From the NCBI GenBank assembly GCA_030697165.1, contig JAUYQQ010000015.1, positions 292,645 to 356,644 on the forward strand: DNA of 64,000 nucleotides, in the 5' to 3' direction. The notes under the pieces were generated by a model that saw nothing but the letters and a program-made list of their open reading frames with translations, had not been told where the DNA came from and ran no database searches. The stretch comes from Acidobacteriota bacterium (lineage in GTDB: Bacteria; Acidobacteriota; Vicinamibacteria; Vicinamibacterales; UBA2999). Of this stretch, positions 1 through 64,000 are shown piece by piece. The position numbers and the translations under genes were made by a program. Numbering within the stretch: the first letter of the stretch is position 1; each line of letters begins with the position of its first letter.

Positions 1-26
1 GAGGGCAGCACTAAAGTGCCGCCCTC
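1..26 (-). terminator. GC-stem hairpin with TAAA/TTTA tetraloop 4 nt after the SDR stop codon (terminator-like, no U tract)
   Basis: gagggcagcac-taaa-gtgccgccctc; 11-nt arms with 10/11 complementary. It lies directly 3' (minus sense) of the TAA at 31-33. The left edge is limited by the window. Confidence 0.35.
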
Positions 27-30
27 CTGG

Positions 31-819
31 TTAGAGGGCGTTGCCGCCCGCACCGTCGACCATGATGGCCTGACCGCTGATGTAGCTGCCGGCCTGCGAG
101 GCGAGAAACACCACGAGGTTGGCCAGCTCTTCGGGACGGCCCAGGCGGCCGAGCGGGATGCTGGCGACCGACGCCTTGCGCACGTCATCGAGCGCCTTGC
201 CGCTCTTCTGCGCGTTGGCCTGGTCCAGCTCGGCAATGCGTTCGGTGTCGATGCGGCCCGGCGCGATCACATTGACCAGAATGCCCTGCGACGCCAACTC
301 CCGTGACAGGGTCTTGGCAATACCCCACACCCCCGCCCGCAGCGCATTGGACAGCGCGAGGTTCGGAATGGGCTGCTTGATCGAAGACGAAGCAATGGTG
401 AGGACGCGGCCGTACCCCGCCTTGGTCATTTCCGGCGCCGCCGCCCGCACGATGCGAGTGAAGCTCAGCAGGTTTTGCTCGAACGCTTTCTGCCACTGCT
501 CGTCGGACATGGCAAGCGTCTCGCCAGCCGGCGGACCGCCGGCATTGTGCACGACGATTTCGAGGCCACCGTACTCGGCCACCGCGGTGTCGACCAGCCG
601 TTGCGCCTCGCTGGCGCTGCTCACGTCGGCCACCAGCGCCTTGACCCGCGAGCCGGTCTCGCGGCGAATGGTGTCGGCCGCCGCCTCAATGCGCGCCTGA
701 TCGCGGCTGCACACCACAAGATCGCACCCTTCACGCGCCAGGCCGAGGGCCGAGGCGTAGCCGAGGCCGCGGCTGGCGGCCATCACGATCGCGCGCTTGC
801 CCTTCAATCCAAAGTCCAT
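31..819 (-). CDS. SDR family NAD(P)-dependent oxidoreductase
   Basis: 262-aa ORF with ATG start. Rossmann glycine motif near the N-terminus (KRAIVMAASRGLGYA), NAG-type motif (VHNAGG) and a typical classical-SDR C-terminus (GQAIMVDGG). Confidence 0.85.
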   Translation of the reverse strand: MDFGLKGKRAIVMAASRGLGYASALGLAREGCDLVVCSRDQARIEAAADTIRRETGSRVKALVADVSSASEAQRLVDTAVAEYGGLEIVVHNAGGPPAGETLAMSDEQWQKAFEQNLLSFTRIVRAAAPEMTKAGYGRVLTIASSSIKQPIPNLALSNALRAGVWGIAKTLSRELASQGILVNVIAPGRIDTERIAELDQANAQKSGKALDDVRKASVASIPLGRLGRPEELANLVVFLASQAGSYISGQAIMVDGAGGNAL

Positions 820-834
820 AGGTCAGCTTCTTGT

Positions 835-901
835 CAGTTGAAAGTTGAAGAGTTGAGAGTTGGTAGTTACAGTTGAGAGTTTCAGTTTCAGTTTCAGTTT
901 C
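835..901. repeat. Short tandem repeats filling an intergenic spacer: ~6 AGTT(G/A)-core heptamer-like units plus (GTTTCA)x3.8
   Basis: AGTT cores at 836, 843, 851, 858, 865 and 871. GTTTCA units at 879-884, 885-890 and 891-896, with a partial unit at 897-901. The stop of the upstream gene lies inside the hexamer tract. Confidence 0.9.
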
Positions 902-1799
902 TCGCTGCGAGTAGATCGAGGCGGGCAAGAATGTCATCGAGGTCCGCCAGCGTGTCGGCGTCCACCGGCGTGAACGGCGCACGCACGCGCGAGTGCTGGA
1001 TGACCCCGCGCAACTGGTAGATGTGCTTGCGCAGCGCAAGGTTGATGCGCGGCTGGTTCTCGAAGCGGATGATCGGCAGGAACTGGTAGAACACCTCGGT
1101 CGCGCCGTCGAGATCGCCGGCCGTGAAGCGCTTGAAGATGTCGACCAGGATCTCGGGAAAGGCAAAACCGGTCATGGTGCCAATCGCCCCATGCCGCAGC
1201 TCCTCCAGGAACATCATGCCGCCCAGGCCGCCGAAGATCTTCACGTCCCGCGAGGCGGCGCGGATCTGCGTGACCTTCATGGGCGCCGGTTCGTCCTCGA
1301 GCTTCAGGAACGACAGCCGCGGCGTGGCGGCGCCGAGCTTCGCGATCAGCTCGACGCTCATGGTGATGCCGCCCACGGCCGGTGGAAAGTCCTGGACGAC
1401 GACCGGTATGTCGACGGCCTCGGCGACCGCCAGGTAGTGGCGTTCGAGTGCCGCGTCGTTGGTGCGCGCCAGCTTCGGCGGCGCCACCATCACCGCCTTC
1501 GCCCCCAGTTCCTGGGCGCGGCGGCTATAGGCGATGCAGCCGTCGGTGCCGGCGTGGGTCGTGCCCACACAAATCGGGAATTCGGGACCGGCGGTCTCGA
1601 TAACGAGCGCCGTCACGCGATCGCGTTCCCCCTCCGTCAACTTGTCGGCCTCGCCGAGCACGCCGAGAATGGTCATGCCGTTGACGCCGGTGCCGCGCGT
1701 GAACGCGGTCAGCCGGCGCAGGCTCGGCTCATCGAGGGCGCCGTCGGGCAGAAATGGCGTCGGCGTGATGTTGTAGATGCCGGTCAGGTACTCAAACAT
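894..1799 (-). CDS. Dihydrodipicolinate synthase / N-acetylneuraminate lyase family aldolase
   Basis: 301-aa ORF. The N-terminus (ITPTPFLPDGALDE..., GVNGMTILGVLGEADKLTEGER) and overall length are typical of DapA-family class I aldolases. Confidence 0.8.
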   Translation of the reverse strand: MFEYLTGIYNITPTPFLPDGALDEPSLRRLTAFTRGTGVNGMTILGVLGEADKLTEGERDRVTALVIETAGPEFPICVGTTHAGTDGCIAYSRRAQELGAKAVMVAPPKLARTNDAALERHYLAVAEAVDIPVVVQDFPPAVGGITMSVELIAKLGAATPRLSFLKLEDEPAPMKVTQIRAASRDVKIFGGLGGMMFLEELRHGAIGTMTGFAFPEILVDIFKRFTAGDLDGATEVFYQFLPIIRFENQPRINLALRKHIYQLRGVIQHSRVRAPFTPVDADTLADLDDILARLDLLAARN

Positions 1800-1810
1800 T
1801 GCTTCCTATT

Positions 1811-2785
1811 CTACTTTGCGTCAGGAAACCTGGTGACGCGGTTGACGACCGGCGGCAGCGTCCGCAGATAGGCGTAGATGGCCGCCAGGTCCTCGCGCGT
1901 CATGCCGGCGTAAGCGGTCAACGGCATCGGCGTGTTCTGCCGGCGCTCCGTGTCGCTCAGCACCGCGTCCGACGGCGTCTCGAAGGCCTTGAACTTGTCG
2001 ATGAACTGCTGCTCGGTCCACGAGCCGATGCCGGTGTCGGCGTCGGGCGTGATGTTGGCGGCGCGCACGCGGTAGCCGGTCTCCAGGAACTCCATGCCGC
2101 CGGCAAACTCCCTGCCCGGCAGCGGTTGGCCGCGGTCATCGATCGGCGTGTGGCAATCGCCGCACAGGGCCGAGCGAGTCATGTACTTCCCGTACGCCAC
2201 CTTGTCGGTAGGCGAAGGTCTGGGCTGGGGTGTCGCGGCCGCCGGAATGGTGCGGACGATCAAGTTCATCGGAAAGTTCAGGGTGCGCGGGGGCACCTGG
2301 CTCTCGATCGCCTGCCAGGAGCGAACGTATACCAGGACCGCGTGCATGTCGTCGGCGGCCATGGCGCCAAAGTGCGGGTACGGCATGAGCGGAAAGAGCG
2401 GCGTGCCGTCCTTCGAAACGCCCGCCGTGACCGCGCGCTGCAGCTCTCCGTCAGTCCAGCTGCCGATGGCGGCCGGCGTGATGTTCTTGCCGTACACGAC
2501 GCCGGCGCCGCCCAAGGCAAACTCCTGCCCGCCAACGCCGATGCGGTCAGGCTTGACCGGGCCCGAAAACTTCGTCCAGTCGCGCTCGCTGTGGCAGTCG
2601 GTGCAGCCGACGACGTGATCGCTCAGATACTTGCCGCGCGCCAATCGCTCAGCCGTCGGCTCCAACGTCACGACGGCCGGTGGCGGCACCTTCGGAAACG
2701 CTAACATCAAGTAGCCAAGACCGGCGACCGCGGCCACCACCACGAGCGCCACCAACACCCCAACAATTTTCAATAGTGTTTTCAT
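1811..2785 (-). CDS. Membrane-anchored dihaem c-type cytochrome
   Basis: 324-aa ORF with an N-terminal TM helix (LKIVGVLVALVVVAAVAGLGYLML) and two CxxCH haem motifs (CTDCH, CGDCH). Confidence 0.75.
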   Translation of the reverse strand: MKTLLKIVGVLVALVVVAAVAGLGYLMLAFPKVPPPAVVTLEPTAERLARGKYLSDHVVGCTDCHSERDWTKFSGPVKPDRIGVGGQEFALGGAGVVYGKNITPAAIGSWTDGELQRAVTAGVSKDGTPLFPLMPYPHFGAMAADDMHAVLVYVRSWQAIESQVPPRTLNFPMNLIVRTIPAAATPQPRPSPTDKVAYGKYMTRSALCGDCHTPIDDRGQPLPGREFAGGMEFLETGYRVRAANITPDADTGIGSWTEQQFIDKFKAFETPSDAVLSDTERRQNTPMPLTAYAGMTREDLAAIYAYLRTLPPVVNRVTRFPDAK

Positions 2786-2800
2786 CGTCTCGTGCGGCTC

Positions 2801-2871
2801 CCCTGATCCCTGATCCCTGATCCCTGATCCCTGATCCCTGATCCCTGATCCCTGATCCCTGGATCCCTGAT
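2801..2871. repeat. Tandem heptamer (CCCTGAT)x10 (one unit CCCTGGAT); carries 10 GATC sites
   Basis: Read directly: units start at 2801 and recur every 7 nt, with a 1-nt insertion in the unit at 2857-2864. The tract fills most of the 86-nt spacer between the amidohydrolase stop (2872) and the cytochrome c start (2785). Confidence 0.95.
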
Positions 2872-4473
2872 CTACTGCCTGGCGGTCGTGGCCGGCTTGC
2901 TCCTGGCTTTCTGCACGATTGCCGCAACATCAGCAGCGAGCTTCTTCGCATCGTAGACAATGCCGTCCTTAATCGTGTACTTCACGCCGCCGACACGATC
3001 GACCTGGCCGGTCTGATCGTTGAGCTTCACGGCGCCAGTGGCATAGAGCACCTTGAAGTTCTCGAGAGGATTCTGGTCGACCAGCACCATGTCGGCCAGC
3101 AGGCCCGCGCGAATGATCCCGAAGTCGGCCGGCGTGCCCTTCGGTTCCGCGAGCGTGGCTGCGCCGTTGAGGGTCGCCGAGCGGATGACCTCGAGCGGGT
3201 GAAAACCGGCCTCCTGCAGCATCTCGAGCTCGAGGATGTAGCCAAAACCGTAGGTCTGGTAGATGAACCCGGAGTCAGAGCCGGTGGTGACGCGGCCGCC
3301 GGCGTTCTTGAAGTCGTTGAGGAACGACATCCACACCTGGTAGAAGCGCTTCCACTGGATTTCGTCTTCGGTCGTCCAGTAGAACCAGTACGCGCCGTGC
3401 GCGTTGCGGTTGGGCTGGTAGAAATCCCACAGGGACGGCAGCGTGTACTTGTCGTGCCACTCGGCTTCGCGCATGCGCATGACGTCGCGGCCCGCCGAGT
3501 AGATGTTCATGGTCGGGTCAATCGTGAACCTGGCGTCGACCCATTCCTTGATCAAGGCGTTCCACGGCTCGCTGCCACGGGGGTGAATCTTGTCGTGGAG
3601 CCGGGCCACCTGGCCGAAGCGGTGCTGCTCGTCGTTGTAGTTCTGGTTCAGCGGGAAGGGCTGCACCGAGTAGTCCTTGAGCAACGCCTCGAACAGGCCG
3701 TAGTAATGCGTCAACGAGCCCAGGCCCAGGCGCGAGGCGTCGCGCGCGTTCATGCGGCCGACGCCCATCTGGTCGAGGTGGGCGGTCGAGCCCAGGTTGA
3801 ACTTCTTGGCCTCGTCCAGCAAGGCGGCCATGATCTCGGGATCGTACGCGCCGAGCTTCATGCCATCGACGCCCTTCTTGGCGGCAAAGCGCACCCACTC
3901 GCGCGCACTGTCGGGCGTTTGCGGCCGGTTGCGATCCCATCCCTCGCCACTGAACGGGCGGTGGTACGCAAAGATCCTCGGCGCTACGATCTGGTTCTTG
4001 GCCGACAGCTCGCGCTGGTTGAGGTCCCAATCCATGGACCCGCACGGCACGCCGCGCACTGTCGTGACACCGTGGCTCAGCCACAGCTTGTAGACATACT
4101 CCGGGTCGCGCGCCTGCCCGCCGCCGCAGTGCACGTGGGCGTCGACAAACCCGGGCATCAGGTACAGACCGGTCCCGTCGACTTCTTTCGTGCCTTTGGC
4201 GGGCCGGCTGCGTTCGTTGATCGCAACCCCAGGAAAGCCGACGCTGGCAACCTCGGTGATGCGGTTGTTCTGCACGACCACATCCATCGGCCCGCGCGGC
4301 GGCGCGCCGGTGCCGTCGATCACCGTGACCCCGCGAATCACCATGCGGTCGAATGGGCCTTCGCCGTCGCCCGCCCCGCGGGCCGGGGTCGGCGGCATCT
4401 GCTGGGCCGACAAAGACACGGCCGCCACAACGAGGACGACGCCGGTGAGCGTGGAGCGCAAAATTCGTGACAT
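2872..4473 (-). CDS. Secreted amidohydrolase-superfamily metallo-hydrolase
   Basis: 533-aa ORF with a signal peptide (LTGVVLVVAAVSLSAQQ) and the metal-binding motif PGFVDAHVHCGG typical of the amidohydrolase fold. Confidence 0.75.
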   Translation of the reverse strand: MSRILRSTLTGVVLVVAAVSLSAQQMPPTPARGAGDGEGPFDRMVIRGVTVIDGTGAPPRGPMDVVVQNNRITEVASVGFPGVAINERSRPAKGTKEVDGTGLYLMPGFVDAHVHCGGGQARDPEYVYKLWLSHGVTTVRGVPCGSMDWDLNQRELSAKNQIVAPRIFAYHRPFSGEGWDRNRPQTPDSAREWVRFAAKKGVDGMKLGAYDPEIMAALLDEAKKFNLGSTAHLDQMGVGRMNARDASRLGLGSLTHYYGLFEALLKDYSVQPFPLNQNYNDEQHRFGQVARLHDKIHPRGSEPWNALIKEWVDARFTIDPTMNIYSAGRDVMRMREAEWHDKYTLPSLWDFYQPNRNAHGAYWFYWTTEDEIQWKRFYQVWMSFLNDFKNAGGRVTTGSDSGFIYQTYGFGYILELEMLQEAGFHPLEVIRSATLNGAATLAEPKGTPADFGIIRAGLLADMVLVDQNPLENFKVLYATGAVKLNDQTGQVDRVGGVKYTIKDGIVYDAKKLAADVAAIVQKARSKPATTARQ

Positions 4474-4477
4474 GAAA

Positions 4478-4495
4478 TCCCTCCGGAAAGAGGGA
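4478..4495 (-). promoter_or_regulatory. Hairpin pairing the Shine-Dalgarno (GGAGGGA) of the amidohydrolase gene with an upstream TCCCTC
   Basis: The minus strand reads TCCCTC-TTTCCG-GAGGGA-TTTC-ATG. This gives a 6-bp perfect stem whose 3' arm is the SD. Confidence 0.3.
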
Positions 4496-4522
4496 ATTCT
4501 AGCAGGATCTAACAGGAGACAA

Positions 4523-4548
4523 GGAGATCAGGAGCAATTTAGATCTCC
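4523..4548 (-). terminator. Hairpin after the ADOP permease stop (7-bp stem GGAGATC/GATCTCC, 12-nt loop)
   Basis: Perfect inverted repeat 15 nt downstream (minus sense) of the TGA at 4564-4566, followed by TTGTCTCCTGTT. Both arms contain GATC. Confidence 0.25.
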
Positions 4549-4563
4549 CGACCTCCGGTGAAA

Positions 4564-7050
4564 TCAGTCGGTGCGCAGGGCGGTCATCGGGTCGATGCGC
4601 ATGGCGCGGCGTGCCGGCACGAAGTTCGCCAGCCCGGCCGCCAGGGCCATGGCGGTAAACGCCAGCGTCCACGCCAGCGGATCGAGCGGCTGCACGCCGT
4701 AGAGCAGGCCCTGCAGCGCGAAGGCCACGACGGCGGCCAACAGGCCGCCCACCACCAGGCCGATCGCGACAATCGAGAAGCCCTGGCGCATGATCATGCC
4801 CATGACCCGCTCGGGGCGCGCGCCAAGCGCCATGCGGACGCCGATCTCGCGTGTGCGGCGCGCGACCGAGAAGGCGATCACGCCGTAGAGGCCGATCGCC
4901 GCCAGCAGCGTGCCCAGCCCGCCGAAGGCCGTCGCCAGCATCGCGCCGACCCGCGCCGGCATCAGGCTGAGGCCCAGGTTCTGTTCCATGGTGTTGGCCG
5001 ACATGAACACCAGGCCCGGCTCCATCGCCAGCAGCTCGCGCCGGATGTCATTGACGAGCGCGGTGGCGTCGCCGCTGGTCCGGGCGAGCAGGAAATTGTA
5101 GCGGCTCGCCCGCTGCGCTTCAGCGAAGTAGACGAACGGCGAGGCCTGCTCGAGCACGCCGTGGCGCTTGTGGTCGCGGCTGACGCCGACGATGCGGTAG
5201 GTCCGTTTGTTGACCGGGCTCTGAAAAGTGTGCCCCACCGCCGATTCGTTCGGCCAGAACTTCCGCGCCATCGTTTCGTTGATCACGGCCACGTCCTGCC
5301 CGCCGGCGATGTCGGTGGCGTCGAGGTCGCGGCCGTCGGTCACCGGCACGCCGAGCGTGGCCAGATAGCCGGGCGAAATCGCGACGTTCTCAATAATCTC
5401 GCCGCGCTGCCCTTCGTGGTAGGTGCGGTTGTCGATCCGCAGTTCCTGCTGGTTGAAGTTGAACGTAAACGGCAGGGTCGGCGACACCAGGCCGGCCGAG
5501 GTCACCGAGGGCATGGCGCGGACCCGCGCCAGCGCCTGCCGCCAGAACTCGAGCCCGCGCGCCGGCTCGTAGCGAACCATGTCGGTGTCGAGCGCAATCG
5601 CCGCCAGCCCGCGCGTCTCGAAGCCGACCTCCGCCCGCTGTGATGCGCCCAGGCTGCGCAGCAGCAGGCCGGCGACCACGAGCAGTACGACGGTAAGCGC
5701 CACCTGCGACACCACCAGCGCATCGCGCAACGCCCAGCGGCGGCCGCCCACCTTGGTGGCCGGCGCGTCGCCGCGCAGGTCGCTCACCAAGCTGGGTGCC
5801 GAAGCCTTGAGCGCGGGCAACAGGCCGGCGAGCAGCCCCGTGCCAATGGCAATCAGCAGCGAGAACGACAGCACGCGCCCATCAATGCGAAGGTCGAAGA
5901 CAATGTCGACCGGCAGCGGCAGCGGCATGGTTTGCATGCCCTGCACGAGCGCCCACGCCAACCCGGACGCGGCGACCGCGCCAAGCACGCCGAGCGTCAG
6001 GCCTTCGACCAGGAGCTGCTGGATCAAGCGCGCCCGGCTGGCGCCAATGGCCAGCCGCACGCTGATCTCGCGGCGGCGCGCCGAGGCTCGCGCGAGCAGC
6101 ATGCCGGCCACGTTGGCACAGGCGATCAACAAGACGAGACCGACAATGCCCATGAGTCCGGCCGCGCCGAGCGACAGCACGCCGCCGGCCTGGGGCACCA
6201 GCAGGCGGACCTGCTCGGTCGGCACCGCCGCCATCTTGCGATCCTTGTTGGTCACCGGGTTGTCGGCTTCGAGTTGCGAACCGATCAGCGCGACGTTGGC
6301 GTGCGCCTGCGCGGCCGAGGTGCCGGGCTTCAGGCGGCCCTTGATGAACATCCACCGCATGCCGCGGCGTTCCAGGGTGGTCTTGCCCACGGGCGACGGC
6401 ACCGAGTCGGTGATCCCGGCCGGCTCAACCTCTTCCACCTGGGTAATCGGCAGCCACAGTTCGGGTGTCAGCAGCGGCACGACCCCAGTGAACGAGGCCG
6501 GCGCGACCCCGGCAATGGTGTACGGCTGGCCGCGCAGCGTGAGCGACTTGCCGTCGATCGCCGGGTCGGCGCCGAACTCGCGCTGCCACATGCGATGCGA
6601 GATCACCACGACCCTGGCGGCAGACGGCTCATCATCCGTCGGCACGAGCATTCGTCCCAGGAGCGGCTGCACGCCGAGCATCGAGAAGTGGTTCGAGGTG
6701 ACCAGCTGCCCCAGCGCAATGCGCGACCGATCCCCCAGGCTGAGCGGCGCCATCATCGGGCTGTAGCCCAGGACGTCGCTGAACACCGTGTTCTGGGCCT
6801 TCAGGTCCTGGAAGTCGGCATAAGACGAGGTCGCGTATTCATCACCGTCGCCGCCGGCCGTGAACACGTCCACGAGCGTGCTGGGTGCGGTGACGGGCAA
6901 GGGTCGGAACAGCAGTGAGTCCACCAGGGAAAACATCGCCGTGTTGACGCCGACGCCCAGGCCGAGCGACAGGATGGCGACGGCAGAGAACCCGGGGCTG
7001 CGGGCCATCCAACGCAGGGCGTAGCGAATGTCTTTGAGCAGGGTGTCCAC
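4564..7050 (-). CDS. ADOP-family duplicated MacB/FtsX-type ABC permease (orphan; no adjacent ATPase)
   Basis: 828-aa ORF. The N-terminus MDTLLKDIRYALRWMARSPGFSAVAILSLGLGVGVNTAMFS is characteristic of the acidobacterial duplicated orphan permease family. There are two MacB_PCD/FtsX halves. Confidence 0.85.
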   Translation of the reverse strand: MDTLLKDIRYALRWMARSPGFSAVAILSLGLGVGVNTAMFSLVDSLLFRPLPVTAPSTLVDVFTAGGDGDEYATSSYADFQDLKAQNTVFSDVLGYSPMMAPLSLGDRSRIALGQLVTSNHFSMLGVQPLLGRMLVPTDDEPSAARVVVISHRMWQREFGADPAIDGKSLTLRGQPYTIAGVAPASFTGVVPLLTPELWLPITQVEEVEPAGITDSVPSPVGKTTLERRGMRWMFIKGRLKPGTSAAQAHANVALIGSQLEADNPVTNKDRKMAAVPTEQVRLLVPQAGGVLSLGAAGLMGIVGLVLLIACANVAGMLLARASARRREISVRLAIGASRARLIQQLLVEGLTLGVLGAVAASGLAWALVQGMQTMPLPLPVDIVFDLRIDGRVLSFSLLIAIGTGLLAGLLPALKASAPSLVSDLRGDAPATKVGGRRWALRDALVVSQVALTVVLLVVAGLLLRSLGASQRAEVGFETRGLAAIALDTDMVRYEPARGLEFWRQALARVRAMPSVTSAGLVSPTLPFTFNFNQQELRIDNRTYHEGQRGEIIENVAISPGYLATLGVPVTDGRDLDATDIAGGQDVAVINETMARKFWPNESAVGHTFQSPVNKRTYRIVGVSRDHKRHGVLEQASPFVYFAEAQRASRYNFLLARTSGDATALVNDIRRELLAMEPGLVFMSANTMEQNLGLSLMPARVGAMLATAFGGLGTLLAAIGLYGVIAFSVARRTREIGVRMALGARPERVMGMIMRQGFSIVAIGLVVGGLLAAVVAFALQGLLYGVQPLDPLAWTLAFTAMALAAGLANFVPARRAMRIDPMTALRTD

Positions 7051-7096
7051 GTCCCCTTAGACGAGGCTGGCGAAGCGAAGTTCAGGAGTGCCAGAA

Positions 7097-7118
7097 GGCC
7101 GGGACTTTAGTCCCGGCC
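7097..7118 (-). terminator. Perfect 9-bp GC hairpin with TTTA loop 8 nt after the SDR stop
   Basis: ggccgggac-ttta-gtcccggcc. It lies between the stop of 7127..7933 and the start of the permease gene. Only a weak T-run (TTCT) follows on the minus strand. Confidence 0.35.
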
Positions 7119-7126
7119 AGGCCCGT

Positions 7127-7933
7127 TCAGGTCTTTCGATACCGGCGGCCGGCGGCCCGCGAAACCGCCTTGACGATGCCTTTCGGGACCACCCCCATCA
7201 GCCAGAGCAGGAGCCTGTAAGCCCGCCCGTTGACGACCACCGCGTCGCCGCGCATGACCGCCTCGTAGCCTTCGCGGGCCACGTCGGCGGCGTTCAACCA
7301 CAGCATGGCCGGCACGCTATTCATCTGCTGGCGCGTGCCGGTGACGTCGTGAAACTCACTGTAGGTAAAGCCCGGGCAGACGGCGGTGACGTGCACACCC
7401 TTGTGGGCATTTTCGGCGGCGAGCGCCTCCGAGAACCGGATCACGAACGCCTTCGACGCGCCGTACAGGGTGTGGCCGGCCGGCGCCGGCACCATGCCGG
7501 CCACCGACGCGATGTTGATCACGCGGCCCCAGCCCCGCTCCAGCATGCCGGGCAGCAGCAGATAGGTGAGGTCGCACATCGCGGTCATCATGATCTGGAT
7601 GAACCGTTGATGTTCGGGCCAGGCCACGCTGACGTAGCTGCCGGGCACGCCGTAGCCGGCGTTGTTGACGAGCACATCGATGCGCAACCCCTGGGCGCGC
7701 ACCACCCCGGCAATGCGCGCCGGCGCGCCGGGGTCGGCCAGGTCGGCCACGATGACATGGGTGGCAACGCCGTGAGCGGCGTGCAGTTGTTCAGCCAGTT
7801 CATCCAGTCGATCCCGCCGGCGGGCCGTCACGACCAGGCTGTAGCCGCGCGCCGCCAGCAACTCGGCGAACGCCTTGCCAATACCTGACGAGGCGCCCGT
7901 CACCAGGGCGGTCTTGCCCTCGCCTTCTCGCAT
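7127..7933 (-). CDS. SDR family oxidoreductase
   Basis: The ORF track gives 7127..8032. The start was trimmed to the ATG at 7933 (MREGEGKTALVTGASSGIGKAF) because the upstream 33 codons cover hairpin repeats. Motifs TGxxxGxG, NNAG and YGASK are present. Confidence 0.8.
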   Translation of the reverse strand: MREGEGKTALVTGASSGIGKAFAELLAARGYSLVVTARRRDRLDELAEQLHAAHGVATHVIVADLADPGAPARIAGVVRAQGLRIDVLVNNAGYGVPGSYVSVAWPEHQRFIQIMMTAMCDLTYLLLPGMLERGWGRVINIASVAGMVPAPAGHTLYGASKAFVIRFSEALAAENAHKGVHVTAVCPGFTYSEFHDVTGTRQQMNSVPAMLWLNAADVAREGYEAVMRGDAVVVNGRAYRLLLWLMGVVPKGIVKAVSRAAGRRYRKT

Positions 7934-7966
7934 GACACAGTGTAGCCTCCGCTGGCGCGGTGTCGC

Positions 7967-7984
7967 ATCCGGCTTTAGCCGGAT
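7967..7984. repeat. Hairpin repeat atccggc-ttta-gccggat
   Basis: 7-bp perfect stem with a TTTA loop in the divergent intergenic region 7934-8070. Confidence 0.7.
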
Positions 7985-8004
7985 ATCAGAGAAGAGCGGG
8001 CATG

Positions 8005-8022
8005 GTCCGCCTAAAGGCGGAC
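8005..8022. repeat. Hairpin repeat gtccgcc-taaa-ggcggac
   Basis: 7-bp perfect stem with a TAAA loop, 20 nt from the previous hairpin. Confidence 0.7.
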
Positions 8023-8070
8023 GCCACATCATGAAGAGTATGATGGGGCGTCCCTGCCGGAGGAACCCTT

Positions 8071-8877
8071 ATGCGTTCATCACGTGTCCTGCTCGCCATC
8101 GTCGCCGCCGTCGCCCTTACTGGTTGCATCAACAGCACGACGTTGATCAAGGTCAATGCCGACGGGAGTGGCACCGTGGAGCAAACCACGCTGATGAACA
8201 TGGCGGCGATCAAGAGCATGATGCCCGGCGCCGAGAAGCAAATGGGCGGCGCCGTGGTCAACAAGGCCGACCTCGAACGCACGGCGGCGCGCATGGGCAA
8301 GGGCGTGCGGCTGGTGTCGGCCGACCCGGCCAAGGGCGCCAACGGCTGGGAGGGCTCGAAGGCGATCTTCGGGTTCGACGACATCAACCAGGTGCAGGTG
8401 AGCACCGGGCCCAGCATGAGCGGGGGGACCAGCGACCGCATGGGCTCGGAACCCACCAGCCAGGATCCCGTGCGGTTTACGCTGACCCGCGCCGGCGGCA
8501 CGTCAACGCTGACCATCGCGTTCGTCGACAAGCCGGCGGGCGACAAACCCGACAGCAGCGCCAACCCCATGGGCGACATGGATCTCACGAACCCGATGAT
8601 GATGGGCATGCTCAAGAGCATGTTCGGCGGTTTCAAGCTCAACATCGATCTCGAGGTGGCCGGCGCGATCGTCAAGACCAACGCCGAGTACGTCACCGGC
8701 TCGCGCCTGACGCTGCTTGAAATGGACATGGACTCGCTGCTCGCAGACGAGGCGAAGCTCAAGGCCCTGCAAGGTCAGATCGGATCCGAGCCGTCGCTCT
8801 CGGCGATCAAGCCGTTCCTGAAGGACATCAAGGGCATCAAGATCGACGGCCCGACGATCAACGTGATGTTCAGGTAA
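8071..8877 (+). CDS. Hypothetical lipoprotein
   Basis: 268-aa ORF with a lipobox (LAIVAAVALTGC). It is Met-, Gly- and Asp-rich, and no family was recognised. Confidence 0.6.
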   Translation: MRSSRVLLAIVAAVALTGCINSTTLIKVNADGSGTVEQTTLMNMAAIKSMMPGAEKQMGGAVVNKADLERTAARMGKGVRLVSADPAKGANGWEGSKAIFGFDDINQVQVSTGPSMSGGTSDRMGSEPTSQDPVRFTLTRAGGTSTLTIAFVDKPAGDKPDSSANPMGDMDLTNPMMMGMLKSMFGGFKLNIDLEVAGAIVKTNAEYVTGSRLTLLEMDMDSLLADEAKLKALQGQIGSEPSLSAIKPFLKDIKGIKIDGPTINVMFR

Positions 8878-8880
8878 GAG

Positions 8881-8910
8881 ATAGGGTGCCTAAGGTGCCT
8901 AGGGCCTAAG
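8881..8910. repeat. Tandem 9-mer GGTGCCTAR x3 (ATAGGGTGCCTAAGGTGCCTAGGGCCTAAG)
   Basis: Read directly, immediately 3' of the TAA stop at 8875-8877. An inverted near-copy lies at 10061-10084. Confidence 0.8.
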
Positions 8911-8925
8911 CGAACGGGAATTCGG

Positions 8926-10056
8926 CTACGCAAAGCACAGCAAGCGGCCCGCGGTCGAGCCGATGACCAGGCGGCCCGAGGCGAGCGCCGGGGACGCGCT
9001 GAGGGCGGCGCCTTCATCGTGTTGCCACACCACCTTGCCGCTGGCGAGATCGAACGCATACAGGCGGCCGTCGTTCGAGCCCACGTAGACGCGGCCACCG
9101 GCAATCGCCGGCGACGAGTCAATGCGGGCACGGGTCATGTGCGTCCAGCGCGCCTGGCCGGTCTTCGCGTCGAGGGCGTGGACCATGCGGTCGCGGCCGC
9201 CGATGACGACCGTGCCATCCACCACCGCGGCCGACGAGTAGAACGGGAACTTGCGGTCGGGATGCTCGTAGCGCCACAGCACCTTGCGCGAGGCCAGGTC
9301 GAGCGCGAGCACCTGGTTGTCGAACGTCCCGAAATACGCAACGCCGTTGACCATGGCGACTGACGCGCCGGTATACGCCGTGGCCGAGGTATTCAGCCGC
9401 TCCTTGCCGGTCTTCACGTCCACCGCGTGGAAAATCTCGTCGCAGCCGGCAAAGTGCGCGACGCCGTTGACGATGCACGGCGTGCCGTGGACGTAGTTCT
9501 CGGTGCCGTACACCCACACCTGCTTGCCGGTCGCGGCGTTCAGGCCGTAGAGCTTGCCGTCGTACGATCCCATCAACAGCAGATCGCCCACCACGACCGG
9601 CGATGACTTGATCTCGGACTGCGTCTTGAAGGTCCACGCCGGCTTGCCGTCGGCGATGTTCACGGCGTGCACCACGCCGATCAGGTCGCCGATGTAGACG
9701 CGGCCGTTGGCGACCGTCGGCGACGATTCGCCAATGGCTTCGCCGGCCTTGTACCGCCAGCGCAGCTTGCCGTCAGCCAGCCCCACCGCGATGAGCTCGC
9801 CGGTCGCGGTGCCGACGTAGACCACGCCGTCGACAATCGCCGCCGACGAATCAAACGCCTCGCCGCCCTCCCACGCCCACGCCAGCTTCGGCGCCGGCGC
9901 GATGGTGGTGGCCGAGATACCGGTCAGCGTTGGGGAGCCGCGAAACTGGACCCAGCGATCCGCAGGGGCACTGGCGGGCGCCTGCATCGCCTGCGCCAAT
10001 AATCGCGGCGCCGTTGCCAGCGCCGCGCACGACAGCAGGAACTCTCGACGTCTCAT
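8926..10056 (-). CDS. PQQ-like (BamB/YVTN-type) beta-propeller repeat protein with a Tat-type signal
   Basis: 376-aa ORF. It has a twin-arginine N-terminus (MRRREFLLSCAALATAPRLLAQA) and repeated blade motifs of the form ...GxVYVG..DGxLxAxDxxTGKxxW. Confidence 0.7.
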   Translation of the reverse strand: MRRREFLLSCAALATAPRLLAQAMQAPASAPADRWVQFRGSPTLTGISATTIAPAPKLAWAWEGGEAFDSSAAIVDGVVYVGTATGELIAVGLADGKLRWRYKAGEAIGESSPTVANGRVYIGDLIGVVHAVNIADGKPAWTFKTQSEIKSSPVVVGDLLLMGSYDGKLYGLNAATGKQVWVYGTENYVHGTPCIVNGVAHFAGCDEIFHAVDVKTGKERLNTSATAYTGASVAMVNGVAYFGTFDNQVLALDLASRKVLWRYEHPDRKFPFYSSAAVVDGTVVIGGRDRMVHALDAKTGQARWTHMTRARIDSSPAIAGGRVYVGSNDGRLYAFDLASGKVVWQHDEGAALSASPALASGRLVIGSTAGRLLCFA

Positions 10057-10060
10057 CGCA

Positions 10061-10084
10061 CCGTAGGCACGTTAGGCACCCTAT
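10061..10084. repeat. Inverted copy of the GGTGCCTAR 9-mer motif
   Basis: The reverse complement ATAGGGTGCCTAACGTGCCTACGG matches 8881-8904 at 22/24 positions. It overlaps the TAG stop of 10081..11505. Confidence 0.8.
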
Positions 10085-11505
10085 TTCTTCAGCTGCGCGC
10101 CTTCAGACAGCGCGTAGAGCTGGTTGCGGTTCATGATGAACAGGGCGCCGTTGGCCGGCACCGCGGTCGCATAGACGGAACTGCCCATGTTCATCTCCGA
10201 CACCAGCTTGAACGTCTTGCTGTGCTCCATGACCGCGACGTCGCCGTCCTCGTCACCCAGGTAGACCTTGTCGCCGATGATCATCGGCGAGCCCCAGATG
10301 GCCGCGAACATGTCGTGGGTCCAGTACGGCTTGCCGGTCTTCAGATCGAGGCAGTGCAGGAAGCCGCTGAAGTCGGCCAGGTAGATCAGGCCGTCCTTGA
10401 TCGCGGCGGTCGAAATCGACCGGCGAATCTTGTCGAAGTGCCAAATCACGCCGGCGGTGGTGATGTCGCCGCGCTTGGTGCCGTCAATGGCATAGGCATG
10501 GCCGATGCCTTCGCCGTGCTCCGGGTCCTGTCCGTTCGAGATGTAGACCACGTTGTCGAAGATGACCGGGGTGCTGATGACTTCGTTGCGGGTCTTCGGC
10601 CACACCGAGTCCTTCGGATTGGTGTCGAACTCCCATAACTTCTTGCCGCTCTGCGCCTCGTAACCGCGCACCCAGCCGTCGCCCTGCGCATGCACGACCT
10701 GGCGCACGCCGCCGATGTCGCCGACCGCGGGCGTCGACCACTGGCCATGCAGCACGTTCTCGCCGACCGAGTTGTCTTCCCACACCAGCTTGCCGGTCGT
10801 GCGGTCAAGCGCGATGATCGACGGCGCCTTGGGCGAGGGCACGTTGACGTGGCTTTCGTCCTGGCCGTTGCCGGTGCTGCAGTACAGCAGGTTGTGGTCG
10901 TGGACCGGAGAGCAGTTCGCCAGGTTGTGAGGAAACGCGCCGACCTCCTCCATCATGTCGAATATCCACAGGATGTCGGGGTCGTGCTTGCCGGTGAGCT
11001 TCTCTTCCTTGTAGGGGCCGTCGTTCTCGTTGTCGTGGAAGCCCTGCAGATCAGCGGCGACAATCTGGCCACGGTTCGACGTGAAATACGCCACGCCGTC
11101 GATGATCAGCGGCGAGCTGGCAATCCCCTGGAACGGCCAGTCGTTGGCACGGCCGGCCGCCAGCTTCTCGAAAGTCGCCTGCCACATGAACTCGCCGGTG
11201 GTTTCGCGAAACGCCATCAGGACGCCGCGGTCGCCGCCCTGCTTGGGATCGCGCAGCGCTTCATTGTTGGTGCCAACCAGCACGACGCCGCCGCCCACGG
11301 TAGGGTTGCCGTACGACTGCGAGCCGAGTTCGGCCACCCACTTCACGTTCTTGCCGGTCTTGACGTCCCAGGTCGTGGGCAGGCCGGTCATGGGCGACAT
11401 CATGTTGCGGCTGGGCGTGCCGCCCCACATCGGCCAATCGGTGGCCGACACGCCGACGGTGGTGGCCGCAAGAAAGACGACGATGGCTGACGTACGTTTC
11501 ATCAT
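10081..11505 (-). CDS. PQQ-like beta-propeller repeat protein (secreted)
   Basis: 474-aa ORF with a signal peptide and repeated blade motifs (GxxYxxSxxGxxxAxDxxTGKxxW). Its start overlaps the upstream stop (ATGA). Confidence 0.7.
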   Translation of the reverse strand: MMKRTSAIVVFLAATTVGVSATDWPMWGGTPSRNMMSPMTGLPTTWDVKTGKNVKWVAELGSQSYGNPTVGGGVVLVGTNNEALRDPKQGGDRGVLMAFRETTGEFMWQATFEKLAAGRANDWPFQGIASSPLIIDGVAYFTSNRGQIVAADLQGFHDNENDGPYKEEKLTGKHDPDILWIFDMMEEVGAFPHNLANCSPVHDHNLLYCSTGNGQDESHVNVPSPKAPSIIALDRTTGKLVWEDNSVGENVLHGQWSTPAVGDIGGVRQVVHAQGDGWVRGYEAQSGKKLWEFDTNPKDSVWPKTRNEVISTPVIFDNVVYISNGQDPEHGEGIGHAYAIDGTKRGDITTAGVIWHFDKIRRSISTAAIKDGLIYLADFSGFLHCLDLKTGKPYWTHDMFAAIWGSPMIIGDKVYLGDEDGDVAVMEHSKTFKLVSEMNMGSSVYATAVPANGALFIMNRNQLYALSEGAQLKK

Positions 11506-13745
11506 TGGCTCTTGTAAACCTTCACGTTGTCGAAATAGACATCCGAGATGCCGTCGGCGTAAATGCCGGGGCTTCCGGCCCGATGCGGAATCTGGTCGAT
11601 CTTCTCAATCGTCCACGCCGCCGGCTCGGCGTCGGCTGCCGGCCACACCTTGCCGCGCACGCGGGCCGTGCCGTCGGGGAGGTGATCGACGCGCAGCTTC
11701 ATGCGGTACCACTTGTCGGCGTCCCACGCGAACGGTACCCGCACGGTCATTTCGTCGGCCGCCTGCCATGGGTGGAGTTCCAGCTTCTGGCCGTTGCCGA
11801 ACAGCACCAGTCCGTAGTGCTCGTTGAACAGCCCGAGGTCGCCGCGCTGGCGGCGCTGTTCGCGCGTCTGCACGTCGGCCTCGACGGTGTAGCCGGCCAG
11901 GTTCGGCTGGCCAAAATAGACCTTGGCGCGGCGGCCGACGGTCTCGTCGCGCGGACGCATCAGCACCTTGCCGACGCCCTCAACCGTGCGCTGGAACACC
12001 TTGCCGGGCGCACCCACCCACCACGCGGGCGGCGCTTCGGCGGTCGCGTCCTCGAAGTCCCAGCTCCACGGCATCGGTTCGATCACGCGCACGCGCGCCG
12101 TGCCGCTGATGCCGCCGACCGTGGCCTTGACCACACCGGCCGTCGAACCGGTCTTGGCCGCCGTATAAGTGCCCTTCGCGTCGACCGCCCCCGTCAGCTG
12201 CTCGACGCTCCACTCGGCCGCCGGCTCCTCGCGAATGAAGTTGCCCTTGGCGTCGAACAGCCGCGCCGTGAGCGTGGCCGTCTGCCCCGGCGACAACAGC
12301 GTCTCGTACGGGAACACCTGCACCACCGCGGGGGCGTCCGCCTCCCCTCGCGCAGGCTCTGGCGAGCTACGGCGAGACCCCGCCGTAGCGGCCTCCGGCC
12401 GCGAAGGCGGGGCCGCCGGACGAGGCACTCGCTTGCCGATGGCGTACATGGCATCCATCGTCGTCACGTAGATGCGGCCGTCGGCGGCAATCGGCGAGGC
12501 AACGATCGGCTCCGGTGTGGTCGCCGTCCCCAGCGCGTCCTCGTCCAGCACCTCGACGCCGGTGGCGCTCGGCCGCAGGATGTAGAACTTGCCGTTCTCG
12601 GTGCCGACATACAACTTGCCGTCGGCCAGCAGCGGCGACCCCTTCTGCAGCGTGCCGAGCGACTTCTCCCACAGCTTCGCGCCGGTCTTGAGGTCGAACG
12701 CGCCGACGATGGCGCTGTTGTCGACCGTGTAGAGACGCTCGGCATCGAACACCGGGGAGGCAAAGCTTGGGAGGAAGCCGCGCGTCCGCCACTTGTACAC
12801 GTCTGGCGTCAGCACGCCGGTCTTGGTCGCGTCGATCGCGGCAATCATCCCCATCTCGGTGGTGTCGAGGTTTTCTTCACCATGGGTGAGGTAGACGACG
12901 TTGTCGCGGAACAACGGGCTATTCAGGATCGCCCGCTTGCTGACATCGAGCGACCAGATCCGCTCGCCGGTGTTCAGCTTGAGCGCGTGGTAGCCGCCGT
13001 CGGTGCCGCCGACGATCAGCGCGCGCGTGCCGTCAATGGTGTGGACAATCGGCGTCGAGTAGTTGGTGTCGTAGTGGCGCTGCTGCGGCGAGGCAATCCA
13101 CACCGTTTGTCCGGTCTTCTTGTCGAACGCAAAGAACCGGTTGCCGGTGCGACTGAGGTCGCCCCAGGCCATTACCAGCGCGTTCAGGATCACCTTGTCG
13201 CCTTCGACGATCGGCGACACCGTCCGGCCGCCGTGCGTCGTGACGGCGCCGTACTCGTCCGGCAGTGAGCGATCCCACAGGATCTTGCCGTCGGGCGCGA
13301 GGCAGACGAGCTGGGCCGACACCGTGAACAGGTAGATGTTGCCGGTTTCCGGGTCCACCGCCGGCGACGCCCACGACGAGCGGTGTTGCGGCACGTCGCT
13401 CAAGTACTGGCTGAAGCGCCGTTCCCACACGATCTTGCCGGTCTCGGCGTCGAGCGCCACCAGCCGTTCCTGGGTACTCGCGGGATCGCCGGTCGGCGTA
13501 TTGAGATAGATCCGGTCCCCGAACACCACCGGCGCCGAGCGGCTGCCGATCGGAATGCGCCACGCCAGGTTGTCGCCCGACGGCGACCACTGCGACGGCA
13601 GGTTGGTCTCGGTGGAGCGGCCATCGCGCCCAGGCCCGCGCCATTCCGGCCAGTTGGCGGCGCCGGTGACGGCAATGGTCCCGGCCACGAACGCGGCCAC
13701 CAGGCCGGCCCGGCGCAGGTTGGATGGCATGAATGCGGGATACAT
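11502..13745 (-). CDS. Multidomain PQQ-like beta-propeller protein with a C-terminal Ig-like domain and a concanavalin/DUF1080-like domain
   Basis: The ORF extends to a GTG at 13793, but that extension spans a perfect hairpin. An ATG at 13745 or 13730 (MPSNLRRAGLVAAFVAG signal) is more plausible. The propeller is in the N-terminal ~450 aa. The C-terminal ~200 aa (WSWDFED...YFDNVKVYK) resembles a DUF1080/LamG-type domain. Confidence 0.65.
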   Translation of the reverse strand: MYPAFMPSNLRRAGLVAAFVAGTIAVTGAANWPEWRGPGRDGRSTETNLPSQWSPSGDNLAWRIPIGSRSAPVVFGDRIYLNTPTGDPASTQERLVALDAETGKIVWERRFSQYLSDVPQHRSSWASPAVDPETGNIYLFTVSAQLVCLAPDGKILWDRSLPDEYGAVTTHGGRTVSPIVEGDKVILNALVMAWGDLSRTGNRFFAFDKKTGQTVWIASPQQRHYDTNYSTPIVHTIDGTRALIVGGTDGGYHALKLNTGERIWSLDVSKRAILNSPLFRDNVVYLTHGEENLDTTEMGMIAAIDATKTGVLTPDVYKWRTRGFLPSFASPVFDAERLYTVDNSAIVGAFDLKTGAKLWEKSLGTLQKGSPLLADGKLYVGTENGKFYILRPSATGVEVLDEDALGTATTPEPIVASPIAADGRIYVTTMDAMYAIGKRVPRPAAPPSRPEAATAGSRRSSPEPARGEADAPAVVQVFPYETLLSPGQTATLTARLFDAKGNFIREEPAAEWSVEQLTGAVDAKGTYTAAKTGSTAGVVKATVGGISGTARVRVIEPMPWSWDFEDATAEAPPAWWVGAPGKVFQRTVEGVGKVLMRPRDETVGRRAKVYFGQPNLAGYTVEADVQTREQRRQRGDLGLFNEHYGLVLFGNGQKLELHPWQAADEMTVRVPFAWDADKWYRMKLRVDHLPDGTARVRGKVWPAADAEPAAWTIEKIDQIPHRAGSPGIYADGISDVYFDNVKVYKSQ

Positions 13746-13769
13746 GATTGGCTTACGCAATCCTTTCAC

Positions 13770-13790
13770 AGGCCGTTTACGAAACGGCCT
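13770..13790 (-). promoter_or_regulatory. Perfect 9-bp hairpin (AGGCCGTTT-NNN-AAACGGCCT) in the leader of the propeller operon
   Basis: aggccgttt-acg-aaacggcct, read directly, 25 nt upstream (minus sense) of the ATG at 13745. Confidence 0.4.
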
Positions 13791-13889
13791 CACCTTCGAA
13801 TGCTATCCGGTTCACATCCCGGCGCGACCTGCCTTTCAGAGCGTGTAAAACTGGGGTGGGCCGAAAAAACCCTTAAGCTGGGTGTAGGA

Positions 13890-13919
13890 TGGACAAATAA
13901 TACCTTAGTGTCGTATATT
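13890..13919 (+). promoter_or_regulatory. Candidate sigma70-type promoter for the plus arm of the polysaccharide locus
   Basis: TGGACA, an 18-nt spacer, then TATATT, inside the visibly AT-richer 13794-14020 gap and ~100 nt upstream of the ATG at 14021. Pattern match only. Confidence 0.25.
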
Positions 13920-14020
13920 GTCATACAGGCTACCGGAGTCAATCGCGCATCCGATACAGAGAGTAAGTCACTATAGTTGCAGTGGTGACCGGTGTCGGTC
14001 AGCGGCGGGAGTAACACCGA

Positions 14021-14587
14021 ATGAAAAAGCACATATTCGCGGTCATTTGCGGCGCCGTTGCCATCAGTGCCGTCGCGGCCAGCGCGCAGCAATCTGGTGT
14101 CGCGACGCTTGTGCCACGCGGGCAGGCCTTGAAGTTTGCCGAGCCCTGGCGGCCGAACGGCGCCAGCGGGGCCACGCGCGTCATTGGCACCGTGATTGAC
14201 ATCCAGCAAACGCCCGTCGCCGGGGCCAGGCTGCGCTTGCGCAACCTCGCCACCGGCGCCATCGACGACACTGTGGAGTCGAACGCAAACGGCGAGTACG
14301 CGTTCGAAATTGACAGCTCCGGCGCCTACGTCGTCGAAATGGTGCTCGTCGACGGCTATATTCTCTCGCTCAGCAACGCCGGCTCGGTGGCGCGCTTCGA
14401 GACGCTGCAGACGGTCATTCAATTGCCGGGGCGGTGGGATGCGGGGCGTAACAACATGACGATGCAGCAGGGCTTCGGCGGATTTCTCGGCATGAGCGCC
14501 GCGACCAGCATGACCAACGGCACCCTGTCGCTCGCCCTCCAGGAAGGCGTGTCGACCGTGGCTTCCAGAGAACCGGTTTCGCCGTAA
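14021..14587 (+). CDS. Secreted protein with a carboxypeptidase-regulatory-like (CarboxypepD_reg) beta-sandwich domain
   Basis: 188-aa ORF with a signal peptide (AVICGAVAISAVAASAQQ). The segment GTVIDIQQTPVAGARLRLRNLATGAIDDTVESNANGEYAFE matches the CarboxypepD_reg pattern. Confidence 0.55.
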   Translation: MKKHIFAVICGAVAISAVAASAQQSGVATLVPRGQALKFAEPWRPNGASGATRVIGTVIDIQQTPVAGARLRLRNLATGAIDDTVESNANGEYAFEIDSSGAYVVEMVLVDGYILSLSNAGSVARFETLQTVIQLPGRWDAGRNNMTMQQGFGGFLGMSAATSMTNGTLSLALQEGVSTVASREPVSP

Positions 14588-14601
14588 GCCGTCGTTGCAT
14601 C

Positions 14602-16839
14602 ATGTCTGACGAAACAACCACACCTCGACCGACGCCGCCCGAGTTGGGCGACAACTCGTCGGCGGGCCCGGATTCGCACCTCTTCGATCGCCTGTCGGTG
14701 CTTTACAAGTACCGGTGGGCCAGCCTTACCGTGTTCGCACTGGTCGTCGGCTGGGTCATGGTCGACAGTTACACGCGCATCCCCGTCTACCGGGCGCTGG
14801 CGCGGGTGCTGATCGAGGATCCCAACACCGACATCACGACGCCCTCGGAAATCAGTCGCAATATTTCCCTTGCCGACCCTGAGATCTACGTGCAGACGCA
14901 GCTGCGTATCATGCGCGGCCGGGACTTGGCAAGCCGTGTGGCAGTCAAGCTCGACATGCAGCGCGTGCCGGAGTTCAACGGCCAGGGCCCCAAACCGACG
15001 CAGTTGGCGGTGGGCATTGCGCTCGTCAAGCATTACGCCGCCTGGCCGTACCGCCTCATCACGTCCAGCTCAATCGGGCCACCGGCGCCACTGGGTGACC
15101 TGAACGCCGATGCGTCGAGCTACCCCGACGCGTTGCTCAGCCGACAGAGTGTGGCGCCGGTCCGCGGCAGCCAGTTGGTGGACATCATGTTCGACGCCGC
15201 CGACCCGGCCTTCGCGGCGAGCGCCGCCAACGCCTTTGCCGACGAGTTTGTCACCAGCAATCTTGAGTACAAGGTCTCGACGCTCGAGAAGAGCGCGGAC
15301 TGGCTGACCGGCGAAGTCAGGAAGCAGGCCGAGTTGGTGAAGCAGAGCGAGATGGCCCTCGCGCAGTACAAGGAAACCGAAGACGCCGGGTCGCTCGACA
15401 GCAACCAGAACATCATCCTGGCCCGGCTGACGCAGTCGAACGAGGCGGTGACCAGGGCGCGGCTCGAGCGCATCCAGAAGGAGGGCCTGTGGCGGCAACT
15501 CCAGGATGCCGGGACCGATGTCGACTCGATTTCGTCGGTGCTGAACAACACCTACATTCAGAGCCTGCGCGCCTCGGTCAACACGCTGCAACAGGATCGC
15601 TCGCGCGCGGCCGAACGCTACGGCGAGAAGCATCCGGACTACCAGAAGGCGGTCACTGCCCTGGCCAACGCCGAACGGACGCTGGACGGCGAAATTCGCA
15701 AGGCGGTCCAGAACGCCAAGAACGAGTTCGACGCGGCGGTGACGCAGGAGCGCGAACTGCAGCGGCAGCTGAACGAGTCGAAGGTCGCGGCGACCGAGCT
15801 CGGCCGCAAGGGCGTCAACTACGCGGTGCTGTCGCGTGAGGCGGAGTCGAACCGCACGGTCTACAACCAGCTGCTGACGCGCGAAAAGGAATTGCGGGTC
15901 GTCGCCAACAGCCGGACCAACAACGTGCGCGTGGTTGACCGCGCCGAGATTCCGGCCGTGCCGTTCGCGCCGAACCACCGCCGCGACTGGCTCTACGCGA
16001 TCGCGCTCGGCCTCGCCTTAGGGCTGGGCATTGCTTTCGGCATCGACTACCTGGACGACACCGTCAAGACGCCCGACGACATCACCCGTCGCCTGCGGCT
16101 CAAGTTCCTCGGCCTGGTGCCGATCGTCGCGGGCGAGCGTCACCCGCTAATCTCGGGCCCGGTGCCGCACGACTTCGGCGAAGCCTACCGCGCCATTCGC
16201 ACGTCACTGACGGCGCAGTTCACGCACGACGGTCCGCGCGTGGTCGCGGTCGCCAGTTCGCAGCCGCTCGAGGGCAAGACGACGACCGCGGTGAACATCG
16301 CCATGGCGCTGGCGGTCGGCGGCGCCCGCGTGCTGCTGATCGATGCCGACATGCGACGGCCCAGCGTCCACAAGGCGCTGCGCATGACCAACGATCGCGG
16401 TCTGTCGCAGTTGCTGGCCGGACAGGCCCGCATGCGCGAAGTCGTCCAGCGCACCCACGACCCGAACCTGCTGACCATCACCGCCGGGCGCACGCCCGCC
16501 AACCCGTCGGAACTACTGGCGTCGGACCGCATGCGCGCCTTGCTCACCGGTCTCGAAACCGGCCCATTCGACTGGATCGTCATCGATACGCCGCCGGTAC
16601 TGGCGGTCACCGATGCCGTCATCCTTGCCCCGCTCGTCGGCGCCATGGTCTTCGTGATCGGCGCGGAAATGACGCGCTGGCGACTGGCCGAACGCGCGGT
16701 CGAGACCCTGCTCGGCAGCAATCCGCGCCAGGTGCTCGCGGTGCTGAACAAGGTCAACTTCGGACGCAACAAGTACTACTACTCGCGCTACTACGGCCAC
16801 CAGTACAAGAACTATTACGCAGAATCGCCGGCGGCCTGA
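14602..16839 (+). CDS. wzc: Polysaccharide co-polymerase / tyrosine autokinase (PCP-2a, Wzc/GumC-like)
   Basis: 745 aa. It has an N-terminal Wzz-type TM plus a coiled-coil periplasmic region. The C-terminal BY-kinase has Walker A (EGKTTT), A' (LLIDADMRRP) and B (DWIVIDTPP) motifs and a Tyr-rich tail (YYYSRYYGHQYKNYY). Confidence 0.9.
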   Translation: MSDETTTPRPTPPELGDNSSAGPDSHLFDRLSVLYKYRWASLTVFALVVGWVMVDSYTRIPVYRALARVLIEDPNTDITTPSEISRNISLADPEIYVQTQLRIMRGRDLASRVAVKLDMQRVPEFNGQGPKPTQLAVGIALVKHYAAWPYRLITSSSIGPPAPLGDLNADASSYPDALLSRQSVAPVRGSQLVDIMFDAADPAFAASAANAFADEFVTSNLEYKVSTLEKSADWLTGEVRKQAELVKQSEMALAQYKETEDAGSLDSNQNIILARLTQSNEAVTRARLERIQKEGLWRQLQDAGTDVDSISSVLNNTYIQSLRASVNTLQQDRSRAAERYGEKHPDYQKAVTALANAERTLDGEIRKAVQNAKNEFDAAVTQERELQRQLNESKVAATELGRKGVNYAVLSREAESNRTVYNQLLTREKELRVVANSRTNNVRVVDRAEIPAVPFAPNHRRDWLYAIALGLALGLGIAFGIDYLDDTVKTPDDITRRLRLKFLGLVPIVAGERHPLISGPVPHDFGEAYRAIRTSLTAQFTHDGPRVVAVASSQPLEGKTTTAVNIAMALAVGGARVLLIDADMRRPSVHKALRMTNDRGLSQLLAGQARMREVVQRTHDPNLLTITAGRTPANPSELLASDRMRALLTGLETGPFDWIVIDTPPVLAVTDAVILAPLVGAMVFVIGAEMTRWRLAERAVETLLGSNPRQVLAVLNKVNFGRNKYYYSRYYGHQYKNYYAESPAA

Positions 16840-16842
16840 TCC

Positions 16843-18267
16843 GTGCAGCGCGCGCTGCTCGTCCTGCTGGTCGCCGCCTCCTACCTGCTGTTTGCCGGCG
16901 CGCCGTCGTGGACGACGGCGCCGCTGCTCGGCCTGGCGGTGCTGGCGGCGGCGGTCGCTCCGCGCCGCACCCTGAACTTCCCGCCCGAATGGCGGGCGCT
17001 TGACCTCGCGCTGGTCGCCATCGTCGCGGCCATCCTGCTGCAGACCGTGCCGCTGCCGCCGGCGCTCGTCACCACCCTGTCGCCCGAAGCCGGCCGCGTG
17101 CGCGCGGCGCTGACGTTTGCGACCTTGGAGACCACCGGGTGGGCGGCGTTGTCGATCGATCCAGGAGCCACGCGCCACAGTGCCGCCACGGTGACACTGG
17201 GCATCCTCACCTTCTGGGTCGCGCGCGCGCTGTTCGGGGCCGGCGGCAACACTCGTTCGTTCTGCCGCATGCTGGCCGTGCTCGGCGCGGTGGTCGCGAT
17301 CGCCGCCGTCGTGCAGAAGGCGATCGCGCCGCGTTTGCTGTTGTTCGTGATGACGCCGGAAGCGCGCAGCGCAAGCCCGTTCGGCGCCTTCACCAATCGC
17401 AATCACTTCGCGGCCTGGCTGCTCCTGGTCACGGCGCCGGTCTTCGGTTACCTGATCGCCCGCCTGCGAACCCACCCGACCTATCGGGCCCGCCACTGGC
17501 GGGAGGCACTCAGGCGATTCCTCGGTTCCGGCATCGTGCTGACCGCGGTCTCCGTGTTGACTACCGTGTTGGTGATGTTGGCGACACTCTCGCGATCGGC
17601 GGTGGCCGGCCTCGGTGCGGCCGCGCTCTGCGGCTGGTGGCTCGGACGGCCCCGGATGGGCATGGAACGGACCAGCCTGCCGACGATACTCGCCGGGGTT
17701 GGCGTCGTGCTGGTGGCGACGATGGCCTTCGTGGACATCGATGGTTGGGCCGTGCGCCTGCAACAGACGTGGAGTCGCGAGCCGCTGGCGTTCAGCCGCG
17801 TGACCATCTGGCGCGAGAGCCTGCCGATGGTGCGCGACTTCTGGCTGACCGGCACCGGGGCCGGAACCTTCTCCGACGCCATGTCTCAGTACCAGCAGAC
17901 CCAGATGTGGGTGGGCTCGATGGGACGCTGGGCGCACTTCAACAACGCTCACTCCACCTACATCCAGGTCGCAAGCGAGGGTGGGCTGCTCTTGGCCGTC
18001 CCTGCGCTGACGGCGCTGGGGCTGTTCGCGATGCTGGGCTACCGCGCGGTTCGATCCGATAAGGGAGAGATGTTCTGGATGCGCCTGGGCGCTGCCGCTG
18101 GGCTGGTCGGGCTGGCCGTGCAGGGCGTGTGGGAGGTGCCGCTGACCATGCCGGCCAATGCCGTGCTGTGCGGAGTGGTGGCCGGGCTGCTGGTATTCCG
18201 GCGCGACAGTTCGCAGCCCGCCGGCACGGCCGACGGCCCGAGGCCGGCAAGGTTGTCCGCCTCATGA
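16843..18267 (+). CDS. O-antigen ligase / Wzy_C family membrane protein
   Basis: 474 aa, GTG start, about 10-12 TM helices. A periplasmic loop carries HFNNAHSTYIQVASEGGLL, typical of Wzy_C/O-antigen ligase domains. Confidence 0.8.
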   Translation: MQRALLVLLVAASYLLFAGAPSWTTAPLLGLAVLAAAVAPRRTLNFPPEWRALDLALVAIVAAILLQTVPLPPALVTTLSPEAGRVRAALTFATLETTGWAALSIDPGATRHSAATVTLGILTFWVARALFGAGGNTRSFCRMLAVLGAVVAIAAVVQKAIAPRLLLFVMTPEARSASPFGAFTNRNHFAAWLLLVTAPVFGYLIARLRTHPTYRARHWREALRRFLGSGIVLTAVSVLTTVLVMLATLSRSAVAGLGAAALCGWWLGRPRMGMERTSLPTILAGVGVVLVATMAFVDIDGWAVRLQQTWSREPLAFSRVTIWRESLPMVRDFWLTGTGAGTFSDAMSQYQQTQMWVGSMGRWAHFNNAHSTYIQVASEGGLLLAVPALTALGLFAMLGYRAVRSDKGEMFWMRLGAAAGLVGLAVQGVWEVPLTMPANAVLCGVVAGLLVFRRDSSQPAGTADGPRPARLSAS

Positions 18268-20015
18268 TTATCGTCGGGCTGAACGCCTATCACGGCGATG
18301 TCGCCGTGGCCGTGCTGCGCGACGGCGAACTGGTAGCCGCGCTCGAGGAAGAGCGTTTCTGCCGGATCAAGCACGTCGCCGGCTTTCCGTCCCGCGCGAT
18401 TGCGCGGGGCCTGGCCATGGCCGGTGCGCGGCCGGACGAAGTCGATGTGTGGGCGGTCGCCCGCGGCCGGCGGGTGCACCTGGCGCGAAAGGCGTGGTTC
18501 GCCCTGACCCATCGCCCCGGCAAGGCGCTGCTCGAACAGTACCGCAACACCGCCGGCAAGAACACGGCGATTGCCGACGTCATCGCCGACACGTTCGGTT
18601 TGGATCGGGCGGCGGTCAACGCCCGCACGCGATACATCGAGCATCACCCGGCCCACCTCGCCAGCGCGTACCGCACGAGCGGCCTGGACGAAGCTGCGTG
18701 CTGCGCCATCGATGGGTTCGGCGACTTCGTGAGCGTCTCGACGGCGCATGGCCGCGGCGGCCGCCTCGACGTGCTCGACCGCGTGTACTTTCCGCACTCG
18801 CTGGGCCTGGTCTATCTCGCCATCACCCAGTACCTCGGCTTCAAGAAGTACGGCGATGAATACAAGGTGATGGGCCTGGCGCCGTACGGGACGCCGCGCC
18901 ACGCCGAGGCGATTCACCAACTGCTGCGACTCGGGCCCGGCGGCGGCTTTCGCCTGAACCTCGAGTATTTCCGGCACTGGACCGGCGAAGCCACCATGAC
19001 CTGGAACGCCGGTGAGCCCAACGTCCCGGATGTCTTCACCGACCGACTGATCGACCTGCTGGGTCCCAGCCGCAGACCCGACGAGCCGGTGACGAGCGCC
19101 CATGAAGACCTCGCGGCATCGGTGCAACGGGTGTTCGAAGACGCCGCCTTCCACGTGCTGCGCGGCGTGCACCAGAGGATCCCGGTCGATCACCTCTGCC
19201 TCGCCGGCGGTTGTGCCATGAACAGCGTGGCCAACGGCAAGATTCGCCAGAACACGCCGTTTCGCCACGTGTTCATCCAGCCCGCGGCCGGCGATAACGG
19301 CACCGCCCTTGGCGCGGCGCTCGAGGCGTGGCATCAAAGCGGCGTACGGGCACTCGGACCGCGTATGGAACATTCGTACTGGGGCACGTCCTACACCGAC
19401 GCCGAGATTGCCACGGTGATTGCCGAGAGCGGGGTCGTGGCGCAGGGCCGCTGCCAGCTGACCACCATCGCCACTGAGGCGGCGCTCTGCGACGCGACGG
19501 CCGCGCGCCTGGCCGCCGGCGACGTCGTCGGGTGGTACCAGGGGCGAATGGAGTGGGGGGCGCGCGCGCTTGGCAATCGCAGCATCCTGGCGGATCCACG
19601 CCGCCGCGACATGCGCGACATCATCAACCAGAAGATCAAGTTCCGCGAGCGCTTCCGGCCCTTCGCACCGTCGATTCTCGCCGAGGCGATCGACGAGTAC
19701 TTCGTTGATGCGGTGCACGACCCGTTCATGATCCAGGTGTATCCGGTCAGGCCCGAGAAACGGGACGTGATACCGGCGGTGACGCACGTCGACGGCTCCG
19801 GGCGGCTGCAGTCGGTGAGCCAGGTCAGCAACCCACGGTATTGGGCGCTGATCCGGGCCTTCCACGCGCAGACCGGGGTGCCGGTGCTGCTCAATACGTC
19901 GTTCAACGAAAACGAGCCGATCGTGGAACGGCCCGAACAGGCGCTGGACTGCTTCCTGCGCACCGACATGGACGTGCTCGTCATGGGCTCGCACATGCTC
20001 CGGAAGCCAAGCTGA
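18264..20015 (+). CDS. Carbamoyltransferase (NodU/CmcH family), copy 1
   Basis: Start trimmed to the ATG at 18264 (ATGA overlap with the upstream stop). MIIVGLNAYHGDVAVAVLRDGELVAALEEERFCRIKH and the C-terminal ...LLNTSFNENEPIV are hallmark NodU/CmcH segments. Confidence 0.9.
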   Translation: MIIVGLNAYHGDVAVAVLRDGELVAALEEERFCRIKHVAGFPSRAIARGLAMAGARPDEVDVWAVARGRRVHLARKAWFALTHRPGKALLEQYRNTAGKNTAIADVIADTFGLDRAAVNARTRYIEHHPAHLASAYRTSGLDEAACCAIDGFGDFVSVSTAHGRGGRLDVLDRVYFPHSLGLVYLAITQYLGFKKYGDEYKVMGLAPYGTPRHAEAIHQLLRLGPGGGFRLNLEYFRHWTGEATMTWNAGEPNVPDVFTDRLIDLLGPSRRPDEPVTSAHEDLAASVQRVFEDAAFHVLRGVHQRIPVDHLCLAGGCAMNSVANGKIRQNTPFRHVFIQPAAGDNGTALGAALEAWHQSGVRALGPRMEHSYWGTSYTDAEIATVIAESGVVAQGRCQLTTIATEAALCDATAARLAAGDVVGWYQGRMEWGARALGNRSILADPRRRDMRDIINQKIKFRERFRPFAPSILAEAIDEYFVDAVHDPFMIQVYPVRPEKRDVIPAVTHVDGSGRLQSVSQVSNPRYWALIRAFHAQTGVPVLLNTSFNENEPIVERPEQALDCFLRTDMDVLVMGSHMLRKPS

Positions 20016-21253
20016 TGCCGGCGCCGGAGGGCGCGCCCGTGCGCGTCTGTTACTTCAATCGGTCGTATTGGCCCGACACCGGCGCCACCGGCCAGTTGCT
20101 CACGGAACTGGCGGAAGACCTCGCCTCGCAACATGGCATCGAGGTCACCGTCATTACGGGATATCCACTCAATGATGTGGCGTCCGGCTTCAGCCGGACC
20201 ATCGCCCGCACGGAGACCCGCAATGGCGTTCACATCGTGCGCGCCGCGGGCACCACGTTCGCGCAGCGCCGCTTCGCCGGCCGCGCGGCCAACTACCTCA
20301 CCTACTTCATCTCGGCGTTGTGGGCGGCCGTGCGACTGCCCCGCCAGGACGTGACCGTGGCGCTGACCGACCCGCCCATCATTGGGCTGGCCGCGCTCGC
20401 CGCCCGGCCGCGCCACGGCATGGTGTTCTTCTGCCAGGACATCTTTCCCGAAGTCGCCGGCCTCCTCGAAGACTTCCATAGCCCGCTGGTGAACGGGCTG
20501 CTCGATCGTCTGAACCGCTTCCTGGTCGACCGCGCCCGGCGCATCGTCGCGCTGGGCGACACCATGGCGCGGCGCCTGGTCGACGGCAAGGGCGCGGCGC
20601 CCTCGAAGATCACCGTGATTCACAACTGGGCAGATACGACGGCGATCGTGCCGGACGGAAAGCAGAATCCGTTTGCCGCCGCCCACGATCTGGCCGGCCG
20701 CTTCGTGGTGCTGCATGCCGGCAACATCGGCCATTCGCAAAACCTCGACGCCGTGATCGACGCCGCGGCACGCCTGGCGGCGCGTCCCGAGATCCTGATG
20801 CTGTTCATCGGCGACGGCAACCGAAAGCCGGCGCTGCAGGAGGCGGTTCGGGCGCGCGGCTTGGACAACGTGCGCTTTCTGCCCTTCCAGCCACGCGAGC
20901 ACCTGCGCTGGACCTATGCGACGAGTGACGTCTGCCTGGTGTCGTTGAAGCCCGGCCTGGCCGGTTACATCGTGCCGAGCAAGCTCTACCCGATTCTGGC
21001 CGCGGGCCGGCCGTACGTGGCGGCCGTCGAGGCGTCGAGCGAAGTGGCGGCGCTGACAGCGACCCATGGCAGCGGGGTCGTCACCGCGCCGGGCGATTCA
21101 GCGGCCCTGGCGGCGGCCATCGTCGCGCTGGCCGACGATCCAGAGCGCCGGCTGGCCATGGGCGCGCGCGCCAGGGACGCGGCGGCTCTGTTCGCGCGGG
21201 ACCGCCAGGTGTCGGCCCATGCCCAGGTGCTGCGCGAGGTCGCCGGCCGATGA
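20015..21253 (+). CDS. Glycosyltransferase family 4 (WcaI-like)
   Basis: Start at the ATG at 20015 (TGATG overlap). RVCYFNRSYWPDTGATGQLLTELAEDL is a WcaI-type N-terminus, and the C-terminal half is GT-B. Confidence 0.85.
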   Translation: MPAPEGAPVRVCYFNRSYWPDTGATGQLLTELAEDLASQHGIEVTVITGYPLNDVASGFSRTIARTETRNGVHIVRAAGTTFAQRRFAGRAANYLTYFISALWAAVRLPRQDVTVALTDPPIIGLAALAARPRHGMVFFCQDIFPEVAGLLEDFHSPLVNGLLDRLNRFLVDRARRIVALGDTMARRLVDGKGAAPSKITVIHNWADTTAIVPDGKQNPFAAAHDLAGRFVVLHAGNIGHSQNLDAVIDAAARLAARPEILMLFIGDGNRKPALQEAVRARGLDNVRFLPFQPREHLRWTYATSDVCLVSLKPGLAGYIVPSKLYPILAAGRPYVAAVEASSEVAALTATHGSGVVTAPGDSAALAAAIVALADDPERRLAMGARARDAAALFARDRQVSAHAQVLREVAGR

Positions 21254-21855
21254 TCAAGCGTGGGTTTGACCTGCTCGTGTCCGGGGCCGGGCTGGTCGTC
21301 TTCTCACCGATCGCGCTGCTGATTACGATTGCGATCAAGCTCGAAGACCGGGGACCCGTGCTGTTCACCCAGGAACGGGTCGGCCGCCATGGCCGCGTGT
21401 TTCTGGCGTACAAGTTCCGCTCGATGATCGTCGATGCCGAGAAACACACCGGTGCCGTCCAGGCCACCGAGAACGATCCGCGGGTCACCCGGGTCGGCCG
21501 GGTGCTGCGGGCCACGGCGTTCGACGAACTGCCGCAGTTGCTGAACATCTTCAAGGGCGACATGAGCGTGGTGGGGCCGCGGCCGTTGCGGCCGGGCGAG
21601 GCCGACACGACCGCCGACGGGCGCCATGTGCCGCTCAGCGCCATCCGCGGCTACGAAGCGCGGCACCGGGTGCGGCCCGGGCTCACCGGACTGGCACAGG
21701 TCTACGCCGCCCGCGACCTGCCGCGCCCGGGCAAGTTCCGCTACGATCTGCTGTACCAGCGGCGCGCGACCTTCTGCCTCGATCTGCGCTTGATCCTGCT
21801 CTCGTTCTGGATCACGCTGCGCGGCCGGTGGGAAGATCGCGCACCGAAGGTTTGA
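21250..21855 (+). CDS. Initiating sugar transferase (polyprenyl-phosphate hexose/HexNAc-1-phosphate transferase, Bac_transf family)
   Basis: 201 aa with KRGFDLLVSGAGLVVFSPIALLI, KFRSM, DELPQLLNIFKGDMSVVGPRP and a single N-terminal TM helix. The ATG overlaps the upstream stop. Confidence 0.9.
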   Translation: MIKRGFDLLVSGAGLVVFSPIALLITIAIKLEDRGPVLFTQERVGRHGRVFLAYKFRSMIVDAEKHTGAVQATENDPRVTRVGRVLRATAFDELPQLLNIFKGDMSVVGPRPLRPGEADTTADGRHVPLSAIRGYEARHRVRPGLTGLAQVYAARDLPRPGKFRYDLLYQRRATFCLDLRLILLSFWITLRGRWEDRAPKV

Positions 21856-21879
21856 CGACGGCCGCAGCAACCGGCCCTG

Positions 21880-21885
21880 TATAAT
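21880..21885 (+). promoter_or_regulatory. TATAAT box 10 nt upstream of the GGR-like gene start (possible internal promoter, near-leaderless transcript)
   Basis: cctgTATAATctgacgttaaATG within the 40-nt gap 21856-21895. No convincing -35 element. Pattern match only. Confidence 0.2.
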
Positions 21886-21895
21886 CTGACGTTAA

Positions 21896-23062
21896 ATGCT
21901 CGATGTCGTGATCATTGGCGGCGGTCCTGGTGGCCTGTCGGTTGCCCGCTGCCTCGCCGCCCTCGGACGGTCGGTCACCGTCCTCGAAGAGCACGACACC
22001 ATCGGCACGCCGGTGCACTGCACGGGCGTGCTGGCGGCCGACGCGATCGACGCGCTAGGCTTGCCGGCCGAGTCGGTGCTTAATCCCCTCGCCACCGTCA
22101 AGTTCGTCGCGCCGTCGGGGCACTCGTTTGAATACACGACCGCCACCACCGAAGCCGTCGTCATCGATCGCGCGATGTTTGACGCCGCCATGGCCGGCCG
22201 GGCCGAGTTGGCCGGGGCCATCGTCTTGCGCGGACGCCGCGTGACGGCCATCGATCCGGCGGCCGACGCCGTGCGGATCACCCTGGCTGACGGCGAGACC
22301 GTGACCGCCCGCACCGCGGTCCTGGCCTGCGGCGCCAACTACACGTTCCAGCGCCGGCTGGGCTTCGGCATGCCTTCCACCTTCCTTCAATCGGCCCAGC
22401 TCGAGCTGCCGGCCGATCGCCCGGGCGACGTCGAGATGCACTTCGGATCGGAGATCGCACCCAAGGGATTTGCGTGGGCGGTGCCGGTCAAGCGGTCCTA
22501 CGGCACGTTCGCCCGCATCGGCGTGATGGCCGACGGCGACGCCAGTGAATATTTCTCGCGGATGCTCGCGCGGGTGCGCGAGCGCTGGTCGGTGGCGGTG
22601 CCCGACACGCTCAGCCCGCGCCGGCGCATGCTGCCGCTCGGCGGCGTGCGGCGCAGCTATGGCGATCGGGTGTTGGCGGTGGGCGACGCGGCGGGACTGG
22701 TGAAGCCGACGACGGGTGGCGGGATTTACTACAGTGTCATCAGCGGCGAGATTGCCGCCGAGGTGCTGCACGTCGCCCTGGCGGGCAACGACTTGTCGGC
22801 GGCGGCGTTGCGCGATTACGAACGGCGCTGGCGCGCGCGCTTCCAGTCGGAGTTCAAGGCGCAGCTGGCCCTACGTTTTGTCGCGCAGCGCATGCGCGAC
22901 ACCGATATCGACGCGCTTTTCGACCTGGCCAAGACCGACGGGATCCTGCCGCTGGTGCGAAAGACGGCTCGGTTCAACCAGCACCGCGACTTCATTCTCG
23001 CGCTGCTGCGGCACCAGCCAGCCCGCCGCGCGCTGTTCGGCCGGCTCGCCAGTTCGGCCTAG
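21896..23062 (+). CDS. Geranylgeranyl reductase family FAD-dependent oxidoreductase
   Basis: 388 aa. It has an FAD dinucleotide fold (DVVIIGGGPGGLS), a conserved Cys segment (PVHCTGVL) and GDAAGLVKPTTGGGIYY, typical of GGR/BchP-type reductases. Confidence 0.8.
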   Translation: MLDVVIIGGGPGGLSVARCLAALGRSVTVLEEHDTIGTPVHCTGVLAADAIDALGLPAESVLNPLATVKFVAPSGHSFEYTTATTEAVVIDRAMFDAAMAGRAELAGAIVLRGRRVTAIDPAADAVRITLADGETVTARTAVLACGANYTFQRRLGFGMPSTFLQSAQLELPADRPGDVEMHFGSEIAPKGFAWAVPVKRSYGTFARIGVMADGDASEYFSRMLARVRERWSVAVPDTLSPRRRMLPLGGVRRSYGDRVLAVGDAAGLVKPTTGGGIYYSVISGEIAAEVLHVALAGNDLSAAALRDYERRWRARFQSEFKAQLALRFVAQRMRDTDIDALFDLAKTDGILPLVRKTARFNQHRDFILALLRHQPARRALFGRLASSA

Positions 23063-23853
23063 CTGTCCCGACTGGTGGCGTGACCACCTGCCAGCATTCG
23101 GTCGAGCAGGTACAGCGACAGGATGGCTTCGGCCGTGGCGCGTTGCAGGGCGTACGACAGCCCGGGCCAACCATCGAGCAGACCACCCCGCACGAGGTAG
23201 CAATAGACAAACATCGCCGGCGGGGCGATCACGATCAGGCGGCGCAGTCGGTCCAGCCAACCGAGCGACGCGACCGGTGCCGCGCCAAGCTTCTCCGCTT
23301 CCAGTCGCATATAGCGGGCTTGTGCGGCCAGCCAGTCGACCAGTGGCTTGCGGTCGTCATGGGCGATCGACGCTCGTAGCGAGGTGATCCGCCCCTGGAC
23401 CTGAATCCGTTGCGTGTGGCCGTCCTGCGCGTAGCGCGCGCCCGCCCGCCGGAACAGGACCACGACAGGAGGATAGGCCGCACCTCGCAGTGGCGTGCCG
23501 TGGATGCAATAAGTGAACGACGCCAGATAGCCTGCCGTGTCGGCCCCGGGCAAGAGCGAGGCGATTTCCGCGACCAGATCCTGCGACAAGACAAAGTCGG
23601 CGTCGAGGGCCAGCACCCACTCGGTAGAGATGCCCGTGGACTCGAGCCCGAAGTTCCACTGCTCGGCATGTGTCGTGAACCGCCGCTCGAACACGCGCAC
23701 GCCGGGATACTGCGCCAGGATCTCCCGGGTCGCGTCGGTGCTGCCGCTATCGACGACGACGATCTCGGTGGCCCACGACAGCCGCGCCAGCGTGCGGGCA
23801 AGGTTGGGCGCCTCGTTGAACGTAAGCAGGAGCGGGGTGATGCGGGCCTGCAC
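23059..23853 (-). CDS. Glycosyltransferase family 2
   Basis: 264 aa, GTG start. The N-terminus is GT-A (LLLTFNEAPNLARTL...VVVDSGSTDAT) with a DAD motif. Its stop overlaps the convergent GGR stop (CTAG). Confidence 0.8.
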   Translation of the reverse strand: MQARITPLLLTFNEAPNLARTLARLSWATEIVVVDSGSTDATREILAQYPGVRVFERRFTTHAEQWNFGLESTGISTEWVLALDADFVLSQDLVAEIASLLPGADTAGYLASFTYCIHGTPLRGAAYPPVVVLFRRAGARYAQDGHTQRIQVQGRITSLRASIAHDDRKPLVDWLAAQARYMRLEAEKLGAAPVASLGWLDRLRRLIVIAPPAMFVYCYLVRGGLLDGWPGLSYALQRATAEAILSLYLLDRMLAGGHATSRDS

Positions 23854-24522
23854 TCACTCAACCTTGCGGGCAACACAGATCATGTTCTTCCAGAACCATG
23901 GCGCACGCCCGTAGAAGTGAAATCGGATATCCGAGAAGCCCGCGTTGCCGACAAGTTGGGACAATGTCTCGACGCTGAAGAACTTTATGTGCCCGCCTTG
24001 CCAGTGGACGCCGTGATGCTCGTCCCATTTACCGAGCACGCTGATGGCCAGGTTCTTCCAGTAGCCATGATACGGAGTCCCAACGATCAGCCGTCCCCCT
24101 GGACGGAGCAAGCGGGCCGCGGTTTCAATGAGGTCGGCAGGCCGGTACAAGTGCTCGATCACGTCGCTGGAGATCACCAGGTCAAACGCTGCCTCGTCCT
24201 CGTGCGCGAGGTCGGCGTCAGCGCCGAAGACCGCTCGTCGGAACGTGACGTTATCGCTCGCATAGTACTGTCGTGCCGCCTCCAGGTAAGGAACCGACGC
24301 ATCCAGCCCCACTACGCGATGTCCGAGTGCCCCAAGCCTGCCGGCCAGGTATCCGTTGCCACACCCCAGGTCGCAGATCGACCGCACGTCAGGCTGCTGG
24401 CGAACGAGGGTCACTAGTAATTCGGCCAGCTCTAACCCGATGCGGCCATTGAGGGGCCCCGGCTGCGCCTCGCCCCAGTCATCCGGGTTGACACTCCGCG
24501 ATTCGACGGTGCCGTTGCTCAA
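23854..24522 (-). CDS. Class I SAM-dependent methyltransferase
   Basis: SAM motif ICDLGCGNGYLAGRL...VVGLDAS. The ORF track runs to 24753, but that part overlaps the upstream GT gene. A TTG at 24522 (TTGA overlap) is the proposed start, and this is uncertain. Confidence 0.7.
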   Translation of the reverse strand: MSNGTVESRSVNPDDWGEAQPGPLNGRIGLELAELLVTLVRQQPDVRSICDLGCGNGYLAGRLGALGHRVVGLDASVPYLEAARQYYASDNVTFRRAVFGADADLAHEDEAAFDLVISSDVIEHLYRPADLIETAARLLRPGGRLIVGTPYHGYWKNLAISVLGKWDEHHGVHWQGGHIKFFSVETLSQLVGNAGFSDIRFHFYGRAPWFWKNMICVARKVE

Positions 24523-25676
24523 GCCACAATCTCCTGATAGACCCGCTCCATGCGCTCGGCGACTGCGGCCCACCCGTAGTGTTGGGCCGTCGCACGGCCT
24601 CGCTCCCCCATCGTCCGTCGCAGCTGCGAATCGGCGACCAGCGCCGAAAGGCCCGCGCCAAGTGTCTTCGGCGCGCCGTCGATCACCCACCCGGCTCCGG
24701 AGTCGCGGACGAGGTCGGCAATTCCTACTTCGGGCGTGACGACGACCGGGCAAGCGGCCGCCATCGCCTCGAGCACGACGTTGCCGAAATTCTCGGAGTA
24801 GGACGGAAGGACCAGCGCCTGCGCGCAGTTAAGCAGCGCGGCCTTGCCTGCGCCGGGCACCGGTCCGCAAAACACGAGACGGCCGCCCACACCGGCTGCG
24901 GCAGCCCGCGCCTCCAGCGTGGTCCGGTAGCCTTCCTCATCGGGGCCCGCAATCACGAGCCGAACCCCCGGCACGTGCGGGAGAGCCGCAATCAGGCGGT
25001 CCAAGCCTTTCTTCCAGCTGATCCGCCCAATGAACAGGAGAAAAGGCGGGCCCTCGCAGAGGGCCGCGACCGCGGGTGAGAGGCCCACTGATGCCACCGG
25101 CGTGGGGACCAGATCCACGCCATTCGGCACCTCGTAGAGGGGCGGAAGAGCAAATCCGAAGGCCGCCGCTTCGGCCCGCTCGCGGGCGCTTGTCACATGA
25201 ATGGCGGCCGCCTGCTCCAGAGTCCGCCGTCCGACGGCGGCGATCAGAAGCGTCTTCGTCACACGGCTCTTTTTCTTGATCAGCGCTTTCTCCAGCATGC
25301 CCCTCGGAGCCACCACATATGGCACACCGGCGCGTCGCGCAGCCTTCGCCGCAGCCCACACCGGCCACACGAACAAGGCGTGCAAGTGGGCGATGTCAAA
25401 CGTTCCGATTTGGCCGGCGAGGGCGCCCGCCATCCGCGGCGACCAGTACAGCCGACGCAGGACTTTCGAAGGGAAATACCAGACCTGCACGCCGTCGAGC
25501 TCGACCGGCCTTAGCAGCGGCACGTCGGAATCGACGGCGCCATCGACGCTGGTCGTGAAGACGTGCACGTCGTGCCCGCGCGCGGCCAGCGCCCGGCAGA
25601 GCCCGTGCACCGACACGATGGTGCCGCCATAGCGGACCGCCGGCAGGTACGACGCCGCGACGTGCAGGATCCTCAC
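24519..25676 (-). CDS. Glycosyltransferase family 4
   Basis: Start trimmed to the GTG at 25676 (GTGA overlap): VRILHVAASYLPAVRYGGTIVSVHGLCRALAARGHDVHVFT. C-terminal motif LVLPSYSENFGNVVLEAMAAACPVV. Confidence 0.85.
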   Translation of the reverse strand: MRILHVAASYLPAVRYGGTIVSVHGLCRALAARGHDVHVFTTSVDGAVDSDVPLLRPVELDGVQVWYFPSKVLRRLYWSPRMAGALAGQIGTFDIAHLHALFVWPVWAAAKAARRAGVPYVVAPRGMLEKALIKKKSRVTKTLLIAAVGRRTLEQAAAIHVTSARERAEAAAFGFALPPLYEVPNGVDLVPTPVASVGLSPAVAALCEGPPFLLFIGRISWKKGLDRLIAALPHVPGVRLVIAGPDEEGYRTTLEARAAAAGVGGRLVFCGPVPGAGKAALLNCAQALVLPSYSENFGNVVLEAMAAACPVVVTPEVGIADLVRDSGAGWVIDGAPKTLGAGLSALVADSQLRRTMGERGRATAQHYGWAAVAERMERVYQEIVA

Positions 25677-27046
25677 ACCGCCCCGGAGGACTTCGGGGTG
25701 ACGAGGCGATTGACACCCCACCACGCCACCAGGGCGTAGCTCATGATGATCAGATCCTGCATGGAGCGCAGGCCCGCCACCAGCACCATCACGGCAAGGG
25801 CGTAGACGATGGGGTTCTTGGCCGTGATGCCGACGTCGCGGAGGGTGCTCGCGGTGCTGGCCAGGCGGCCATGAAACCAGGCGCCGAAGATCAGCGCCGG
25901 CCATCCCCACGAAAGATACCACTCGCCGATGATCGAAGTTGACAGGCTCAAGCCCTTCATACCGATTTCTGTCGGCAAGTCGAAGCCGGCGTTAATGGGC
26001 TTCCCGGGCCAGAACACTCGTGGCACCGGCCGCACCAGCGTGAAAACCAGCTGCTGCGAATACACATAGTCGCGCCGGCTGGGCACCAACTCGATGACCT
26101 GCGCCAGGCGGAGAAAGTTGTCATCTACGTGCAGGTAGTCATACTGGCTTTCGCTGTTGAGAAACTCGTCGTAGCCACGGGTCCGGATGTTGAGCATGAA
26201 CTGCATGGTCCAGACCATGGCAAGGCTGACTGCACCAACAGCGAGGAGCTTCCGGATCTTCATTCCGGACTGCGCCTGCACCCAGACGATCAAAGCCGCG
26301 CCCACGGTCACGAGGATGATACGCCGGCCGCCGCTCTGGGCCAGAAACAGCAGCATGACCAGGGATGCCGCGGCGGACAGCAGCGTTTCAAACCGCAGCC
26401 CGCGGCGCGCGAACAGCAGAGCCGTGAGGCTCGGCAGCACGTACCCGAAGTACGGCATCTGGTCGATGAAGGAACCCCACCCACCGAGTTGTCCCCGGCC
26501 CCACGGCACGTCCCACCGGTTGTTCCCCAAGTAGGAGAACATCGCGATGATGTCGAAATCGACGGAGTACATGTAGTTGAGCATGCCGAGAAAGAAACAT
26601 ACGGGGACCAGTCGCGCCACGGCCTTGGTGTTCAGCGGATTTCTGGCGACGCCTTCCAGGAATTTGGGCAACGCCCACGGCCGACCAATTGCGCCGGCCC
26701 ACATCGCCGACGCCGACACGCCGACCGCAACCAGTGCGAGCCGCAATGCCTCGTTGGACGCATCGCCCAGGTCGTACGCGCCCTGGACCAGGTCCAACAA
26801 CAGCCAGCCGACATAGCCGGCGGCGACAAAGTTGTCGGCGTTCATCATCGTCCGCGAGTTCGTGATCACCCGCATCGCCGGAACGAAGATGATGGACACG
26901 GCGAGAATCGCTCCCGGCACGACCAGCGCGCCGCGCGGCGCCGGGTTGTCGGGAAACAGCAGCAGGGCGCCAAGGGTCCCGAGCGCCGACGTGGCGAGCC
27001 CCAGCAGAGGGCCGTAATGTTCGCGCGACGTCTTATCCATGAACAC
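25673..27046 (-). CDS. Polytopic membrane protein, probable oligosaccharide repeat-unit polymerase (Wzy-like)
   Basis: 457 aa, more than 10 predicted TM helices, with large loops containing RPVPRVFWPGKP. It resembles Wzy-type polymerases rather than MATE-like Wzx. Assignment is by pattern only. Confidence 0.6.
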   Translation of the reverse strand: MFMDKTSREHYGPLLGLATSALGTLGALLLFPDNPAPRGALVVPGAILAVSIIFVPAMRVITNSRTMMNADNFVAAGYVGWLLLDLVQGAYDLGDASNEALRLALVAVGVSASAMWAGAIGRPWALPKFLEGVARNPLNTKAVARLVPVCFFLGMLNYMYSVDFDIIAMFSYLGNNRWDVPWGRGQLGGWGSFIDQMPYFGYVLPSLTALLFARRGLRFETLLSAAASLVMLLFLAQSGGRRIILVTVGAALIVWVQAQSGMKIRKLLAVGAVSLAMVWTMQFMLNIRTRGYDEFLNSESQYDYLHVDDNFLRLAQVIELVPSRRDYVYSQQLVFTLVRPVPRVFWPGKPINAGFDLPTEIGMKGLSLSTSIIGEWYLSWGWPALIFGAWFHGRLASTASTLRDVGITAKNPIVYALAVMVLVAGLRSMQDLIIMSYALVAWWGVNRLVTPKSSGAV

Positions 27047-28883
27047 GCCTGCCGACCCCTGGAACCACGGGTTCGTGAATGCTTGCCGACGTCGTCATCC
27101 GCTCCACCCATCGCTCGAGCATGAACACGCTCCACTTGCGGTACCACGTCTCGGTCGGGACCGGGCACGTGCGGCTGACCTCGGCAAACAGCTGGCGCCA
27201 CTCGCCGTCCAGCCACTGTTCGAACGGGAGCTGGAAACAGCGTTTGGGCTGATGGGCGACCCACCCTGGCACTTCGGGCACGGCATCGAGCAGCAGCCGC
27301 TTGCCCGCGCGAAGACGCGTAACTGCCGGCACGCGACCCACGGCGTCGATCACCGCGGCATCCAGAAACGGCGTGCGCAGTTCGAGACCCCAGGCCATGC
27401 TCATTACGTCGCTTTCACGCAGCAACTGATTTCGCACGTACCGGGTCAACTCCAGACGGCTCACCGCGTCGCCGGTTGTGGGATCGGGCGTGGGAACATC
27501 CTGCATATCATCTTCCGGTTCGCCCTCAGTCGCTCCGCCGTAATGCTCTACCAGCTGGCGTGCTTCGGCCCTCGTGTAAATACCGCGAAACGTGGCGTAG
27601 GCCGTCAGGAGGCCCGCCGGCTGGCCCAGCATGTCACCGAGGCGGCGACCCCGGTGCCCAGGCGCCACGCCTTCGAGGGCGTGCCCCACGGCACGCCTCG
27701 CCAACGGGAAGCGGCTTAGCCGCAAGTCCCACCGCGCCAGTCGCGGCACCTCCGTAAACGAAGGGTAGCCGCCGAAGATCTCGTCGGCGCCCAACCCCGA
27801 CAGCGCCACTGTCACGCCTCGTTCCCGCGCGAAACCCGCCAGCGCGAAGGTGTTGAGGCCGTCGATGCTGGGCTGATCGAAGGCGCCAAGAAACTTACTG
27901 AAGATCGCCCTGCCGGTGGCCGCATCGACCGGATAGTCCTGATGTTGCGTCGCGAAGTGCACGGCCACCCGGCGGGCCGCCGCCCCCTCGTCCGAGGGCA
28001 CGCCGGGCAGCGACAAGGAAAAAGTCTGCAGGCCCTTGTGGCCGTTGGCGCTCGCCAACGCGACCAGGGCCGTGGAGTCGATGCCACCGCTCAGAAAGAC
28101 GCCGACCGGCACGTCGCTCACGAAATGCTGCTCGACCGAGTCGAGCAGCGCCGCGCGGGTGGCCGCCACGGCATCAAGAGCCGGCATCGTCTCGGTCGGG
28201 AATCGAAGCGCCCAGTATCGCCCGCGCTCGAGGCGACCTGCATGCCACCGCGCGTGGTGGCCGGCCTCGAGGCATTGGACGCTACGCAACAGCGTTCGCG
28301 GCTCGGGGATTGAGCCGGTGCGAAAGTACTGATAGACCGCTCGCGGATCCAGTTCACGCGCCACCAGTCCAGACGCCAGCAGGGCGCGCACCTCCGATCC
28401 GAACACCAGCCCGCCCCTGCCCACGTGATAATAAAGCGGCTTGAGGCCAAAGCGATCGCGCGCCAACAGACACGTCTGCTCTCGCTCGTCCCACACCGCG
28501 AAGGCGAACATGCCCCGGAACAACTCGACGCACCTGTCGCCGTAGGCCTGATACGCCCGCAGGATCACTTCGGTGTCGGAACGGGTCGAGAACGCGGCGC
28601 CTTTCTGCGCGAGCGTGCGGCGCAGTTCAAGGAAATTGTAGATTTCTCCATTGAAGACGACCGTGTAACGGCCATCGGCCGTGGACATGGGCTGGTGCCC
28701 GGCGGGGCTCAGGTCAAGGATGGCGAGCCGTGTGTGCGCGAACGCGGCCAGGCCGGATGGGGAGCGCCACTGTCCGCGATCGTCGGGCCCCCGGTGCCGC
28801 AGCGCGCTTTGCATGGCATCAAGCGCGGGCCGCATATCGGACCGGCCGGCCTCGGCTGTCAGGATTCCTGCGATGCCGCACAT
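27033..28883 (-). CDS. asnB: Asparagine synthase (glutamine-hydrolysing) family amidotransferase
   Basis: Start at MCGIAGIL (Ntn Cys2) at 28883. PP-loop SGGIDS, about 616 aa. In polysaccharide loci this family usually amidates sugar carboxylates. Confidence 0.9.
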   Translation of the reverse strand: MCGIAGILTAEAGRSDMRPALDAMQSALRHRGPDDRGQWRSPSGLAAFAHTRLAILDLSPAGHQPMSTADGRYTVVFNGEIYNFLELRRTLAQKGAAFSTRSDTEVILRAYQAYGDRCVELFRGMFAFAVWDEREQTCLLARDRFGLKPLYYHVGRGGLVFGSEVRALLASGLVARELDPRAVYQYFRTGSIPEPRTLLRSVQCLEAGHHARWHAGRLERGRYWALRFPTETMPALDAVAATRAALLDSVEQHFVSDVPVGVFLSGGIDSTALVALASANGHKGLQTFSLSLPGVPSDEGAAARRVAVHFATQHQDYPVDAATGRAIFSKFLGAFDQPSIDGLNTFALAGFARERGVTVALSGLGADEIFGGYPSFTEVPRLARWDLRLSRFPLARRAVGHALEGVAPGHRGRRLGDMLGQPAGLLTAYATFRGIYTRAEARQLVEHYGGATEGEPEDDMQDVPTPDPTTGDAVSRLELTRYVRNQLLRESDVMSMAWGLELRTPFLDAAVIDAVGRVPAVTRLRAGKRLLLDAVPEVPGWVAHQPKRCFQLPFEQWLDGEWRQLFAEVSRTCPVPTETWYRKWSVFMLERWVERMTTSASIHEPVVPGVGRRVHG

Positions 28884-30208
28884 GGAGGTGAGGAGCGATG
28901 GTCGACAAACCACCGGCGCTTGCCGGCGCGGTTGGTCTGCAGGTCTTCGGGATACGTGAAGCGAGCCCGTGCCAGCGCCGGGTGGACCTGGGCCAGACGC
29001 GCAAGGATCCGTGCTTCCATGGCGGCCCGGTCGGCGAGCGATGCGACAAGGCAGATCTCAATGCCCTCGTCTCGCAGCACCATCTGGATGTTGTAGACGC
29101 CGGCCTCCTGGTGGATGCAGTGGAAGATGGCGACGCTGTGGATTGCATCGTCGTCGTCGAGGTGGATCACGTCGTTGAGGCGGCCGCCGACGGCTTCGAA
29201 GCGCGTGACATGTCCGTTAGCCTGGCGCACTGGTCCAATCACGGTGTCGCCCAGCCGATAACGAATCAATGGGACGTATCGCTGGTAGAGCGACGTCAGC
29301 AGGACGGGATGTTCCTCGGCGGCACCATCGCCCGGTGGCTCGCACTCGAGATAGTTGAGATCTGAGTACACGTCAAAGGCCTCGGCCCCGTTCTTGAAGG
29401 CCACCTGTCCGAACTCCGCGCCGCCGTACTCCTGCACGACCGGACAGCCGAACAGGTCCTCGAGCAGCGCCACGGTGTCGGGCCGGGGGGGCGCTTCCGC
29501 GGTCGCCAGCACGAAGCGAACGCCGATGGCCCGGAAACGATCGCGAAAAGCCGTCGTGTAGCGGGCGAACAGATCCAACGCCGACGCATACCCGATCAAG
29601 CCCAGCGGGCGGAAGCGCAGCAGGGCGTCGGCGTAGGCTTCGCACGACGCCCGGTTCAGTCGATACGCGTCCACGCGCCGATAGCCGAGGAAGGCATCCG
29701 CCAGGCGGCGCTGCCAGTGATTGACCTTTCCGGCCCAGCCGGTACCAAGCAGATGGGCATGCCCCCAGATGAGGAACAGCCGCGAGCCTGGCTCGTATCC
29801 AAAGCCCTGCCATTCGGCGAGCTTGACTATGCGCATGAGGTCGCGCTCGGACTGATTGAGACCCATCCGCAACGGCGTGCCGGTGGATCCGGCGGTCTTG
29901 ATGAAGGAATCGGGCGGCCCGGAGCGGCGAAGAAACTCAGCAGGCCGGTCCTGCAGCAGCTGTCGCGTCAGCACAGGAAGGCCCTGCACATCGGCCCAGG
30001 AATGAATCTCCGCCGGCACGCGGCCCGATCGTACCAGCGACGCATAGTACGGCACGTCGTTCACCGCATCGATCCACACTCGCTGGAACGCCTCGAGCTG
30101 CCGGTGCGACCAGGCCGTGGCGTCGGCCGCGGCCAGTTCCTGGCGGCGGGCCGCGGCGGCGGCGAGATGGCGCCGTACGGTACGGCCGGGCAGGAGCGTT
30201 GCCAACAT
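28859..30208 (-). CDS. Phenylacetate-CoA ligase-like adenylate-forming enzyme (CapK/F390-synthetase type)
   Basis: AMP-binding core motif KTAGSTGTPLRMG. Start set at the ATG at 30208 (MLATLLPG), 14 nt after the upstream stop. The 3' end overlaps the asnB start by 25 nt. Confidence 0.7.
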   Translation of the reverse strand: MLATLLPGRTVRRHLAAAAARRQELAAADATAWSHRQLEAFQRVWIDAVNDVPYYASLVRSGRVPAEIHSWADVQGLPVLTRQLLQDRPAEFLRRSGPPDSFIKTAGSTGTPLRMGLNQSERDLMRIVKLAEWQGFGYEPGSRLFLIWGHAHLLGTGWAGKVNHWQRRLADAFLGYRRVDAYRLNRASCEAYADALLRFRPLGLIGYASALDLFARYTTAFRDRFRAIGVRFVLATAEAPPRPDTVALLEDLFGCPVVQEYGGAEFGQVAFKNGAEAFDVYSDLNYLECEPPGDGAAEEHPVLLTSLYQRYVPLIRYRLGDTVIGPVRQANGHVTRFEAVGGRLNDVIHLDDDDAIHSVAIFHCIHQEAGVYNIQMVLRDEGIEICLVASLADRAAMEARILARLAQVHPALARARFTYPEDLQTNRAGKRRWFVDHRSSPPCAASQES

Positions 30209-30222
30209 GTGGGCGGTCGCGT

Positions 30223-31575
30223 TCAGGTCGACGTCGCCGTGCGACCGGGCCGTTCGATCTGTCCAATCCAGCCAGGTGGCGGGGCGAACTGGAAATTGAC
30301 GCCCATCTCGAATAGCGGGCACGGCCGCCCGTCGATCGTGACCACCAGGTCGTTCAACGTGAACCGTCCCCACTCGACGCCGCGGTACTGGCGGCGCTCG
30401 GCCAGCACTGGGATCTTGTCAGGATCGAAGCCCATTGCCCAGCTGAGGACGGTGTCAATCGCGAACGGGTCGTCGCCACAAACCAGGACATCGGTGTCGC
30501 GAGCCACCGCCTTCAAGGGGCCATCACCCTCGCCGCTGATGAGCCCGTCGACAATGCAGAAGTACTCGCGCTGCGGCGTCGGGTGGAGGCGGCCGTCACG
30601 GCCGACCCGCTGGATGACCAGGTTCAAGTCGTAGATCATTCGCCACAGTGTCTGGTTGCCGTACCAGCTCCCGCCGACGACGTAGAAATCCGCCGGCGAT
30701 GTCCGGCTGCGGTCCCGTCTCCGCAAAGCGTTGTTGATGGCCTTGACCGCCTGCCATCCCGGCCGCAGCCAGCGGTGGGCAAGCGTGCCGCGCACCATCT
30801 CGTGAACGTTGTTCTGCACCCAGTACAACCACCGGCCCTCGTCGCTGTACTCATCGCCCCCCCAGCGCGGCGAGCCACGCCGGAAATGCGGCAAGTAGGA
30901 CTTGTCGCCGTTGATGCCGACGAGGTTCTTGAGCGCACCAGTCACGCCGGATTTCGAGTGGGCCTTCCACTTCGGCAGGTTGATGACCAGGTCGGCGTCA
31001 AGCACGGTCTGGCTCACGAGGTAGCGGTGATCGCCAGGCCGGTGGCAATTGCGGGTCGTCGCCGGGTCGTGGTCATGAATCGAGAATCGATCGGCCTGGT
31101 CGGCAATGGGCTCGAGGTGACTTTCGCCCTGCAGTTCGACCTCCCGGTACCCCACCGGGTCACCGTGGGGCGCGTCCAGGTCCAGCACCAGCACGTCGTC
31201 CACAGTCCGGTAGACATCCTTGCGCAGGTCCCGAAACTCGACTTGCCCCGGGAAGGCCGCCACGAGCGTCTCCATCACGGCTGAGAGACCCGACTGCCGG
31301 CACATCAGTGGCCAGTCGGCCCTCTGCTCGAGGCAGTCGCCAACGGTAATCCGCTCAGCCGCCGGGAACAGCGCCACGCACGCCCGCACCGTGGCGTCGA
31401 TGACCCGGGCGTCCGTCACCAGCGCCGCAATCGGATACGCCGGCTCGGTTTCGTGCATCACCCAGTTGGGCTTGATGACGATGCGCCGTGGCTCGACGCG
31501 GGCGGCGAGTCGCCGCAGTTCATCACCGACGATCTCGGGCAGCCGTGACGCGGCCTGGCCATACCAGCTAACCAT
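30223..31575 (-). CDS. DUF362 domain protein, paralogue A
   Basis: 450 aa with IVIKPNWV, DLVINLPKWKAHSKSGVTGALKNLVGINGDK and DGLISGEGDGPL, all DUF362 signatures. It is ~60% identical by eye to 32653..34017. Confidence 0.7.
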   Translation of the reverse strand: MVSWYGQAASRLPEIVGDELRRLAARVEPRRIVIKPNWVMHETEPAYPIAALVTDARVIDATVRACVALFPAAERITVGDCLEQRADWPLMCRQSGLSAVMETLVAAFPGQVEFRDLRKDVYRTVDDVLVLDLDAPHGDPVGYREVELQGESHLEPIADQADRFSIHDHDPATTRNCHRPGDHRYLVSQTVLDADLVINLPKWKAHSKSGVTGALKNLVGINGDKSYLPHFRRGSPRWGGDEYSDEGRWLYWVQNNVHEMVRGTLAHRWLRPGWQAVKAINNALRRRDRSRTSPADFYVVGGSWYGNQTLWRMIYDLNLVIQRVGRDGRLHPTPQREYFCIVDGLISGEGDGPLKAVARDTDVLVCGDDPFAIDTVLSWAMGFDPDKIPVLAERRQYRGVEWGRFTLNDLVVTIDGRPCPLFEMGVNFQFAPPPGWIGQIERPGRTATST

Positions 31576-32656
31576 GCCGGCTCGGCTCGTGACGCGCGCC
31601 CGTGGTCAGGATTTCGTTGAAGCAGTTATGCATCCGGTCGGCCCAGGCGTCCGCCGAAAAGGCCGCCGCCAAACTGCGGCTGCGTGCACCCATCGTTCGG
31701 AAGGCATAGTGGTGCTCGTGCATCCACTTCATTGCGTCCGCGAGCGCGGTGACGTTCCCGGCCGGCACCAGGAGCCCGTTGTGGTACAGGTGCAATAGAT
31801 CATCCGCCGCGCCACAGCGATCAGAACAGATCAAAGGCAGCCCCGTGGCTGCGGCCTCGGCAATTGCCACGCCCCAGGGCTCTTCCAGGCTCGGCATCAC
31901 GAACACGCCACGTTCTGAAAACACCGTCGGCAATGCGCTGGGCAGCACGTAACCAAGGTCTTGCACACCCTCATGCCCACGCAACCGGGCCGCGTCGGGA
32001 CCAGTACCACAACAATCGAGCGGCCAAGGATCGGCGACAGCTGACCGGTATTGGCGGTACGCGTCCATGAGAACGCCGAGGCCCTTCTCCCTCACGTAGC
32101 GACCGGCAAACAAGAACCGCTTGGGCCACTCGGGAGCCCCGTCCAGGCGGCTTGATCCAAGCGCGCCGAAGCGCTTGAAGTCAAACCCGTACAGGCCCGG
32201 CAGAATCTGGTCGGGGCGCGCGCCGAGCCGGCGGGCGAATTCCCGGGTCCGCGGGCCGGCCACCACGACTCTCTCCATTCTCTCGACAAGCCCCCTGAGC
32301 CGAACCTGGTTAAGGCGTTGGCGCCACGACCCGCTCCACGGCGTGTCCATGCCGAGCAGGAACTTCGCGGCCTGAAGGTCCTTGCGAAGCAGGAGTTTCC
32401 GGTAAGGCGCGTAAAACCAACCACACAAGACGACGATATCGGGCTTTCGGTCCGCGACCATCTGCCCGATCGCGTCGTTCGGCTGGCTGGCCTGCAGCTT
32501 GTCGTTCGGAATGCCGTTGAGCAGGTTCTCCTGATACGGCAGGTCGTTGTAATCCAGGTGGATGACGTAGAGCTCCACTGCGTCCCGACGCTGAAGGGCG
32601 TGCAAGCAGGACGCCATGTACCCCTGCATGCCCGACCAGCAGAACACGACCTTCAT
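31568..32656 (-). CDS. Glycosyltransferase family 4
   Basis: 362 aa. GT-B C-terminal motif VFVMPSLEEPWGVAIAEAAATGLPLICSDRCGAADDL. Both ends overlap the flanking DUF362 genes. Confidence 0.8.
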   Translation of the reverse strand: MKVVFCWSGMQGYMASCLHALQRRDAVELYVIHLDYNDLPYQENLLNGIPNDKLQASQPNDAIGQMVADRKPDIVVLCGWFYAPYRKLLLRKDLQAAKFLLGMDTPWSGSWRQRLNQVRLRGLVERMERVVVAGPRTREFARRLGARPDQILPGLYGFDFKRFGALGSSRLDGAPEWPKRFLFAGRYVREKGLGVLMDAYRQYRSAVADPWPLDCCGTGPDAARLRGHEGVQDLGYVLPSALPTVFSERGVFVMPSLEEPWGVAIAEAAATGLPLICSDRCGAADDLLHLYHNGLLVPAGNVTALADAMKWMHEHHYAFRTMGARSRSLAAAFSADAWADRMHNCFNEILTTGARHEPSRHG

Positions 32657-34017
32657 GCCCGCGCCAGACTTCGGTCGCCTACCACGGGGCGCTCAATATG
32701 ACCAACCCAACCCGGCGGCGGCACGAATCCGTGATTGACGTCAAAGGCCGTCAACGACGCGGTTCGGCCGTCCAGAGTTACCGGCAAGGTGTCCAAGTCG
32801 AAGCGGCCCCACTCAGGACCAAGGTACCGGCGACGCTCGGCGACAATCGATAATCGTCCGGGGTCGTACCCCATGAACCAGGCCAGCGCCGCATCGATCG
32901 CAAACGGATCACGGCCGAATGCCAGCCAATCGAGCGGTCGCGGCGTCGGCGACAGCGGACCGTCACCTTCCCCGCAGATCAGGCCATCGACCACGCAGAA
33001 ATAGTGACGCTGCGGACGGTCCCGGAGCACGCCGTCCGCATCGACCAACTGGATGATCATGTTGAGGTCGTAGATCATGCGCCAGATCGTTTGGTTCCCG
33101 TACCACGCCCCGCCGCCGACGTAGAAATCGCCGGCGGGATCGCTCTCTCGTCGCAGTACTACAGACCGCAGCGTTTTGATCGCGAGCCAGATCGGTCGCA
33201 GGAGCTTATAGGCCCACCAGCAGTACGCGCGCGTGAAGTCACGGAGGGCGCTCTGCGTCCAGTACAGCCAGCGGCTGCTGTCCCAATACTCATCGCCGCC
33301 CCAGCGGGGGGCGCCCTTGCGGAAGTGAGGCAGGTACGCTTTGTCGCCGTTGATGCCCACCAGGTTCTTCAAGGCACCGGTCAGCCCGGACTTGGAATGT
33401 GTCTTCCACTTCGGCAGGTTGATGATCAAGTCGGCGTCGAGAAACGACTGGCTCACGAAATAGCGGTGGTCCCCGGGGCGGTGGTTGGCCTGGGTCGCTT
33501 CCCGGTCGTGGTCGTGGATCGAGAACCGCGCCGACTCCCCCGCGATCTCTTCGAAGTGACTGACCGCCCCCAGCCGGACTTCGCGGTAGCCAAGCGGATC
33601 GCCATGCGGCGCACCCGACTGCGGCACCAGACGGCCATCCGCATAGGTATACACGTCACGCCGCAGGTCGCGAAACTCGACGCGGCCGGGGTAGCGGACC
33701 TGGAGCTCAGCCACCACCGGCTCGAGACCTGATTGGCGCAGCAACAGGGGCCAGTCGGCCCGTTGCAGCGGGCAATCGCCCACCGTGATCAGGGTCGATT
33801 CGGGAAACAATTCCGCTGCGGCCCGCACGGTCGCGGCAATGACCCGCGCGTCGGTGACCAACGCCGAAATTGGATGACTGGCGGCAGAGGAATGAAGCAC
33901 CCAATTGGGTTTGATGACGATGTGGCGCGGCCTCAGGTGGCCGACCTGGCGCCGCATCTCGTCGCGGATCAAAGCCTCGATCCGATCGCTCGCGTGACTG
34001 AAGCAGGTCACCGTCAA
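32653..34017 (-). CDS. DUF362 domain protein, paralogue B
   Basis: 454 aa with the same motif set as paralogue A (IVIKPNWV, INLPKWKTHSKSGLTGALKNLVGINGDK, DGLICGEGDGPL). Confidence 0.7.
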   Translation of the reverse strand: MTVTCFSHASDRIEALIRDEMRRQVGHLRPRHIVIKPNWVLHSSAASHPISALVTDARVIAATVRAAAELFPESTLITVGDCPLQRADWPLLLRQSGLEPVVAELQVRYPGRVEFRDLRRDVYTYADGRLVPQSGAPHGDPLGYREVRLGAVSHFEEIAGESARFSIHDHDREATQANHRPGDHRYFVSQSFLDADLIINLPKWKTHSKSGLTGALKNLVGINGDKAYLPHFRKGAPRWGGDEYWDSSRWLYWTQSALRDFTRAYCWWAYKLLRPIWLAIKTLRSVVLRRESDPAGDFYVGGGAWYGNQTIWRMIYDLNMIIQLVDADGVLRDRPQRHYFCVVDGLICGEGDGPLSPTPRPLDWLAFGRDPFAIDAALAWFMGYDPGRLSIVAERRRYLGPEWGRFDLDTLPVTLDGRTASLTAFDVNHGFVPPPGWVGHIERPVVGDRSLARA

Positions 34018-34030
34018 CGGGTTTCGCGCC

Positions 34031-35182
34031 TCATTGGTTCCAGCCGAGCCGCCGGCGCTCAGCCACGAGGGCCAGGACCTCGTCGGTCTTGTCGCCGAAC
34101 AGGGAACTGCCCTTCAGGAACTGATGCGGTTCGACGCCCTGGCCAAACGTGTTCGCCTCGACCAGGCACGGCAAGCCGTTGTCCAGCAGGGCAATATCGC
34201 AGGACACCACGTCGAAGTAGGTCAGGCGCGAATGGACGCGGACGGCCAGGTCGCAAATGGCGTCGAACTCCGGGAGCATCTGGTCGGCAAACGACTCGCC
34301 GGTAATCGGATGGCGGTCGTAGCGCCGGAACAGCACGTCGCAGGCAAAGGGCGTCAACCGCGCATCCCCCAGGTCGACGCCGCACAACAGCCCGCCGGCA
34401 TGACCATTATCGACGTGACTGCCGTTGCCCATGCGGAAGGTCGCCGCGATCGGGGACACGGCGCCCCGCAACCGCAACGTGATCATCCGGATGGTATTCA
34501 ACGACGGCGGGTGAAACGCGGCCATGAACGGAGACTGATGAACGACTCGCTGGACCAGGAAATCCTGGACGTAGATCCGTTCTACATCGGCCAGCGAGAG
34601 CAACGTGGCGCCAATCCTGAACCCGTCGCGCGAACCATCGAACTGCGCCACGTTGTGCCCGCTGCCCGTGCCGGAAATCGACGGCTTGATGATGTACCGC
34701 TGAGGACCAGTACCGAAAAGTTCGGTTGCCGCCTCGCGCGCCACGGGCCGGTAGTCGCTGTCAAAGTAGTGACCGTAGATATTCCGCAGCACCGTGGCCG
34801 GCCGCTGGACGTCCGGAAACAGCCGATCTAACTGGTTCTTGTCGTGGTAGGCCGGCGCGACATCGCGGCGGCATAACATCGGCTCCAGGTGCAGCCGGAA
34901 CACTTCTTCGGGAATGTAGCGGGGATCCACCCGTCCGGTGAGCGCCTTGAACAGCCGGAACCACGATGCGCTGGCATAGTCGATGCCGTAAGCCGACCAA
35001 TACTCGCGAATTCGCTGCCGTTCATTCAGCGTGAGTCGCCCGGCGTTATCCGGGTCGACGTGCCGCAGCAAGCCACGCAGCCGGCCCTGATATTCCCACC
35101 GGTAGCGCCAGCGCTCGGCCCTGCCAAGGCCCCGGCGAACCAGCGTGGGTTGAAACGGACTTGGGAGTTCAGAAGGCTTCAT
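34031..35182 (-). CDS. Sugar-transfer-associated ATP-grasp protein (ATPgrasp_ST-like)
   Basis: 383 aa with YIIKPSISGTGSGHNV, NGHAGGLLCGVDL, RHPITGESFADQMLPEFD and DIALLDNGLPCLVEANT. These fit the ATP-grasp pattern seen in surface-polysaccharide loci. Recognised from memory. Confidence 0.6.
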   Translation of the reverse strand: MKPSELPSPFQPTLVRRGLGRAERWRYRWEYQGRLRGLLRHVDPDNAGRLTLNERQRIREYWSAYGIDYASASWFRLFKALTGRVDPRYIPEEVFRLHLEPMLCRRDVAPAYHDKNQLDRLFPDVQRPATVLRNIYGHYFDSDYRPVAREAATELFGTGPQRYIIKPSISGTGSGHNVAQFDGSRDGFRIGATLLSLADVERIYVQDFLVQRVVHQSPFMAAFHPPSLNTIRMITLRLRGAVSPIAATFRMGNGSHVDNGHAGGLLCGVDLGDARLTPFACDVLFRRYDRHPITGESFADQMLPEFDAICDLAVRVHSRLTYFDVVSCDIALLDNGLPCLVEANTFGQGVEPHQFLKGSSLFGDKTDEVLALVAERRRLGWNQ

Positions 35183-36240
35183 GGCCGGGTGCCGTGACGC
35201 GCGACCGACTCAACGAATACGCTGTCAGCGACATGAACCAGTATCGGCCAGCGCCGGCTCGCGGACTTCATACGCTGGGAGGCTTGAATGACCAAGCGCA
35301 GGCCTGGTGGCATCAGCGACACGTCGGCCAGCTGCAAACCGATCGCGAAATAGCAGTCGGCGTCAAATCGGGTGACGCCCACGTGGGACCCGAACAGCTG
35401 CCGCAACTCTGGCAGCGTCCAGTAGCGCACCTCGAAACCTGACCCCTCGCGAAACCGACGCCGCGCCTGATGGTAGAGGCAGCGAACGCCGAACCGGGTC
35501 GGCATCTGGACCTTGGCGGTGCCGCCCGGTTTCAGCACTCGACCGAGCTCGCGCACGGCCTTCCCAGCATCCGCTCTCGACAAGTGCTGAATCACGCTGT
35601 ACGAGTAGGTGACGTCGAACAGCCGCGGCGCAAACGGCAGATGGCGCGCATCCCCGACGACGTAGCGGTTCGACGCGCCCACCTGACGCGCGACCCTGCG
35701 CGCTGCCATTACCGCGCCAAGCGAAGGGTCGAGGCCCACGACGGCATACCCCTTCGCGTGAGCGGCGAGAGACCAGCGCCCCCAACTGCACCCCACGTCC
35801 AGCAGCGAGCGGCCGTCGCCAGAGGGCAGGGGGATGTCTGGAATCGGGTAGCGGTCGAGCGCGCCGATCAGGTGCCGGTACATCAGTCCATTGGTCGCCG
35901 CCACGAGGTATGCCACCACGGGGTCGACCGGGCCGCCGCGGCGAGCCAGGGCGACGATGCCCTCTTTCTCTGCGTCGCTGACGCCGAGCGACTCCAGGTG
36001 CAACTCCGGGGCCCGCGCGTCCACGCCTTCGCCGCGAGCGCGGCGCAGCGAACTCTCCGTCCCAGCCATCGTCGCCGGCACTGACTCCAGCAGCATGACC
36101 GGCACACCGTCGACAATCGGGAACCGGTGCCCGGTTGGGCATTCGAACGCGCCGGTCGCCAGTTGCAGGGCACCGCGGTCCGCCGGGCACACTAGATGCT
36201 CGAGAAACCAGGGATCGATCGGCTCGGCCGCACCCGTCAT
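35179..36240 (-). CDS. Class I SAM-dependent methyltransferase with an N-terminal Trm112-like zinc-ribbon
   Basis: Start at the ATG at 36240 (ATGA overlap). It has HLVCPADRGALQL...FECPTGHRFPIVDGVPVML followed by LLDVGCSWGRW. Confidence 0.8.
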   Translation of the reverse strand: MTGAAEPIDPWFLEHLVCPADRGALQLATGAFECPTGHRFPIVDGVPVMLLESVPATMAGTESSLRRARGEGVDARAPELHLESLGVSDAEKEGIVALARRGGPVDPVVAYLVAATNGLMYRHLIGALDRYPIPDIPLPSGDGRSLLDVGCSWGRWSLAAHAKGYAVVGLDPSLGAVMAARRVARQVGASNRYVVGDARHLPFAPRLFDVTYSYSVIQHLSRADAGKAVRELGRVLKPGGTAKVQMPTRFGVRCLYHQARRRFREGSGFEVRYWTLPELRQLFGSHVGVTRFDADCYFAIGLQLADVSLMPPGLRLVIQASQRMKSASRRWPILVHVADSVFVESVARHGTRP

Positions 36241-37469
36241 GCTGACTCCAGCGACAGGAGACCGGCTGACAGCGCCTCGATGCCTGACTGCGTCGCGACC
36301 CCGGAGTGGCGCGAGAATTCCGCGAGGAGCGCCGGCGTCCCGGCCACGCGCCGCAAGGTGGCCGCGATCGCGCCAGCCGACACCTCGGGCAGCAGCAGGC
36401 CATTCACGCCGTCCTCGACCACGCGGCCACAGTGCCGAGACGCGATGATCGGCAGCCGCCACGCCTGCGCCTCGACCTGCGCCATGCCGAAGCCGTCAGA
36501 TAGCGATGGAAACACGAGCACATCGGACTCGCGGTAGTGACGCATCACCTCGCTGCGAGACACGGCACCGACCCAGCGAATAGCCGGGTGCTTGGCAAAC
36601 CGCCATGGCACGACCATTGAGATGGCCCCGACCAGGTGCAATTCGACGGGCACATCAGTCATCTGCTCGACGGCTTCGAGCAGCGCGGGCACACCCTTCG
36701 CGACGGCCGCGTGGCCCACGAAGAGCACCCGCAGCGGTCTGGCCGGCGTGAAGGCGTCGGGGTACTGGTGGGCGGCCACCGGCCCGGTCTCCTCCGGTTC
36801 GTAGACGAGCCGGAGCACCCGCAGCTTCTCCGCAGGAATGCCCGCGCGCGTCAGCGCCTCGCGCGACCAGGGGGAGTTCACGATGATCCGATCGGCCAGC
36901 GCGCACTCCTCGCGCCACGAGTCGAAGTACGCCGCGGGCGGCGCCTCGGGGGCGGCGCCGTACTCCGTCCATTCATCCGACGCCAGACGAGCGACGCGAA
37001 AGTGCTCTTCGCCCGGGTCGATCTGCCCCAGCACTGTCGTCCAGCCGCGCGTCTTTGCGTGCGCGAACACTTCGCGCGCGGAATAGCTGTGGGCAAACAC
37101 CGTGGTCATCTCGCCGCCGGCCACATCGTTGAGCACGCGTGCCGCGCGGCGCCCGAACCACCGGTTTCGATCCATCGGGCTTTTCCAGCCTGTGCCGCGT
37201 CCGGCCCGCAAGAAGGCCTCGCGCGCCACCGCCGACAGGGTGAAATCGCGAACGTCGGTGTCCGTCAGGTCGGGATGAAATCGCTCTGACAGGCGCCGCG
37301 GCAGGTCTCCCGGCATCCGTGACCAGAGGCTGCCCGGCCTGACCCAGGCGTCGGTGACGAGAAGGCCGAGCCGGCCCCGTCGATGCAGCGCCCGCGGCAC
37401 CGCGTAGTGCTCACGCGCGCCGAGATGGCAGCACAGCCACCGGGCACCTCCTTCTTGAAATGTCGTCAC
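36237..37469 (-). CDS. Glycosyltransferase family 4
   Basis: 410 aa, GTG start. Motif VLVFPSLSDGFGMAQVEAQAWRLPIIASRHCGRVVEDGVNG. Confidence 0.8.
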   Translation of the reverse strand: MTTFQEGGARWLCCHLGAREHYAVPRALHRRGRLGLLVTDAWVRPGSLWSRMPGDLPRRLSERFHPDLTDTDVRDFTLSAVAREAFLRAGRGTGWKSPMDRNRWFGRRAARVLNDVAGGEMTTVFAHSYSAREVFAHAKTRGWTTVLGQIDPGEEHFRVARLASDEWTEYGAAPEAPPAAYFDSWREECALADRIIVNSPWSREALTRAGIPAEKLRVLRLVYEPEETGPVAAHQYPDAFTPARPLRVLFVGHAAVAKGVPALLEAVEQMTDVPVELHLVGAISMVVPWRFAKHPAIRWVGAVSRSEVMRHYRESDVLVFPSLSDGFGMAQVEAQAWRLPIIASRHCGRVVEDGVNGLLLPEVSAGAIAATLRRVAGTPALLAEFSRHSGVATQSGIEALSAGLLSLESA

Positions 37470-38365
37470 GCGTCAGCCGGCCACCGGCGGAGGCGCGACA
37501 GCGGCTGCGGCCCCTTCGCCAGGGCGCGCCACAACCGGTAGGTCCACGCAGGCACCGGCTCGCGGGGCACCGAGGCGAACAGCCGAATGCCGGTGAGCAC
37601 GCCGGCGATGCGCGTCCTCAGCCGACCGGGGTTCCACGTGTGCGCGAGGCACCGCAGCACCACCACCGGCAGGTGGATCAGCACGAGCGGCGCCGGAACG
37701 TTCTGCCAGGCGAACAGGACGGCGTTGCGTACCCCGTAGAAATCCATCCGCTGAAAGTCCCGCTTCGGCGACTCGGCGTGATGAATGGGCGCGGCGTTAC
37801 CGAGCCGCACCACATAGCCAGCGGCGAGCAGGCGGATGCAGAAGTCGCCCTCTTCGCCCTGATGAAACAGGTGCTCGCGGTAGCCACCCAGCCGAACAAA
37901 CACGTCGCGGCGGACGGCGTACGCCGTGCCCTTGTACCGGTCAGTCACGTAGACCGTCTGCGCATCCGGCGCCGCTTGGCAGACGCGCGGGTCCGTGTGA
38001 ATGTCGATGTAGGGAATGGCCACGGCGGCGATACGCTCGGAAGCAAAATCGCCCAGCGCCTGCCGGACAACGTCGGGCGTCGAGAACGCCGCATCGTCGT
38101 CGATCGAACACACGATGGCGCCCGTGGCGAGGCGGGCGCCTTCATTGCGCCGGACGATGTAGCCGAGGGAGTCGTCGTGGCGAACGAGACGGACACCAGG
38201 GAATTCGGCCGTGACCATCTCGGGCGTGCCGTCGGACGACCCGTCGTCGATGACGAGCACCTCTGGGGTGGCGGTCTGCTCGACGGCCGAGCGCAATGCC
38301 GCTCGCAACTCGTCGCGGCGGTTCTTCGTGGTGATGACCACGCTGGCCGTCAGCGTGTCGCTCAC
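37466..38365 (-). CDS. Glycosyltransferase family 2
   Basis: 299 aa, GTG start. SVVITTKNRRDELRAALRSAVEQT...VLVIDDGSSDGT, plus a DDD motif. Confidence 0.85.
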   Translation of the reverse strand: MSDTLTASVVITTKNRRDELRAALRSAVEQTATPEVLVIDDGSSDGTPEMVTAEFPGVRLVRHDDSLGYIVRRNEGARLATGAIVCSIDDDAAFSTPDVVRQALGDFASERIAAVAIPYIDIHTDPRVCQAAPDAQTVYVTDRYKGTAYAVRRDVFVRLGGYREHLFHQGEEGDFCIRLLAAGYVVRLGNAAPIHHAESPKRDFQRMDFYGVRNAVLFAWQNVPAPLVLIHLPVVVLRCLAHTWNPGRLRTRIAGVLTGIRLFASVPREPVPAWTYRLWRALAKGPQPLSRLRRWPADA

Positions 38366-39396
38366 GGGCGCGTCTCCGGCACGGCCGGCAGCAGCCGCAG
38401 CCGCGTCAGCTCAGCCTCCAGCGCATCGGCCAACACGAGATGGCCGTACGCGGAGAAATGCATGTCGAACGGATCCTGAAAGCAGCGAACGCCATCCGCG
38501 CCCACACGTGTGAAATACGGCAGCAGGTCGATCGCATCAATCCGGGGAGGGTCGGCCAGCGACAAGAACCGATCCCAGTAGTTTCGCGCCATGCGGAATT
38601 GCACGTAGCTCGCATAGAAGGTCGGCGCCAGCACGACAGGCCGACTCCCGGCCAGTTGGTGAAGCCGATGAACGAGGGCGGCCATGAGCCGCCATTCGGG
38701 ACTGCCCGGGTCTCGGTACTCGGGAAACGGCTCCCATGGCACCATCGCATACAAGGCGGCCTTGAATGGCGTGGCCCCTGGCAGCCGGGAGAGGATGCCC
38801 TTGAGCCGCGTGCTGGCGGTGGCGGGACTGTCGGTCCCTGCTCCGCCATCGGGGCCAGGTGCGGCAGCCGGTTGACCGGGCGTGACCGGCCGGAGCACCA
38901 ACTGGCCATCCACAAACTCGAAGCGGGGCTTGGCGCGTCGTACGGCCTGGCCGGTACGCGGGTCGACTGCCTCGCGCCACTCGACCATGTTGCGGCGGAT
39001 GTTCTGGAGAAACGGGAGCAGCAGCACGAGGTCGTGCTCATACCGCAGCCCGACATGCTCGTAGAGCAGCACTTGCTGATCGGTACCCGACCCTTCGAGC
39101 GCGAGGTTGATGACCTCCAGGTTGGGAATGCGCCGCTCGAGCAGTTCACTGAAGCGTTGGGCGTTGCTCAGAAACTGGCCGGCGGCCATCGAGTCGCCGC
39201 ACACGATGAGGCGGCGCACCCCCGGGGGGCGCTCGAATGCGTAGTCTCGATCGCTGCGGATCCCGGCGCTGTTTACCGCCAGGTCGTAGTGGCCCCCGCC
39301 AGGCCGCGGCAGCGACATGCGGGTACCCGCGATGTAGCGGTAGCCGATCAGCGGATCGGGCTCCACGTAGGGCTTGGTGTCCAGCGTGGCCGTCAT
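38362..39396 (-). CDS. SGNH/GDSL-type hydrolase or acyl-esterase family protein
   Basis: GDS block LIVCGDSMAAGQF and a later GTD/DxxH-like region. Start set to the ATG at 39396, 4 nt after the upstream stop. The ORF track extends to 39441. Confidence 0.6.
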   Translation of the reverse strand: MTATLDTKPYVEPDPLIGYRYIAGTRMSLPRPGGGHYDLAVNSAGIRSDRDYAFERPPGVRRLIVCGDSMAAGQFLSNAQRFSELLERRIPNLEVINLALEGSGTDQQVLLYEHVGLRYEHDLVLLLPFLQNIRRNMVEWREAVDPRTGQAVRRAKPRFEFVDGQLVLRPVTPGQPAAAPGPDGGAGTDSPATASTRLKGILSRLPGATPFKAALYAMVPWEPFPEYRDPGSPEWRLMAALVHRLHQLAGSRPVVLAPTFYASYVQFRMARNYWDRFLSLADPPRIDAIDLLPYFTRVGADGVRCFQDPFDMHFSAYGHLVLADALEAELTRLRLLPAVPETRP

Positions 39397-39400
39397 GCGG

Positions 39401-39736
39401 CTACCACAGCGTGTACACCTCGTCCGGGATGCCCCGCTCACGGTCCGCCGCGGGCGAGAACTTCCCCCCGGGCTGCGCGCGCCGCGGCTCCGTCAACTTC
39501 GACAGCGTGCGCACGAGCACACCACCGCCGCTGCCGCTCCCGCCATGCCCAAGCCCTTCGGCCACCGACGCTTCGGAGAAGTAGTCGGACGCGCCCGGCT
39601 GGGCTCCGCGCTGGATCCACAACGTGTCGGCGTCCGGTTCGTGAAGGCGCAGGGGATCGCGGCCGCGCAGCCAGTTGAGTCCCCACGCCAGAAGGAAGAA
39701 GGGATAGGCGACGACGAGAAGGAGGCGGGTGAACAT
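39401..39736 (-). CDS. Small single-TM protein, SxtJ-like partner of the carbamoyltransferase (tentative)
   Basis: 111 aa with GC3-rich codons. It has an N-terminal TM helix (LLLVVAYPFFLLAWGL) followed by RGRDPLRL...LWIQR, and lies 9 nt downstream of the carbamoyltransferase. The resemblance to SxtJ-type proteins is from memory and not verified. Confidence 0.4.
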   Translation of the reverse strand: MFTRLLLVVAYPFFLLAWGLNWLRGRDPLRLHEPDADTLWIQRGAQPGASDYFSEASVAEGLGHGGSGSGGGVLVRTLSKLTEPRRAQPGGKFSPAADRERGIPDEVYTLW

Positions 39737-39745
39737 GGTGTCGGG

Positions 39746-41587
39746 CTAGTCGAGCGCGAAGGCCGCCTGGTAGGCCTTGCGATCGGAAAGCTCCAGGCGC
39801 GCCTGCTCGCTCTTGAGCAGCAGCGCGTCCTCGAGCACGAGGGCGTCCATATCGGTGCCCATGAAGCAGCGGAACGCGTCCTGGGGCGTGCCGACAATCG
39901 GCTCGCCACGAATGTTGAAGCTGGTGTTGACGAGCATCGGGCAGCCAGCGCGCTCGTGAAACCGCTTGATCAGCCGGTAGTACCGGCCGTTGGCTGCGGG
40001 CGTCACCGTCTGCACCCGGGCTGAGTAATCCACGTGCGTGACCGCAGGCACCGTTGAGCGCGGGACGTTCAGTTTCTCGATGCCGGTGAACCCGCGCATG
40101 CGCTCGTCACTCCCGGCCGTTCGCTGTTGGGCCTGCACCGGCAGCACGAGGAGCATGTACGGGCTATCGGCATCCGCGGGCATTTCGAAATACTCCGCCG
40201 CGTGATCGCGCAGGACCGAGGGCGCAAACGGGCGGAAGCTCTCGCGGAACTTGATCTTCAGGTTCATCACCGACTGCATCTTGGTCGAGCGGGGGTCGCC
40301 CAGGATCGAACGCGCCCCGAGTGCCCGGGGACCAAACTCCATCCGGTCCTGCACCCAGCCCACGACCTTTTCGTCCAGCAGCAGGTCCGTCACGCGATCG
40401 AGCAAATCGTCTTCTCTTTCAATTACGTGGTACCTCGCACCCGCCGCATCGAGAGCGGCGCGCACCTCGGCGTTCGGGAACCGTGGGCCGAGCAGCGATC
40501 CATGGAGCACGTCCTCGCAACCGACGACTCGCGGCTCGGCGAGGACGTGATGCCAGATGAGTTGCGCAACACCGAGGGCGCCGCCCGCATCGCCGGCCGC
40601 CGGCTGGATCCAGATCCGCTCGAAGGGTCCTTCGCGCAGAATTCTGCCGTTGCCGACACAGTTGAGCGCCACGCCGCCCGCCATCACCAGGTTCTTCGAC
40701 CCGGTCACCGCGTGCACCTGTCGGGCGCAGCGCAGCATCACCTCTTCGCACACGGCCTGCACCGACGCCGCTAGGTCCATCTCCCGTTGGGTCAGCGGCG
40801 ACTCGGGATGACGCGGCGGACCACCAAACAGCTGGTGGAACTTCGGGCTCGTCATCGTCATGCCAGAGCAGTAGTTGAAGTAGCGCTGATCCATCCAGAA
40901 CGACCCGTCGGGCCGTACGTGGATCAGATGTTCGAGGATCAGCTCCTTGAACCGCGGCTCCCCATAGGGCGCCAGCCCCATCACCTTGTATTCGCCGGAG
41001 TTCACGCGGAAGCCCGTGTAGTACGTGAACGCGCTATAGAGGAGCCCCAGCGAATGTGGGAACCGGATCTCGTGGGTCAACCGGAGCCGGTTGCCACGCC
41101 CGTGGCCGAGTGTCGTCGTCGACCACTCGCCAACGCCGTCCAGCGTCAGGATCGCCGCGTCGTCGAATGGCGACGGAAAGAACGCGCTCGCCGCGTGAGA
41201 TTCGTGATGGTCGGCGAACACGTAGCGCCCGCGAAAGGCCTGCCCCAGCGCGTTGTCGATCTCGCGCGGCAGGTGCAGCTTGGACTTTAGCCAGAGCGGC
41301 ATCGCCTTCAGGTAGGACCTGAACCCCCGCGGCCCGACCGCAGCGTAGGTCTCAGTCAGCCGGTCGAACTTCGCCAGCGGCTTGTCGTAAAAGCCAACAA
41401 AGTCCAGGTCGGCTGCCGCGATCCCCCCCTCGCGCAAGCAATACGCCAGGGCATTCGAGGGGAAATGATGGTCATGCTTGCGGCGCGTGAAACGTTCCTC
41501 CTGGGCGGCAGCCACGATGCGTCCATCCACCACCAGTGCGGCTGCCGAGTCATGATAGAAGGCCGAAATCCCGAGAATGGTGGTCAT
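39746..41587 (-). CDS. Carbamoyltransferase (NodU/CmcH family), copy 2
   Basis: Start trimmed to the ATG at 41587 (ATGA overlap): MTTILGISAFYHDSAAALVVDGRIVAAAQEERFTRRKHD. C-terminal LVNTSFNIRGEPIV. Confidence 0.9.
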   Translation of the reverse strand: MTTILGISAFYHDSAAALVVDGRIVAAAQEERFTRRKHDHHFPSNALAYCLREGGIAAADLDFVGFYDKPLAKFDRLTETYAAVGPRGFRSYLKAMPLWLKSKLHLPREIDNALGQAFRGRYVFADHHESHAASAFFPSPFDDAAILTLDGVGEWSTTTLGHGRGNRLRLTHEIRFPHSLGLLYSAFTYYTGFRVNSGEYKVMGLAPYGEPRFKELILEHLIHVRPDGSFWMDQRYFNYCSGMTMTSPKFHQLFGGPPRHPESPLTQREMDLAASVQAVCEEVMLRCARQVHAVTGSKNLVMAGGVALNCVGNGRILREGPFERIWIQPAAGDAGGALGVAQLIWHHVLAEPRVVGCEDVLHGSLLGPRFPNAEVRAALDAAGARYHVIEREDDLLDRVTDLLLDEKVVGWVQDRMEFGPRALGARSILGDPRSTKMQSVMNLKIKFRESFRPFAPSVLRDHAAEYFEMPADADSPYMLLVLPVQAQQRTAGSDERMRGFTGIEKLNVPRSTVPAVTHVDYSARVQTVTPAANGRYYRLIKRFHERAGCPMLVNTSFNIRGEPIVGTPQDAFRCFMGTDMDALVLEDALLLKSEQARLELSDRKAYQAAFALD

Positions 41588-42516
41588 GAGTTGGCTACCG
41601 ATGTTCCCGCGATGCCGTTGCGCCAGAGTGCGGACAGGGTCAGCGCCGGGAACCCCAAGAGGAATCGCCAGCGCCGCAACTGCAGGTGCCAGACAAAGGT
41701 CGCCCGGTACATCCGCCATGCGTCGCGGTGCCGACTCTCGCGCAGGCACTCGAGGATCACTGGGCGAACATGACGGGTCAGGATCCGACGGCGCTCGCGG
41801 GCGCGCGCGCGACCGCCGGGATAGCGCCCGGCCTGTTCCATCGTGACCGCGTACCGAGCGCCCGCGTGCGTGCGCTCGAGGCTGGCAATCGCGCTGCCGG
41901 CGTGCTCGCGATAACCGAACGTACAGGGCGCGCACACTTGAACGAATCCGCTCGCCAGCCCCAGGCGCATAGCGAGGTCCGCGTCCTCGCCGTTGATCCA
42001 CTCATCGGTGAAGCCACCGGCGTCGGCGAGGGCATCGGCGCGAACGACGAAGGACGACACGCCCCACCACCGCCACTCCTCACCGGAGGCGTAGTAGTCA
42101 TCGAACGTCAGGACAGCCGGCTCCAATTCGGCGACCTGGCGAAGCTCCTCGAGCGAGCGGAACAGGGCGGGTTTGCCGGCCACGAACGCCGGCTCGTGCG
42201 CCTCGCCGATCGCCCGCGCGTACACCTCGAGCGTCCAGGGGAACCAGACGTCATCGCTGTCCAGGAATGCCACGTAGCGGCCCTGCGCGTGCCGGATTCC
42301 GACGTTGCGTGCCGCACCAGGTCCCCGGTTCTGCTGCCGGCACACCCGAACGCGGTCGCCGTAGCGGGCGAGCACCGCCGGGGTGTCGTCCGTCGACCCG
42401 TCGTCCACGACCACCACGTCGTAGTCGACGAAACGCTGAGCGAAGACGGACGTGAGACAAGCGTCGAGCAACCGGGCCCGGTTGTGGGTGGGAATGACGA
42501 CGGAAAAATACGACAT
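41584..42516 (-). CDS. Glycosyltransferase family 2
   Basis: Start at the ATG at 42516: MSYFSVVIPTHNRARLLDACLTSVFAQRFVDYDVVVVDDGSTDDT. DSD motif. Confidence 0.85.
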   Translation of the reverse strand: MSYFSVVIPTHNRARLLDACLTSVFAQRFVDYDVVVVDDGSTDDTPAVLARYGDRVRVCRQQNRGPGAARNVGIRHAQGRYVAFLDSDDVWFPWTLEVYARAIGEAHEPAFVAGKPALFRSLEELRQVAELEPAVLTFDDYYASGEEWRWWGVSSFVVRADALADAGGFTDEWINGEDADLAMRLGLASGFVQVCAPCTFGYREHAGSAIASLERTHAGARYAVTMEQAGRYPGGRARARERRRILTRHVRPVILECLRESRHRDAWRMYRATFVWHLQLRRWRFLLGFPALTLSALWRNGIAGTSVANS

Positions 42517-42520
42517 GCGG

Positions 42521-43732
42521 TCAGGCCGCCACGCCAATCTTGGAGAACAACTCCTCGAAGCGGCGCCGCCACGTGTGGTCGCACAGGGCCCTGCGGTATC
42601 CCGCTTCGCGAAGTGCCTCCGCGGCAGGCGGGTGGGCCAGGTAGTAACGAACCTTGTCGGTGAGTTCCTCCGCCGCGCGATAGGTGTCGATCTCCCGACC
42701 GACGTCATAGAAGGCGGTGATTTCGTCGGAGTGTCCGGTCAGGTAGCAGGTCCGAGACATGGGTCCCTCGAAATCGCGAAGCCGGACATGGGGAACGAGG
42801 GACGACCCTGGCCGCCCGTCCGCCCAGACGTTGCTGAAGTTCAGCACGATTTCGTAGTTCGCGAAGGTGTCACATAAGGCCGCCGACCGGCCCCGCGCCG
42901 CCCCACTCAGTAGCGGCGAAAGGGCTGTCGTCTCGGAGCGGTAGCGCCACTGTAGGGCCATCCTCTCCAGCCCACGCGCGACTCCTCCGGATCGCATTTG
43001 AGCGGCGGCGACGCGCCAGTACGCCCGTGCCGAGCCCGCGCGCAATCGCTCGCGCCCCAGGTAGACGGCCGGCTCCTCCTCAGCCTCGGGCGCGGCAGTG
43101 GCCACTCCCCAGCCGGCCCCGTAGAGATCCAGTGGCAGACTGGACCGCACTAGCGAAGCCGCCAATCGATCTCGGTCCGCATAGCGCTGGCCAACAAAAC
43201 AGGCACGGGGCTGCCGGGGGATACTGGGCACCGGATGGCACACCGCCGGGTCGGCCCCCATCTGCACCCACACGGGCCGGGCGCCCACGGCCAGGTACGA
43301 CGCTCGGGCGTCGCGCTCGGCATGCCACGACACATCCACCTTCGCCGCAATCGCCGCCACGAGATCGAACTGGTAGATGCTGTTGCAGTAGAAGTTGACC
43401 GACGGGATGCCGAGCCGGCGCAATTCGTCGAACCCCGCGGGGTCGAAATGCGCGTTGTAGAAATAGCTCAGAAACAGGTGGACCGGACCGCTGAGCTGCG
43501 CTGCCCGCACTTCATCCAAGACCCGTTCGGTGGTCTCTGCCCGAGCTGCGAGTTCCTCGGCAGTGAAGCCGTCGGCGATTTCCATGAACTTGCTGGTAGG
43601 CGAGAGGTCGGTCTGCGATTCCACAATCTCGTGCCCCAGCTGGCGGAGGGCCGGATAGAAGTTCGCGCTCCAGAGCCCGCCGTAGAACCGGCGCGGGTCT
43701 ACCGAGTGGCGAACGGCCGCAAAGATGCGCAT
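42521..43732 (-). CDS. CgeB-family glycosyltransferase-like protein (DUF3880 + Glyco_trans_1_2 type)
   Basis: 403 aa. It has RLRDFEGPMSRTCYLT and a C-terminal ...YYLAHPPAAEALREAGYRRALCDHTWRRRFEELF, typical of CgeB-like proteins. Confidence 0.6.
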   Translation of the reverse strand: MRIFAAVRHSVDPRRFYGGLWSANFYPALRQLGHEIVESQTDLSPTSKFMEIADGFTAEELAARAETTERVLDEVRAAQLSGPVHLFLSYFYNAHFDPAGFDELRRLGIPSVNFYCNSIYQFDLVAAIAAKVDVSWHAERDARASYLAVGARPVWVQMGADPAVCHPVPSIPRQPRACFVGQRYADRDRLAASLVRSSLPLDLYGAGWGVATAAPEAEEEPAVYLGRERLRAGSARAYWRVAAAQMRSGGVARGLERMALQWRYRSETTALSPLLSGAARGRSAALCDTFANYEIVLNFSNVWADGRPGSSLVPHVRLRDFEGPMSRTCYLTGHSDEITAFYDVGREIDTYRAAEELTDKVRYYLAHPPAAEALREAGYRRALCDHTWRRRFEELFSKIGVAA

Positions 43733-43735
43733 CGA

Positions 43736-44536
43736 CTAGGCCAGACCTCTGACGGCGAACAGGTCTGCGTATGGTTCGCGCACCCTCAGCCAGCTTACCT
43801 CGAAGCCGTAACTGGCCAGTTGGTCGACCAGCGCCTCACGCGATGCCATCCCGTGATGGGTCTCTACGAACAACGCGCATTGCCGGGGCAATACCGGCAA
43901 CAGGTGCGGCACCAGCCGCCCCTCCTCGCCCTCGATATCGATCTTGATCAACAAGGCCGCCCCGGGGTCTCCCGATACAAACGCCGCGAAGTCCAGCATG
44001 GCCACCTCTATGCCGGCGACGTCGGATTCCCCGGTCCGGCCGGCGTTGCTCGCGGTGGCTGAAAAACGGCACGTGCCATTCCGCGTGGAGACCGCGGCGG
44101 CGTGTATCGCAACCTGGCTACCGGTCGAGAGGTTCCGGCGCAAAGGGCCAAGGTTCTCCGGATTCGGCTCGAATACGATCAGGGGCACCCGCGGATAGGT
44201 GGACCGGGCCAGCACCGAGAAGAACCCGACGTGCCCGCCGCAATCGAAGACGACCGCTGGCGTGAACGGCACGCGGCCCAGGTCGTACACCGACTCGACG
44301 AAGACTTCCTCGAACGACATCAGCTGGCCCAGGTCCGTGGCGCTGACCGTCACTGCCTGGCCGCGCAGCTGCGCCGGCCGCACCCGGATGGTGGGTAACC
44401 AACGGCCGACCGTACTTGAAGGATTGTCCCTGGCCCAGCCGAGGAGTGCCAGTGGCAGCCATTGCAGTGGCGAACGGCTGACTCCAACGAAGGCAGCCAC
44501 GCGTCGGAACCGGCGGAGCAGGGAGAAGGGGGTCAT
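43736..44536 (-). CDS. FkbM family methyltransferase
   Basis: 266 aa with VVFDCGGHVGFFSV...VFEPNPENLGPLRRNL and IKIDIEGEE. Confidence 0.75.
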   Translation of the reverse strand: MTPFSLLRRFRRVAAFVGVSRSPLQWLPLALLGWARDNPSSTVGRWLPTIRVRPAQLRGQAVTVSATDLGQLMSFEEVFVESVYDLGRVPFTPAVVFDCGGHVGFFSVLARSTYPRVPLIVFEPNPENLGPLRRNLSTGSQVAIHAAAVSTRNGTCRFSATASNAGRTGESDVAGIEVAMLDFAAFVSGDPGAALLIKIDIEGEEGRLVPHLLPVLPRQCALFVETHHGMASREALVDQLASYGFEVSWLRVREPYADLFAVRGLA

Positions 44537-44551
44537 GCGGGGCCAACGATC

Positions 44552-45331
44552 TCATCGCGGCAGCAGAGCCCGATGGCAATTCGCCACGAACAGGGCGTCT
44601 GCGGTGACGAGGGGCCGGCCGAGTGCGGTTCCGCGCGCCAGCGCGTGCAGCGTAAACCCGCGCTCGGCGAGGAACGCCACGACGTCATGAAACAAGCACT
44701 GCCCTTCATAGAATTCCCTGAAGCTCACCTCTGCCAGCACGGCGCTGGTGTGCTCGAGGCATCGCGCGGCGCCACGGAGGACGCCCAGCTCGAAGCCCTG
44801 TACGTCGAGTTTGATGATCGACGGCAGGGGGCGCGGCCCCTGCTGCTGCCACGCATCGAGCCGCTCGACAGGCACCTGTTCTTGCGCGACCTCATGAATG
44901 TGCCACTGCTCCTCACCGGCCCGCGAAAGCGGCAGGAGGCTCGAAGCGTCCGAGAAGCTCGTCACTCGAATCGGCAAGGTGCCCGCCGACTCACCGAGGG
45001 CCAGCCGATGCAGCTGCACCCCCTCCACGCTCCGGGTATTCCGCTCGAACCCTTCGTGATGCACCGCGAGTGGTTCGAACGCATGCACCTCCGCGGGGGG
45101 ATACAGGGCCTTCGCCAGCAGGGTCCACGTGCCCACGTTTGCGCCCACATCGTAGATGACCTTCGGGGCGAGTGGCCGGATCAGCTGAAGCAACTCCATG
45201 GAGTCGATATGGTCTTCGGAGAGCCGCGCGGCCACCGTGCCGCGCAGCGTCGCCAGCCGCCGGCGGGCGAGCGAAATCTCGGCGAGCCGCTCGCACAGGA
45301 GCCGTGGGTCGTATAGCAGCAGTCGGCGCAC
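44552..45331 (-). CDS. FkbM family methyltransferase
   Basis: 259 aa with VIYDVGANVGTWTL...AFEPLAVHHEGFERN and IKLDVQGFE. Confidence 0.75.
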   Translation of the reverse strand: MRRLLLYDPRLLCERLAEISLARRRLATLRGTVAARLSEDHIDSMELLQLIRPLAPKVIYDVGANVGTWTLLAKALYPPAEVHAFEPLAVHHEGFERNTRSVEGVQLHRLALGESAGTLPIRVTSFSDASSLLPLSRAGEEQWHIHEVAQEQVPVERLDAWQQQGPRPLPSIIKLDVQGFELGVLRGAARCLEHTSAVLAEVSFREFYEGQCLFHDVVAFLAERGFTLHALARGTALGRPLVTADALFVANCHRALLPR

Positions 45332-45343
45332 GAGTAGTCTAGC

Positions 45344-46573
45344 TTAGTGCCGCATCTCGGGCCTCGACGACGGCCCCGTCAAAACCTCGGTAAGAAGGTT
45401 CCAGGCGGTCTCGTGGGAGAACATCCGTGCCCCGACTTCAAGGGCACGGGCGGCGAGGCGGACGCGGTAATCGGTGTCACCAGCGAGCCGGCCGACGGCC
45501 GCCGCCAAGCTGTCGAAGTCTGCGACATCAACGACTTCGGCGACGCCGGGATGCTCCCGGGCCCAACGAACAGCCGAGGAATGTGCGGGGCCGGTGATCA
45601 AGAGCGGCAACCCAACGGCGGTGTAGTCGGTTAGCTTGCTTGGGAAACTAAGCTGCACGGGTCCCGCGTCGCCCGGCGCAAATGACATGGGCACGAGCAG
45701 CACATCGACTTCCTCCCGCAACCGCTCCATGAGCTCGCGAGAGCTCAACCGCCCGCGGAACTGGACGTTGGCCATGCTGAGCCCACCCAGTGCGGCCTGC
45801 TTCGCATCGGTCGAGCCGAACACCAGGACCCGGCCACCGAGGGTCTGCAGTACCTGGGCCACAGCGCCCAGGATTCGGAAGTAGTCGGGCACGTTAAGGG
45901 ACCCAGCGAAGGCGATCGTCAGCCCAGAGTCGCTGCGCCGCAGACGATCGGGCGGGGCGGCATAAACCGGCACCTCGCGGGATCGTGAAGGGTAGAGCAC
46001 CTGTCCGTGAGGTCCGTACCGCTGGCGATAGTCGGCCTCCATCCAGGGCGAGACGCACAGGCGCGACGCCGCCGCGCGATAAATTGAGCCGAACTGGAGA
46101 TTCACTCGGTTGGCGAACGGTGGCGGCAGGGTGGCCACCCTTGGCCAGTCATCATGCACGATCAGGTGGAGCGGCAGCCGCCGCCGCCTGGCGAACTCCG
46201 CCGCCGTCACCCACCGGTGTCCGTGGGCGACCGTCAGCACGGCTTCGGGCGAGAAACCGCCCAGCAGCCCGGGAACCTCTCCGGCCCATGACGCTGACCG
46301 CAGAGACTGCCAGAGCGACCACCAAGCATGGAGCCGAGTGGTTCTGAGACGCGATCCGCCAGACGCGAGAGTCCGGTACGGGACGCCCCGCACACGACGC
46401 CCGGGCTGGGATGGGGCGCTCCCGTCCTCGATCACCATCAGCCGATCCGGGGGGTAGGACTCGAGCAGACGGTAGAGCAACGCCGAGCCGTGCAACGTTG
46501 ACTCGACCGGCACATCGCCAATGTACACGAGCCGAGGAAGTTGAGGTTCACCCCTCGACGCACTGACTCTCAC
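45344..46573 (-). CDS. GT-B glycosyltransferase (GT4-like)
   Basis: 409 aa, GTG start. C-terminal half LLVPMSF...FPSKLTDYTAVGLPLLITGP. Confidence 0.7.
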   Translation of the reverse strand: MRVSASRGEPQLPRLVYIGDVPVESTLHGSALLYRLLESYPPDRLMVIEDGSAPSQPGRRVRGVPYRTLASGGSRLRTTRLHAWWSLWQSLRSASWAGEVPGLLGGFSPEAVLTVAHGHRWVTAAEFARRRRLPLHLIVHDDWPRVATLPPPFANRVNLQFGSIYRAAASRLCVSPWMEADYRQRYGPHGQVLYPSRSREVPVYAAPPDRLRRSDSGLTIAFAGSLNVPDYFRILGAVAQVLQTLGGRVLVFGSTDAKQAALGGLSMANVQFRGRLSSRELMERLREEVDVLLVPMSFAPGDAGPVQLSFPSKLTDYTAVGLPLLITGPAHSSAVRWAREHPGVAEVVDVADFDSLAAAVGRLAGDTDYRVRLAARALEVGARMFSHETAWNLLTEVLTGPSSRPEMRH

Positions 46574-47709
46574 GGTGCACGGTCCGCACGGACGTGAGCG
46601 GCCAGAAACCGCAGTTCGTCGACACGCTTGGGTAGTTTGGGCCCTGGCGGCAAGTCCGCGACCTCGAGAATGCGCTGCCAGCGATGCGCCCAGTCGTGGC
46701 GGAGCAGCGAATTAACAACGTTCAGTTGACGGATCTTGGCAATCCGCTCCGGCTGCGCGTCAAGCTCGGCCAGGCTCTGGGCAATGTCGTAAGCGTCAAG
46801 CGCTATCGGCACGACTGCATCGTCCCAGTCGAAGTGCTCCCGGAAGGCGTCGCAGTCCGGAGGCTGGCCCAGCAAGACCGCGCCGCCTGCGGTCCCTTCG
46901 AACAAGCGGGCACCCAGTTCCTCCTGGCCCCCGGTGATGCCCGAGATGTTGGCGTTGTGACGGTAGGCGATGAAATAGCGGCTGCGTTTGATCAGGTTGG
47001 CGAGCAGCCGCCGGTGCTCACGGGGATCGATCACGTCGAAGCCGCTCGCAGTGTCGTACAGGTAGAAAGAACCTCCGCCCTCTGCCTGCGCCAGAAGCGC
47101 GCGGTGGGTGACCTCCGATCGACGTCCCATGCTGTAGACATCGACGCAGCGAGGAGGCGCGGGGCGCCCGGGACAGAAGCGCACCGCATCCACGGCGCCC
47201 GGCAGCACATGGCAGGGACGTCCAGTAAACGCGGCGAGCGCCTGCACGCTGGATGCCGTATGCACGAAGATGTGGTCAAAGGCCTTCAGGATCTCAAGAA
47301 ACTGCCGTTCTCGGGGGTCTTCGAACTGCCTGAGCCAGATCTCGCCCAGGAAGCAGATCTTCGTCTTCGCCCGCTCAACCCACCCCTGCAGGTGGTTCAG
47401 AACCAACGCCTGGCTTGGGAACATGAAGGCGGCAAAGAAGACGTCGTAGTCCCGACGAACCGACTCCGTCGACACCGTGGTCCGAATCGCATGGGTCCGT
47501 CCGGTGGCCCTTGCCACGCGGTTGCGGGCTGTCCGGGCCAGCGTCTGCCACGGCGATCCCTCTCCCTCCGTTACCGGCATGATCATGTCGGCGTCGGTCA
47601 GAGAGGCGATGACGTCCTCGAACTCGTACAGACAGCACTGATACACCTTCGCACTGACTCGCCGCTGCGACAGAATCAGTGTCGTGGGCGATGCGGGCAC
47701 GGCTGTCAC
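46570..47709 (-). CDS. CgeB-like glycosyltransferase-family protein
   Basis: 379 aa with GARLFEGTAGGAVLLG and a C-terminal ...NSLLRHDWAHRWQRILE, resembling Glyco_trans_1_2 domains. Weaker call. Confidence 0.5.
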   Translation of the reverse strand: MTAVPASPTTLILSQRRVSAKVYQCCLYEFEDVIASLTDADMIMPVTEGEGSPWQTLARTARNRVARATGRTHAIRTTVSTESVRRDYDVFFAAFMFPSQALVLNHLQGWVERAKTKICFLGEIWLRQFEDPRERQFLEILKAFDHIFVHTASSVQALAAFTGRPCHVLPGAVDAVRFCPGRPAPPRCVDVYSMGRRSEVTHRALLAQAEGGGSFYLYDTASGFDVIDPREHRRLLANLIKRSRYFIAYRHNANISGITGGQEELGARLFEGTAGGAVLLGQPPDCDAFREHFDWDDAVVPIALDAYDIAQSLAELDAQPERIAKIRQLNVVNSLLRHDWAHRWQRILEVADLPPGPKLPKRVDELRFLAAHVRADRAP

Positions 47710-47725
47710 TGGAGACCCTCGACAC

Positions 47726-48856
47726 TCATCGCCCGCACCCCAACGCCTCGCGCGCCGCGGTGCAGACGCGCGCCACCTGTTCCCGTGTCAGGCTGAGCGC
47801 GGACGGCAGGTTGATCGCGCGAGGGCTAAGACCGTAGCTCACCGTGTTACGCTCCCTCGCAAGCGCCGCCTCCGGTGAGCCCGCGTACGCGGGCAGACTG
47901 CTCAACGGGTGAAAGAAGGGACGGCAGTCGATGCCCTTCGCCGCCATCACATCGAGCAGTTCGGTCTTGTCAATCCGGTACCGCTGGTCGAACACCATCG
48001 TCACCATCCAATAGCTATTGAGCGTGCCCACCGCCTGATAGTTGAGGCTGATGCCATCGACACGGGAGAGCTCGTCGGCATACCAGGAGAAGATCTCCCG
48101 CTTGCGGCCGACGAGTTCGCTGATGCGTTCAAGCTGGGCGGCGCCCAATGCCGCCTGCATCGAGCTCATCTTGTATTTGTAGGCCACCTCGGTGTTGCAG
48201 AACAGGCGGTCACCGGGAGCCCGGCCGTGATCACGAAGACGGAGAACACGATCCCGAATATCATCCCGATTCGTCACCAGCATGCCGCCTTCGCCGGTGG
48301 TGAGCGTCTTGGAGCCGTGGAAGCTGAACACGCCCGTCTCTCCAAAGCTGCCGGCTTTGCGGCCGCCGAACTCCGAGCCGATCGCCTCAGCGGCGTCCTC
48401 GATCATCGCCACCTGGTGCCGTTTGGCCACGGCACCGAGGGCGTCCATATCGGGCATGTTTCCGTACAAGTCGACGGGAATGACCGCTCTGGTGCGCGGC
48501 GTGACGCATCGATCGAACGCCGCCGCGTCGAGACACCAAGTCCGGGAGTCGACATCGGCGAACACGGCCGTGGCGCCGACGTAGCTGATCGGCGCCGCGG
48601 ACGCAATCCAGGTGATCTCAGGAACGATGACCTCGTCGCCGGGGCCAACGTCCAGCGCCAACAGCGCCAAGTGGATCGCGGAAGTGCAGTGAGGAAGGCT
48701 GATGGCATGGCGCACGCCGACATAATCGGCAAAGGCCTTTTCGAAGCGATCGTGCCAGCCGTTGGCATTGCCGTACCACGCATTGGTCACCGCGTCGGTG
48801 ACATAGTCGATTTCCTTGCGCGTGATCCAGGGGCCAGAAACGGGAATGCGCTCCAT
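47726..48856 (-). CDS. DegT/DnrJ/EryC1/StrS family sugar aminotransferase (PLP-dependent)
   Basis: Start at the ATG at 48856 (MERIPVSGPWITRKEIDYV). It has FSFHGSKTLTTGEGG, with the PLP Lys. Confidence 0.9.
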   Translation of the reverse strand: MERIPVSGPWITRKEIDYVTDAVTNAWYGNANGWHDRFEKAFADYVGVRHAISLPHCTSAIHLALLALDVGPGDEVIVPEITWIASAAPISYVGATAVFADVDSRTWCLDAAAFDRCVTPRTRAVIPVDLYGNMPDMDALGAVAKRHQVAMIEDAAEAIGSEFGGRKAGSFGETGVFSFHGSKTLTTGEGGMLVTNRDDIRDRVLRLRDHGRAPGDRLFCNTEVAYKYKMSSMQAALGAAQLERISELVGRKREIFSWYADELSRVDGISLNYQAVGTLNSYWMVTMVFDQRYRIDKTELLDVMAAKGIDCRPFFHPLSSLPAYAGSPEAALARERNTVSYGLSPRAINLPSALSLTREQVARVCTAAREALGCGR

Positions 48857-48857
48857 G

Positions 48858-49910
48858 CTAGCGCCCTGCAACCCACCGCAGGTCCGGACCAAGCCGGCCC
48901 GTTTCCCGCAAGCTCGACAGGGCCTTGACCCTCATGAAATCGGAGTTCCGGAAGCCGGGATCGCCAAACCGCATCCGGGCGAGCCCTGATTTGAGTTCCT
49001 GGATCGCCTGCGGCAAATTCACCCTTGGTTGGTGAGCCGGTGCTAACTGCCGGAACAGCTCGAAGCTCACGCGGTAGGAACGCTTATCGGGCACGGCGTC
49101 CGGGTTCACCACGGTAACCACACCAGGTATCTCACGGGCAACGGCCTCGGCGAGTTCCTTCACCTGATGGTTCCATTCGTCCATCCCGGTATTGACGATG
49201 ACCCAATCTCCACCTGCCGCGGCGGACCGCCCGACCGCCCACTCGATCGCCCGAGCCATGTCCCTGACGTGGATGAGCGGGCGCCAGGGCGAGCCGTCAC
49301 TCAAGATCTCGATTCTGTTCGAGACCAGGGCCGCCGCGACGAAGTCATTCAGGACCAGGTCCAACCGGAGCCGCTCGCTCATTCCGCATGCAGTGGCGAA
49401 CCGAAGGCACGTAATCTGAAAGTCCTGATGCGCAAGTGGTCGGAGCTGCTCCTCCGCCATTACCTTCGATCGCGCATAGGCAGTGAGCGGGCTGACACTC
49501 GAACGTTCGGTCTTGGCGCCCTCTTCGGCATGACCATAGACGCTGCAGCTGGACGCAAAGACGAAACTCCGCGCGCCGCATTCCCTGGCCAGCGCGGCCA
49601 GGCGCACGCTCGCTCGCCAGTTGATGTCCAGGGTGAGCTCCTCGTCCAACGTCCCCATGACGTCGTTGGAGATTGCGGCGAGGCTCACCACGGCGTCGAC
49701 GCCGCGGAGGGTGTCGTGAGTCACGTCGCGCACGTCCATGAACATTTGCCCATCCAGGCGGGTCTCCGGCAGGACGTCCGCCGCTGTCAGGCAATGGGCA
49801 AACAATCCGGTGTCAAGACCGACGAGCTGCGCGCGCGGATAGGCGTTCCGAAGCTGCTGCACGACACATGGGCCGACATAACCCATGTTCCCGGTGATCA
49901 ATATCTTCAT
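48858..49910 (-). CDS. NAD-dependent epimerase/dehydratase (extended SDR)
   Basis: 350 aa with MKILITGNMGYVGPCV, SSCSVYG and YARSK (YxxxK). Confidence 0.85.
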   Translation of the reverse strand: MKILITGNMGYVGPCVVQQLRNAYPRAQLVGLDTGLFAHCLTAADVLPETRLDGQMFMDVRDVTHDTLRGVDAVVSLAAISNDVMGTLDEELTLDINWRASVRLAALARECGARSFVFASSCSVYGHAEEGAKTERSSVSPLTAYARSKVMAEEQLRPLAHQDFQITCLRFATACGMSERLRLDLVLNDFVAAALVSNRIEILSDGSPWRPLIHVRDMARAIEWAVGRSAAAGGDWVIVNTGMDEWNHQVKELAEAVAREIPGVVTVVNPDAVPDKRSYRVSFELFRQLAPAHQPRVNLPQAIQELKSGLARMRFGDPGFRNSDFMRVKALSSLRETGRLGPDLRWVAGR

Positions 49911-49950
49911 GGTTCAGCGGGCTCCAATCGGCTCCCACCACGAGCCGGTG

Positions 49951-50706
49951 TCACGGCTGGCGCCGTCGCAGGTAACCGCTGGGAGCGACACTGACGGCCA
50001 GCTTCGCGTCAATCGCCGCGTCAATCTCAAACTCGGGGTGACCGGCGAGGAACTCCCTCACCGCTGTCTTCGGGTTGTCGCCGGGTCCCCAGGGCCGGTC
50101 GGCAAACATTGCACCCGGCATGTCGTCAACGATGGTATCGAAGACGACGCAGTAACTACCAGGCGAGGCCATTGGAGCGTATGCCTCGAGTTCAGCCAGG
50201 ACGTGTGCGCGCGTATGACTGCTGTCCAGGCAAACCAGAACGGACTTCTTCGTTGACGCTCGCCGGCTCACCTGTGCGATCACCTCGGGCGAGATGCTCG
50301 AGCCTTGAATCATCGAGATCCGCTTCGCCATCGGGTGCGCCTCGATGGCCGCTCGATTGTGGGCGCGGATGTCGATGTCGATGCCGATCACTTCGGCGTC
50401 GGCCGGGCCGCCGCAAAGGCTGTTCAGCTCGAGGAGACTCGAATAGAGGATGAGCGATCCCCCGTGGGCAATGCCGGTCTCGATGATCAGGTCCGGCTGA
50501 AGTGACCAGACCACCTCCTGCATCGCCACTATGTCCTGAGGCAGTTGGATGATGGGCCGCCCCAGCCATCGGAAATTGTAGGTGTACTTGTGCCTCGCGG
50601 TCTCGCGAATCCACGCGAGTGAAGCCTCCTTGACGCGGTGATCGGCGCCGAGGCCGCGAATATTGCCGGCCACGTCGTTCTTGAACTGCTCTTCTTGCGG
50701 GTTCAT
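49951..50706 (-). CDS. Cephalosporin hydroxylase (CmcI) family protein, i.e. class I methyltransferase-like
   Basis: Start at the ATG at 50706 (shares 1 nt with the upstream TGA). It has YTYNFRWLGRPIIQLPQDIVAMQEVVWSLQPDLIIETGIAHGGSL. Confidence 0.8.
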   Translation of the reverse strand: MNPQEEQFKNDVAGNIRGLGADHRVKEASLAWIRETARHKYTYNFRWLGRPIIQLPQDIVAMQEVVWSLQPDLIIETGIAHGGSLILYSSLLELNSLCGGPADAEVIGIDIDIRAHNRAAIEAHPMAKRISMIQGSSISPEVIAQVSRRASTKKSVLVCLDSSHTRAHVLAELEAYAPMASPGSYCVVFDTIVDDMPGAMFADRPWGPGDNPKTAVREFLAGHPEFEIDAAIDAKLAVSVAPSGYLRRRQP

Positions 50707-51395
50707 CAGTCGCTGCTCCGCGGGTGCCGCGAGGCCCCGGTCTCGTTCGGGGCGCTGGGCGCCGAGTACTTGATGATCTTGCCGGGATTGCCCACCACGA
50801 CCGCGTGGTCCGGCACGTCTTTCGTCACCACCGCTCCGGCCCCGATGGTTGCCCATCGGCCAATGGACCGTCGCGGCAGGATCGACGCATTCGTCCCGAC
50901 GAACGTGCCATCACCGATGCGGCAGCAGCCGGACACGCTGACGCCATGCGCGATGAACACCGACTCGCCGACGACGGTTTCGTGCCCGATCAAGGCTCCC
51001 ATGTGAATGCTGGTGTTATCGCCAAGGGAAACCGCGGCTTGCAGGATCACGGCTTCCTGCACATAAAGCCCCTCGCCAAGGTGGACCATCGTCAGATCGA
51101 CGTTGGGGTGAATCAGGTTGACCATCCGGCCGCCCGCCCTCTTAATCGCCAGCGTGGTCTCGTGCCTGACCGCCGTGCTGCCAGTGATGAGATTGACGAA
51201 GCCAGTATCGGCGCCGGCCAACTCGGGCACCCGCTCAATCCCGCCCAGCACCGGAAATCCCCAGAACCTCGTGCCATGCTTGTGTCGATCGTTGTCCAGG
51301 AAACCTGCGAACACGACATTCGCTGTCACGCGCTCGACCGCGCGGACCACCCTGACGGTCTCTGGATTCGAGGCGCCGAGAAGGTAGATGGTCAT
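50706..51395 (-). CDS. Hexapeptide-repeat sugar N/O-acetyltransferase (NeuD/PglD-like)
   Basis: 229 aa. It has an N-terminal Rossmann-like MTIYLLGASNPE... and a C-terminal left-handed beta-helix with hexapeptide repeats. Confidence 0.8.
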   Translation of the reverse strand: MTIYLLGASNPETVRVVRAVERVTANVVFAGFLDNDRHKHGTRFWGFPVLGGIERVPELAGADTGFVNLITGSTAVRHETTLAIKRAGGRMVNLIHPNVDLTMVHLGEGLYVQEAVILQAAVSLGDNTSIHMGALIGHETVVGESVFIAHGVSVSGCCRIGDGTFVGTNASILPRRSIGRWATIGAGAVVTKDVPDHAVVVGNPGKIIKYSAPSAPNETGASRHPRSSD

Positions 51396-51934
51396 TGGGT
51401 CGTTCTCGTGGGCAGCAGCGGTAGGTTGCGGTCACGCTCGGACAGCTGTGGACTGGCGATGGGCCAAGCGATGTTCAACGCAGGATCATCCCACCGCACG
51501 CCCCGCGCCAGCTCTGGCACGAAGGACTCGGACATCATGTAGGACACTTCGCACCCGTCCGTCAAGCACTGGAACCCGTGCGCAAAGCCGGCGGGCACGT
51601 ACAGCTGGCGCCGGCTTTCGGCGCTCAATTCGAAGCTGGCGTGGTGGCCATAGGTCGCCGAGTCGGTTCGAAGATCGACGATCACGTCCCAGATCGCGCC
51701 CGCTGTACATCGCACGAGTTTGACTTCCGATACGGGAGCCGCTTGAAAATGCAGCCCGCGAATCATGCCGCGCGACCGGGTCCGCGTGTGATTGCACTGC
51801 GGCCAGCGGGTGTTGAGTCCCTGCGCCGCGAAGGTCCGCTCACAATAGGTCCGGACCAATTCGCCTCGGGCGTCGGCCTGGGGGTCCAGCTCGATCAGCC
51901 AGGCACCGAGTAACGGCGTGGGAGTAAACCGCAT
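51392..51934 (-). CDS. NDP-4-dehydro-6-deoxyhexose 3,5-epimerase family (RmlC-like cupin)
   Basis: Start at the ATG at 51934 (MRFTPTPLLGAWLIE...D.RGELVRTY...RGLHFQ...KLVRCTAGAIWDVIVDLR). Confidence 0.85.
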   Translation of the reverse strand: MRFTPTPLLGAWLIELDPQADARGELVRTYCERTFAAQGLNTRWPQCNHTRTRSRGMIRGLHFQAAPVSEVKLVRCTAGAIWDVIVDLRTDSATYGHHASFELSAESRRQLYVPAGFAHGFQCLTDGCEVSYMMSESFVPELARGVRWDDPALNIAWPIASPQLSERDRNLPLLPTRTTQ

Positions 51935-51939
51935 CTCGA

Positions 51940-53169
51940 TCACCGGATCGCCGGACTCGGTATCGGAATGAGAAACCGACCGCCCCGTTCGCGGTAGGCG
52001 CGCTGCTGCGCGAGGATCTCGTCGGCGAAGTTCCAGGTCAGCAGCAAGGTGACGTCCGGCATCCGCTCCAGCAGTTCCGCCGGCGCCACGATCGGCAGGT
52101 GTGAACCGGGCGTGAAGCGGCCCTGCTTGTGCGGGCTGCGATCGACCACAAACTCGAGTGTCTCGGCGCCCAAGGCGCAGTAGTTCAGCAGCGTGCTGCC
52201 CTTGGCCGAGGCGCCGTACGCGGCAATGCGCCGACCCTGACGTTTCAGGTCCGCCAGCATCGACGTCAGGGAGTACCTGAGCTCCTCCACCGCACGGGCA
52301 AAGCCGGCGTAGTAGGACATGGTGGCCACGCCGGCGACCTGCTCTTCCGCGAGCAAGGCGCCAACCGCCGGGGCAACCGGGTGCGCGCCGTGATGTCCAA
52401 CGAAGACCCGCAGCGAGCCACCATGAATCGCGATCCGCTCGACATTCCAAACCGCGAGACCGTGCCGGCTGAACAATTCGATGAGTGGCGTGAGCGTGAA
52501 ATAGAACACATGCTCATGGTAGATGGTATCGAACTCGGTCTTGGCAATCAGCTCTGTCGCGTAGGGACACTCGATCACCGCTCGCCCGCCGGGGGCGAGC
52601 AACACCCGTAACCCGTCGATGAAGTCATGGACCTCGGGAACGTGGGCGAGGACGTTGTTGGCGAGGACGAGATCGGCCGGGCCGCGCGCCTGCACCAACC
52701 GCCGGGCCACGTCCGGCCCGAAGAACTCCGTCCAGGTCTCGATGCCCTTGTCCCGCGCCGCGCGGGCAACGTTGGCTGCCGGCTCGATGCCCACACACGG
52801 TACGTTCGCCTGGACGATGTGTTGCAGGAGGTAGCCATCGTTGCTGGCGATTTCGACCACGAAACTGCCCGGCCCCAAGCGGTAGTCCTCGCAGTAGCGA
52901 TCGGCGGCCTCCTTCGCGTGCCGCATCAGCTCGTCCGAGAAGGAGGAAAAGTACAAGTATTCGGAGAACAACTTCACCGGCGGCACCAAGTCAGCAATCT
53001 GCAGGAGCCAGCAACCAGGGCAGACAAACACGCGCAGCGGAAACCTGGGCTCGGAGCTGGCGATGTCCTCGGCCGTCAATAGGTTGTTGGCCAAGGGCTG
53101 GACGCCAAGGTCGAGGACGAGTTGGCCATCGGCTCTCCCGCAGGCCAGGCAGGTGTGGGCTGCAGTCAC
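51940..53169 (-). CDS. NDP-hexose C-methyltransferase (Methyltransf_13 zinc-ribbon + class I MT + Methyltransf_14 C-domain; TylCIII-like)
   Basis: Start at the GTG at 53169 (GTGA overlap). It has CLACGR...LDLGVQPLANNLL...CPGCWLLQ and EIASNDGYLL. Confidence 0.8.
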   Translation of the reverse strand: MTAAHTCLACGRADGQLVLDLGVQPLANNLLTAEDIASSEPRFPLRVFVCPGCWLLQIADLVPPVKLFSEYLYFSSFSDELMRHAKEAADRYCEDYRLGPGSFVVEIASNDGYLLQHIVQANVPCVGIEPAANVARAARDKGIETWTEFFGPDVARRLVQARGPADLVLANNVLAHVPEVHDFIDGLRVLLAPGGRAVIECPYATELIAKTEFDTIYHEHVFYFTLTPLIELFSRHGLAVWNVERIAIHGGSLRVFVGHHGAHPVAPAVGALLAEEQVAGVATMSYYAGFARAVEELRYSLTSMLADLKRQGRRIAAYGASAKGSTLLNYCALGAETLEFVVDRSPHKQGRFTPGSHLPIVAPAELLERMPDVTLLLTWNFADEILAQQRAYRERGGRFLIPIPSPAIR

Positions 53170-53939
53170 CAGCGCCGCCACGGGGCCTGACCGTTGACGT
53201 ACATCCGGTCGAGCAATTGCTGCTCGCGAAAGGTGTCCATGCACTGCCAGAATCCGGCGTGGTTGTAGGCGTTCAACTGGCCGCACTTCGCCAGGGTCTG
53301 CAACGGCTCGCGCTCCAGCACGCAGTCGTCGCCGGTCAGATAGCCGCCGATGCGCTTGTCCATCACGAAGAAGCCGCCGCTGATGAACGCCGCCTCCGTC
53401 TCAGGCTTTTCGTGGAAACCCACAATCGTCTGGCCATCCATCGCCAGTTCGCCGAAGCGCCCGGTGGGGTGCACAACCGTCACCGTGGCAATCTTGCCCT
53501 GCGACTCGTGGGCCCGGATCGAGGCGTTGATGTCGCTGTCGGTCACACCGTCGCCGTAGGTGAAGAGAAACGTATCCTCGTCGACGTAGGGGAGGGCTCG
53601 GCGCAGACGGCCGCCGGTCTGGGTGTCCTGTCCCGTATCGAGTAGAGTGACCGTCCAGTTCTCTTCTTCGGGCGGGTTGTGATACCTGATCTCCGGTTGG
53701 CGCCCCAGCCTGAGCGTAACGTCGCTCATGCTCCAGAGGTAGTTCCGGAAATACTCCTTGATGACTTCGCCCTTGTAACCTAAGCACAGGATGAAATCCG
53801 TGTGCCCGTGGTGGGCATACAGCTTCATGATGTGCCAGAGAATCGGGCGTCCCCCGATGGGCACCATCGGCTTGGGGCGGAATTCGGTCTCCTCCCGCAA
53901 CCGCGTCCCCAGACCGCCGCAGAGAATCACGACTTTCAT
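53166..53939 (-). CDS. rfbF: Glucose-1-phosphate cytidylyltransferase
   Basis: Start at the ATG at 53939 (ATGA overlap): [57 protein letters not shown], 257 aa. Confidence 0.9.
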
Positions 53940-55000
53940 GGCTGTGCCAGCCTCCTGCTGTCCCACGCCCCAACGATCTCCCGGATCGTGACGGGAAGCG
54001 ACTTGGTCAGGTCCCACTTGGGATAGTGCGCCCGCATCTTGCGCAAGTCCGAGTAATAGCAAACGTGGTCGCCGACGCGAGGTTGCTCCAGGTAGGCGTA
54101 GACTTGCGCTTTGCCGGTGAAGCCCTCGGTGATCGCGAACGCCTCGAGAATCGAGCAGGCGTTGTCCTTGCCGCCACCGAGGTTGTAAACCTCACCCGCG
54201 CGGGGCGCCGCGACGAACTCGGCCATGAACCGGGCGACGTCGAGCGAGTGGATGTTGTCCCGCACTTGTTTGCCCTTGTACCCGAACACCGTGTACTGGC
54301 GGCCTTCGAGATTGCATTTCACCAGGTACGACAAGAAGCCGTGCAATTCCACGCCCGCGTGATTCGGCCCCGTCAGGCAACCGCCCCGCAGGCAGCATGT
54401 CGGCATTCCGAAGTAGCGCCCATACTCCTGCACCATGACATCTGCCGCCACCTTGGAAGCGCCGAACAGCGAATGCTTGGACTGATCAATGGGAAAGGTC
54501 TCTGAAATGCCGTGCTCGTAAGCCGGGTCGGCGTAGTCCCATCGGGTGTCAAGCTCCCTGAGTGGGATGTTGTTCGGCGCGTCGCCGTAGACTTTGTTCG
54601 TGGACATGTGAATAAACGGCGACTCCGGGCACGCCTGGCGCGCCGCTTCCAACAGGTTCAACGTACCGACCGCGTTGGTATCGAAATCATCGAATGGAAT
54701 CGCCGCCGCCCGGTCGTGACTCGGCTGCGCGGCGGCGTGAACGATGACGTCCGGCCGCAAGGCCTTGACGAGAGCCAACACACCAGCGCGATCGCGGATG
54801 TCGAGCTCGTGATGCACGAAGGCCGGCAACTCTTGCTGCATGCGCCGCTGGTTCCATCGGGTGTCGCCCTGCGGACCGAAGAAGACCGCCCGTTGGTTGT
54901 TGTCCACGCCGTGGACGGCATGGGTCAACTCGCGGCTGAAGTAGGCAACCACTTGCGAACCGATCAGCCCGGAGGACCCAGTCACAAGCATGGTCCTCAT
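53936..55000 (-). CDS. Extended-SDR epimerase/dehydratase, CDP-paratose-2-epimerase-like, with FxxxK in place of YxxxK
   Basis: Start at the ATG at 55000 (ATGA overlap). It has [21 protein letters not shown] and [11 protein letters not shown] (Phe at the usual catalytic Tyr position, by-eye alignment). Confidence 0.85.
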
Positions 55001-55947
55001 TTCGAACCCTCGGTGATCGATGGACGCCGGAAAATGGCCACGAGATGGTCCTTCGAATAGGTGAGTGCCGGCGCAGTTGGCCATCGTTCTGCCCGGTTCA
55101 GGCCAGGCACCAGCCGAAGCGCCGAGGTGGCGAGTCCGGAGGGTTCGTCGCGAAACTGGTTGTAGGCCAGACCCTGGGCCCACTGCCTCGCGCGACTCGC
55201 CAAAGGCGTCTGGTAGTGGCTGCAGAAGTGGACGGCGGCCACGCGAAGGCCAACCCTGCTGGCGAGCCAATGGATATGCGCTTCGCTCGCCATGTGGAGG
55301 TGCCCGACTGAGCGGAAGTACCAGAACTCCGCGAATCGGGCCCGCGGACGGACAGCGTCGGCGTTGCCGGTGACAATTGCCAGCCACCCCTCAGGAGCGA
55401 GCCAGCTGGCTAGCGTGCCCACCAGCTCCGCCGGGCGCGGCAGATGTTCGTACACGTCACTGAGCACGATTGCGGCAAACTCCGGATTCCCCTCCGCGCT
55501 CAATTCCGCCTCTCGCACGATGCGAATGCCGCGCGCGCGTGCGACCTTCGCCGCCACCTCGTTGACCTCGACTCCCACACACGCAAGCCGGCTGCTTACT
55601 CCGGCGAGCGTGCGACCGGTGCTGCAGCCGAAATCGAGCACGCGGCTACCATCCGGCAACTGGTCCAGCCAATGACGAAGGTACCGCTCCGTCGGAAACG
55701 CCTCCCCTGCTTCATAGATCTCGCAGGAAAGCTGCGCATAATACGCACCAAGCTCCGAAGGCGGGAGTGTCCGCGACTTGAAATAAAGGTCGCACACGCT
55801 GCAGCGTCGAACAGAATAGTCTGGCTGCACGAACCGACCCCCGGCGCCCGACTCCGTAAAAGCGAGCGCCGGGCCGCCAACCTCCACCGCACCCAGGCCG
55901 CTGCAGGCGGGACAAGGCTTGAGGGCTTCCGTGCCAGGTGACAGCAT
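54997..55947 (-). CDS. Class I SAM-dependent methyltransferase with an N-terminal 4-Cys zinc-ribbon
   Basis: Start at the ATG at 55947 ([17 protein letters not shown]...CSVCDL). SAM motif [10 protein letters not shown]. It lies 8 nt downstream of wzt. Confidence 0.7.
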
Positions 55948-55955
55948 GGCCAGCG

Positions 55956-57236
55956 CTAGTTTCCGGCCGTGACAGACACGAATTCTGGTTGCTGCAAGCA
56001 GGGCAAGGCTAGCGCTCCGTACCCAAGGTTGTGCCGGAAATCCCACGCGCGCCCGCCTGGATTCGACGAGACCACGTCGAACTCCACGGCGTCCTCGACA
56101 TAGTGGTCAAAATGGGAATTGATGATCGAGGTTGCGATGTCAATCGTGTAAGTCCCGGACGCGAGCCACACTGGAGCGAGCGCGAGAACGGTGGTGTACT
56201 GTCCGGCCCGATCGGGCAGCGTGAGGCCGTGAAAGTGGTGGAGTGAGGCCATTCCCAGTTTCTGGCGTGCCGGGCCGACGAGGAACGCCTCCAGCGACAG
56301 GGACGAACTGCCATCGGTTTCCAGCACAACCTCGACGCGAAGCGGCGTGCCGGGAACGTAATGCTCAATGCCCTCCCCCAACTCGTTCAGCAGGCGCGCG
56401 CGACAAATCGCCGTGTGCGGACCGCGGCCAAGGAACGTCCTGCTCGGACTATGCGCTCGACCCATGCCGCTGTAGAACGCGACCGCCTCGACCGACGGGC
56501 CTTCAAACACGACTCGTCCTCGATTCAACACGATCGCGCGCGAAGTGAGGCTGCCGACCGCGGCCATGTTATGGCTCACGAACAACACCGTGCGGCCGCC
56601 CTGGCTGACGTCGCGCATCTTCCCCAGGCACTTCTTCTGGAACTCGGCATCGCCAACCGCCAACACCTCATCGACCACCAGGACCTCGGGCTCGAGGTGC
56701 GCCGCGACTGCGAACGCCAGCCGCATGTACATGCCAGACGAATAGCGCTTCACCGGCGTATCGAGAAACGTCTCGACCTCGGCAAACGCCACGATCTCGT
56801 CGAACTTGCGGTTGATCTCGGCGCGGGACATTCCGAGAATGGCGCCATTCAGGAAGATGTTCTCGCGACCCGTCAATTCCGGATGAAAGCCCGTACCCAC
56901 TTCGAGCAGGCTCGCCACGCGGCCGCAGAGGGTCACGCGCCCTTCGGTCGGCTCGGTGATGCGGCTCAGGATCTTGAGCAACGTGCTCTTGCCGGCGCCA
57001 TTGCGGCCGATGATGCCGACGACCGCCCCCTGGGCCACGTCGAAAGACACGTCTTTGAGGGCCCAGAAGTCCTCAGTGCCCGGTCGCGCCGGCCCGCCAC
57101 GCCTGAACCACCGCAGCGGCGAGGTCAGTGTGGAGGCCAGTACATCACGCAAGGCCACGTAGCGCTGGCCCTGCTGCTGGTGGCGAATGCGGTATCGCTT
57201 GCCGAGATTCTCGACCCTGATGACGGATTCGCTCAT
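55956..57236 (-). CDS. wzt: Polysaccharide ABC exporter ATP-binding protein with a C-terminal carbohydrate-binding-type extension
   Basis: 426 aa. Walker A GRNGAGKST, signature YSSGM and Walker B LVVDE lie in the first ~265 aa. These are followed by ~160 aa of predicted beta-rich sequence (Wzt_C-like). Confidence 0.9.
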   Translation of the reverse strand: MSESVIRVENLGKRYRIRHQQQGQRYVALRDVLASTLTSPLRWFRRGGPARPGTEDFWALKDVSFDVAQGAVVGIIGRNGAGKSTLLKILSRITEPTEGRVTLCGRVASLLEVGTGFHPELTGRENIFLNGAILGMSRAEINRKFDEIVAFAEVETFLDTPVKRYSSGMYMRLAFAVAAHLEPEVLVVDEVLAVGDAEFQKKCLGKMRDVSQGGRTVLFVSHNMAAVGSLTSRAIVLNRGRVVFEGPSVEAVAFYSGMGRAHSPSRTFLGRGPHTAICRARLLNELGEGIEHYVPGTPLRVEVVLETDGSSSLSLEAFLVGPARQKLGMASLHHFHGLTLPDRAGQYTTVLALAPVWLASGTYTIDIATSIINSHFDHYVEDAVEFDVVSSNPGGRAWDFRHNLGYGALALPCLQQPEFVSVTAGN

Positions 57237-57246
57237 GACGTCAGCA

Positions 57247-58059
57247 TCAGATCACGTCGGCGAAGCCGCGCTCCATGCGGCGGAAATACCACACACCGAG
57301 GACCAGCACCGCTGCCGTCACGACCACCGACATCCCCACGCCACGGGGGTCGAGCGGCGATTGCGGCCCCAGAATGGACCACCGGAAACCATCGATGATC
57401 CCAACCAGCGGGTTCAGCACGTAGAGCGCTCGCCATCCCTCGGGCATGTTCGCGGTCGTGAAGGCAATCGGCGAGACAAACAGCCCGACCTGGACGATGA
57501 ACGGAACTACATAGCGGAAGTCCCGATATTCGACGTTGAGCGCCGCCATGAACAGCCCGAGGCCCAGGGCCAGGCTCGACGCCAGCAAGATGAAGAACGG
57601 CAGTGCGAGCATCGGCCAGCCCGGCGCCACGCCGTACCAGAGCATCAACACCGCCAGCAACGCGAACGTGACCAGGAAATCTGCGAACGCCGTCGCCACG
57701 GCCGCGGCCGGCACGAGGATCCGTGGAAAATACACTTTGGAAATGAGGCTGGCGTTGCCGACCAGGCTCGCGGACGACTCGGTGAGCGCCGTCGAGAAGA
57801 ACTGCCAGGGCAGCACCGCCGCGAACACGAGGACCGGTTCGGGAACGCCCGTCGCCGGCACGTCCACCAGTCGCCGAAAGGCGACGAACACCAGCATGGT
57901 GATCGCCGGACGAATAATCGCCCAGGCCACGCCGATGGCCGTCTGCTTGTAGCGAACGAGGATGTCTCGCCACGCGAGGAAGTACATCAGTTCGCGATAG
58001 CGCCACAGATCGCGCCAGTAGTGCGCGGCCGCGCGGCCGGGCTCGATGACAATTTTCAT
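57247..58059 (-). CDS. wzm: ABC-2 type polysaccharide exporter permease
   Basis: 270 aa with 6 TM helices. The N-terminus YRELMYFLAWRDILVRYKQTAIGVAWAIIRP is typical of Wzm/KpsM/TagG permeases. Confidence 0.9.
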   Translation of the reverse strand: MKIVIEPGRAAAHYWRDLWRYRELMYFLAWRDILVRYKQTAIGVAWAIIRPAITMLVFVAFRRLVDVPATGVPEPVLVFAAVLPWQFFSTALTESSASLVGNASLISKVYFPRILVPAAAVATAFADFLVTFALLAVLMLWYGVAPGWPMLALPFFILLASSLALGLGLFMAALNVEYRDFRYVVPFIVQVGLFVSPIAFTTANMPEGWRALYVLNPLVGIIDGFRWSILGPQSPLDPRGVGMSVVVTAAVLVLGVWYFRRMERGFADVI

Positions 58060-58071
58060 GGGGAGGTCAGA

Positions 58072-58089
58072 TCTGCGGAAGCCCGCAGA
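58072..58089 (-). promoter_or_regulatory. Intercistronic hairpin between OPX and wzm (7-bp stem, 4-nt loop)
   Basis: tctgcgg-aagc-ccgcaga, a perfect stem within the 40-nt gap 58060-58099. Confidence 0.4.
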
Positions 58090-58099
58090 CCGGCGGCGG

Positions 58100-58960
58100 C
58101 TAGATCAGCCGCTGACGCACACGAATGGTGTCGTTCGCGCGGACGACGTCGGACATCGACGCGGAAATCTCGACTTCCTTGCCATTGATAATGCGGATGA
58201 TCTTGATGCCGCGAGTGGAACCACGTTCGTTGATGCCGCCGGCCACCGCCAGGGCCTGGCGCACGGTCATGCCCGGCGGCAGCGGAAATGCCCCAGGGGT
58301 CCGGACGAAGCCAGTCACGTAGAACTTGTCGGCGGGCGGCACCAGGATCACGTCGCTGTCCTGCAGCAGGATGTTCGCGGTGAGACGGCCTTCCTGCAGT
58401 TCGCGGTGGCTGACCCGCATGACCTCCGTTACCCGCGGATCGCCCGCCACCGGTGGCGCGGCAAGCGAGGCGGCAATGCCGTCCTTGAACCGCTGCACGA
58501 TGATCGTGTCGCTGGCGGTGGGGGTGAGCGAACCGGCCTGGCCAATCACCTCGAGCAGCGTCATCGGCCCTTCGATCGTGTAACGGCCGGGCTGCCTGAC
58601 CTCGCCAATCACGAAGATCGAGCGGCTGCGATAGGCGCCAATCTCGACCGACACCTGCGGCTTGTTGAGCCAACCGTCGGCAAGGGCCTTGGTCAGGTCC
58701 TCTTCAATCTGCCTGGTGGTCTTTCCTTCGACGGCGACTCGGCCGAGCAACGGGAAGGTAATGGTGCCATCGCCATCGACATTGTAATCGCCGTCATACT
58801 GCTCTTCGCGAAACACCCGGATTTTCAGGACGTCCGTGGCGCCAATCAGGTAGGTGGCGCTGGCCTGCGGTGGCGACTGCGAGCCGGGCACATCAGGGCG
58901 CTGCGGCGGAGCCGCAGTCTGAAGCACGATCAGGATGGCGAGCGACAGGGTGTGAAGCAT
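58100..58960 (-). CDS. wza: Outer-membrane polysaccharide export (OPX) protein, short Wza-like (Poly_export + SLBB, no C-terminal helix)
   Basis: Poly_export block (YLIGATDVLKIRVF...GDGTITFPLLGRVAVEGKT) and an SLBB block. About 286 aa from the ATG at 58960 (ORF track start 58981). It ends right after the SLBB region. Confidence 0.85.
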   Translation of the reverse strand: MLHTLSLAILIVLQTAAPPQRPDVPGSQSPPQASATYLIGATDVLKIRVFREEQYDGDYNVDGDGTITFPLLGRVAVEGKTTRQIEEDLTKALADGWLNKPQVSVEIGAYRSRSIFVIGEVRQPGRYTIEGPMTLLEVIGQAGSLTPTASDTIIVQRFKDGIAASLAAPPVAGDPRVTEVMRVSHRELQEGRLTANILLQDSDVILVPPADKFYVTGFVRTPGAFPLPPGMTVRQALAVAGGINERGSTRGIKIIRIINGKEVEISASMSDVVRANDTIRVRQRLI

Positions 58961-58962
58961 GA

Positions 58963-60207
58963 TCAGAATGCAACCAGCCACGAGAGGTAGACGCGACGGC
59001 GCTCGTAATTCCGATCGGCGCTAACGGGTGAACGGCGGCGCGAATACTCGTAATTCAGAGCGACGCGAGTCCGGTTCCTGAGATTATAACCGAGGCCTCC
59101 CGAGACCGTGTCGACCGTGTCTTCATGCGGCGGAACGGTTTCGCTGGCGTCGTAGTTAAAAAGGGATCGGGCGGCTCTGGCCTGGACGTCCACCATGCCA
59201 ACAATCCGGTGGGTGTAGGCAAGGCTGACCGAGTTCTCGATGAAGTACGCCTCAGCCGTGTCGAACGAATACTCGAGGTTGCGGCTCAGCCCGAGAGCGA
59301 ACCGGCCGACTTCCAGGAAGGAATAGCCCAAGGCCGCCGTACCCAATATGCCCTTGTACGCGCGCACCGCCGGATCGACCGGCGTCATCGCTCGATAGGT
59401 GAGCGACGCTGAGCCGTTAATGACCCCATCGGGTGAAAACCCCAGCTGGGCTGTCGTGTAGTAGCTTTCCGAGTTGCGCTCGGGCACGGAGGTGAACCGG
59501 TCTTCGTGATAGCCGCCAAACACCGTCAACGACAGCAGCGGCGTGATGTCGGTGCGCAGGCCGGCTGAGTAATCGTAGCCGTCGCGCGTCATGGTTTCAG
59601 CGACGTTGACGCCGTCCTCGAACGCATCCTCGAAGGCGTTGCTGGTGCGCGCGGTGGCGGCATAGACGAGCGAGTGCGCCGACAACTCGAAGGCGATGCC
59701 ACCGGAGAGCTCATCGCTCACGCGGTTGGCGCGGACGTCGATTTCCGCGTTGGCCCGCTCGCGGGTCTTGGTTTCACCGCCCGCCACGAACGGCCGAAGC
59801 CGACCAAGCAGCAGGTCAACCCGGCCCCGCAACTGATGCCCGACCGAGTCTTCACTGGTGTAGGTCTGGAAGTAGCTGAGCTCGGCACCGGCGTAGGCCG
59901 ACGCTTTGACGAAGCGCAGGCGGCTGAACACCGAAAGGTCGGGCTGCATCGCGATGAGGTAATCCTCTTTCGGCGACTCCGGTTCGTTGAACACGTTCGA
60001 GTCCCACCCGATTTCACGGATGGTCAGACCTGGAGCCAGCTTGACCGGGCCGAGCGACAACACGCCGGCGGTCGGCTCCGTCTCGGCCAGCGTGCCGGTC
60101 AAGGGTCCTGATCCGACGTTGGCTTGCGCGCCGGCTTCGGCCGCAGTCAAGCTCATGATCAGACAGACGATCAGGACGGGGATTCGGACGGGTAGAACAA
60201 CATTCAT
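58963..60207 (-). CDS. Outer-membrane beta-barrel protein (putative polysaccharide porin)
   Basis: 414 aa with a signal peptide (LIMSLTAAEAGAQ), alternating amphipathic beta-strand pattern rich in Y/G/S/T, and a C-terminal aromatic signal ...YLSWLVAF. Confidence 0.6.
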   Translation of the reverse strand: MNVVLPVRIPVLIVCLIMSLTAAEAGAQANVGSGPLTGTLAETEPTAGVLSLGPVKLAPGLTIREIGWDSNVFNEPESPKEDYLIAMQPDLSVFSRLRFVKASAYAGAELSYFQTYTSEDSVGHQLRGRVDLLLGRLRPFVAGGETKTRERANAEIDVRANRVSDELSGGIAFELSAHSLVYAATARTSNAFEDAFEDGVNVAETMTRDGYDYSAGLRTDITPLLSLTVFGGYHEDRFTSVPERNSESYYTTAQLGFSPDGVINGSASLTYRAMTPVDPAVRAYKGILGTAALGYSFLEVGRFALGLSRNLEYSFDTAEAYFIENSVSLAYTHRIVGMVDVQARAARSLFNYDASETVPPHEDTVDTVSGGLGYNLRNRTRVALNYEYSRRRSPVSADRNYERRRVYLSWLVAF

Positions 60208-60866
60208 TCAAACTCTCCCGGGTTGCGCACAGGCGCCTCGGCGTTCACGCGATCAAACCGGCCGTCGCCATCCGGATCCGCCTCCACCTGCAGGAAGCGG
60301 CCTTGTTCGTCATACCTGACCCGTCGATCGGGATTGCGTCCGGAGAACGTCGTGTCGAACGCCGCCTCCCTCAGGACCGGGCCTTCGTAGCGATCCCAGC
60401 GGTCGATGAATCCGTCGGCGTTGGTGTCTTCTTCGACCCGGACCAGCGCCGTGCCGCGATAGTACTCGTACCGATCACGCTGGCGGTCGCGGCGGCGCGA
60501 GCGCGCGAGTTGCACTTCGCCACTGGCATTTGGCGCCACCTCCAGCCAGGTGTCCTCGATGCCATCGTCCAGGCTTGACGTGCCGACGACGACGAGCGCC
60601 GCCTCGGCATTGAAGTACTCCCACCGGTCGATGCGGCCGTCGGCGTTCGCGTCGGCCTCGCCTCGTAGCGGCCGGTTGCCGTCGAGATAGGTCCACTGAT
60701 CGGCGCGGCCATCACCATTTTGGTCGGCACTCAGTTGGACGAGCCGGCCGGTGAAATCGTCGTGGCTCGGCTGGGCCCGCTTCGTGGTGGGCGCCGGCAC
60801 ACAAGCCGCGGACACGGCGGCAAGGGCCGCGATCAGGCCAAGAGTTAGTAACTGTGAATAGCCCAA
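60204..60866 (-). CDS. Lipoprotein with repeated D-x-[DN]-x-D-G-x-x-D-x-W calcium-binding-like motifs
   Basis: 220 aa, TTG start, lipobox (LAAVSAC). Motifs DQNGDGRADQW, DANADGRIDRW, DTNADGFIDRW and DPDGDGRFDRV. It is the first gene of the minus arm. Confidence 0.55.
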   Translation of the reverse strand: MGYSQLLTLGLIAALAAVSAACVPAPTTKRAQPSHDDFTGRLVQLSADQNGDGRADQWTYLDGNRPLRGEADANADGRIDRWEYFNAEAALVVVGTSSLDDGIEDTWLEVAPNASGEVQLARSRRRDRQRDRYEYYRGTALVRVEEDTNADGFIDRWDRYEGPVLREAAFDTTFSGRNPDRRVRYDEQGRFLQVEADPDGDGRFDRVNAEAPVRNPGEFE

Positions 60867-60877
60867 GCTTCGCCCTG

Positions 60878-60904
60878 TCGATTACATAACAAAAACGTAA
60901 TCGA
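60878..60904. promoter_or_regulatory. 8-bp perfect inverted repeat TCGATTAC-N11-GTAATCGA just upstream of the first gene of the 36-gene arm (operator or leader hairpin candidate)
   Basis: Read directly. It lies 12 nt from the TTG start at 60866, in the AT-richer 60867-61155 gap. A second IR, CAATATG-N11-CATATTG, is at 60923-60947. Confidence 0.3.
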
Positions 60905-61155
60905 GCCCGATGTTGAAGGACTCAATATGACTCTATAGGCCATATTGCCCCAGTTCCGGCGTATTAACAAGCTCGCGGGTAGAAAAGGAGAGGCCGAAAA
61001 CTGCCGAACTCCTAGCCTACCAGCGTCTTATCGGTCTGATTGGGTTCTCTGCTTAATCGTGCAAATACAGGAAGGCTCACCTGTTCGTCGATCCGCGCGG
61101 TTGCCGTGTGGCGTCGCTTGGACGGCGAATCGTGCTCTCAACGTAATATGTCGAG

Positions 61156-62082
61156 GTGGAACGCCGGGGCCTGCGCCCGTTCTTGAAATGGGTCGGCGGC
61201 AAGCGGCAACTGTTGCCGGTCCTGCGCCGCTATTACCCGCCGGCCCCCGGCGCGTACTTCGAGCCGTTCGTCGGCAGCGGGGCCGTGTTCTTCGACCTGC
61301 TCGCGCACGGGCGCCTCGACGGGCGGCCCATCACCCTCAGCGACGACAACGCCGACCTGATTGGCTGTTACGCGCGGGTCGCCGACGCGTTGCCGGCGGT
61401 CATTGCCGCACTCGAGCACCTCGCCGAAGGTCACGCGCGCGACGGCCGCGCGCACTACCTGCACGTGCGCGACACGTTGTTCAACCCGCAGCGGGCGGCA
61501 TGGCGCGCCGGCGGCAGCCACCTCGCCGGCTACGGTGCCGGCCTGGCGGCGATGCTGATCTACTTGAATCGCACCGGCTACAACGGGCTCTTCCGCGTCA
61601 ACTCCACGGGTGAATACAACGTGCCGCCCGGCCGCTACGAGCGCCCGCGCATCGTTGACCGCCCGCTCCTGGAGGACGTGTCCACCGTGCTGACGCGTCC
61701 GAACGTGCGGGTGCAGCGCGCCCCGTTCGACGGCGTGTTGAACGACGCCCGCGCCGGCGACTTTGCGTATTTCGATCCGCCCTATGCGCCACTGAGCAAG
61801 ACCGCCAATTTTCGCGGCTACACCGGGCGCGGCTTCACCGACACCGACCAGGCGCACCTGCAGCAAGTAGTGCTCGAACTGTCGCGCCGCGGCGTGCACG
61901 TGCTGCTCAGCAACTCGACTGCCCCATCGGTCGCGCGGCTGTACGACGGCAACGCCGAGGCCCGCCGCGCGGGCCTGTGTACCTGGCAGTTTCCGGCCCG
62001 TCGGGCGGTCAATTCCAATGCCCAGCGACGGGGGACGGTCGCCGAACTGGTCGTGTCGAACATCCAGCCCGACCCGTGTTAA
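61156..62082 (+). CDS. dam: DNA adenine methyltransferase, D12 class (Dam family), orphan
   Basis: 308 aa, GTG start. N-terminal RPFLKWVGGKRQLL (AdoMet-binding motif of Dam-type enzymes) and the catalytic DPPY (FAYFDPPYAPLS). No adjacent endonuclease gene. Confidence 0.85.
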   Translation: MERRGLRPFLKWVGGKRQLLPVLRRYYPPAPGAYFEPFVGSGAVFFDLLAHGRLDGRPITLSDDNADLIGCYARVADALPAVIAALEHLAEGHARDGRAHYLHVRDTLFNPQRAAWRAGGSHLAGYGAGLAAMLIYLNRTGYNGLFRVNSTGEYNVPPGRYERPRIVDRPLLEDVSTVLTRPNVRVQRAPFDGVLNDARAGDFAYFDPPYAPLSKTANFRGYTGRGFTDTDQAHLQQVVLELSRRGVHVLLSNSTAPSVARLYDGNAEARRAGLCTWQFPARRAVNSNAQRRGTVAELVVSNIQPDPC

Positions 62083-62103
62083 CCTCGGTAGGATCCTCCG
62101 CGC

Positions 62104-62190
62104 GCGAAAGTGGCGGAATTGGCAGACGCGCCGGCCTTAGGAGCCGGTGGCCGAAAGGCTGTAAGGGTTCGAGTCCCTTCTTTCGCACCA
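62104..62190 (+). tRNA. tRNA-Leu (anticodon UAG), type II with long variable arm, CCA encoded
   Basis: Manual fold. Acceptor gcgaaag/ctttcgc; anticodon stem ccggc/gccgg with loop cTTAGga (anticodon TAG); variable stem ggcc-gaaa-ggct; T arm aaggg-ttcgagt-ccctt; discriminator A followed by CCA. Confidence 0.9.
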
Positions 62191-62275
62191 TTCGACTCGG
62201 CCCTTCGGGCCTCGCTCATGGCAAGCCAGCAGGGCGAAGCGAATGGTGCCCTGAGCGAGCGGAGCGAGTCGAAGG
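62191..62275 (+). other. ~85-nt element of nested inverted repeats between tRNA-Leu and tig
   Basis: Outer stem ttcgactcg (62191-62199) / cgagtcgaa (62265-62273). Inner stem ctcgctca (62211-62218) / tgagcgag (62252-62259). Small hairpin gccc-ttc-gggc (62200-62210). Confidence 0.4.
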
Positions 62276-62296
62276 GCTCCCTCATCACACGAGATC

Positions 62297-63586
62297 ATGA
62301 AATCAGAAATTGTCGACGTGAACGAAACGCGCCGTGACCTCACGGTGGAAGTCCCCAGCACGGTGGTTGACGAAGCCATCGGCCGCGCCGCCGCCAAGAT
62401 CGGGCGCGCCGCGAAAATCCCCGGCTTCCGTCCCGGCAAGGTGCCGGCCACCGTGGTCCGCCAGCGCTTCAAGGGCGAGATCATGCAGGACGTCGCCGAG
62501 ACGCTGATCAGCCGCGCCGTCGGCGAGGCCCTGGTCGAGCAGAGCGTCGAGCCGATCGACACGCCTGAGATCAAGGACCTGGTGCTCGAGGAAGGCAAGG
62601 CCCTTACGTTCAAGGCCTCGTTTGACGTCGTGCCGTCGTTCGATCCCGGCGACCTGGCGACGATCGAGGCCACGCAGCCCGCGGCGACGATTGCCGACGA
62701 GGTGGTGGACCAGTCGCTCGAACGCTTGCGCGAGCGCGCCGCGCGTTTCGAGGCGGTGGAGAGCGGCGCCGTCGAGGCCGGCCACACCGTTGTCATCAGC
62801 CTGGAACGCCAGGGCACCGACAAGGACGGCAAGAAGGGCGAGCACGAGAAGCACGAGCAGGTGTCGATCGAACTCGGCGCGCCGTCGAACCCGCCCGGCT
62901 TCGACGCCGAGCTGATCGGCCTGGCGCCGGGCACGACCAAGAGCTTCACCATCACCTATCCCGCCGACTACACGATTGCGGAGCTGGCCGGCGGCTCGGT
63001 GGACTACACGGTGACGCTCAAAGAGATCAAGCAGCGGGTCGTGCCGCCCCTGGACGACGAGCTGGCCAAGGACCTGGGCGAGTTCGAGTCGCTCGACGCG
63101 CTGCGCACGCGCGTGCGCGCCGACCTCGAGCACGAGGCGATGCACGCCGCGGAGCGGCAGTTGCGCCAGGACCTGCTGAAGCAACTGGCGGCGCGCGTGC
63201 CGTTTGCCGTGCCGGCGACGCTGGTCGATCGCGAAATCGACCGCCGCCTCGAAGACTTCGCGCGGCGGCTGATGGACCAGCGGATCGACCCGCGCCAGGC
63301 GAACATCGACTGGAACGCGTTCCGCGAAGGCCAACGCGCGCCGGCGGCCGAAGCGGTCGGCTCGGCCATTGCGCTGGACGAGATTGCGAAGCGCGAGAAC
63401 GTGACGGTGACCGACGAAGACCTCGACGCCGAGTTGCAGCGCTATGCCGAGCAGACCGGCCACACCGTGCCGAGCATCAAGGCGCGCCTGCAAAAGGACG
63501 GCGAACTGGGCCGGTTAGCGGCCGGATTGCGCCGCGAAAAGGCTGTTTCTCTCGTCATTACGAAGGCCAAAATCACCAAATCATGA
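62297..63586 (+). CDS. tig: Trigger factor (ribosome-associated chaperone/PPIase)
   Basis: 429 aa. The N-terminal ribosome-binding region includes GFRPGKVP. Overall order and length are typical, and it is followed by clpP as in many bacteria. Confidence 0.95.
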   Translation: MKSEIVDVNETRRDLTVEVPSTVVDEAIGRAAAKIGRAAKIPGFRPGKVPATVVRQRFKGEIMQDVAETLISRAVGEALVEQSVEPIDTPEIKDLVLEEGKALTFKASFDVVPSFDPGDLATIEATQPAATIADEVVDQSLERLRERAARFEAVESGAVEAGHTVVISLERQGTDKDGKKGEHEKHEQVSIELGAPSNPPGFDAELIGLAPGTTKSFTITYPADYTIAELAGGSVDYTVTLKEIKQRVVPPLDDELAKDLGEFESLDALRTRVRADLEHEAMHAAERQLRQDLLKQLAARVPFAVPATLVDREIDRRLEDFARRLMDQRIDPRQANIDWNAFREGQRAPAAEAVGSAIALDEIAKRENVTVTDEDLDAELQRYAEQTGHTVPSIKARLQKDGELGRLAAGLRREKAVSLVITKAKITKS

Positions 63587-63647
63587 TGGGGTGGTTGGCT
63601 ATTGCACTTCCCCGCGTCTCAGCCGATAACAGTAGAGAAGCCCACTT

Positions 63648-64000
63648 ATGAGCGTCTATCAGAACCAGCTCGTGCCGATGGTGGTCGAGCAGACCAACCG
63701 CGGCGAGCGCGCCTACGACATCTTTTCGCGCCTGCTCAAGGACAACATCATCTTCATCGGCACGCCGATCGATGACGGGGTCGCCAACCTGGCCATTGCC
63801 CAGATGCTGTTTCTCGAGGCCGAGGACCCGGACAAGGACATCCAGCTGTATCTCAACAGCCCGGGCGGGTCGATTACGGCCGGGTTTGCGATTTACGACA
63901 CCATGCAGTTCATCCGGCCCGACGTGCAGACCATCTGCATCGGCCAGGCCGCGTCGATTGCGGCGGTGCTGCTCGCGGCCGGGACCAAGGGCAAGCGGTT
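63648..64000 (+). CDS. clpP: ATP-dependent Clp protease proteolytic subunit (5' partial, runs off the window)
   Basis: Translated by eye from the ATG at 63648: [79 protein letters not shown]... This is canonical ClpP. Confidence 0.95.

What the first reader, a model, noticed from the sequence alone, without database searches (positions are those of the whole stretch)
2801..2871. (CCCTGAT)x10 heptamer array, giving ten GATC sites at 7-bp spacing upstream of a cytochrome c gene, in a window that also encodes an orphan Dam
There are nine perfect units and one CCCTGGAT unit. Every unit junction forms GATC, giving 10 sites in 72 bp. The tract fills most of the gap between the amidohydrolase stop (2872) and the dihaem cytochrome c start (2785). 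Heptamer tracts are classic slipped-strand substrates, and a unit change would shift promoter or 5'-UTR geometry. A D12-class adenine methyltransferase without a restriction partner lies at 61156..62082. If it targets GATC, this is a dense methylation array. That would resemble the Dam-dependent epigenetic switches of the pap and agn43 type, but built from a repeat. Three more GATCs cluster in the next spacer (4506, 4525, 4542).
Basis: partly seen in the sequence, partly recalled or inferred. Interest (0 to 1): 0.55.

Follow-up and report, generated by a model that had tools for sequence, protein, structure and literature searches.

The report
G-rich heptamer microsatellite inside an operon
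The ten closely spaced GATC sites come from an ordinary, fast-evolving 7-base microsatellite that recently expanded between two co-transcribed genes, of a kind already described in Xanthomonas and cyanobacteria, and nothing found here shows it to be a methylation switch.

Summary
Window 2801..2871 is (CCCTGAT)x10 with one CCCTGGAT unit, carries 10 GATC sites, and fills the 86-nt gap between the amidohydrolase stop and the dihaem cytochrome c start. A Dam-family methyltransferase, probably GATC-specific, lies at 61156..62082.

In about 20 orthologous operons the two genes are separated only by a stop codon, 2-3 nt and the ATG, so this is an intercistronic junction and not a promoter. The array exists only in the closest relatives, as 10 units here, 3 in L152 and a decayed GATC-free remnant in L121.

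The same unit occurs as 3-18-unit arrays at 120 or more loci in other genomes. About half are Acidobacteriota. Arrays sit mostly in intergenic spacers of every gene topology. In an unbiased 496 kb from relatives, period-7 arrays dominate the short repeats.

Within the family, the A and T of GATC are the most variable positions. GATC is ordinary in the window (419 sites, observed/expected 1.03).

This is a new member (unit GGGATCA) of the known G-quadruplex-prone heptamer repeat class (GGGAATC and GGGGAYT; Rehm 2015). Any effect on cytochrome c expression is inferred, not shown.

One point is unexplained. This unit is 3-13 times commoner than composition-matched heptamers.

The parts
2801..2871 (-). 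Heptanucleotide microsatellite. On the sense (-) strand it reads ATCAGGG, ATCCAGGG, then (ATCAGGG)x8, giving 10 G3 tracts with 4-5-nt loops (a G-quadruplex motif) and 10 GATC sites.
   Evidence: It is the only G4 motif on the - strand of the window, with G4Hunter score 1.08.
2872..4473 (-). Amidohydrolase-family gene, the upstream cistron. Its TAG stop (2872-2874) directly abuts the array.
   Evidence: PF01979, PF07969. Orthologues at 60-98% identity were found in 80 metagenome loci.
1811..2785 (-). Dihaem c-type cytochrome gene, the downstream cistron. It has an N-terminal membrane anchor or signal sequence and two CXXCH motifs.
   Evidence: It is conserved directly downstream of the amidohydrolase in relatives at 80% identity or more.
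2786..2800 (-). The 15 nt left between the array and the cytochrome c ATG. Together with the last GGG of the array it forms a Shine-Dalgarno-like GGGGAG (2798..2803), 12 nt before the ATG.
   Evidence: The Shine-Dalgarno role is inferred.
4474..4563 (-). Spacer upstream of the amidohydrolase. The third, at 4506, lies outside the repeat. This is the likely promoter and leader of the operon.
   Evidence: The box and hairpin are present in most relatives with different stem sequences. The promoter function is inferred.
820..893 (-). A second repeat-filled spacer in the same operon, between the DHDPS-family gene and the SDR gene. It holds about four GAAACT units (the first begins at the gene's stop codon) followed by degenerate TCAACT-type heptamers.
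61156..62082 (+). Dam-family (D12) N6-adenine DNA methyltransferase, probably GATC-specific. It has no adjacent restriction gene and is followed by tRNA-Leu (62104..62190) and trigger factor. It is the likely methylase of all 419 GATCs in the window, array included. It is not shown to be functionally linked to the array.

Best explanation
The tract is a slippage-generated G-rich heptanucleotide microsatellite, (ATCAGGG)n on the sense strand. It arose recently in what was ancestrally a spacer of only 2-3 nt between the stop codon and the ATG of two tightly coupled cistrons, an amidohydrolase and a dihaem cytochrome c.

It belongs to a large population of heptamer arrays scattered through intergenic spacers of this lineage (probably Acidobacteriota) and of other phyla. 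It is the same kind of element as the G-quadruplex-prone GGGAATC repeats of Xanthomonas and the GGGGA(C/T)T repeats of Nostoc.

Shown here: the anatomy, the lineage-specific origin, the different unit numbers in relatives, the dispersed family, and the lack of any preference for gene orientation.

Inferred:
- Heptamer slip-outs arise at replication and escape mismatch repair. From my own knowledge, MutS handles loops of about 4 nt or fewer.
- The ten GATCs are a by-product of the unit sequence. The Dam-family enzyme presumably methylates them like every other GATC.
- The array is transcribed within the operon mRNA. There its G3 tracts or GAUC:GAUC pairings sit immediately 5' of the cytochrome c ribosome-binding site.
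- The expansion therefore breaks the tight stop-start coupling and probably changes, most likely lowers, cytochrome c translation in a copy-number-dependent way. This would be a side effect, not a designed switch.
For: Anatomy:
- Searches give the array, the GATC positions and the flanking genes.

Origin at this locus:
- About 20 orthologous loci at 85-89% amidohydrolase identity have ...TAA ACG ATG... with no array.
- L152 (92% identity) has TAG ATCAGGG ATCAGGG ATGAGGG.
- L121 (95% identity) has a degenerate period-7 remnant, TTCGGGG AGCAGGG ACCGGCG GTCAGGG ACTAGCG.

Recurrence in the same operon:
- In L137 the same ATCAGGG unit fills the DHDPS-SDR spacer, and in L126 and L132 it runs into the DHDPS 3' end.
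- Other units fill spacers in L138 (CAATCAG), L140 (AATAACG), L146 (GACTCCC) and L191 (GGGGTTCT).

Period-7 excess:
- In an unbiased 496 kb from relatives plus the window, arrays at TRF score 46 or more number 11 at period 7, 0 at periods 5-6 and 3 at period 8.

Dispersed family:
- (CCCTGAT)x3 hit 120 or more loci in species-representative genomes. By my count of the record titles, 59 of 120 are labelled Acidobacteriota. Several genomes carry multiple arrays, with 3-18 units each.
- Those loci also hold 67 heptamer arrays of other units, against only 2 arrays of period 6.
- 102 of 137 arrays are intergenic by my gene calls. Topologies with both neighbours within 400 bp are 17 tandem with the G-rich strand as sense, 16 tandem with the C-rich strand as sense, 18 convergent and 17 divergent.
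- Unit-number frequencies fall off steadily from 4 units upward: 49, 25, 13, 9, 8....
- Arrays lie closer to the 5' neighbour in G-strand orientation, 58 versus 23, p=1e-4.

Match to the described class:
- Rehm et al. 2015 (PMC4692102) report the same 5'-neighbour bias, intergenic location and length differences between related species for GGGAATC.
- Heptanucleotide repeats were reported as the most abundant long simple-repeat class, with a polymerase-slippage explanation. This is Mrazek 2007 as summarised in PMC4679880 and PMC4692102.
Against: - GGGATCAx3 gives 40 stretches in IMG/VR. Composition-matched units give 3-13. These include GGGTACA, which also has G3 plus a 4-bp palindrome, and GGGAATC, the Xanthomonas unit.
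- This excess is not explained by 7-mer background frequency or by predicted hairpin energy. Something sequence-specific beyond neutral slippage probably favours this unit.
- The 5'-neighbour asymmetry has no neutral explanation. Part of it could also be an artefact of my longest-ORF gene calls.
- All four ATCAGGG arrays seen in this operon family have the G-rich strand as the sense strand and start at or next to a stop codon.
- No expression, methylation or population data exist for this locus.
Confidence: 0.7

Rival explanations
1. Selected intercistronic RNA element. The transcribed (AUCAGGG)10 folds into RNA G-quadruplexes or a rod-like hairpin of GAUC:GAUC helices. It would protect the upstream amidohydrolase message from 3' exonucleases, or mask the cytochrome c ribosome-binding site, or both. 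This would set the expression ratio of the two cistrons, much as REP elements do in E. coli operons. Changes in unit number would retune it, as at a contingency locus.
For: - There are ten G3 tracts on the sense strand, and this is the only G4 motif on that strand in 64 kb.
- The predicted RNA structure of the array is -26 to -28 kcal/mol, against -17.3 +/- 3.8 for shuffles.
- The last G tract overlaps the Shine-Dalgarno-like GGGGAG.
- The most typical position of family members is just after a stop codon with the G-rich strand as sense: median 21 bp, 72% within 50 bp.
- (GGGAATC)3GGG, of identical composition, forms a G4 in K+ with T1/2 of 50.4 C (PMC4692102).
- A transcribed heptamer repeat controls hmw1A through an RNA hairpin in H. 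influenzae (PMC12721329).
- This unit is commoner than composition-matched controls.
Against: - Across the family the G-rich strand is sense as often as antisense. Convergent and divergent spacers are used at the frequencies expected for random placement.
- Most orthologous operons work with no spacer at all.
- The closest relative is letting its array decay.
- Rehm et al. could not find a regulatory role for the Xanthomonas and Nostoc repeats.
- The associated genes are metabolic, not surface structures.
Confidence: 0.2
2. The array is a dense Dam methylation target that works as a heritable epigenetic switch of the pap/agn43 type. A DNA-binding protein would block methylation of some GATCs and so fix ON or OFF states of the cytochrome c gene.
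For: - A Dam-family enzyme with GATC-type recognition residues is encoded in the window without a restriction partner.
- There are ten GATCs in 72 bp.
- GATC-containing heptamers (13 and 8 stretches) are somewhat commoner in IMG/VR than non-GATC G3 heptamers (3-5). GGGATCA is 13 times commoner than GGGTACA.
Against: - The site is an intercistronic junction, not a promoter. Ancestrally it had no room for any regulatory DNA.
- GATC is lost in the L121 orthologue. Its central A and T are the most variable positions of the unit (101 and 118 of 462 substitutions).
- Arrays occur in all gene topologies.
- Arrays occur in Streptomyces and Burkholderia. From my own knowledge, not tested here, these lineages usually lack Dam.
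- GATC is neither enriched nor avoided elsewhere.
- No candidate competing regulator was found.
Confidence: 0.04
3. A multivalent platform for an RNA-binding protein. Each unit contains CAGGGAU, which fits the CsrA/RsmA core CA-R-GGA-U as I recall it. The transcribed array could then titrate or recruit a CsrA-like or S1/Csp-like protein, as was proposed for the TAACTGA heptamer repeats of Beggiatoaceae.
For: - There are ten GGA motifs at 7-nt spacing on the sense strand, directly upstream of a ribosome-binding site.
- MacGregor 2015 (PMC4679880) made an analogous proposal for another heptamer repeat.
Against: - The family has no strand preference relative to transcription.
- Co-occurring heptamer arrays have unrelated units without GGA.
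- I did not look for a CsrA gene, and none is evident in the parts of the window I examined.
- The fit to the CsrA consensus rests on memory, not on a test.
Confidence: 0.03

Closest known systems
G-quadruplex-forming heptameric repeats GGGAATC (Xanthomonas) and GGGGA(C/T)T (Nostoc PCC 7120), Rehm et al. 2015, PLoS One (PMC4692102)
   Same: - The unit is 7 nt with a G3 tract and a 4-nt loop, of the same base composition as GGGAATC.
- Arrays are dispersed and mostly intergenic, with 2-26 units.
- Lengths differ strongly between relatives.
[quoted passage not shown]
- Arrays lie closer to the 5' neighbouring ORF in G-strand orientation: 58 versus 23 here, and 28 versus 160 nt on average there.
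- Occasional inverted pairs of arrays occur, as in L050, L098 and L117.
- No link to surface-antigen genes.
   Different: - The loop is permuted (GGG-ATCA versus GGG-AATC). That creates a GATC palindrome at every junction and weak self-complementarity.
- The host range is centred on Acidobacteriota, with Planctomycetota, Chloroflexota and others, rather than xanthomonads and cyanobacteria.
- Here divergent spacers are not under-represented (17 of 68, against 7-8% there).
- G4 formation by this unit has not been tested.
Heptanucleotide long simple sequence repeats of prokaryotes (Mrazek, Guo and Shah 2007, as summarised in PMC4679880 and PMC4692102) and the cyanobacterial STRR heptamers
   Same: Period 7 dominates the short tandem repeats of these genomes. 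Counts are 11 at period 7 against 0 at periods 5-6 in an unbiased 496 kb, and 67 non-target heptamer arrays against 2 hexamer arrays in the pattern-selected loci. Many different units coexist in one genome, in large high-GC genomes of free-living bacteria.
   Different: To my knowledge Acidobacteriota were not among the lineages highlighted. I could not read the 2007 paper. The unit ATCAGGG is not mentioned in any paper of the searchable library.
H. influenzae hmw1A/hmw2A (ATCTTTC)n heptamer repeat (PMC8262952, PMC12721329)
   Same: A heptamer repeat lying directly upstream of a start codon and transcribed as part of the mRNA. There, unit number changes expression through RNA structure.
   Different: - The hmw repeat sits between a promoter and its gene, in a host-adapted pathogen, and controls an adhesin.
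- That repeat has measured population-level phase variation.
- Here the array is intercistronic in a metabolic operon of a probable soil bacterium, and no population data exist.
Dam-dependent epigenetic switches (pap with Lrp/PapI, agn43 with OxyR in E. coli; from my own knowledge)
   Same: A cluster of GATC sites near a gene start, in a genome that encodes a solitary Dam-family methyltransferase.
   Different: - Those switches use 2-3 GATCs embedded in binding sites of a specific regulator inside a promoter.
- Those GATCs are conserved.
- Here there is no promoter, no regulator site, no conservation of GATC, and the sites come from a repeat unit.

Membership tests
G-rich heptameric simple repeats (GGGAATC / GGGGAYT class, Rehm 2015) | Head-to-tail 7-nt units, each carrying a G tract of 3 or more, with 4 or more tracts in a row (a G4 motif) | tested here: met
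   There are 10 units with G3 tracts and 4-5-nt loops, and the G4 regular expression matches - strand 2800..2867. The G4Hunter score is 1.08, against 1.14 for GGGAATC.
G-rich heptameric simple repeats (GGGAATC / GGGGAYT class, Rehm 2015) | Many dispersed copies per genome, mostly in non-coding DNA | tested here: inconclusive
   The feature is met for the unit in other genomes. There are 120 or more loci, up to 4-5 loci from a single assembly (JBOGIQ01, JADZCN01, DATLXN01), and 102 of 137 arrays are intergenic. The source genome of this window could not be examined. The window itself holds only this one ATCAGGG array, plus one other repeat-filled spacer.
G-rich heptameric simple repeats (GGGAATC / GGGGAYT class, Rehm 2015) | Unit number and sequence differ between close relatives at the same locus | tested here: met
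   There are 10 units in the window, 3 in L152, a decayed array of about 5 units in L121, and none in about 20 relatives.
G-rich heptameric simple repeats (GGGAATC / GGGGAYT class, Rehm 2015) | [quoted passage not shown] | tested here: met
   In the window the array is 0 nt from the amidohydrolase stop and 15 nt from the next start. Across the family the count is 58 versus 23 (p=1e-4), with a median of 21 bp after stop codons on the G-sense strand. Gene calls came from my own crude GC-frame caller.
G-rich heptameric simple repeats (GGGAATC / GGGGAYT class, Rehm 2015) | Forms a G-quadruplex in vitro in K+ | not testable with these tools
   There is only the motif and the analogy with (GGGAATC)3GGG, which has T1/2 of 50.4 C. 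With the G4 option on, ViennaRNA places one G4 inside the predicted structure.
G-rich heptameric simple repeats (GGGAATC / GGGGAYT class, Rehm 2015) | Unit sequence of the published type GGGNATC / GGGGAYT | tested here: not met
   The unit is GGGATCA. No rotation of it equals GGGNATC. I therefore file it as a new member of the class, not as the same repeat family.
Dam-dependent epigenetic switch (pap / agn43 type) | A GATC-specific solitary Dam methyltransferase in the genome | tested here: met
   PF02086 matches at 2.6e-47, and TIGR00571 at 206.7 bits against a cut-off of 114.85. The best solved relatives are DpnM and E. coli Dam, and the GATC-contact motifs are conserved. Specificity is inferred, not measured.
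Dam-dependent epigenetic switch (pap / agn43 type) | The GATC sites lie in the promoter or regulatory region of the controlled operon | tested here: not met
   The site is an intercistronic junction. Orthologues have stop + 2-3 nt + ATG. No promoter-like site was found. The conserved promoter-like box and leader lie upstream of the amidohydrolase.
Dam-dependent epigenetic switch (pap / agn43 type) | The GATCs are embedded in binding sites of a regulator that competes with Dam, and are conserved | tested here: not met
   No regulator site could be identified. GATC is absent from the L121 remnant. The A and T of GATC are the most variable unit positions.
Dam-dependent epigenetic switch (pap / agn43 type) | Heritable unmethylated or hemimethylated GATC states | not testable with these tools
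   This needs SMRT or nanopore 6mA data.
Simple-repeat contingency locus (for example H. influenzae hmw1A heptamers) | Reversible unit-number changes within populations that alter expression of the adjacent gene | not testable with these tools
   Only differences between relatives were seen. An exact-flank search of metagenome contigs for other alleles found nothing.
Simple-repeat contingency locus (for example H. influenzae hmw1A heptamers) | Association with surface, antigen or host-interaction genes | tested here: not met
   The flanking genes are an amidohydrolase, a c-type cytochrome, a DHDPS-family enzyme and an SDR.

The most novel reading that the evidence does not exclude
GGGATCA arrays may be more than passive slippage products. 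They could be a specifically favoured element found across phyla, in which the combination of a G3 tract and a GATC palindrome matters. One example would be adenine methylation by Dam-family enzymes tuning G-quadruplex or cruciform formation, or array stability. Another would be a dedicated protein or mechanism that seeds and extends them next to ORF ends. Such a cause would account for their 3-13-fold excess over composition-matched heptamers, their repeated independent appearance in different spacers of the same operon, and the unexplained polarity towards the 5' neighbour.
Probability: 0.07. Interest if true: 0.7.

Novelty: new member of a known kind. Interest (0 to 1): 0.3.

Why it matters
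The practical value is mostly corrective. A striking GATC cluster next to an orphan Dam is not evidence for an epigenetic switch when the sites are generated by a repeat unit. Comparison with orthologues settles that quickly.

The work also extends the poorly understood G-rich heptamer repeat class to Acidobacteriota and other soil phyla, with a new unit. It shows such arrays being born, expanded and decayed inside the spacers of one conserved operon.

It reproduces the unexplained bias towards the 5' neighbour reported in 2015. If the sequence-specific excess of GGGATCA holds up in a proper census, it would give a handle on why heptamers, and these heptamers in particular, proliferate in bacterial genomes.

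Tried and rejected
- Exact-protein look-ups of the two flanking genes found no other assembly of this strain.
- An exact-flank pattern search of metagenome contigs for alleles with other unit numbers found nothing.
- Rfam at E of 1 or less on 1..8000 found no family.
- The sigma-70 promoter scan of 1700..4800 found none. Its only terminator-like hit near the operon is the conserved leader hairpin at 4478..4495.
- I tested whether hairpin potential from the GATC palindrome explains why this unit is common. I rejected this. DNA hairpin energies are weak (-5 to -10 kcal/mol per 70 nt). GGGTACA folds as well as GGGATCA yet is 13 times rarer.
- I tested whether 7-mer background frequency explains it, and rejected this too. 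GGGAATC, GATCGGA and GATCGAG are as frequent or more frequent as single 7-mers.
- A tblastn search for Dam in all fetched loci, to test Dam/array co-occurrence, gave no hits. The loci are too short for this to be informative.
- The viral-contig arrays show the 5'-neighbour bias only weakly (20 versus 14). Several of those loci are duplicates and my gene calls are poorer there.
- A preference for four units, as reported by Rehm et al., cannot be claimed here. My search under-detects 3-unit arrays, and the counts fall off steadily from 4 upward.
- I considered the array as coding sequence. The G-rich strand has no stops and reads IRDQGSG. Here the 103-aa ORF through it (2649..2960) overlaps both real genes out of frame, so I rejected it.
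- The Mrazek 2007 paper is not held. A literature search for the unit in all six of the rotations tried found nothing relevant.
Full report
**1. The observation**

The + strand of the window at 2801..2871 is nine CCCTGAT units and one CCCTGGAT unit. Tandem Repeats Finder reports period 7, 10.1 copies, 96% matches and score 135, by far the strongest array in the 64 kb. GATC starts at 2805, 2812, 2819, 2826, 2833, 2840, 2847, 2854, 2862 and 2869.

All genes here are on the - strand:
- MacB/FtsX permease, 4564..7050
- amidohydrolase, 2872..4473
- c-type cytochrome, 1811..2785, with two CXXCH motifs
- DHDPS-family gene, 894..1799
- SDR, 31..819

On the sense strand the junction reads ...CAG TAG | ATCAGGG ATCCAGGG (ATCAGGG)x8 | GAGCCGCACGAGACG ATG. 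The array begins at the base after the amidohydrolase stop codon and ends 15 nt before the cytochrome c start.

GATC as such is not unusual in this DNA. There are 419 sites in 64 kb, with a Markov observed/expected ratio of 1.03. The local density follows entirely from the repeat unit.

**2. The methyltransferase**

ORF 61156..62082 matches PF02086 (2.6e-47) and NCBIfam TIGR00571 'dam' (206.7 bits, cut-off 114.85). Its best solved relatives are DpnM (2dpm, 2.4e-55) and E. coli Dam (1.7e-30), which both act on GATC.

In the printed alignment it keeps the letters of the E. coli Dam stretches FLKWxGGK, YLNRxGYNGLxR, NVP and DPPY. From my own knowledge of the Dam-DNA structures, these include the GATC-contact residues K9, Y119, N120, L122, R124 and P134.

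Its neighbours are a 220-aa protein with a lipoprotein-like N-terminus and no family hit, then tRNA-Leu (62104..62190) and trigger factor. 'Solitary, probably GATC-specific Dam' is therefore a fair description. Specificity remains inferred.

**3. What the site is in relatives**

A search of metagenome contigs with the amidohydrolase returned 80 loci. The cytochrome c gene follows it in nearly all loci at 80% identity or more that extend far enough.

- In about 20 loci at 85-89% amidohydrolase identity the junction is simply ...TAA ACG ATG... or an equivalent. That is a stop codon, 2-3 nt and the start codon.
- Three more distant loci (L143, L146, L174) instead have 93-136-nt spacers. In L143 and L146 these hold a G+C-rich hairpin, followed in L146 by a run of T.
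- Only the closest relatives have period-7 sequence at the junction. L152 (92%) reads TAG ATCAGGG ATCAGGG ATGAGGG GCGAATGGGACG ATG.
- L121 (95%) reads TAG TTCGGGG AGCAGGG ACCGGCG GTCAGGG ACTAGCG AAGACG ATG. This is a decayed array with no GATC left.

The most economical reading is that the array was born in the common ancestor of these three. It has since expanded to 10 units here, stayed short in L152 and degenerated in L121.

The site is therefore an intercistronic junction that ancestrally had no room for a promoter or operator. The promoter scan finds nothing in 1700..4800. A conserved TATACT/TAGAAT box, followed by a hairpin that contains the Shine-Dalgarno sequence, lies upstream of the amidohydrolase in the window and in relatives. 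It is the likely operon promoter and leader. That function is inferred.

**4. It is one of many**

By my count of the record titles, 59 of the 120 are labelled Acidobacteriota (Vicinamibacterales, Acidobacteriaceae, Terracidiphilus, Blastocatellia). The rest are Planctomycetota, Chloroflexota, Proteobacteria, Actinomycetota and a few others. Several assemblies contribute 3-5 loci each. Arrays have 3-18 units.

In these loci, arrays with TRF score 46 or more are overwhelmingly of period 7. There are 180 in all, of which 67 have other units such as CCCCTGA, CCCCGAT, CCCTAAT, CCCCAGT, AAGTTGA and GCCTAAA. Period 6 has 2 arrays and period 8 has 19.

The 80 amidohydrolase loci plus the window (496 kb) were not selected for repeats. 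There the same holds: period 7 has 11 arrays, periods 5-6 have none, and period 8 has 3. All 11 heptamer arrays are in the window or the close relatives, and four of them are ATCAGGG.

The other spacers of this same operon carry independent arrays in different relatives:
- ATCAGGG between the DHDPS-family gene and the SDR gene in L137, and running into the DHDPS 3' end in L126 and L132
- CAATCAG in L138
- AATAACG in L140
- GACTCCC in L146
- the octamer GGGGTTCT in L191
- GAAACT units plus TCAACT-type heptamers in the window at 820..893

**5. No relation to gene orientation**

I called genes with a simple caller of my own, using long ORFs scored by GC at the three codon positions. It reproduces the window's genes. 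By these calls, 102 of 137 arrays are intergenic.

Where both neighbours lie within 400 bp, the topologies are 17 tandem with the G-rich strand as sense, 16 tandem with the C-rich strand as sense, 18 convergent and 17 divergent. These are the proportions expected for random placement among spacers. They argue against a family-wide role that depends on one strand being transcribed, or on a promoter.

The C-rich strand has TGA in every frame, and the G-rich strand has no stops. This explains why some arrays abut or run into ORF ends.

Arrays are closer to the 5' neighbour in G-strand orientation (58 versus 23, p=1e-4). The commonest position is just after a stop codon with the G-rich strand as sense (median 21 bp). 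That is exactly the window's configuration. Part of this asymmetry could come from my longest-ORF start rule. The comparison restricted to gene 3' ends is still significant (medians 21 versus 52.5 bp, p=0.008).

**6. GATC is not the conserved part**

I collected 340 variant units lying in register within or beside perfect arrays. Substitutions per position of A-T-C-A-G-G-G are 101, 118, 45, 63, 15, 52 and 68.

The A and T at the centre of GATC are the most variable positions, mostly changing to G. The first G of the tract is the most constant. GC-biased mutation may contribute. Either way the result is the opposite of what a methylation-site array under selection would show.

**7. Physical properties**

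The sense strand is the only G4 motif on that strand in the window. With G4 folding allowed, ViennaRNA places one quadruplex inside a rod of GAUC:GAUC 4-bp helices, at -27.7 kcal/mol for the array against -17.3 +/- 3.8 for shuffles. The G4Hunter score is 1.08, against 1.14 for GGGAATC. The last G tract overlaps a GGGGAG that could serve as the cytochrome c Shine-Dalgarno sequence, 12 nt before the ATG. These are predictions only.

**8. Comparison with what is known**

Rehm et al. [quoted passage not shown] There are 186 and 183 loci in two Xanthomonas genomes, plus GGGGA(C/T)T repeats in Nostoc. Their findings:
- 2-26 units per array
- 89-93% of arrays intergenic
- average distance of 28 nt to the 5' ORF against 160 nt to the 3' ORF
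- extensive length differences between Xcc and Xac
- G4 formation in vitro, with T1/2 of 50.4 C for (GGGAATC)3GGG
- no identifiable regulatory role and no link to surface genes

They and MacGregor 2015 (PMC4679880) summarise Mrazek et al. 2007. That work found heptanucleotide repeats to be the most abundant long simple-repeat class in most genomes. It proposed that 7 nt matches the DNA segment held by the polymerase, which would favour slippage.

The present array meets every structural and contextual feature of this class that I could test. The exception is the unit sequence. GGGATCA is a loop permutation of GGGAATC, and that permutation is what creates GATC. No paper in the searchable library mentions this unit.

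By contrast, the defining features of pap/agn43-type switches were tested and not met. These are a promoter location and conserved GATCs inside a regulator's binding site.

**9. What remains odd**

In IMG/VR contigs, GGGATCAx3 gives 40 stretches, with some duplicate loci. The composition-matched controls give fewer:
- GATCGAG, 13
- GATCGGA, 8
- GGGACTA, 5
- GGGAATC, 3
- GGGTACA, 3

Neither single 7-mer background frequency nor predicted hairpin stability accounts for this excess. GGGTACA has the same composition, a G3 tract and a 4-bp palindrome, yet is 13 times rarer.

So this particular unit seems to be favoured for a reason I cannot name. That leaves a small opening for a role of GATC or its methylation in the birth or stability of arrays. 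It does not support a gene switch at this locus. The controls are few and come from a different sequence population from the background counts, so this needs a proper census.

**10. Verdict**

The Dam-switch part is not supported.

The best explanation is a recently expanded G-rich heptanucleotide microsatellite of a known class. It sits inside an operon transcript, and its ten GATCs are incidental. Its most likely consequence is loss of tight stop-start coupling, and a copy-number-dependent, probably negative, effect on cytochrome c translation through RNA structure next to the ribosome-binding site. This consequence is inferred, not shown.

Novelty: a new member of a known kind. Interest is modest, at 0.3.

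Noticed in passing
window 820..893 (- strand): The spacer between the DHDPS-family gene and the SDR gene is also filled with short tandem repeats. It holds about four GAAACT units (the first begins at the gene's stop codon) followed by degenerate TCAACT-type heptamers. Most orthologues have only 9-13 nt in this spacer.
   Followed up: partly
L137 6524..6550; L126 3775..3811; L132 3589..3625; L138 4661..4690; L140 5540..5577, 6496..6527 and 7324..7355; L146 2904..2948; L191 2813..2884: Orthologous operons in metagenomes carry independent tandem arrays in different spacers. These include the same ATCAGGG unit in the DHDPS-SDR spacer of L137, L126 and L132. In L126 and L132 it appears to run into the 3' end of the DHDPS ORF. 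This points to repeated de novo birth of heptamer arrays in operon spacers of this lineage.
   Followed up: partly
window 4478..4501 (- strand), and the equivalent position upstream of the amidohydrolase ATG in most of the loci listed (for example L121, L123, L126, L130): There is a conserved promoter-like TATACT/TAGAAT box, followed by a hairpin whose 3' arm contains the Shine-Dalgarno GGAGG. Examples are TCCCTC..GGAGGGA, GGCCTC..GGAGGCC and TTGCCTC..GGAGGCAA. The stems differ between relatives but stay complementary, which suggests a conserved leader that masks the Shine-Dalgarno sequence. Rfam has no match.
   Followed up: partly
window 4502..4563 (- strand): Compared with L121, the window has about 50 extra nt in the MacB-amidohydrolase spacer. 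Its function is unknown.
   Followed up: no
L001-L120 and the window (family-wide): GGGATCA arrays lie closer to the 5' neighbouring ORF in G-strand orientation whatever that ORF's direction (58 versus 23). This repeats an unexplained bias reported for GGGAATC in Xanthomonas. It is weaker (20 versus 14) in the viral-contig set.
   Followed up: partly
L208, L217, L231, L233, L237 (all from IMGVR_UViG_3300037258_000931, 132,674 bp): A single 132-kb contig classed as viral carries at least six pattern matches and more than a dozen short GGGATCA arrays. It is either a large phage that shares its host's repeat habit or a misclassified chromosomal fragment.
   Followed up: no
L050 3293..3394; L098 974..1075; L117 4267..4367: Pairs of GGGATCA arrays in opposite orientation lie within about 50-80 bp of each other. 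They resemble the convergent inverted pairs described for GGGAATC in Xanthomonas and could form cruciforms or stem-loops.
   Followed up: no
window 61156..62190: The Dam-family methyltransferase gene ends 21 nt before a tRNA-Leu gene, which is followed by trigger factor. Its position next to a tRNA gene might mean it arrived on a small integrated element.
   Followed up: no

Follow-up and report, generated by a model that had tools for sequence, protein, structure and literature searches.

A 47-kb polysaccharide locus (46.8 kb, 14021-60866) lies in the window, the whole 64-kb stretch of DNA that was analysed. It combines an O-antigen-type ABC transporter (Wzm/Wzt) with two Wzy/WaaL-like proteins, a Wzc co-polymerase and an OPX export protein, and carries neither wzx nor wzb. 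We tentatively favour reading it as one integrated locus, with Wzm/Wzt acting as its own exporter of lipid-linked glycan and feeding Wzy/WaaL enzymes in the periplasm and a route through Wzc, OPX and barrel. The gene content suggests known parts wired together unusually, with an ABC pump, not Wzx, as the only inner-membrane transporter.

A gene call based on GC3 and codon position gave exactly 43 ORFs, codon-biased and almost gap-free, covering 99.5% of the locus with a largest gap between maximal ORFs of 40 bp and no unassigned stretch big enough for a further gene (Table 1). They form two convergent transcription units, one of seven genes on the + strand (14021-23062) and one of 36 genes on the - strand (60866 down to 23059), which overlap by 4 bp at their tail-to-tail meeting point. 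Pfam and NCBIfam HMMs, applied to the locus proteins and 16 flanking genes, identified 11 glycosyl/phosphoglycosyl transferases, 7 methyltransferases, 2 carbamoyltransferases, 1 hexapeptide acetyltransferase, 1 weak SGNH protein and 3 amide-forming enzymes (AsnB, an ATP-grasp enzyme and a PaaK-like adenylating enzyme), with a single PGT, PCP and OPX for the whole locus. A preliminary description, made from the sequence alone, had reported a 46.8-kb, 43-gene locus of ABC, Wzy-type, PCP and OPX parts with the same decoration counts, all of which were reproduced. Its observation that Wzx and Wzb are missing from the window also held, as no match to Polysacc_synt, MurJ, MatE, LMWPc or PHP (E ≤ 1e-3) was obtained among the locus proteins and flanking genes.

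Table 1. Coordinates in the window, strand and basis of assignment for the features of the locus (scores in bits).
Position	Strand	Feature	Basis
14021..14587	+	Secreted 188-aa protein, CarboxypepD_reg/SdrD_B-like beta-sandwich	Pfam
14602..16839	+	Wzc, PCP-2a co-polymerase fused to BY tyrosine autokinase	GNVR + AAA_31; TIGR01007 167.9 (cutoff 108)
16843..18267	+	Polytopic Wzy_C-domain protein, WaaL-like fold	Pfam Wzy_C 57 (cutoff 31.7)
18129..21253	+	Carbamoyltransferase 1 (NodU-like) and GT4; two genes, maximal-ORF coordinates overlap	Pfam Carbam_trans_N/C, Glycos_transf_1/Glyco_transf_4; NCBIfam (NodU-like)
21250..21855	+	Small polyprenyl-phosphate phosphoglycosyltransferase (PGT), 201 aa, one membrane helix	Bac_transf 205.9
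21896..23062	+	FAD-dependent geranylgeranyl-reductase-family protein	TIGR02032 180.8 (cutoff 158.8); Pfam Lycopene_cycl/FAD_binding_3
23059..25922	-	GT2, class-I methyltransferase, GT4; final three genes of - strand unit	Pfam
25673..27046	-	Candidate Wzy-type repeat-unit polymerase, about 10-11 TM	TIGR04370 47.1 (cutoff 40)
27033..28913	-	Glutamine-dependent AsnB-type amidotransferase	Asn_synthase + GATase_7; TIGR01536 426.5 (cutoff 267)
28859..36462	-	Decoration module: PaaK-like adenylating enzyme, DUF362, GT4, DUF362, ATP-grasp enzyme, methyltransferase	
36237..39736	-	GT4, GT2, SGNH-like protein (sub-threshold), 111-aa single-helix protein	Pfam
39746..47709	-	Variable block: carbamoyltransferase 2, GT2, Glyco_trans_1_2, two FkbM methyltransferases, GT4-like, Glyco_trans_1_2	
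47726..55387	-	Strain-variable nucleotide-sugar block; first DegT aminotransferase, SDR, CmcI-type O-methyltransferase, NeuD/PglB/VioB-type acetyltransferase; then RmlC-like epimerase, TylCIII-type C-methyltransferase, glucose-1-P cytidylyltransferase, 4,6-dehydratase	NCBIfam, score/cutoff: TIGR02623 350.8/300; TIGR01221 164.4/155.75; TIGR03570 160.3/160.8
54997..56046	-	Class-I methyltransferase directly 3' of wzt	Methyltransf_23 75
55956..57236	-	Wzt ABC ATPase	ABC_tran 80.9; Wzt_C 21.9 (below cutoff 30.4)
57247..58059	-	Wzm ABC-2 permease	ABC2_membrane 71
58100..58981	-	Class-3 OPX (short, D1-D2-D2), periplasmic export protein	Poly_export + 2 SLBB
58963..60207	-	Outer-membrane beta-barrel, BBP2_2/EpsL-like	PF10082 71.2 (cutoff 23.7)
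60204..60866	-	u220, 220-aa secreted or lipoprotein-like protein, first gene of - strand unit	

Judging from sequence comparison, the locus is conserved lineage-wide in the Vicinamibacterales, a common group of soil bacteria. The window itself comes from a MAG of the Acidobacteriota, probably of this order. In relatives (60-85% identity) the locus occupies the same chromosomal site, its ends conserved and its middle variable between strains. A 284-kb JGI contig spans the locus of one relative from end to end, about 32 kb with OPX, barrel, Wzm, Wzt, Wzy, Wzy_C, Wzc and PGT and no Wzx, and on a 154-kb contig the two ends lie about 40 kb apart between matching flanks. The possibility that the two arms are independent, conventional loci in relatives, raised in the preliminary description, was not borne out, since relatives hold both arms in one syntenic locus at that site.

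The locus encodes just three polytopic membrane proteins, Wzm and the two Wzy-like proteins. As the preliminary description had proposed, the latter two are Wzy/O-antigen-ligase-like, and they were rejected as Wzx flippases: HMMs and AlphaFold/Foldseek comparisons place both in the Wzy/WaaL superfamily, with WaaL 7TPG as the best match and no MOP or MurJ fold among the matches. The Wzy_C-domain protein (AF2 model, pLDDT 79.6, pTM 0.84) matched WaaL 7TPG_B (E 9.9e-7, probability 1.00, TM 0.53/0.61) ahead of FtsW/RodA, and its modelled fold points to a ligase or polymerase, not a Wzx; its gene adjoins wzc in every relative examined. The - strand protein (pLDDT 82.1, pTM 0.84) has no Pfam match and passes TIGR04370 (NCBIfam 'oligosaccharide repeat unit polymerase'), and its sole notable PDB match by Foldseek is WaaL 7TPG (probability 0.93, TM about 0.3). 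It has 1,243 homologues, the best 120 of which share 60-93% identity, some titled 'O-antigen polymerase [Vicinamibacterales bacterium]', and few genes of the locus are better conserved across the lineage. With both proteins assigned to Wzy/WaaL by HMM and fold, Wzm (70-76% identity in relatives) is the only candidate translocase that the locus encodes. In favour of an ABC exporter in this role, an ABC flippase (PglK, Wzk) can reportedly replace Wzx functionally in E. coli (Alaimo 2006; Hug 2010); against it, we know of no Wzm/Wzt-type (type V) ABC transporter shown to feed a Wzy polymerase.

At the export end, the genes for u220, BBP2_2, OPX, Wzm and Wzt follow one another in line, never more than 40 bp apart, and belong to the 36-gene unit that also contains the Wzy-type gene. 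This order recurs in all six relatives with full upstream context, with a u220 homologue immediately 5' of BBP2_2 in L087 and L089 (56-75% identity) and an unannotated gene of 215-242 aa in its place in L091, L092, L095 and L096; the parts covered by two short contigs (L088, L090) agree, and L091 has a methyltransferase inserted between Wzm and Wzt. The four DxDxDG-type repeats of u220 (residues 48, 72, 147 and 197) are calcium-binding-like, and nothing scored above threshold in Pfam or NCBIfam. The OPX (286 aa, 60-92% identity in relatives), directly upstream of Wzm and Wzt, has no domains beyond Poly_export and two SLBB, and its C-terminus, RANDTIRVRQRLI, is not hydrophobic and lacks an outer-membrane-spanning helix; matches to EpsE, EpsY and pepcterm_export were all under cutoff. 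The preliminary description had taken the OPX as a hallmark of group-1-like systems, but it is not of the group-1/Wza type: it belongs to the short class-3 OPX proteins and adjoins a beta-barrel porin, a combination that has been known since 2022. The barrel has a signal peptide and ends in ...SWLVAF, lies immediately 5' of OPX in 8/8 relatives and, by analogy with the pairing concept of two studies (PMC9601211, PMC9603273), is presumed to be the porin partner of the OPX.

NCBIfam matches of Wzm (galactan Wzm, KpsM, VexB) were weak and far under cutoffs (KpsM, 35 bits vs 300; VexB, 26 bits vs 297). The top PDB match of Wzt is full-length Aquifex aeolicus Wzt (8DKU/7K2T, E 8e-69, residues 51-376), and some 170 aa at its C-terminal end form an extension similar to the carbohydrate-binding domain found in O-antigen Wzt. 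The domain assignment is weak in this protein, where Wzt_C scores under its cutoff and the isolated domain had no match in the PDB; in relative L091, Wzt_C was matched (E at most 1e-5). A methyltransferase sits next to wzt in 6/7 relatives whose neighbouring gene is visible (L088 and L090 left out), from differing families, with a GT2 in its place in L095; the enzyme here has no match to WbdD and is a candidate for capping chains or units.

The + strand unit opens with the secreted beta-sandwich protein, which has an N-terminal signal-like helix and lies immediately 5' of wzc, and a homologue precedes Wzc in L093 and L094. Wzc (73-82% identity in relatives) retains Walker A (GKT), A' (DADMRRP) and B (VIDTPP) motifs and a C-terminal tail with eight tyrosines (NKYYYSRYYGHQYKNYY), features of an intact, active-looking BY-kinase. 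The carbamoyltransferase and GT4 genes are syntenic in relatives. The PGT (77-81% identity), the only initiating enzyme of the locus, aligns to the C-terminal catalytic domain of EPS_sugtrans/WcaJ/WbaP models, and the adjoining geranylgeranyl-reductase-family gene, likewise syntenic (75-81% identity), may encode an enzyme that modifies the polyprenyl carrier. On the - strand, the terminal GT2 and GT4 are kept in all relatives, whereas L094 has the methyltransferase between them and L082 and L084 do not, and AsnB adjoins the Wzy-type gene in L082, L084, L086, L093 and L094. The decoration module, whose ATP-grasp enzyme is of a sugar-transfer-associated type, is syntenic in L082 and L084 (59-81% identity) and missing from L086, and L086 and L091 carry homologues of the gene set that follows it. 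The transferase block beyond differs in content in each relative examined. The nucleotide-sugar block, missing from relative 1, would yield a CDP-activated, C-methyl-branched, aminated, N-acetylated 6-deoxyhexose.

Under the favoured reading, the small PGT would start a polyprenyl-diphosphate-linked glycan, which conserved and strain-specific transferases would extend while still in the cytoplasm, adding carbamoyl, methyl, acetyl and amide-linked decorations and, in the present strain, a CDP-derived C-methyl amino sugar. The methyltransferase encoded beside wzt would add a cap, the C-terminal domain of Wzt would sense it, and Wzm/Wzt would move the glycan across the inner membrane. The two periplasmic Wzy/WaaL-superfamily enzymes would then link exported units or blocks to one another, attach them to an acceptor, or do both, presumably with some division of labour, and Wzc would pass the product on for secretion through the short OPX and its beta-barrel porin. 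Against this, wzx could lie elsewhere in the genome. The weak carbohydrate-binding-domain assignment of Wzt also counts against it. Further, a cap-binding domain on Wzt together with a neighbouring methyltransferase typifies the classical pathway in which finished O-antigen chains leave by an ABC transporter; that pathway needs only a WaaL-type ligase (present) and no Wzy, Wzc or OPX.

The preliminary description had offered three explanations: two glycans from one locus, missing parts encoded elsewhere, or non-canonical coupling of ABC export to Wzc/OPX. The weight shifts to the last; two glycans from one island, with wzx and wzb for the Wzy arm encoded elsewhere, remains a serious if less probable contender. 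The first glycan would be an ABC-dependent O-antigen (or S-layer/protein glycan), methyl-capped and variable between strains; Wzm/Wzt, the capping methyltransferase and the variable GT and CDP-sugar genes would produce it, with the WaaL-like Wzy_C protein as ligase. The second would be a conserved exopolysaccharide of the Wzy-dependent kind, produced by the PGT, conserved GTs, AsnB/ATP-grasp genes, TIGR04370 Wzy, Wzc, class-3 OPX and barrel. Wzm, a Wzt with a likely carbohydrate-binding domain, the adjacent methyltransferase and a WaaL-fold protein amount to a full canonical ABC O-polysaccharide set, and the variable block beside wzm/wzt, which varies like O-antigen loci, with the Wzy-type gene in a conserved block (Wzy/AsnB/PGT/Wzc, 60-85%), fits two products. 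The missing wzb is unremarkable, since the cognate tyrosine phosphatase is normally unlinked in Myxococcus xanthus, which also agrees with two glycans; a paper on the M. xanthus tyrosine phosphatase, PhpA, is among those cited in PMC12819527. The Wzy arm, however, lacks a flippase in every relative seen, including the end-to-end locus. Genes for wzx are almost always inside Wzy-dependent clusters. The whole ABC arm also separates the OPX and barrel genes of the supposed Wzy arm from wzc, and they share a translationally compact unit with wzm/wzt in 8/8 relatives, the supposed ABC-arm ligase Wzy_C is joined to wzc here and in L005 and L078, and a single PGT would have to initiate both glycans.

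A mixed locus with wzm/wzt, wzx/wzy and wza/b/c is already known from Vibrio cholerae NRT36S (O31), whose CPS/O-antigen region of about 46 kb (Chen et al. 2007, PMC1847822) supports the two-glycan alternative and resembles the present locus in uniting wzm/wzt, a wzy candidate, wza/wzc and many GT and nucleotide-sugar genes in a single region. A transposon mutant in its wzm lost the capsule (PMC1847822); an ABC-2 transporter encoded in a mixed locus can thus be relevant to polymer secretion. NRT36S has wzx and wzb, whereas the present locus has neither. The NRT36S region is serogroup-specific and its OPX of Wza type, in contrast to the order-wide conservation and class-3 OPX with beta-barrel found here.

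The locus also has partial counterparts in other systems. Wzm/Wzt with a C-terminal extension and an adjacent methyltransferase resembles the cap-sensing O-antigen or S-layer glycan pathways of E. coli O9a, A. aeolicus and Geobacillus slg; further shared features are a Bac_transf-type initiating enzyme, known from the Geobacillus WsaP system, and a Wzy_C-domain transferase (WaaL or WsaB). To our knowledge, these pathways have no Wzy polymerase, BY-kinase PCP or OPX. A short, helix-less OPX adjoining a beta-barrel, with a Wzc-type PCP, is shared with M. xanthus EpsY/EpsX and WzaB/WzpB (PMC9601211, PMC9603273, PMC12819527), although the Myxococcus systems studied are complete Wzx/Wzy pathways, unlike this Wzx-less locus, and the barrel here is of the BBP2_2 (EpsL-like) family. 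In line with the integrated reading, genomic surveys have already counted short-OPX/barrel couples in ABC context (14/453 ABC-assigned; PMC9601211).

In support of the integrated reading, the combination recurs beyond the lineage. Examples are OPX-Wzc-Wzy_C-Wzm-Wzt, collinear within 7.4 kb, in Methylomirabilota (L078), Wzy_C-Wzc adjoining Wzm-Wzt in Acidobacteriaceae (L005) and Wzc-OPX-PGT-Wzm-Wzt in Alphaproteobacteria (L033). Of 80 loci picked by similarity to this Wzt, and thus not a random sample, 17 carry a Wzc-like gene no more than 10 kb away, with no Wzx-like protein among the polytopic ones tested there. Polysaccharide genes tend to form islands, which inflates co-location. Loci such as L033, L040, L041 and L075, unrelated and with Wzc(+OPX) and Wzm/Wzt but no detectable Wzy/Wzx within 10 kb, would suit a purely ABC-dependent capsule or EPS, in which finished chains leave by Wzm/Wzt and then Wzc-OPX-barrel with no periplasmic repeat-unit polymerisation and both Wzy-like proteins are only ligases or anchoring enzymes. 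The OPX adjoining Wzm/Wzt and WaaL as best match of both polytopic proteins agree with this. It would be likened to E. coli group 2/3 (KpsMT-KpsE-KpsD) and Salmonella Vi (VexABCD), trans-envelope exporters of finished polymer whose ABC-2 transporter is encoded with PCP and OPX; the PCP here, however, is a PCP-2a with an active-looking tyrosine kinase, not a PCP-3, and we know of no kinase in the PCPs of ABC-dependent capsule systems. Further, KpsS/KpsC/KpsF/KpsU genes, including KpsS/KpsC-type linker enzymes, were not found in the locus, and it has Wzy-type proteins, one passing TIGR04370 and among its best conserved, which makes purely ABC-dependent export improbable.

A further reading, an EPS locus like Methylobacillus eps that is associated with exosortase (XrtA/XrtB)/PEP-CTERM, is very improbable and, for the window, effectively refuted. 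The top NCBIfam names do point that way (EpsF/EpsG, XrtA-associated tyrosine kinase, EpsE, EpsL, XrtA/PEP-CTERM amidotransferase, EpsB_2), but all these matches fall far under curated cutoffs (e.g. 390 vs 817, 135 vs 231, 42 vs 275), and neither the window nor relatives have an exosortase-like polytopic protein. An exosortase does adjoin OPX/Wzm/Wzt in a cyanobacterial locus (L014). In cyanobacterial EPS gene sets, components of the Wzy and ABC pathways coexist, some strains have no obvious Wzx (Pereira et al. 2015, PMC4594306) and, judged by gene numbering, the wzc listed for Synechocystis lies few genes from wzm/wzt (PMC4594306). The cyanobacterial genes are mostly scattered (PMC4594306), whereas the present locus is compact, syntenic and organised in two operons.

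After filtering by codon-position GC, exactly 43 genes were resolved in the locus, covering 99.5% of its length with gaps between maximal ORFs of ≤40 bp. The window has ~66% GC and raw ORF lists are therefore crowded with shadow ORFs. Maximal ORFs start up to ~170 codons too early (e.g. 53936–55387, 39746–42001, and 51392–52450; in one example, 483 aa for the maximal ORF compared to 354 aa for the gene call on the source contig), so that the large apparent gene overlaps are artefacts of high GC, and the real gene junctions are mostly 4-bp overlaps or gaps of <40 bp. The two transcription units converge with a 4-bp tail-to-tail overlap, and the same junction is present in relatives. Pfam and NCBIfam scans of the 43 locus proteins and 16 flanking proteins (59 in the window) agreed almost item for item with the inventory listed in the preliminary description, recovering Wzm, Wzt, Wzc, an OPX, and two polytopic Wzy-like proteins, along with 11 glycosyl or phosphoglycosyl transferases, seven methyltransferases, two carbamoyltransferases, a hexapeptide acetyltransferase, a weak SGNH protein, and three amide-forming enzymes (AsnB, a sugar-transfer-associated ATP-grasp enzyme, and a weakly PaaK-like adenylating enzyme). 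The mixed-locus pattern is genuine and chance is excluded; the functions assigned to the individual genes are those we infer from sequence, fold, and gene context.

Coordinates of the polysaccharide locus, its main genes, and its upstream flank in the window
Feature	Position	Strand	Description
Upstream flank	4564-13793	-	ADOP-family permease and three PQQ-like beta-propeller proteins
Polysaccharide locus	14021-60866		43 genes
Forward transcription unit	14021-23062	+	7 genes
Wzc	14602-16839	+	PCP-2a co-polymerase
Wzy_C protein	16843-18267	+	polytopic, WaaL-like fold
Phosphoglycosyltransferase (PGT)	21250-21855	+	Bac_transf, 201 aa
Flavoprotein	21896-23062	+	geranylgeranyl-reductase family
Reverse transcription unit	60866 down to 23059	-	36 genes
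Wzy-type protein	25673-27046	-	polytopic, TIGR04370
504-aa protein	28859-30373		soluble, no Pfam match
DUF362 protein, first copy	30223-31575	-	paralogue
DUF362 protein, second copy	32653-34017	-	paralogue
CDP-sugar block	47726-55387	-	nucleotide-sugar genes
Wzt	55956-57236	-	ABC ATPase, 426 aa
Wzm	57247-58059	-	ABC permease
OPX	58100-58981	-	class 3, 286 aa
Outer-membrane barrel	58963-60207	-	BBP2_2/EpsL-like, 414 aa
220-aa protein	60204-60866	-	secreted or lipoprotein-like

The same scans bore out the reported lack of a flippase and a phosphatase: Polysacc_synt, MurJ, and MatE matched none of the 59 window proteins, and the window held neither an LMWPc or PHP match nor unassigned space. An LMW-PTP or PHP phosphatase was likewise missing from the regions seen in relatives; in Myxococcus, the tyrosine phosphatase is normally unlinked. 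A hydropathy scan identified three polytopic proteins in the locus, Wzm and the two Wzy-like proteins, of which the Wzy_C protein scored 57 bits for Pfam Wzy_C (cutoff, 31.7) and the Wzy-type protein (~10–11 TM helices) scored 47.1 bits for the NCBIfam model TIGR04370, ‘oligosaccharide repeat unit polymerase’ (cutoff, 40), with no Pfam match even at E = 10. No solved structure was found for either by phmmer against the PDB. AlphaFold models were built on alignments of >50 homologues each (Wzy_C protein: pLDDT 79.6, pTM 0.84; Wzy-type protein: pLDDT 82.1, pTM 0.84). The former had the WaaL ligase as its best match (7TPG; E 1e-6, probability 1.00, TM 0.53/0.61), with the SEDS proteins FtsW and RodA ranking next, and the sole notable match of the latter was again WaaL, though weak (probability 0.93, TM ~0.3). 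Pfam (E up to 10), NCBIfam, and both models thus assign these proteins to the Wzy/WaaL superfamily, and the 504-aa protein, considered as a further membrane protein, proved to be soluble and weakly PaaK/AMP-ligase-like, so that the hidden Wzx which the preliminary description had allowed for among the polytopic proteins is ruled out.

By its TIGR04370 score, the Wzy-type protein is a predicted Wzy repeat-unit polymerase. It has 1243 homologues, the best 120 of which are all 60–93% identical, unusually conserved for a Wzy, and some of the homologues carry the name ‘O-antigen polymerase [Vicinamibacterales bacterium]’. The Wzy_C protein, with its WaaL-like fold, is a candidate for a WaaL-type ligase of an ABC-exported chain; this fold is common to ligases and polymerases, and the gene for the protein lies with wzc rather than with wzm/wzt. 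It seems quite improbable that the locus makes a purely ABC-dependent capsule with its Wzy-like proteins acting as nothing more than ligases.

Wzc is a full PCP-2a protein with GNVR and kinase domains (TIGR01007 above cutoff) and a ~400-residue periplasmic region between two membrane helices, and with its Walker A, A′, and B motifs and the tyrosines of its C-terminal tail (n = 8) intact it looks catalytically competent. The OPX, at the length of the assembly's gene call, contains only Poly_export and two SLBB domains and ends in a polar C-terminus, which places it in class 3 (as defined in PMC9603273). The group-1-like OPX implied earlier has to be withdrawn, as the protein is not Wza-type and is without an outer-membrane-spanning C-terminal helix. 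Its gene is overlapped or abutted by that of the barrel, which has a signal peptide and a terminal Phe (sequence end ...WLVAF), and the two genes are adjacent in the window and in eight relatives (2-bp gap by the relatives' gene calls). At the gene level this is a class-3 OPX/beta-barrel composite translocon with a PCP, for which the physical pairing is predicted; in the literature, the arrangement of a class-3 OPX with a beta-barrel porin dates from 2022 and its structural dissection from 2026 (PMC9601211, PMC9603273, PMC12819527). The 220-aa protein encoded by the first gene of the long reverse-strand operon is secreted or lipoprotein-like, matches no family, and contains four calcium-binding-like repeats of the DxDxDG type (residues 48, 72, 147, and 197), and in six relatives a homologue or an unannotated gene of similar size occurs upstream of the barrel/OPX pair.

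Downstream of the OPX follow Wzm (40-bp gap; ABC2_membrane, 71 bits) and then Wzt (10-bp gap; ABC_tran, 80.9 bits), an ABC permease and its ATPase. The best PDB relatives of Wzt are the A. aeolicus Wzt and TarH/TagH structures, and its alignment to full-length Aquifex aeolicus Wzt (8DKU; E 8e-69) extends to residue 376, well past the ATPase domain. The Wzt of one relative (L091) has an unmarked match to Wzt_C, whereas that of the window scores 21.9 bits for this Pfam model (cutoff, 30.4) and its isolated C-terminal domain has no match in the PDB. Weighing the alignment and the relative's match against the sub-cutoff score and the missing PDB match, a carbohydrate-binding, cap-sensing domain is likely at the C-terminus. 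A methyltransferase directly follows wzt in the window and in two relatives (L087 and L089), sits between wzm and wzt in L091, and is of the FkbM type in L092 and L096, whereas L095 has a GT2 at this position. The wzt-adjacent methyltransferase of the window has no similarity to WbdD, ruling out a WbdD-like terminator. Membership in the Kps-type capsules was also ruled out, with no KpsS/KpsC, no Capsule_synth match, a sole PCP that carries a kinase, and KpsM and VexB models scoring far below their cutoffs.

The forward unit and the conserved part of the reverse unit are strictly syntenic in the contexts of homologues (57–85% identity), with the order lipoprotein, Wzc, Wzy_C, carbamoyltransferase, GT4, PGT, and reductase on the forward strand, and GT2, GT4, Wzy, AsnB, PaaK-like, DUF362, GT4, DUF362, ATP-grasp, and methyltransferase on the facing reverse strand. 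The 220-aa-like protein, barrel, OPX, Wzm, and Wzt form one collinear block in the relatives examined, and this export block adjoins Dam, trigger factor, ClpP, ClpX, and Lon in relatives and window alike. A metagenome search with the OPX as query returned four loci only. On a 284-kb JGI contig, two overlapping regions (L084 and L091) provide a complete locus of ~32 kb in which both ends and nine transferases are present and Wzx is missing, as is the CDP-sugar block of the window. On a 154-kb contig, the ends of the locus are ~40 kb apart with flanks as in the window. Strains differ in the middle of the locus, starting with the gene after wzt and extending to the region of the second carbamoyltransferase and SGNH enzyme. 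Since the two ends are linked at one site in relatives, the idea that the two arms are independent, conventional loci there fails; this is a single locus whose assembly and export ends are conserved and whose centre varies. An 84%-identity relative encodes a 557-aa protein with ~12 TM helices in its variable region downstream of wzt (L087:18048–19721). This protein matches neither a Pfam model nor the two Wzy-like families of the window, and may be a flippase, a GT-C enzyme, or a further polymerase.

Beyond these relatives, 80 comparison loci from multiple phyla were collected by a contig search with Wzt, all distant (≤54% identity over full length) and, because they were picked by similarity to the Wzt of the window, a biased sample. 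Using local tblastn, a Wzc-like gene was found ≤10 kb away in 17 of the 80, with the kinase domain covered in most, and an OPX in seven. A Methylomirabilota MAG (L078, JACPAT010000148.1) has OPX, Wzc, Wzy_C, Wzm, and Wzt collinear within 7.4 kb (35–7387), followed by a PaaK-like gene; the core set of the window is thus present in another phylum, and the 13-kb contig encodes no further polytopic protein. Wzm-Wzt adjoins Wzy_C-Wzc in an Acidobacteriaceae locus (L005), and an alphaproteobacterial locus (L033) holds Wzc, OPX, PGT, Wzm, and Wzt. The tested polytopic proteins of mixed loci were Wzy_C, an acyltransferase, a PMT_2 GT-C enzyme, and an exosortase, with no Wzx among them. Local HMMs of both Wzy-like families did not classify the other ORFs in the comparison set, which are weakly polytopic and whose sequence starts resemble those of full-length PGTs, an exosortase, an acyltransferase, and an ABC exporter. 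In a cyanobacterial MAG, an exosortase (EpsH, 101 bits; L014:3479–4429) is encoded a few kb away from an OPX gene and a Wzm/Wzt pair, which would tie an exosortase system to ABC-type polysaccharide export in that organism. For the window itself, an XrtA/XrtB exosortase/PEP-CTERM EPS system is effectively excluded, because there is no exosortase and all Eps/PEP-CTERM NCBIfam matches fall well below their cutoffs.

The chances that the ABC transporter is functionally coupled to the Wzy/Wzc/OPX machinery appear to be a little short of even. Coupling is favoured because Wzm/Wzt is the sole translocase encoded in the locus, which holds one PGT, one PCP, and one OPX; because the OPX and barrel share a compact operon block with Wzm/Wzt in every relative; because Wzx is missing from the locus viewed end to end; and because compact Wzc/OPX/Wzy_C/Wzm/Wzt clusters recur in other phyla. 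Two glycans could instead be made from the locus, with wzx unlinked elsewhere in the genome, a possibility to be taken seriously if on the doubtful side. A cap-sensing Wzt, the adjacent methyltransferase, and a WaaL-fold protein would together constitute a complete, self-sufficient classical O-antigen route, the variable genes adjoin wzm/wzt as they do in O-antigen loci while the Wzy-type gene lies in a conserved block, and wzx could sit outside the window and the regions of relatives examined. A specific form of coupling, which we consider rather unlikely in full, is that, in the Vicinamibacterales and in similar compact clusters of the Methylomirabilota and other phyla, a cap-sensing Wzm/Wzt has taken over from Wzx in supplying Wzy/Wzc polymerisation and secretion through the class-3 OPX and beta-barrel. 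Wzm/Wzt would then deliver completed, methyl-capped lipid-linked units or short blocks, and polymerisation would follow in the periplasm.

Bacterial surface polysaccharides are usually sorted into three assembly schemes, on which cluster annotation, serotype prediction, and pathway engineering depend. Replacement of Wzx by Wzm/Wzt, if true, would be a fourth assembly logic beside the Wzx/Wzy-, ABC-, and synthase-dependent pathways, and its demonstration would sharply raise the interest of the locus. An ABC pump of the O-antigen type feeding the periplasmic machinery would make the schemes more interchangeable than in textbooks, kinase-bearing co-polymerases could serve ABC routes, and the cap-sensing domain of Wzt may be a completion checkpoint for units and not for finished chains alone. 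If wzx is simply elsewhere, the locus would be an ordinary two-product polysaccharide island, though a very richly decorated one. The product of the locus is also of ecological interest, since the Vicinamibacterales abound in soil and soil aggregation is probably affected by their extracellular polymers.

Mixed polysaccharide loci as such are already known. The CPS/O-antigen region of V. cholerae NRT36S has wzm, wzt, wzx, wzy, and wza/b/c together, and a wzm mutant is without capsule (PMC1847822); cyanobacteria mix component sets, with an obvious Wzx missing in some (PMC4594306); and class-3 OPX/barrel pairs are established, a few of them placed in ABC contexts by genomics (PMC9601211). A literature search found no ABC and Wzy ‘hybrid pathway’ and nothing specific on the polysaccharides of the Vicinamibacteria, and a compact locus, conserved across its order, with a Wzy-type polymerase, BY-kinase PCP, class-3 OPX/barrel, and Wzm/Wzt, but no Wzx, was undescribed in the literature searched.

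The single initiating enzyme of the locus is the PGT, which has a single helix, and the flavoprotein directly after it (TIGR02032, 180.8 bits; cutoff, 158.8) occurs at the same position in every relative (75–81% identity). Its role may be to saturate the polyprenyl carrier or else a lipid anchor to which the glycan is attached, an activity that would be unusual among polysaccharide loci of bacteria. The CDP-sugar block encodes a glucose-1-phosphate cytidylyltransferase (TIGR02623, 351 bits; cutoff, 300), 4,6-dehydratase, TylCIII-type C-methyltransferase, RmlC-type epimerase, NeuD/PglB/VioB-type acetyltransferase, CmcI-type O-methyltransferase, SDR, and DegT aminotransferase, from which we infer a pathway to a CDP-activated, C-methyl-branched, N-acetylated amino-6-deoxyhexose. 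The paralogous DUF362 proteins lie on either side of a GT4, in a module that also holds the ATP-grasp enzyme, the PaaK-like adenylating enzyme, and AsnB, and that is found in most relatives, L086 excepted; a pathway for decoration with amino-acid or acyl amides is its probable role.

In the upstream flank, an 828-aa duplicated permease of the ADOP family (TIGR03434, 834 bits), which is expanded in Acidobacteria, is encoded together with three PQQ-like beta-propeller proteins in a row, and this flank is also kept in two relatives (L093 and L094). The arrangement Lon-ClpX-ClpP-Tig-Dam/barrel-OPX-Wzm-Wzt recurs, with an OPX identity of 66%, in an assembly labelled ‘Cyanobacteria bacterium’ (L095; GCA_019752015.1, JAIEMQ010000007.1), which suggests that the contig or bin is misclassified and really a Vicinamibacterales relative. 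Between the Dam-like methylase and the locus, three relatives (L091, L092, and L096; ~6100–7900) carry an ECF sigma factor, a putative anti-sigma factor (158–159 aa), and a small protein (DUF6249 in L092 and L096; unannotated, 128 aa, in L091). These genes are missing at 60867–61155 of the window, where the methylase gene comes 290 bp after the locus, and their absence may reflect the loss or relocation of a regulator of the locus.
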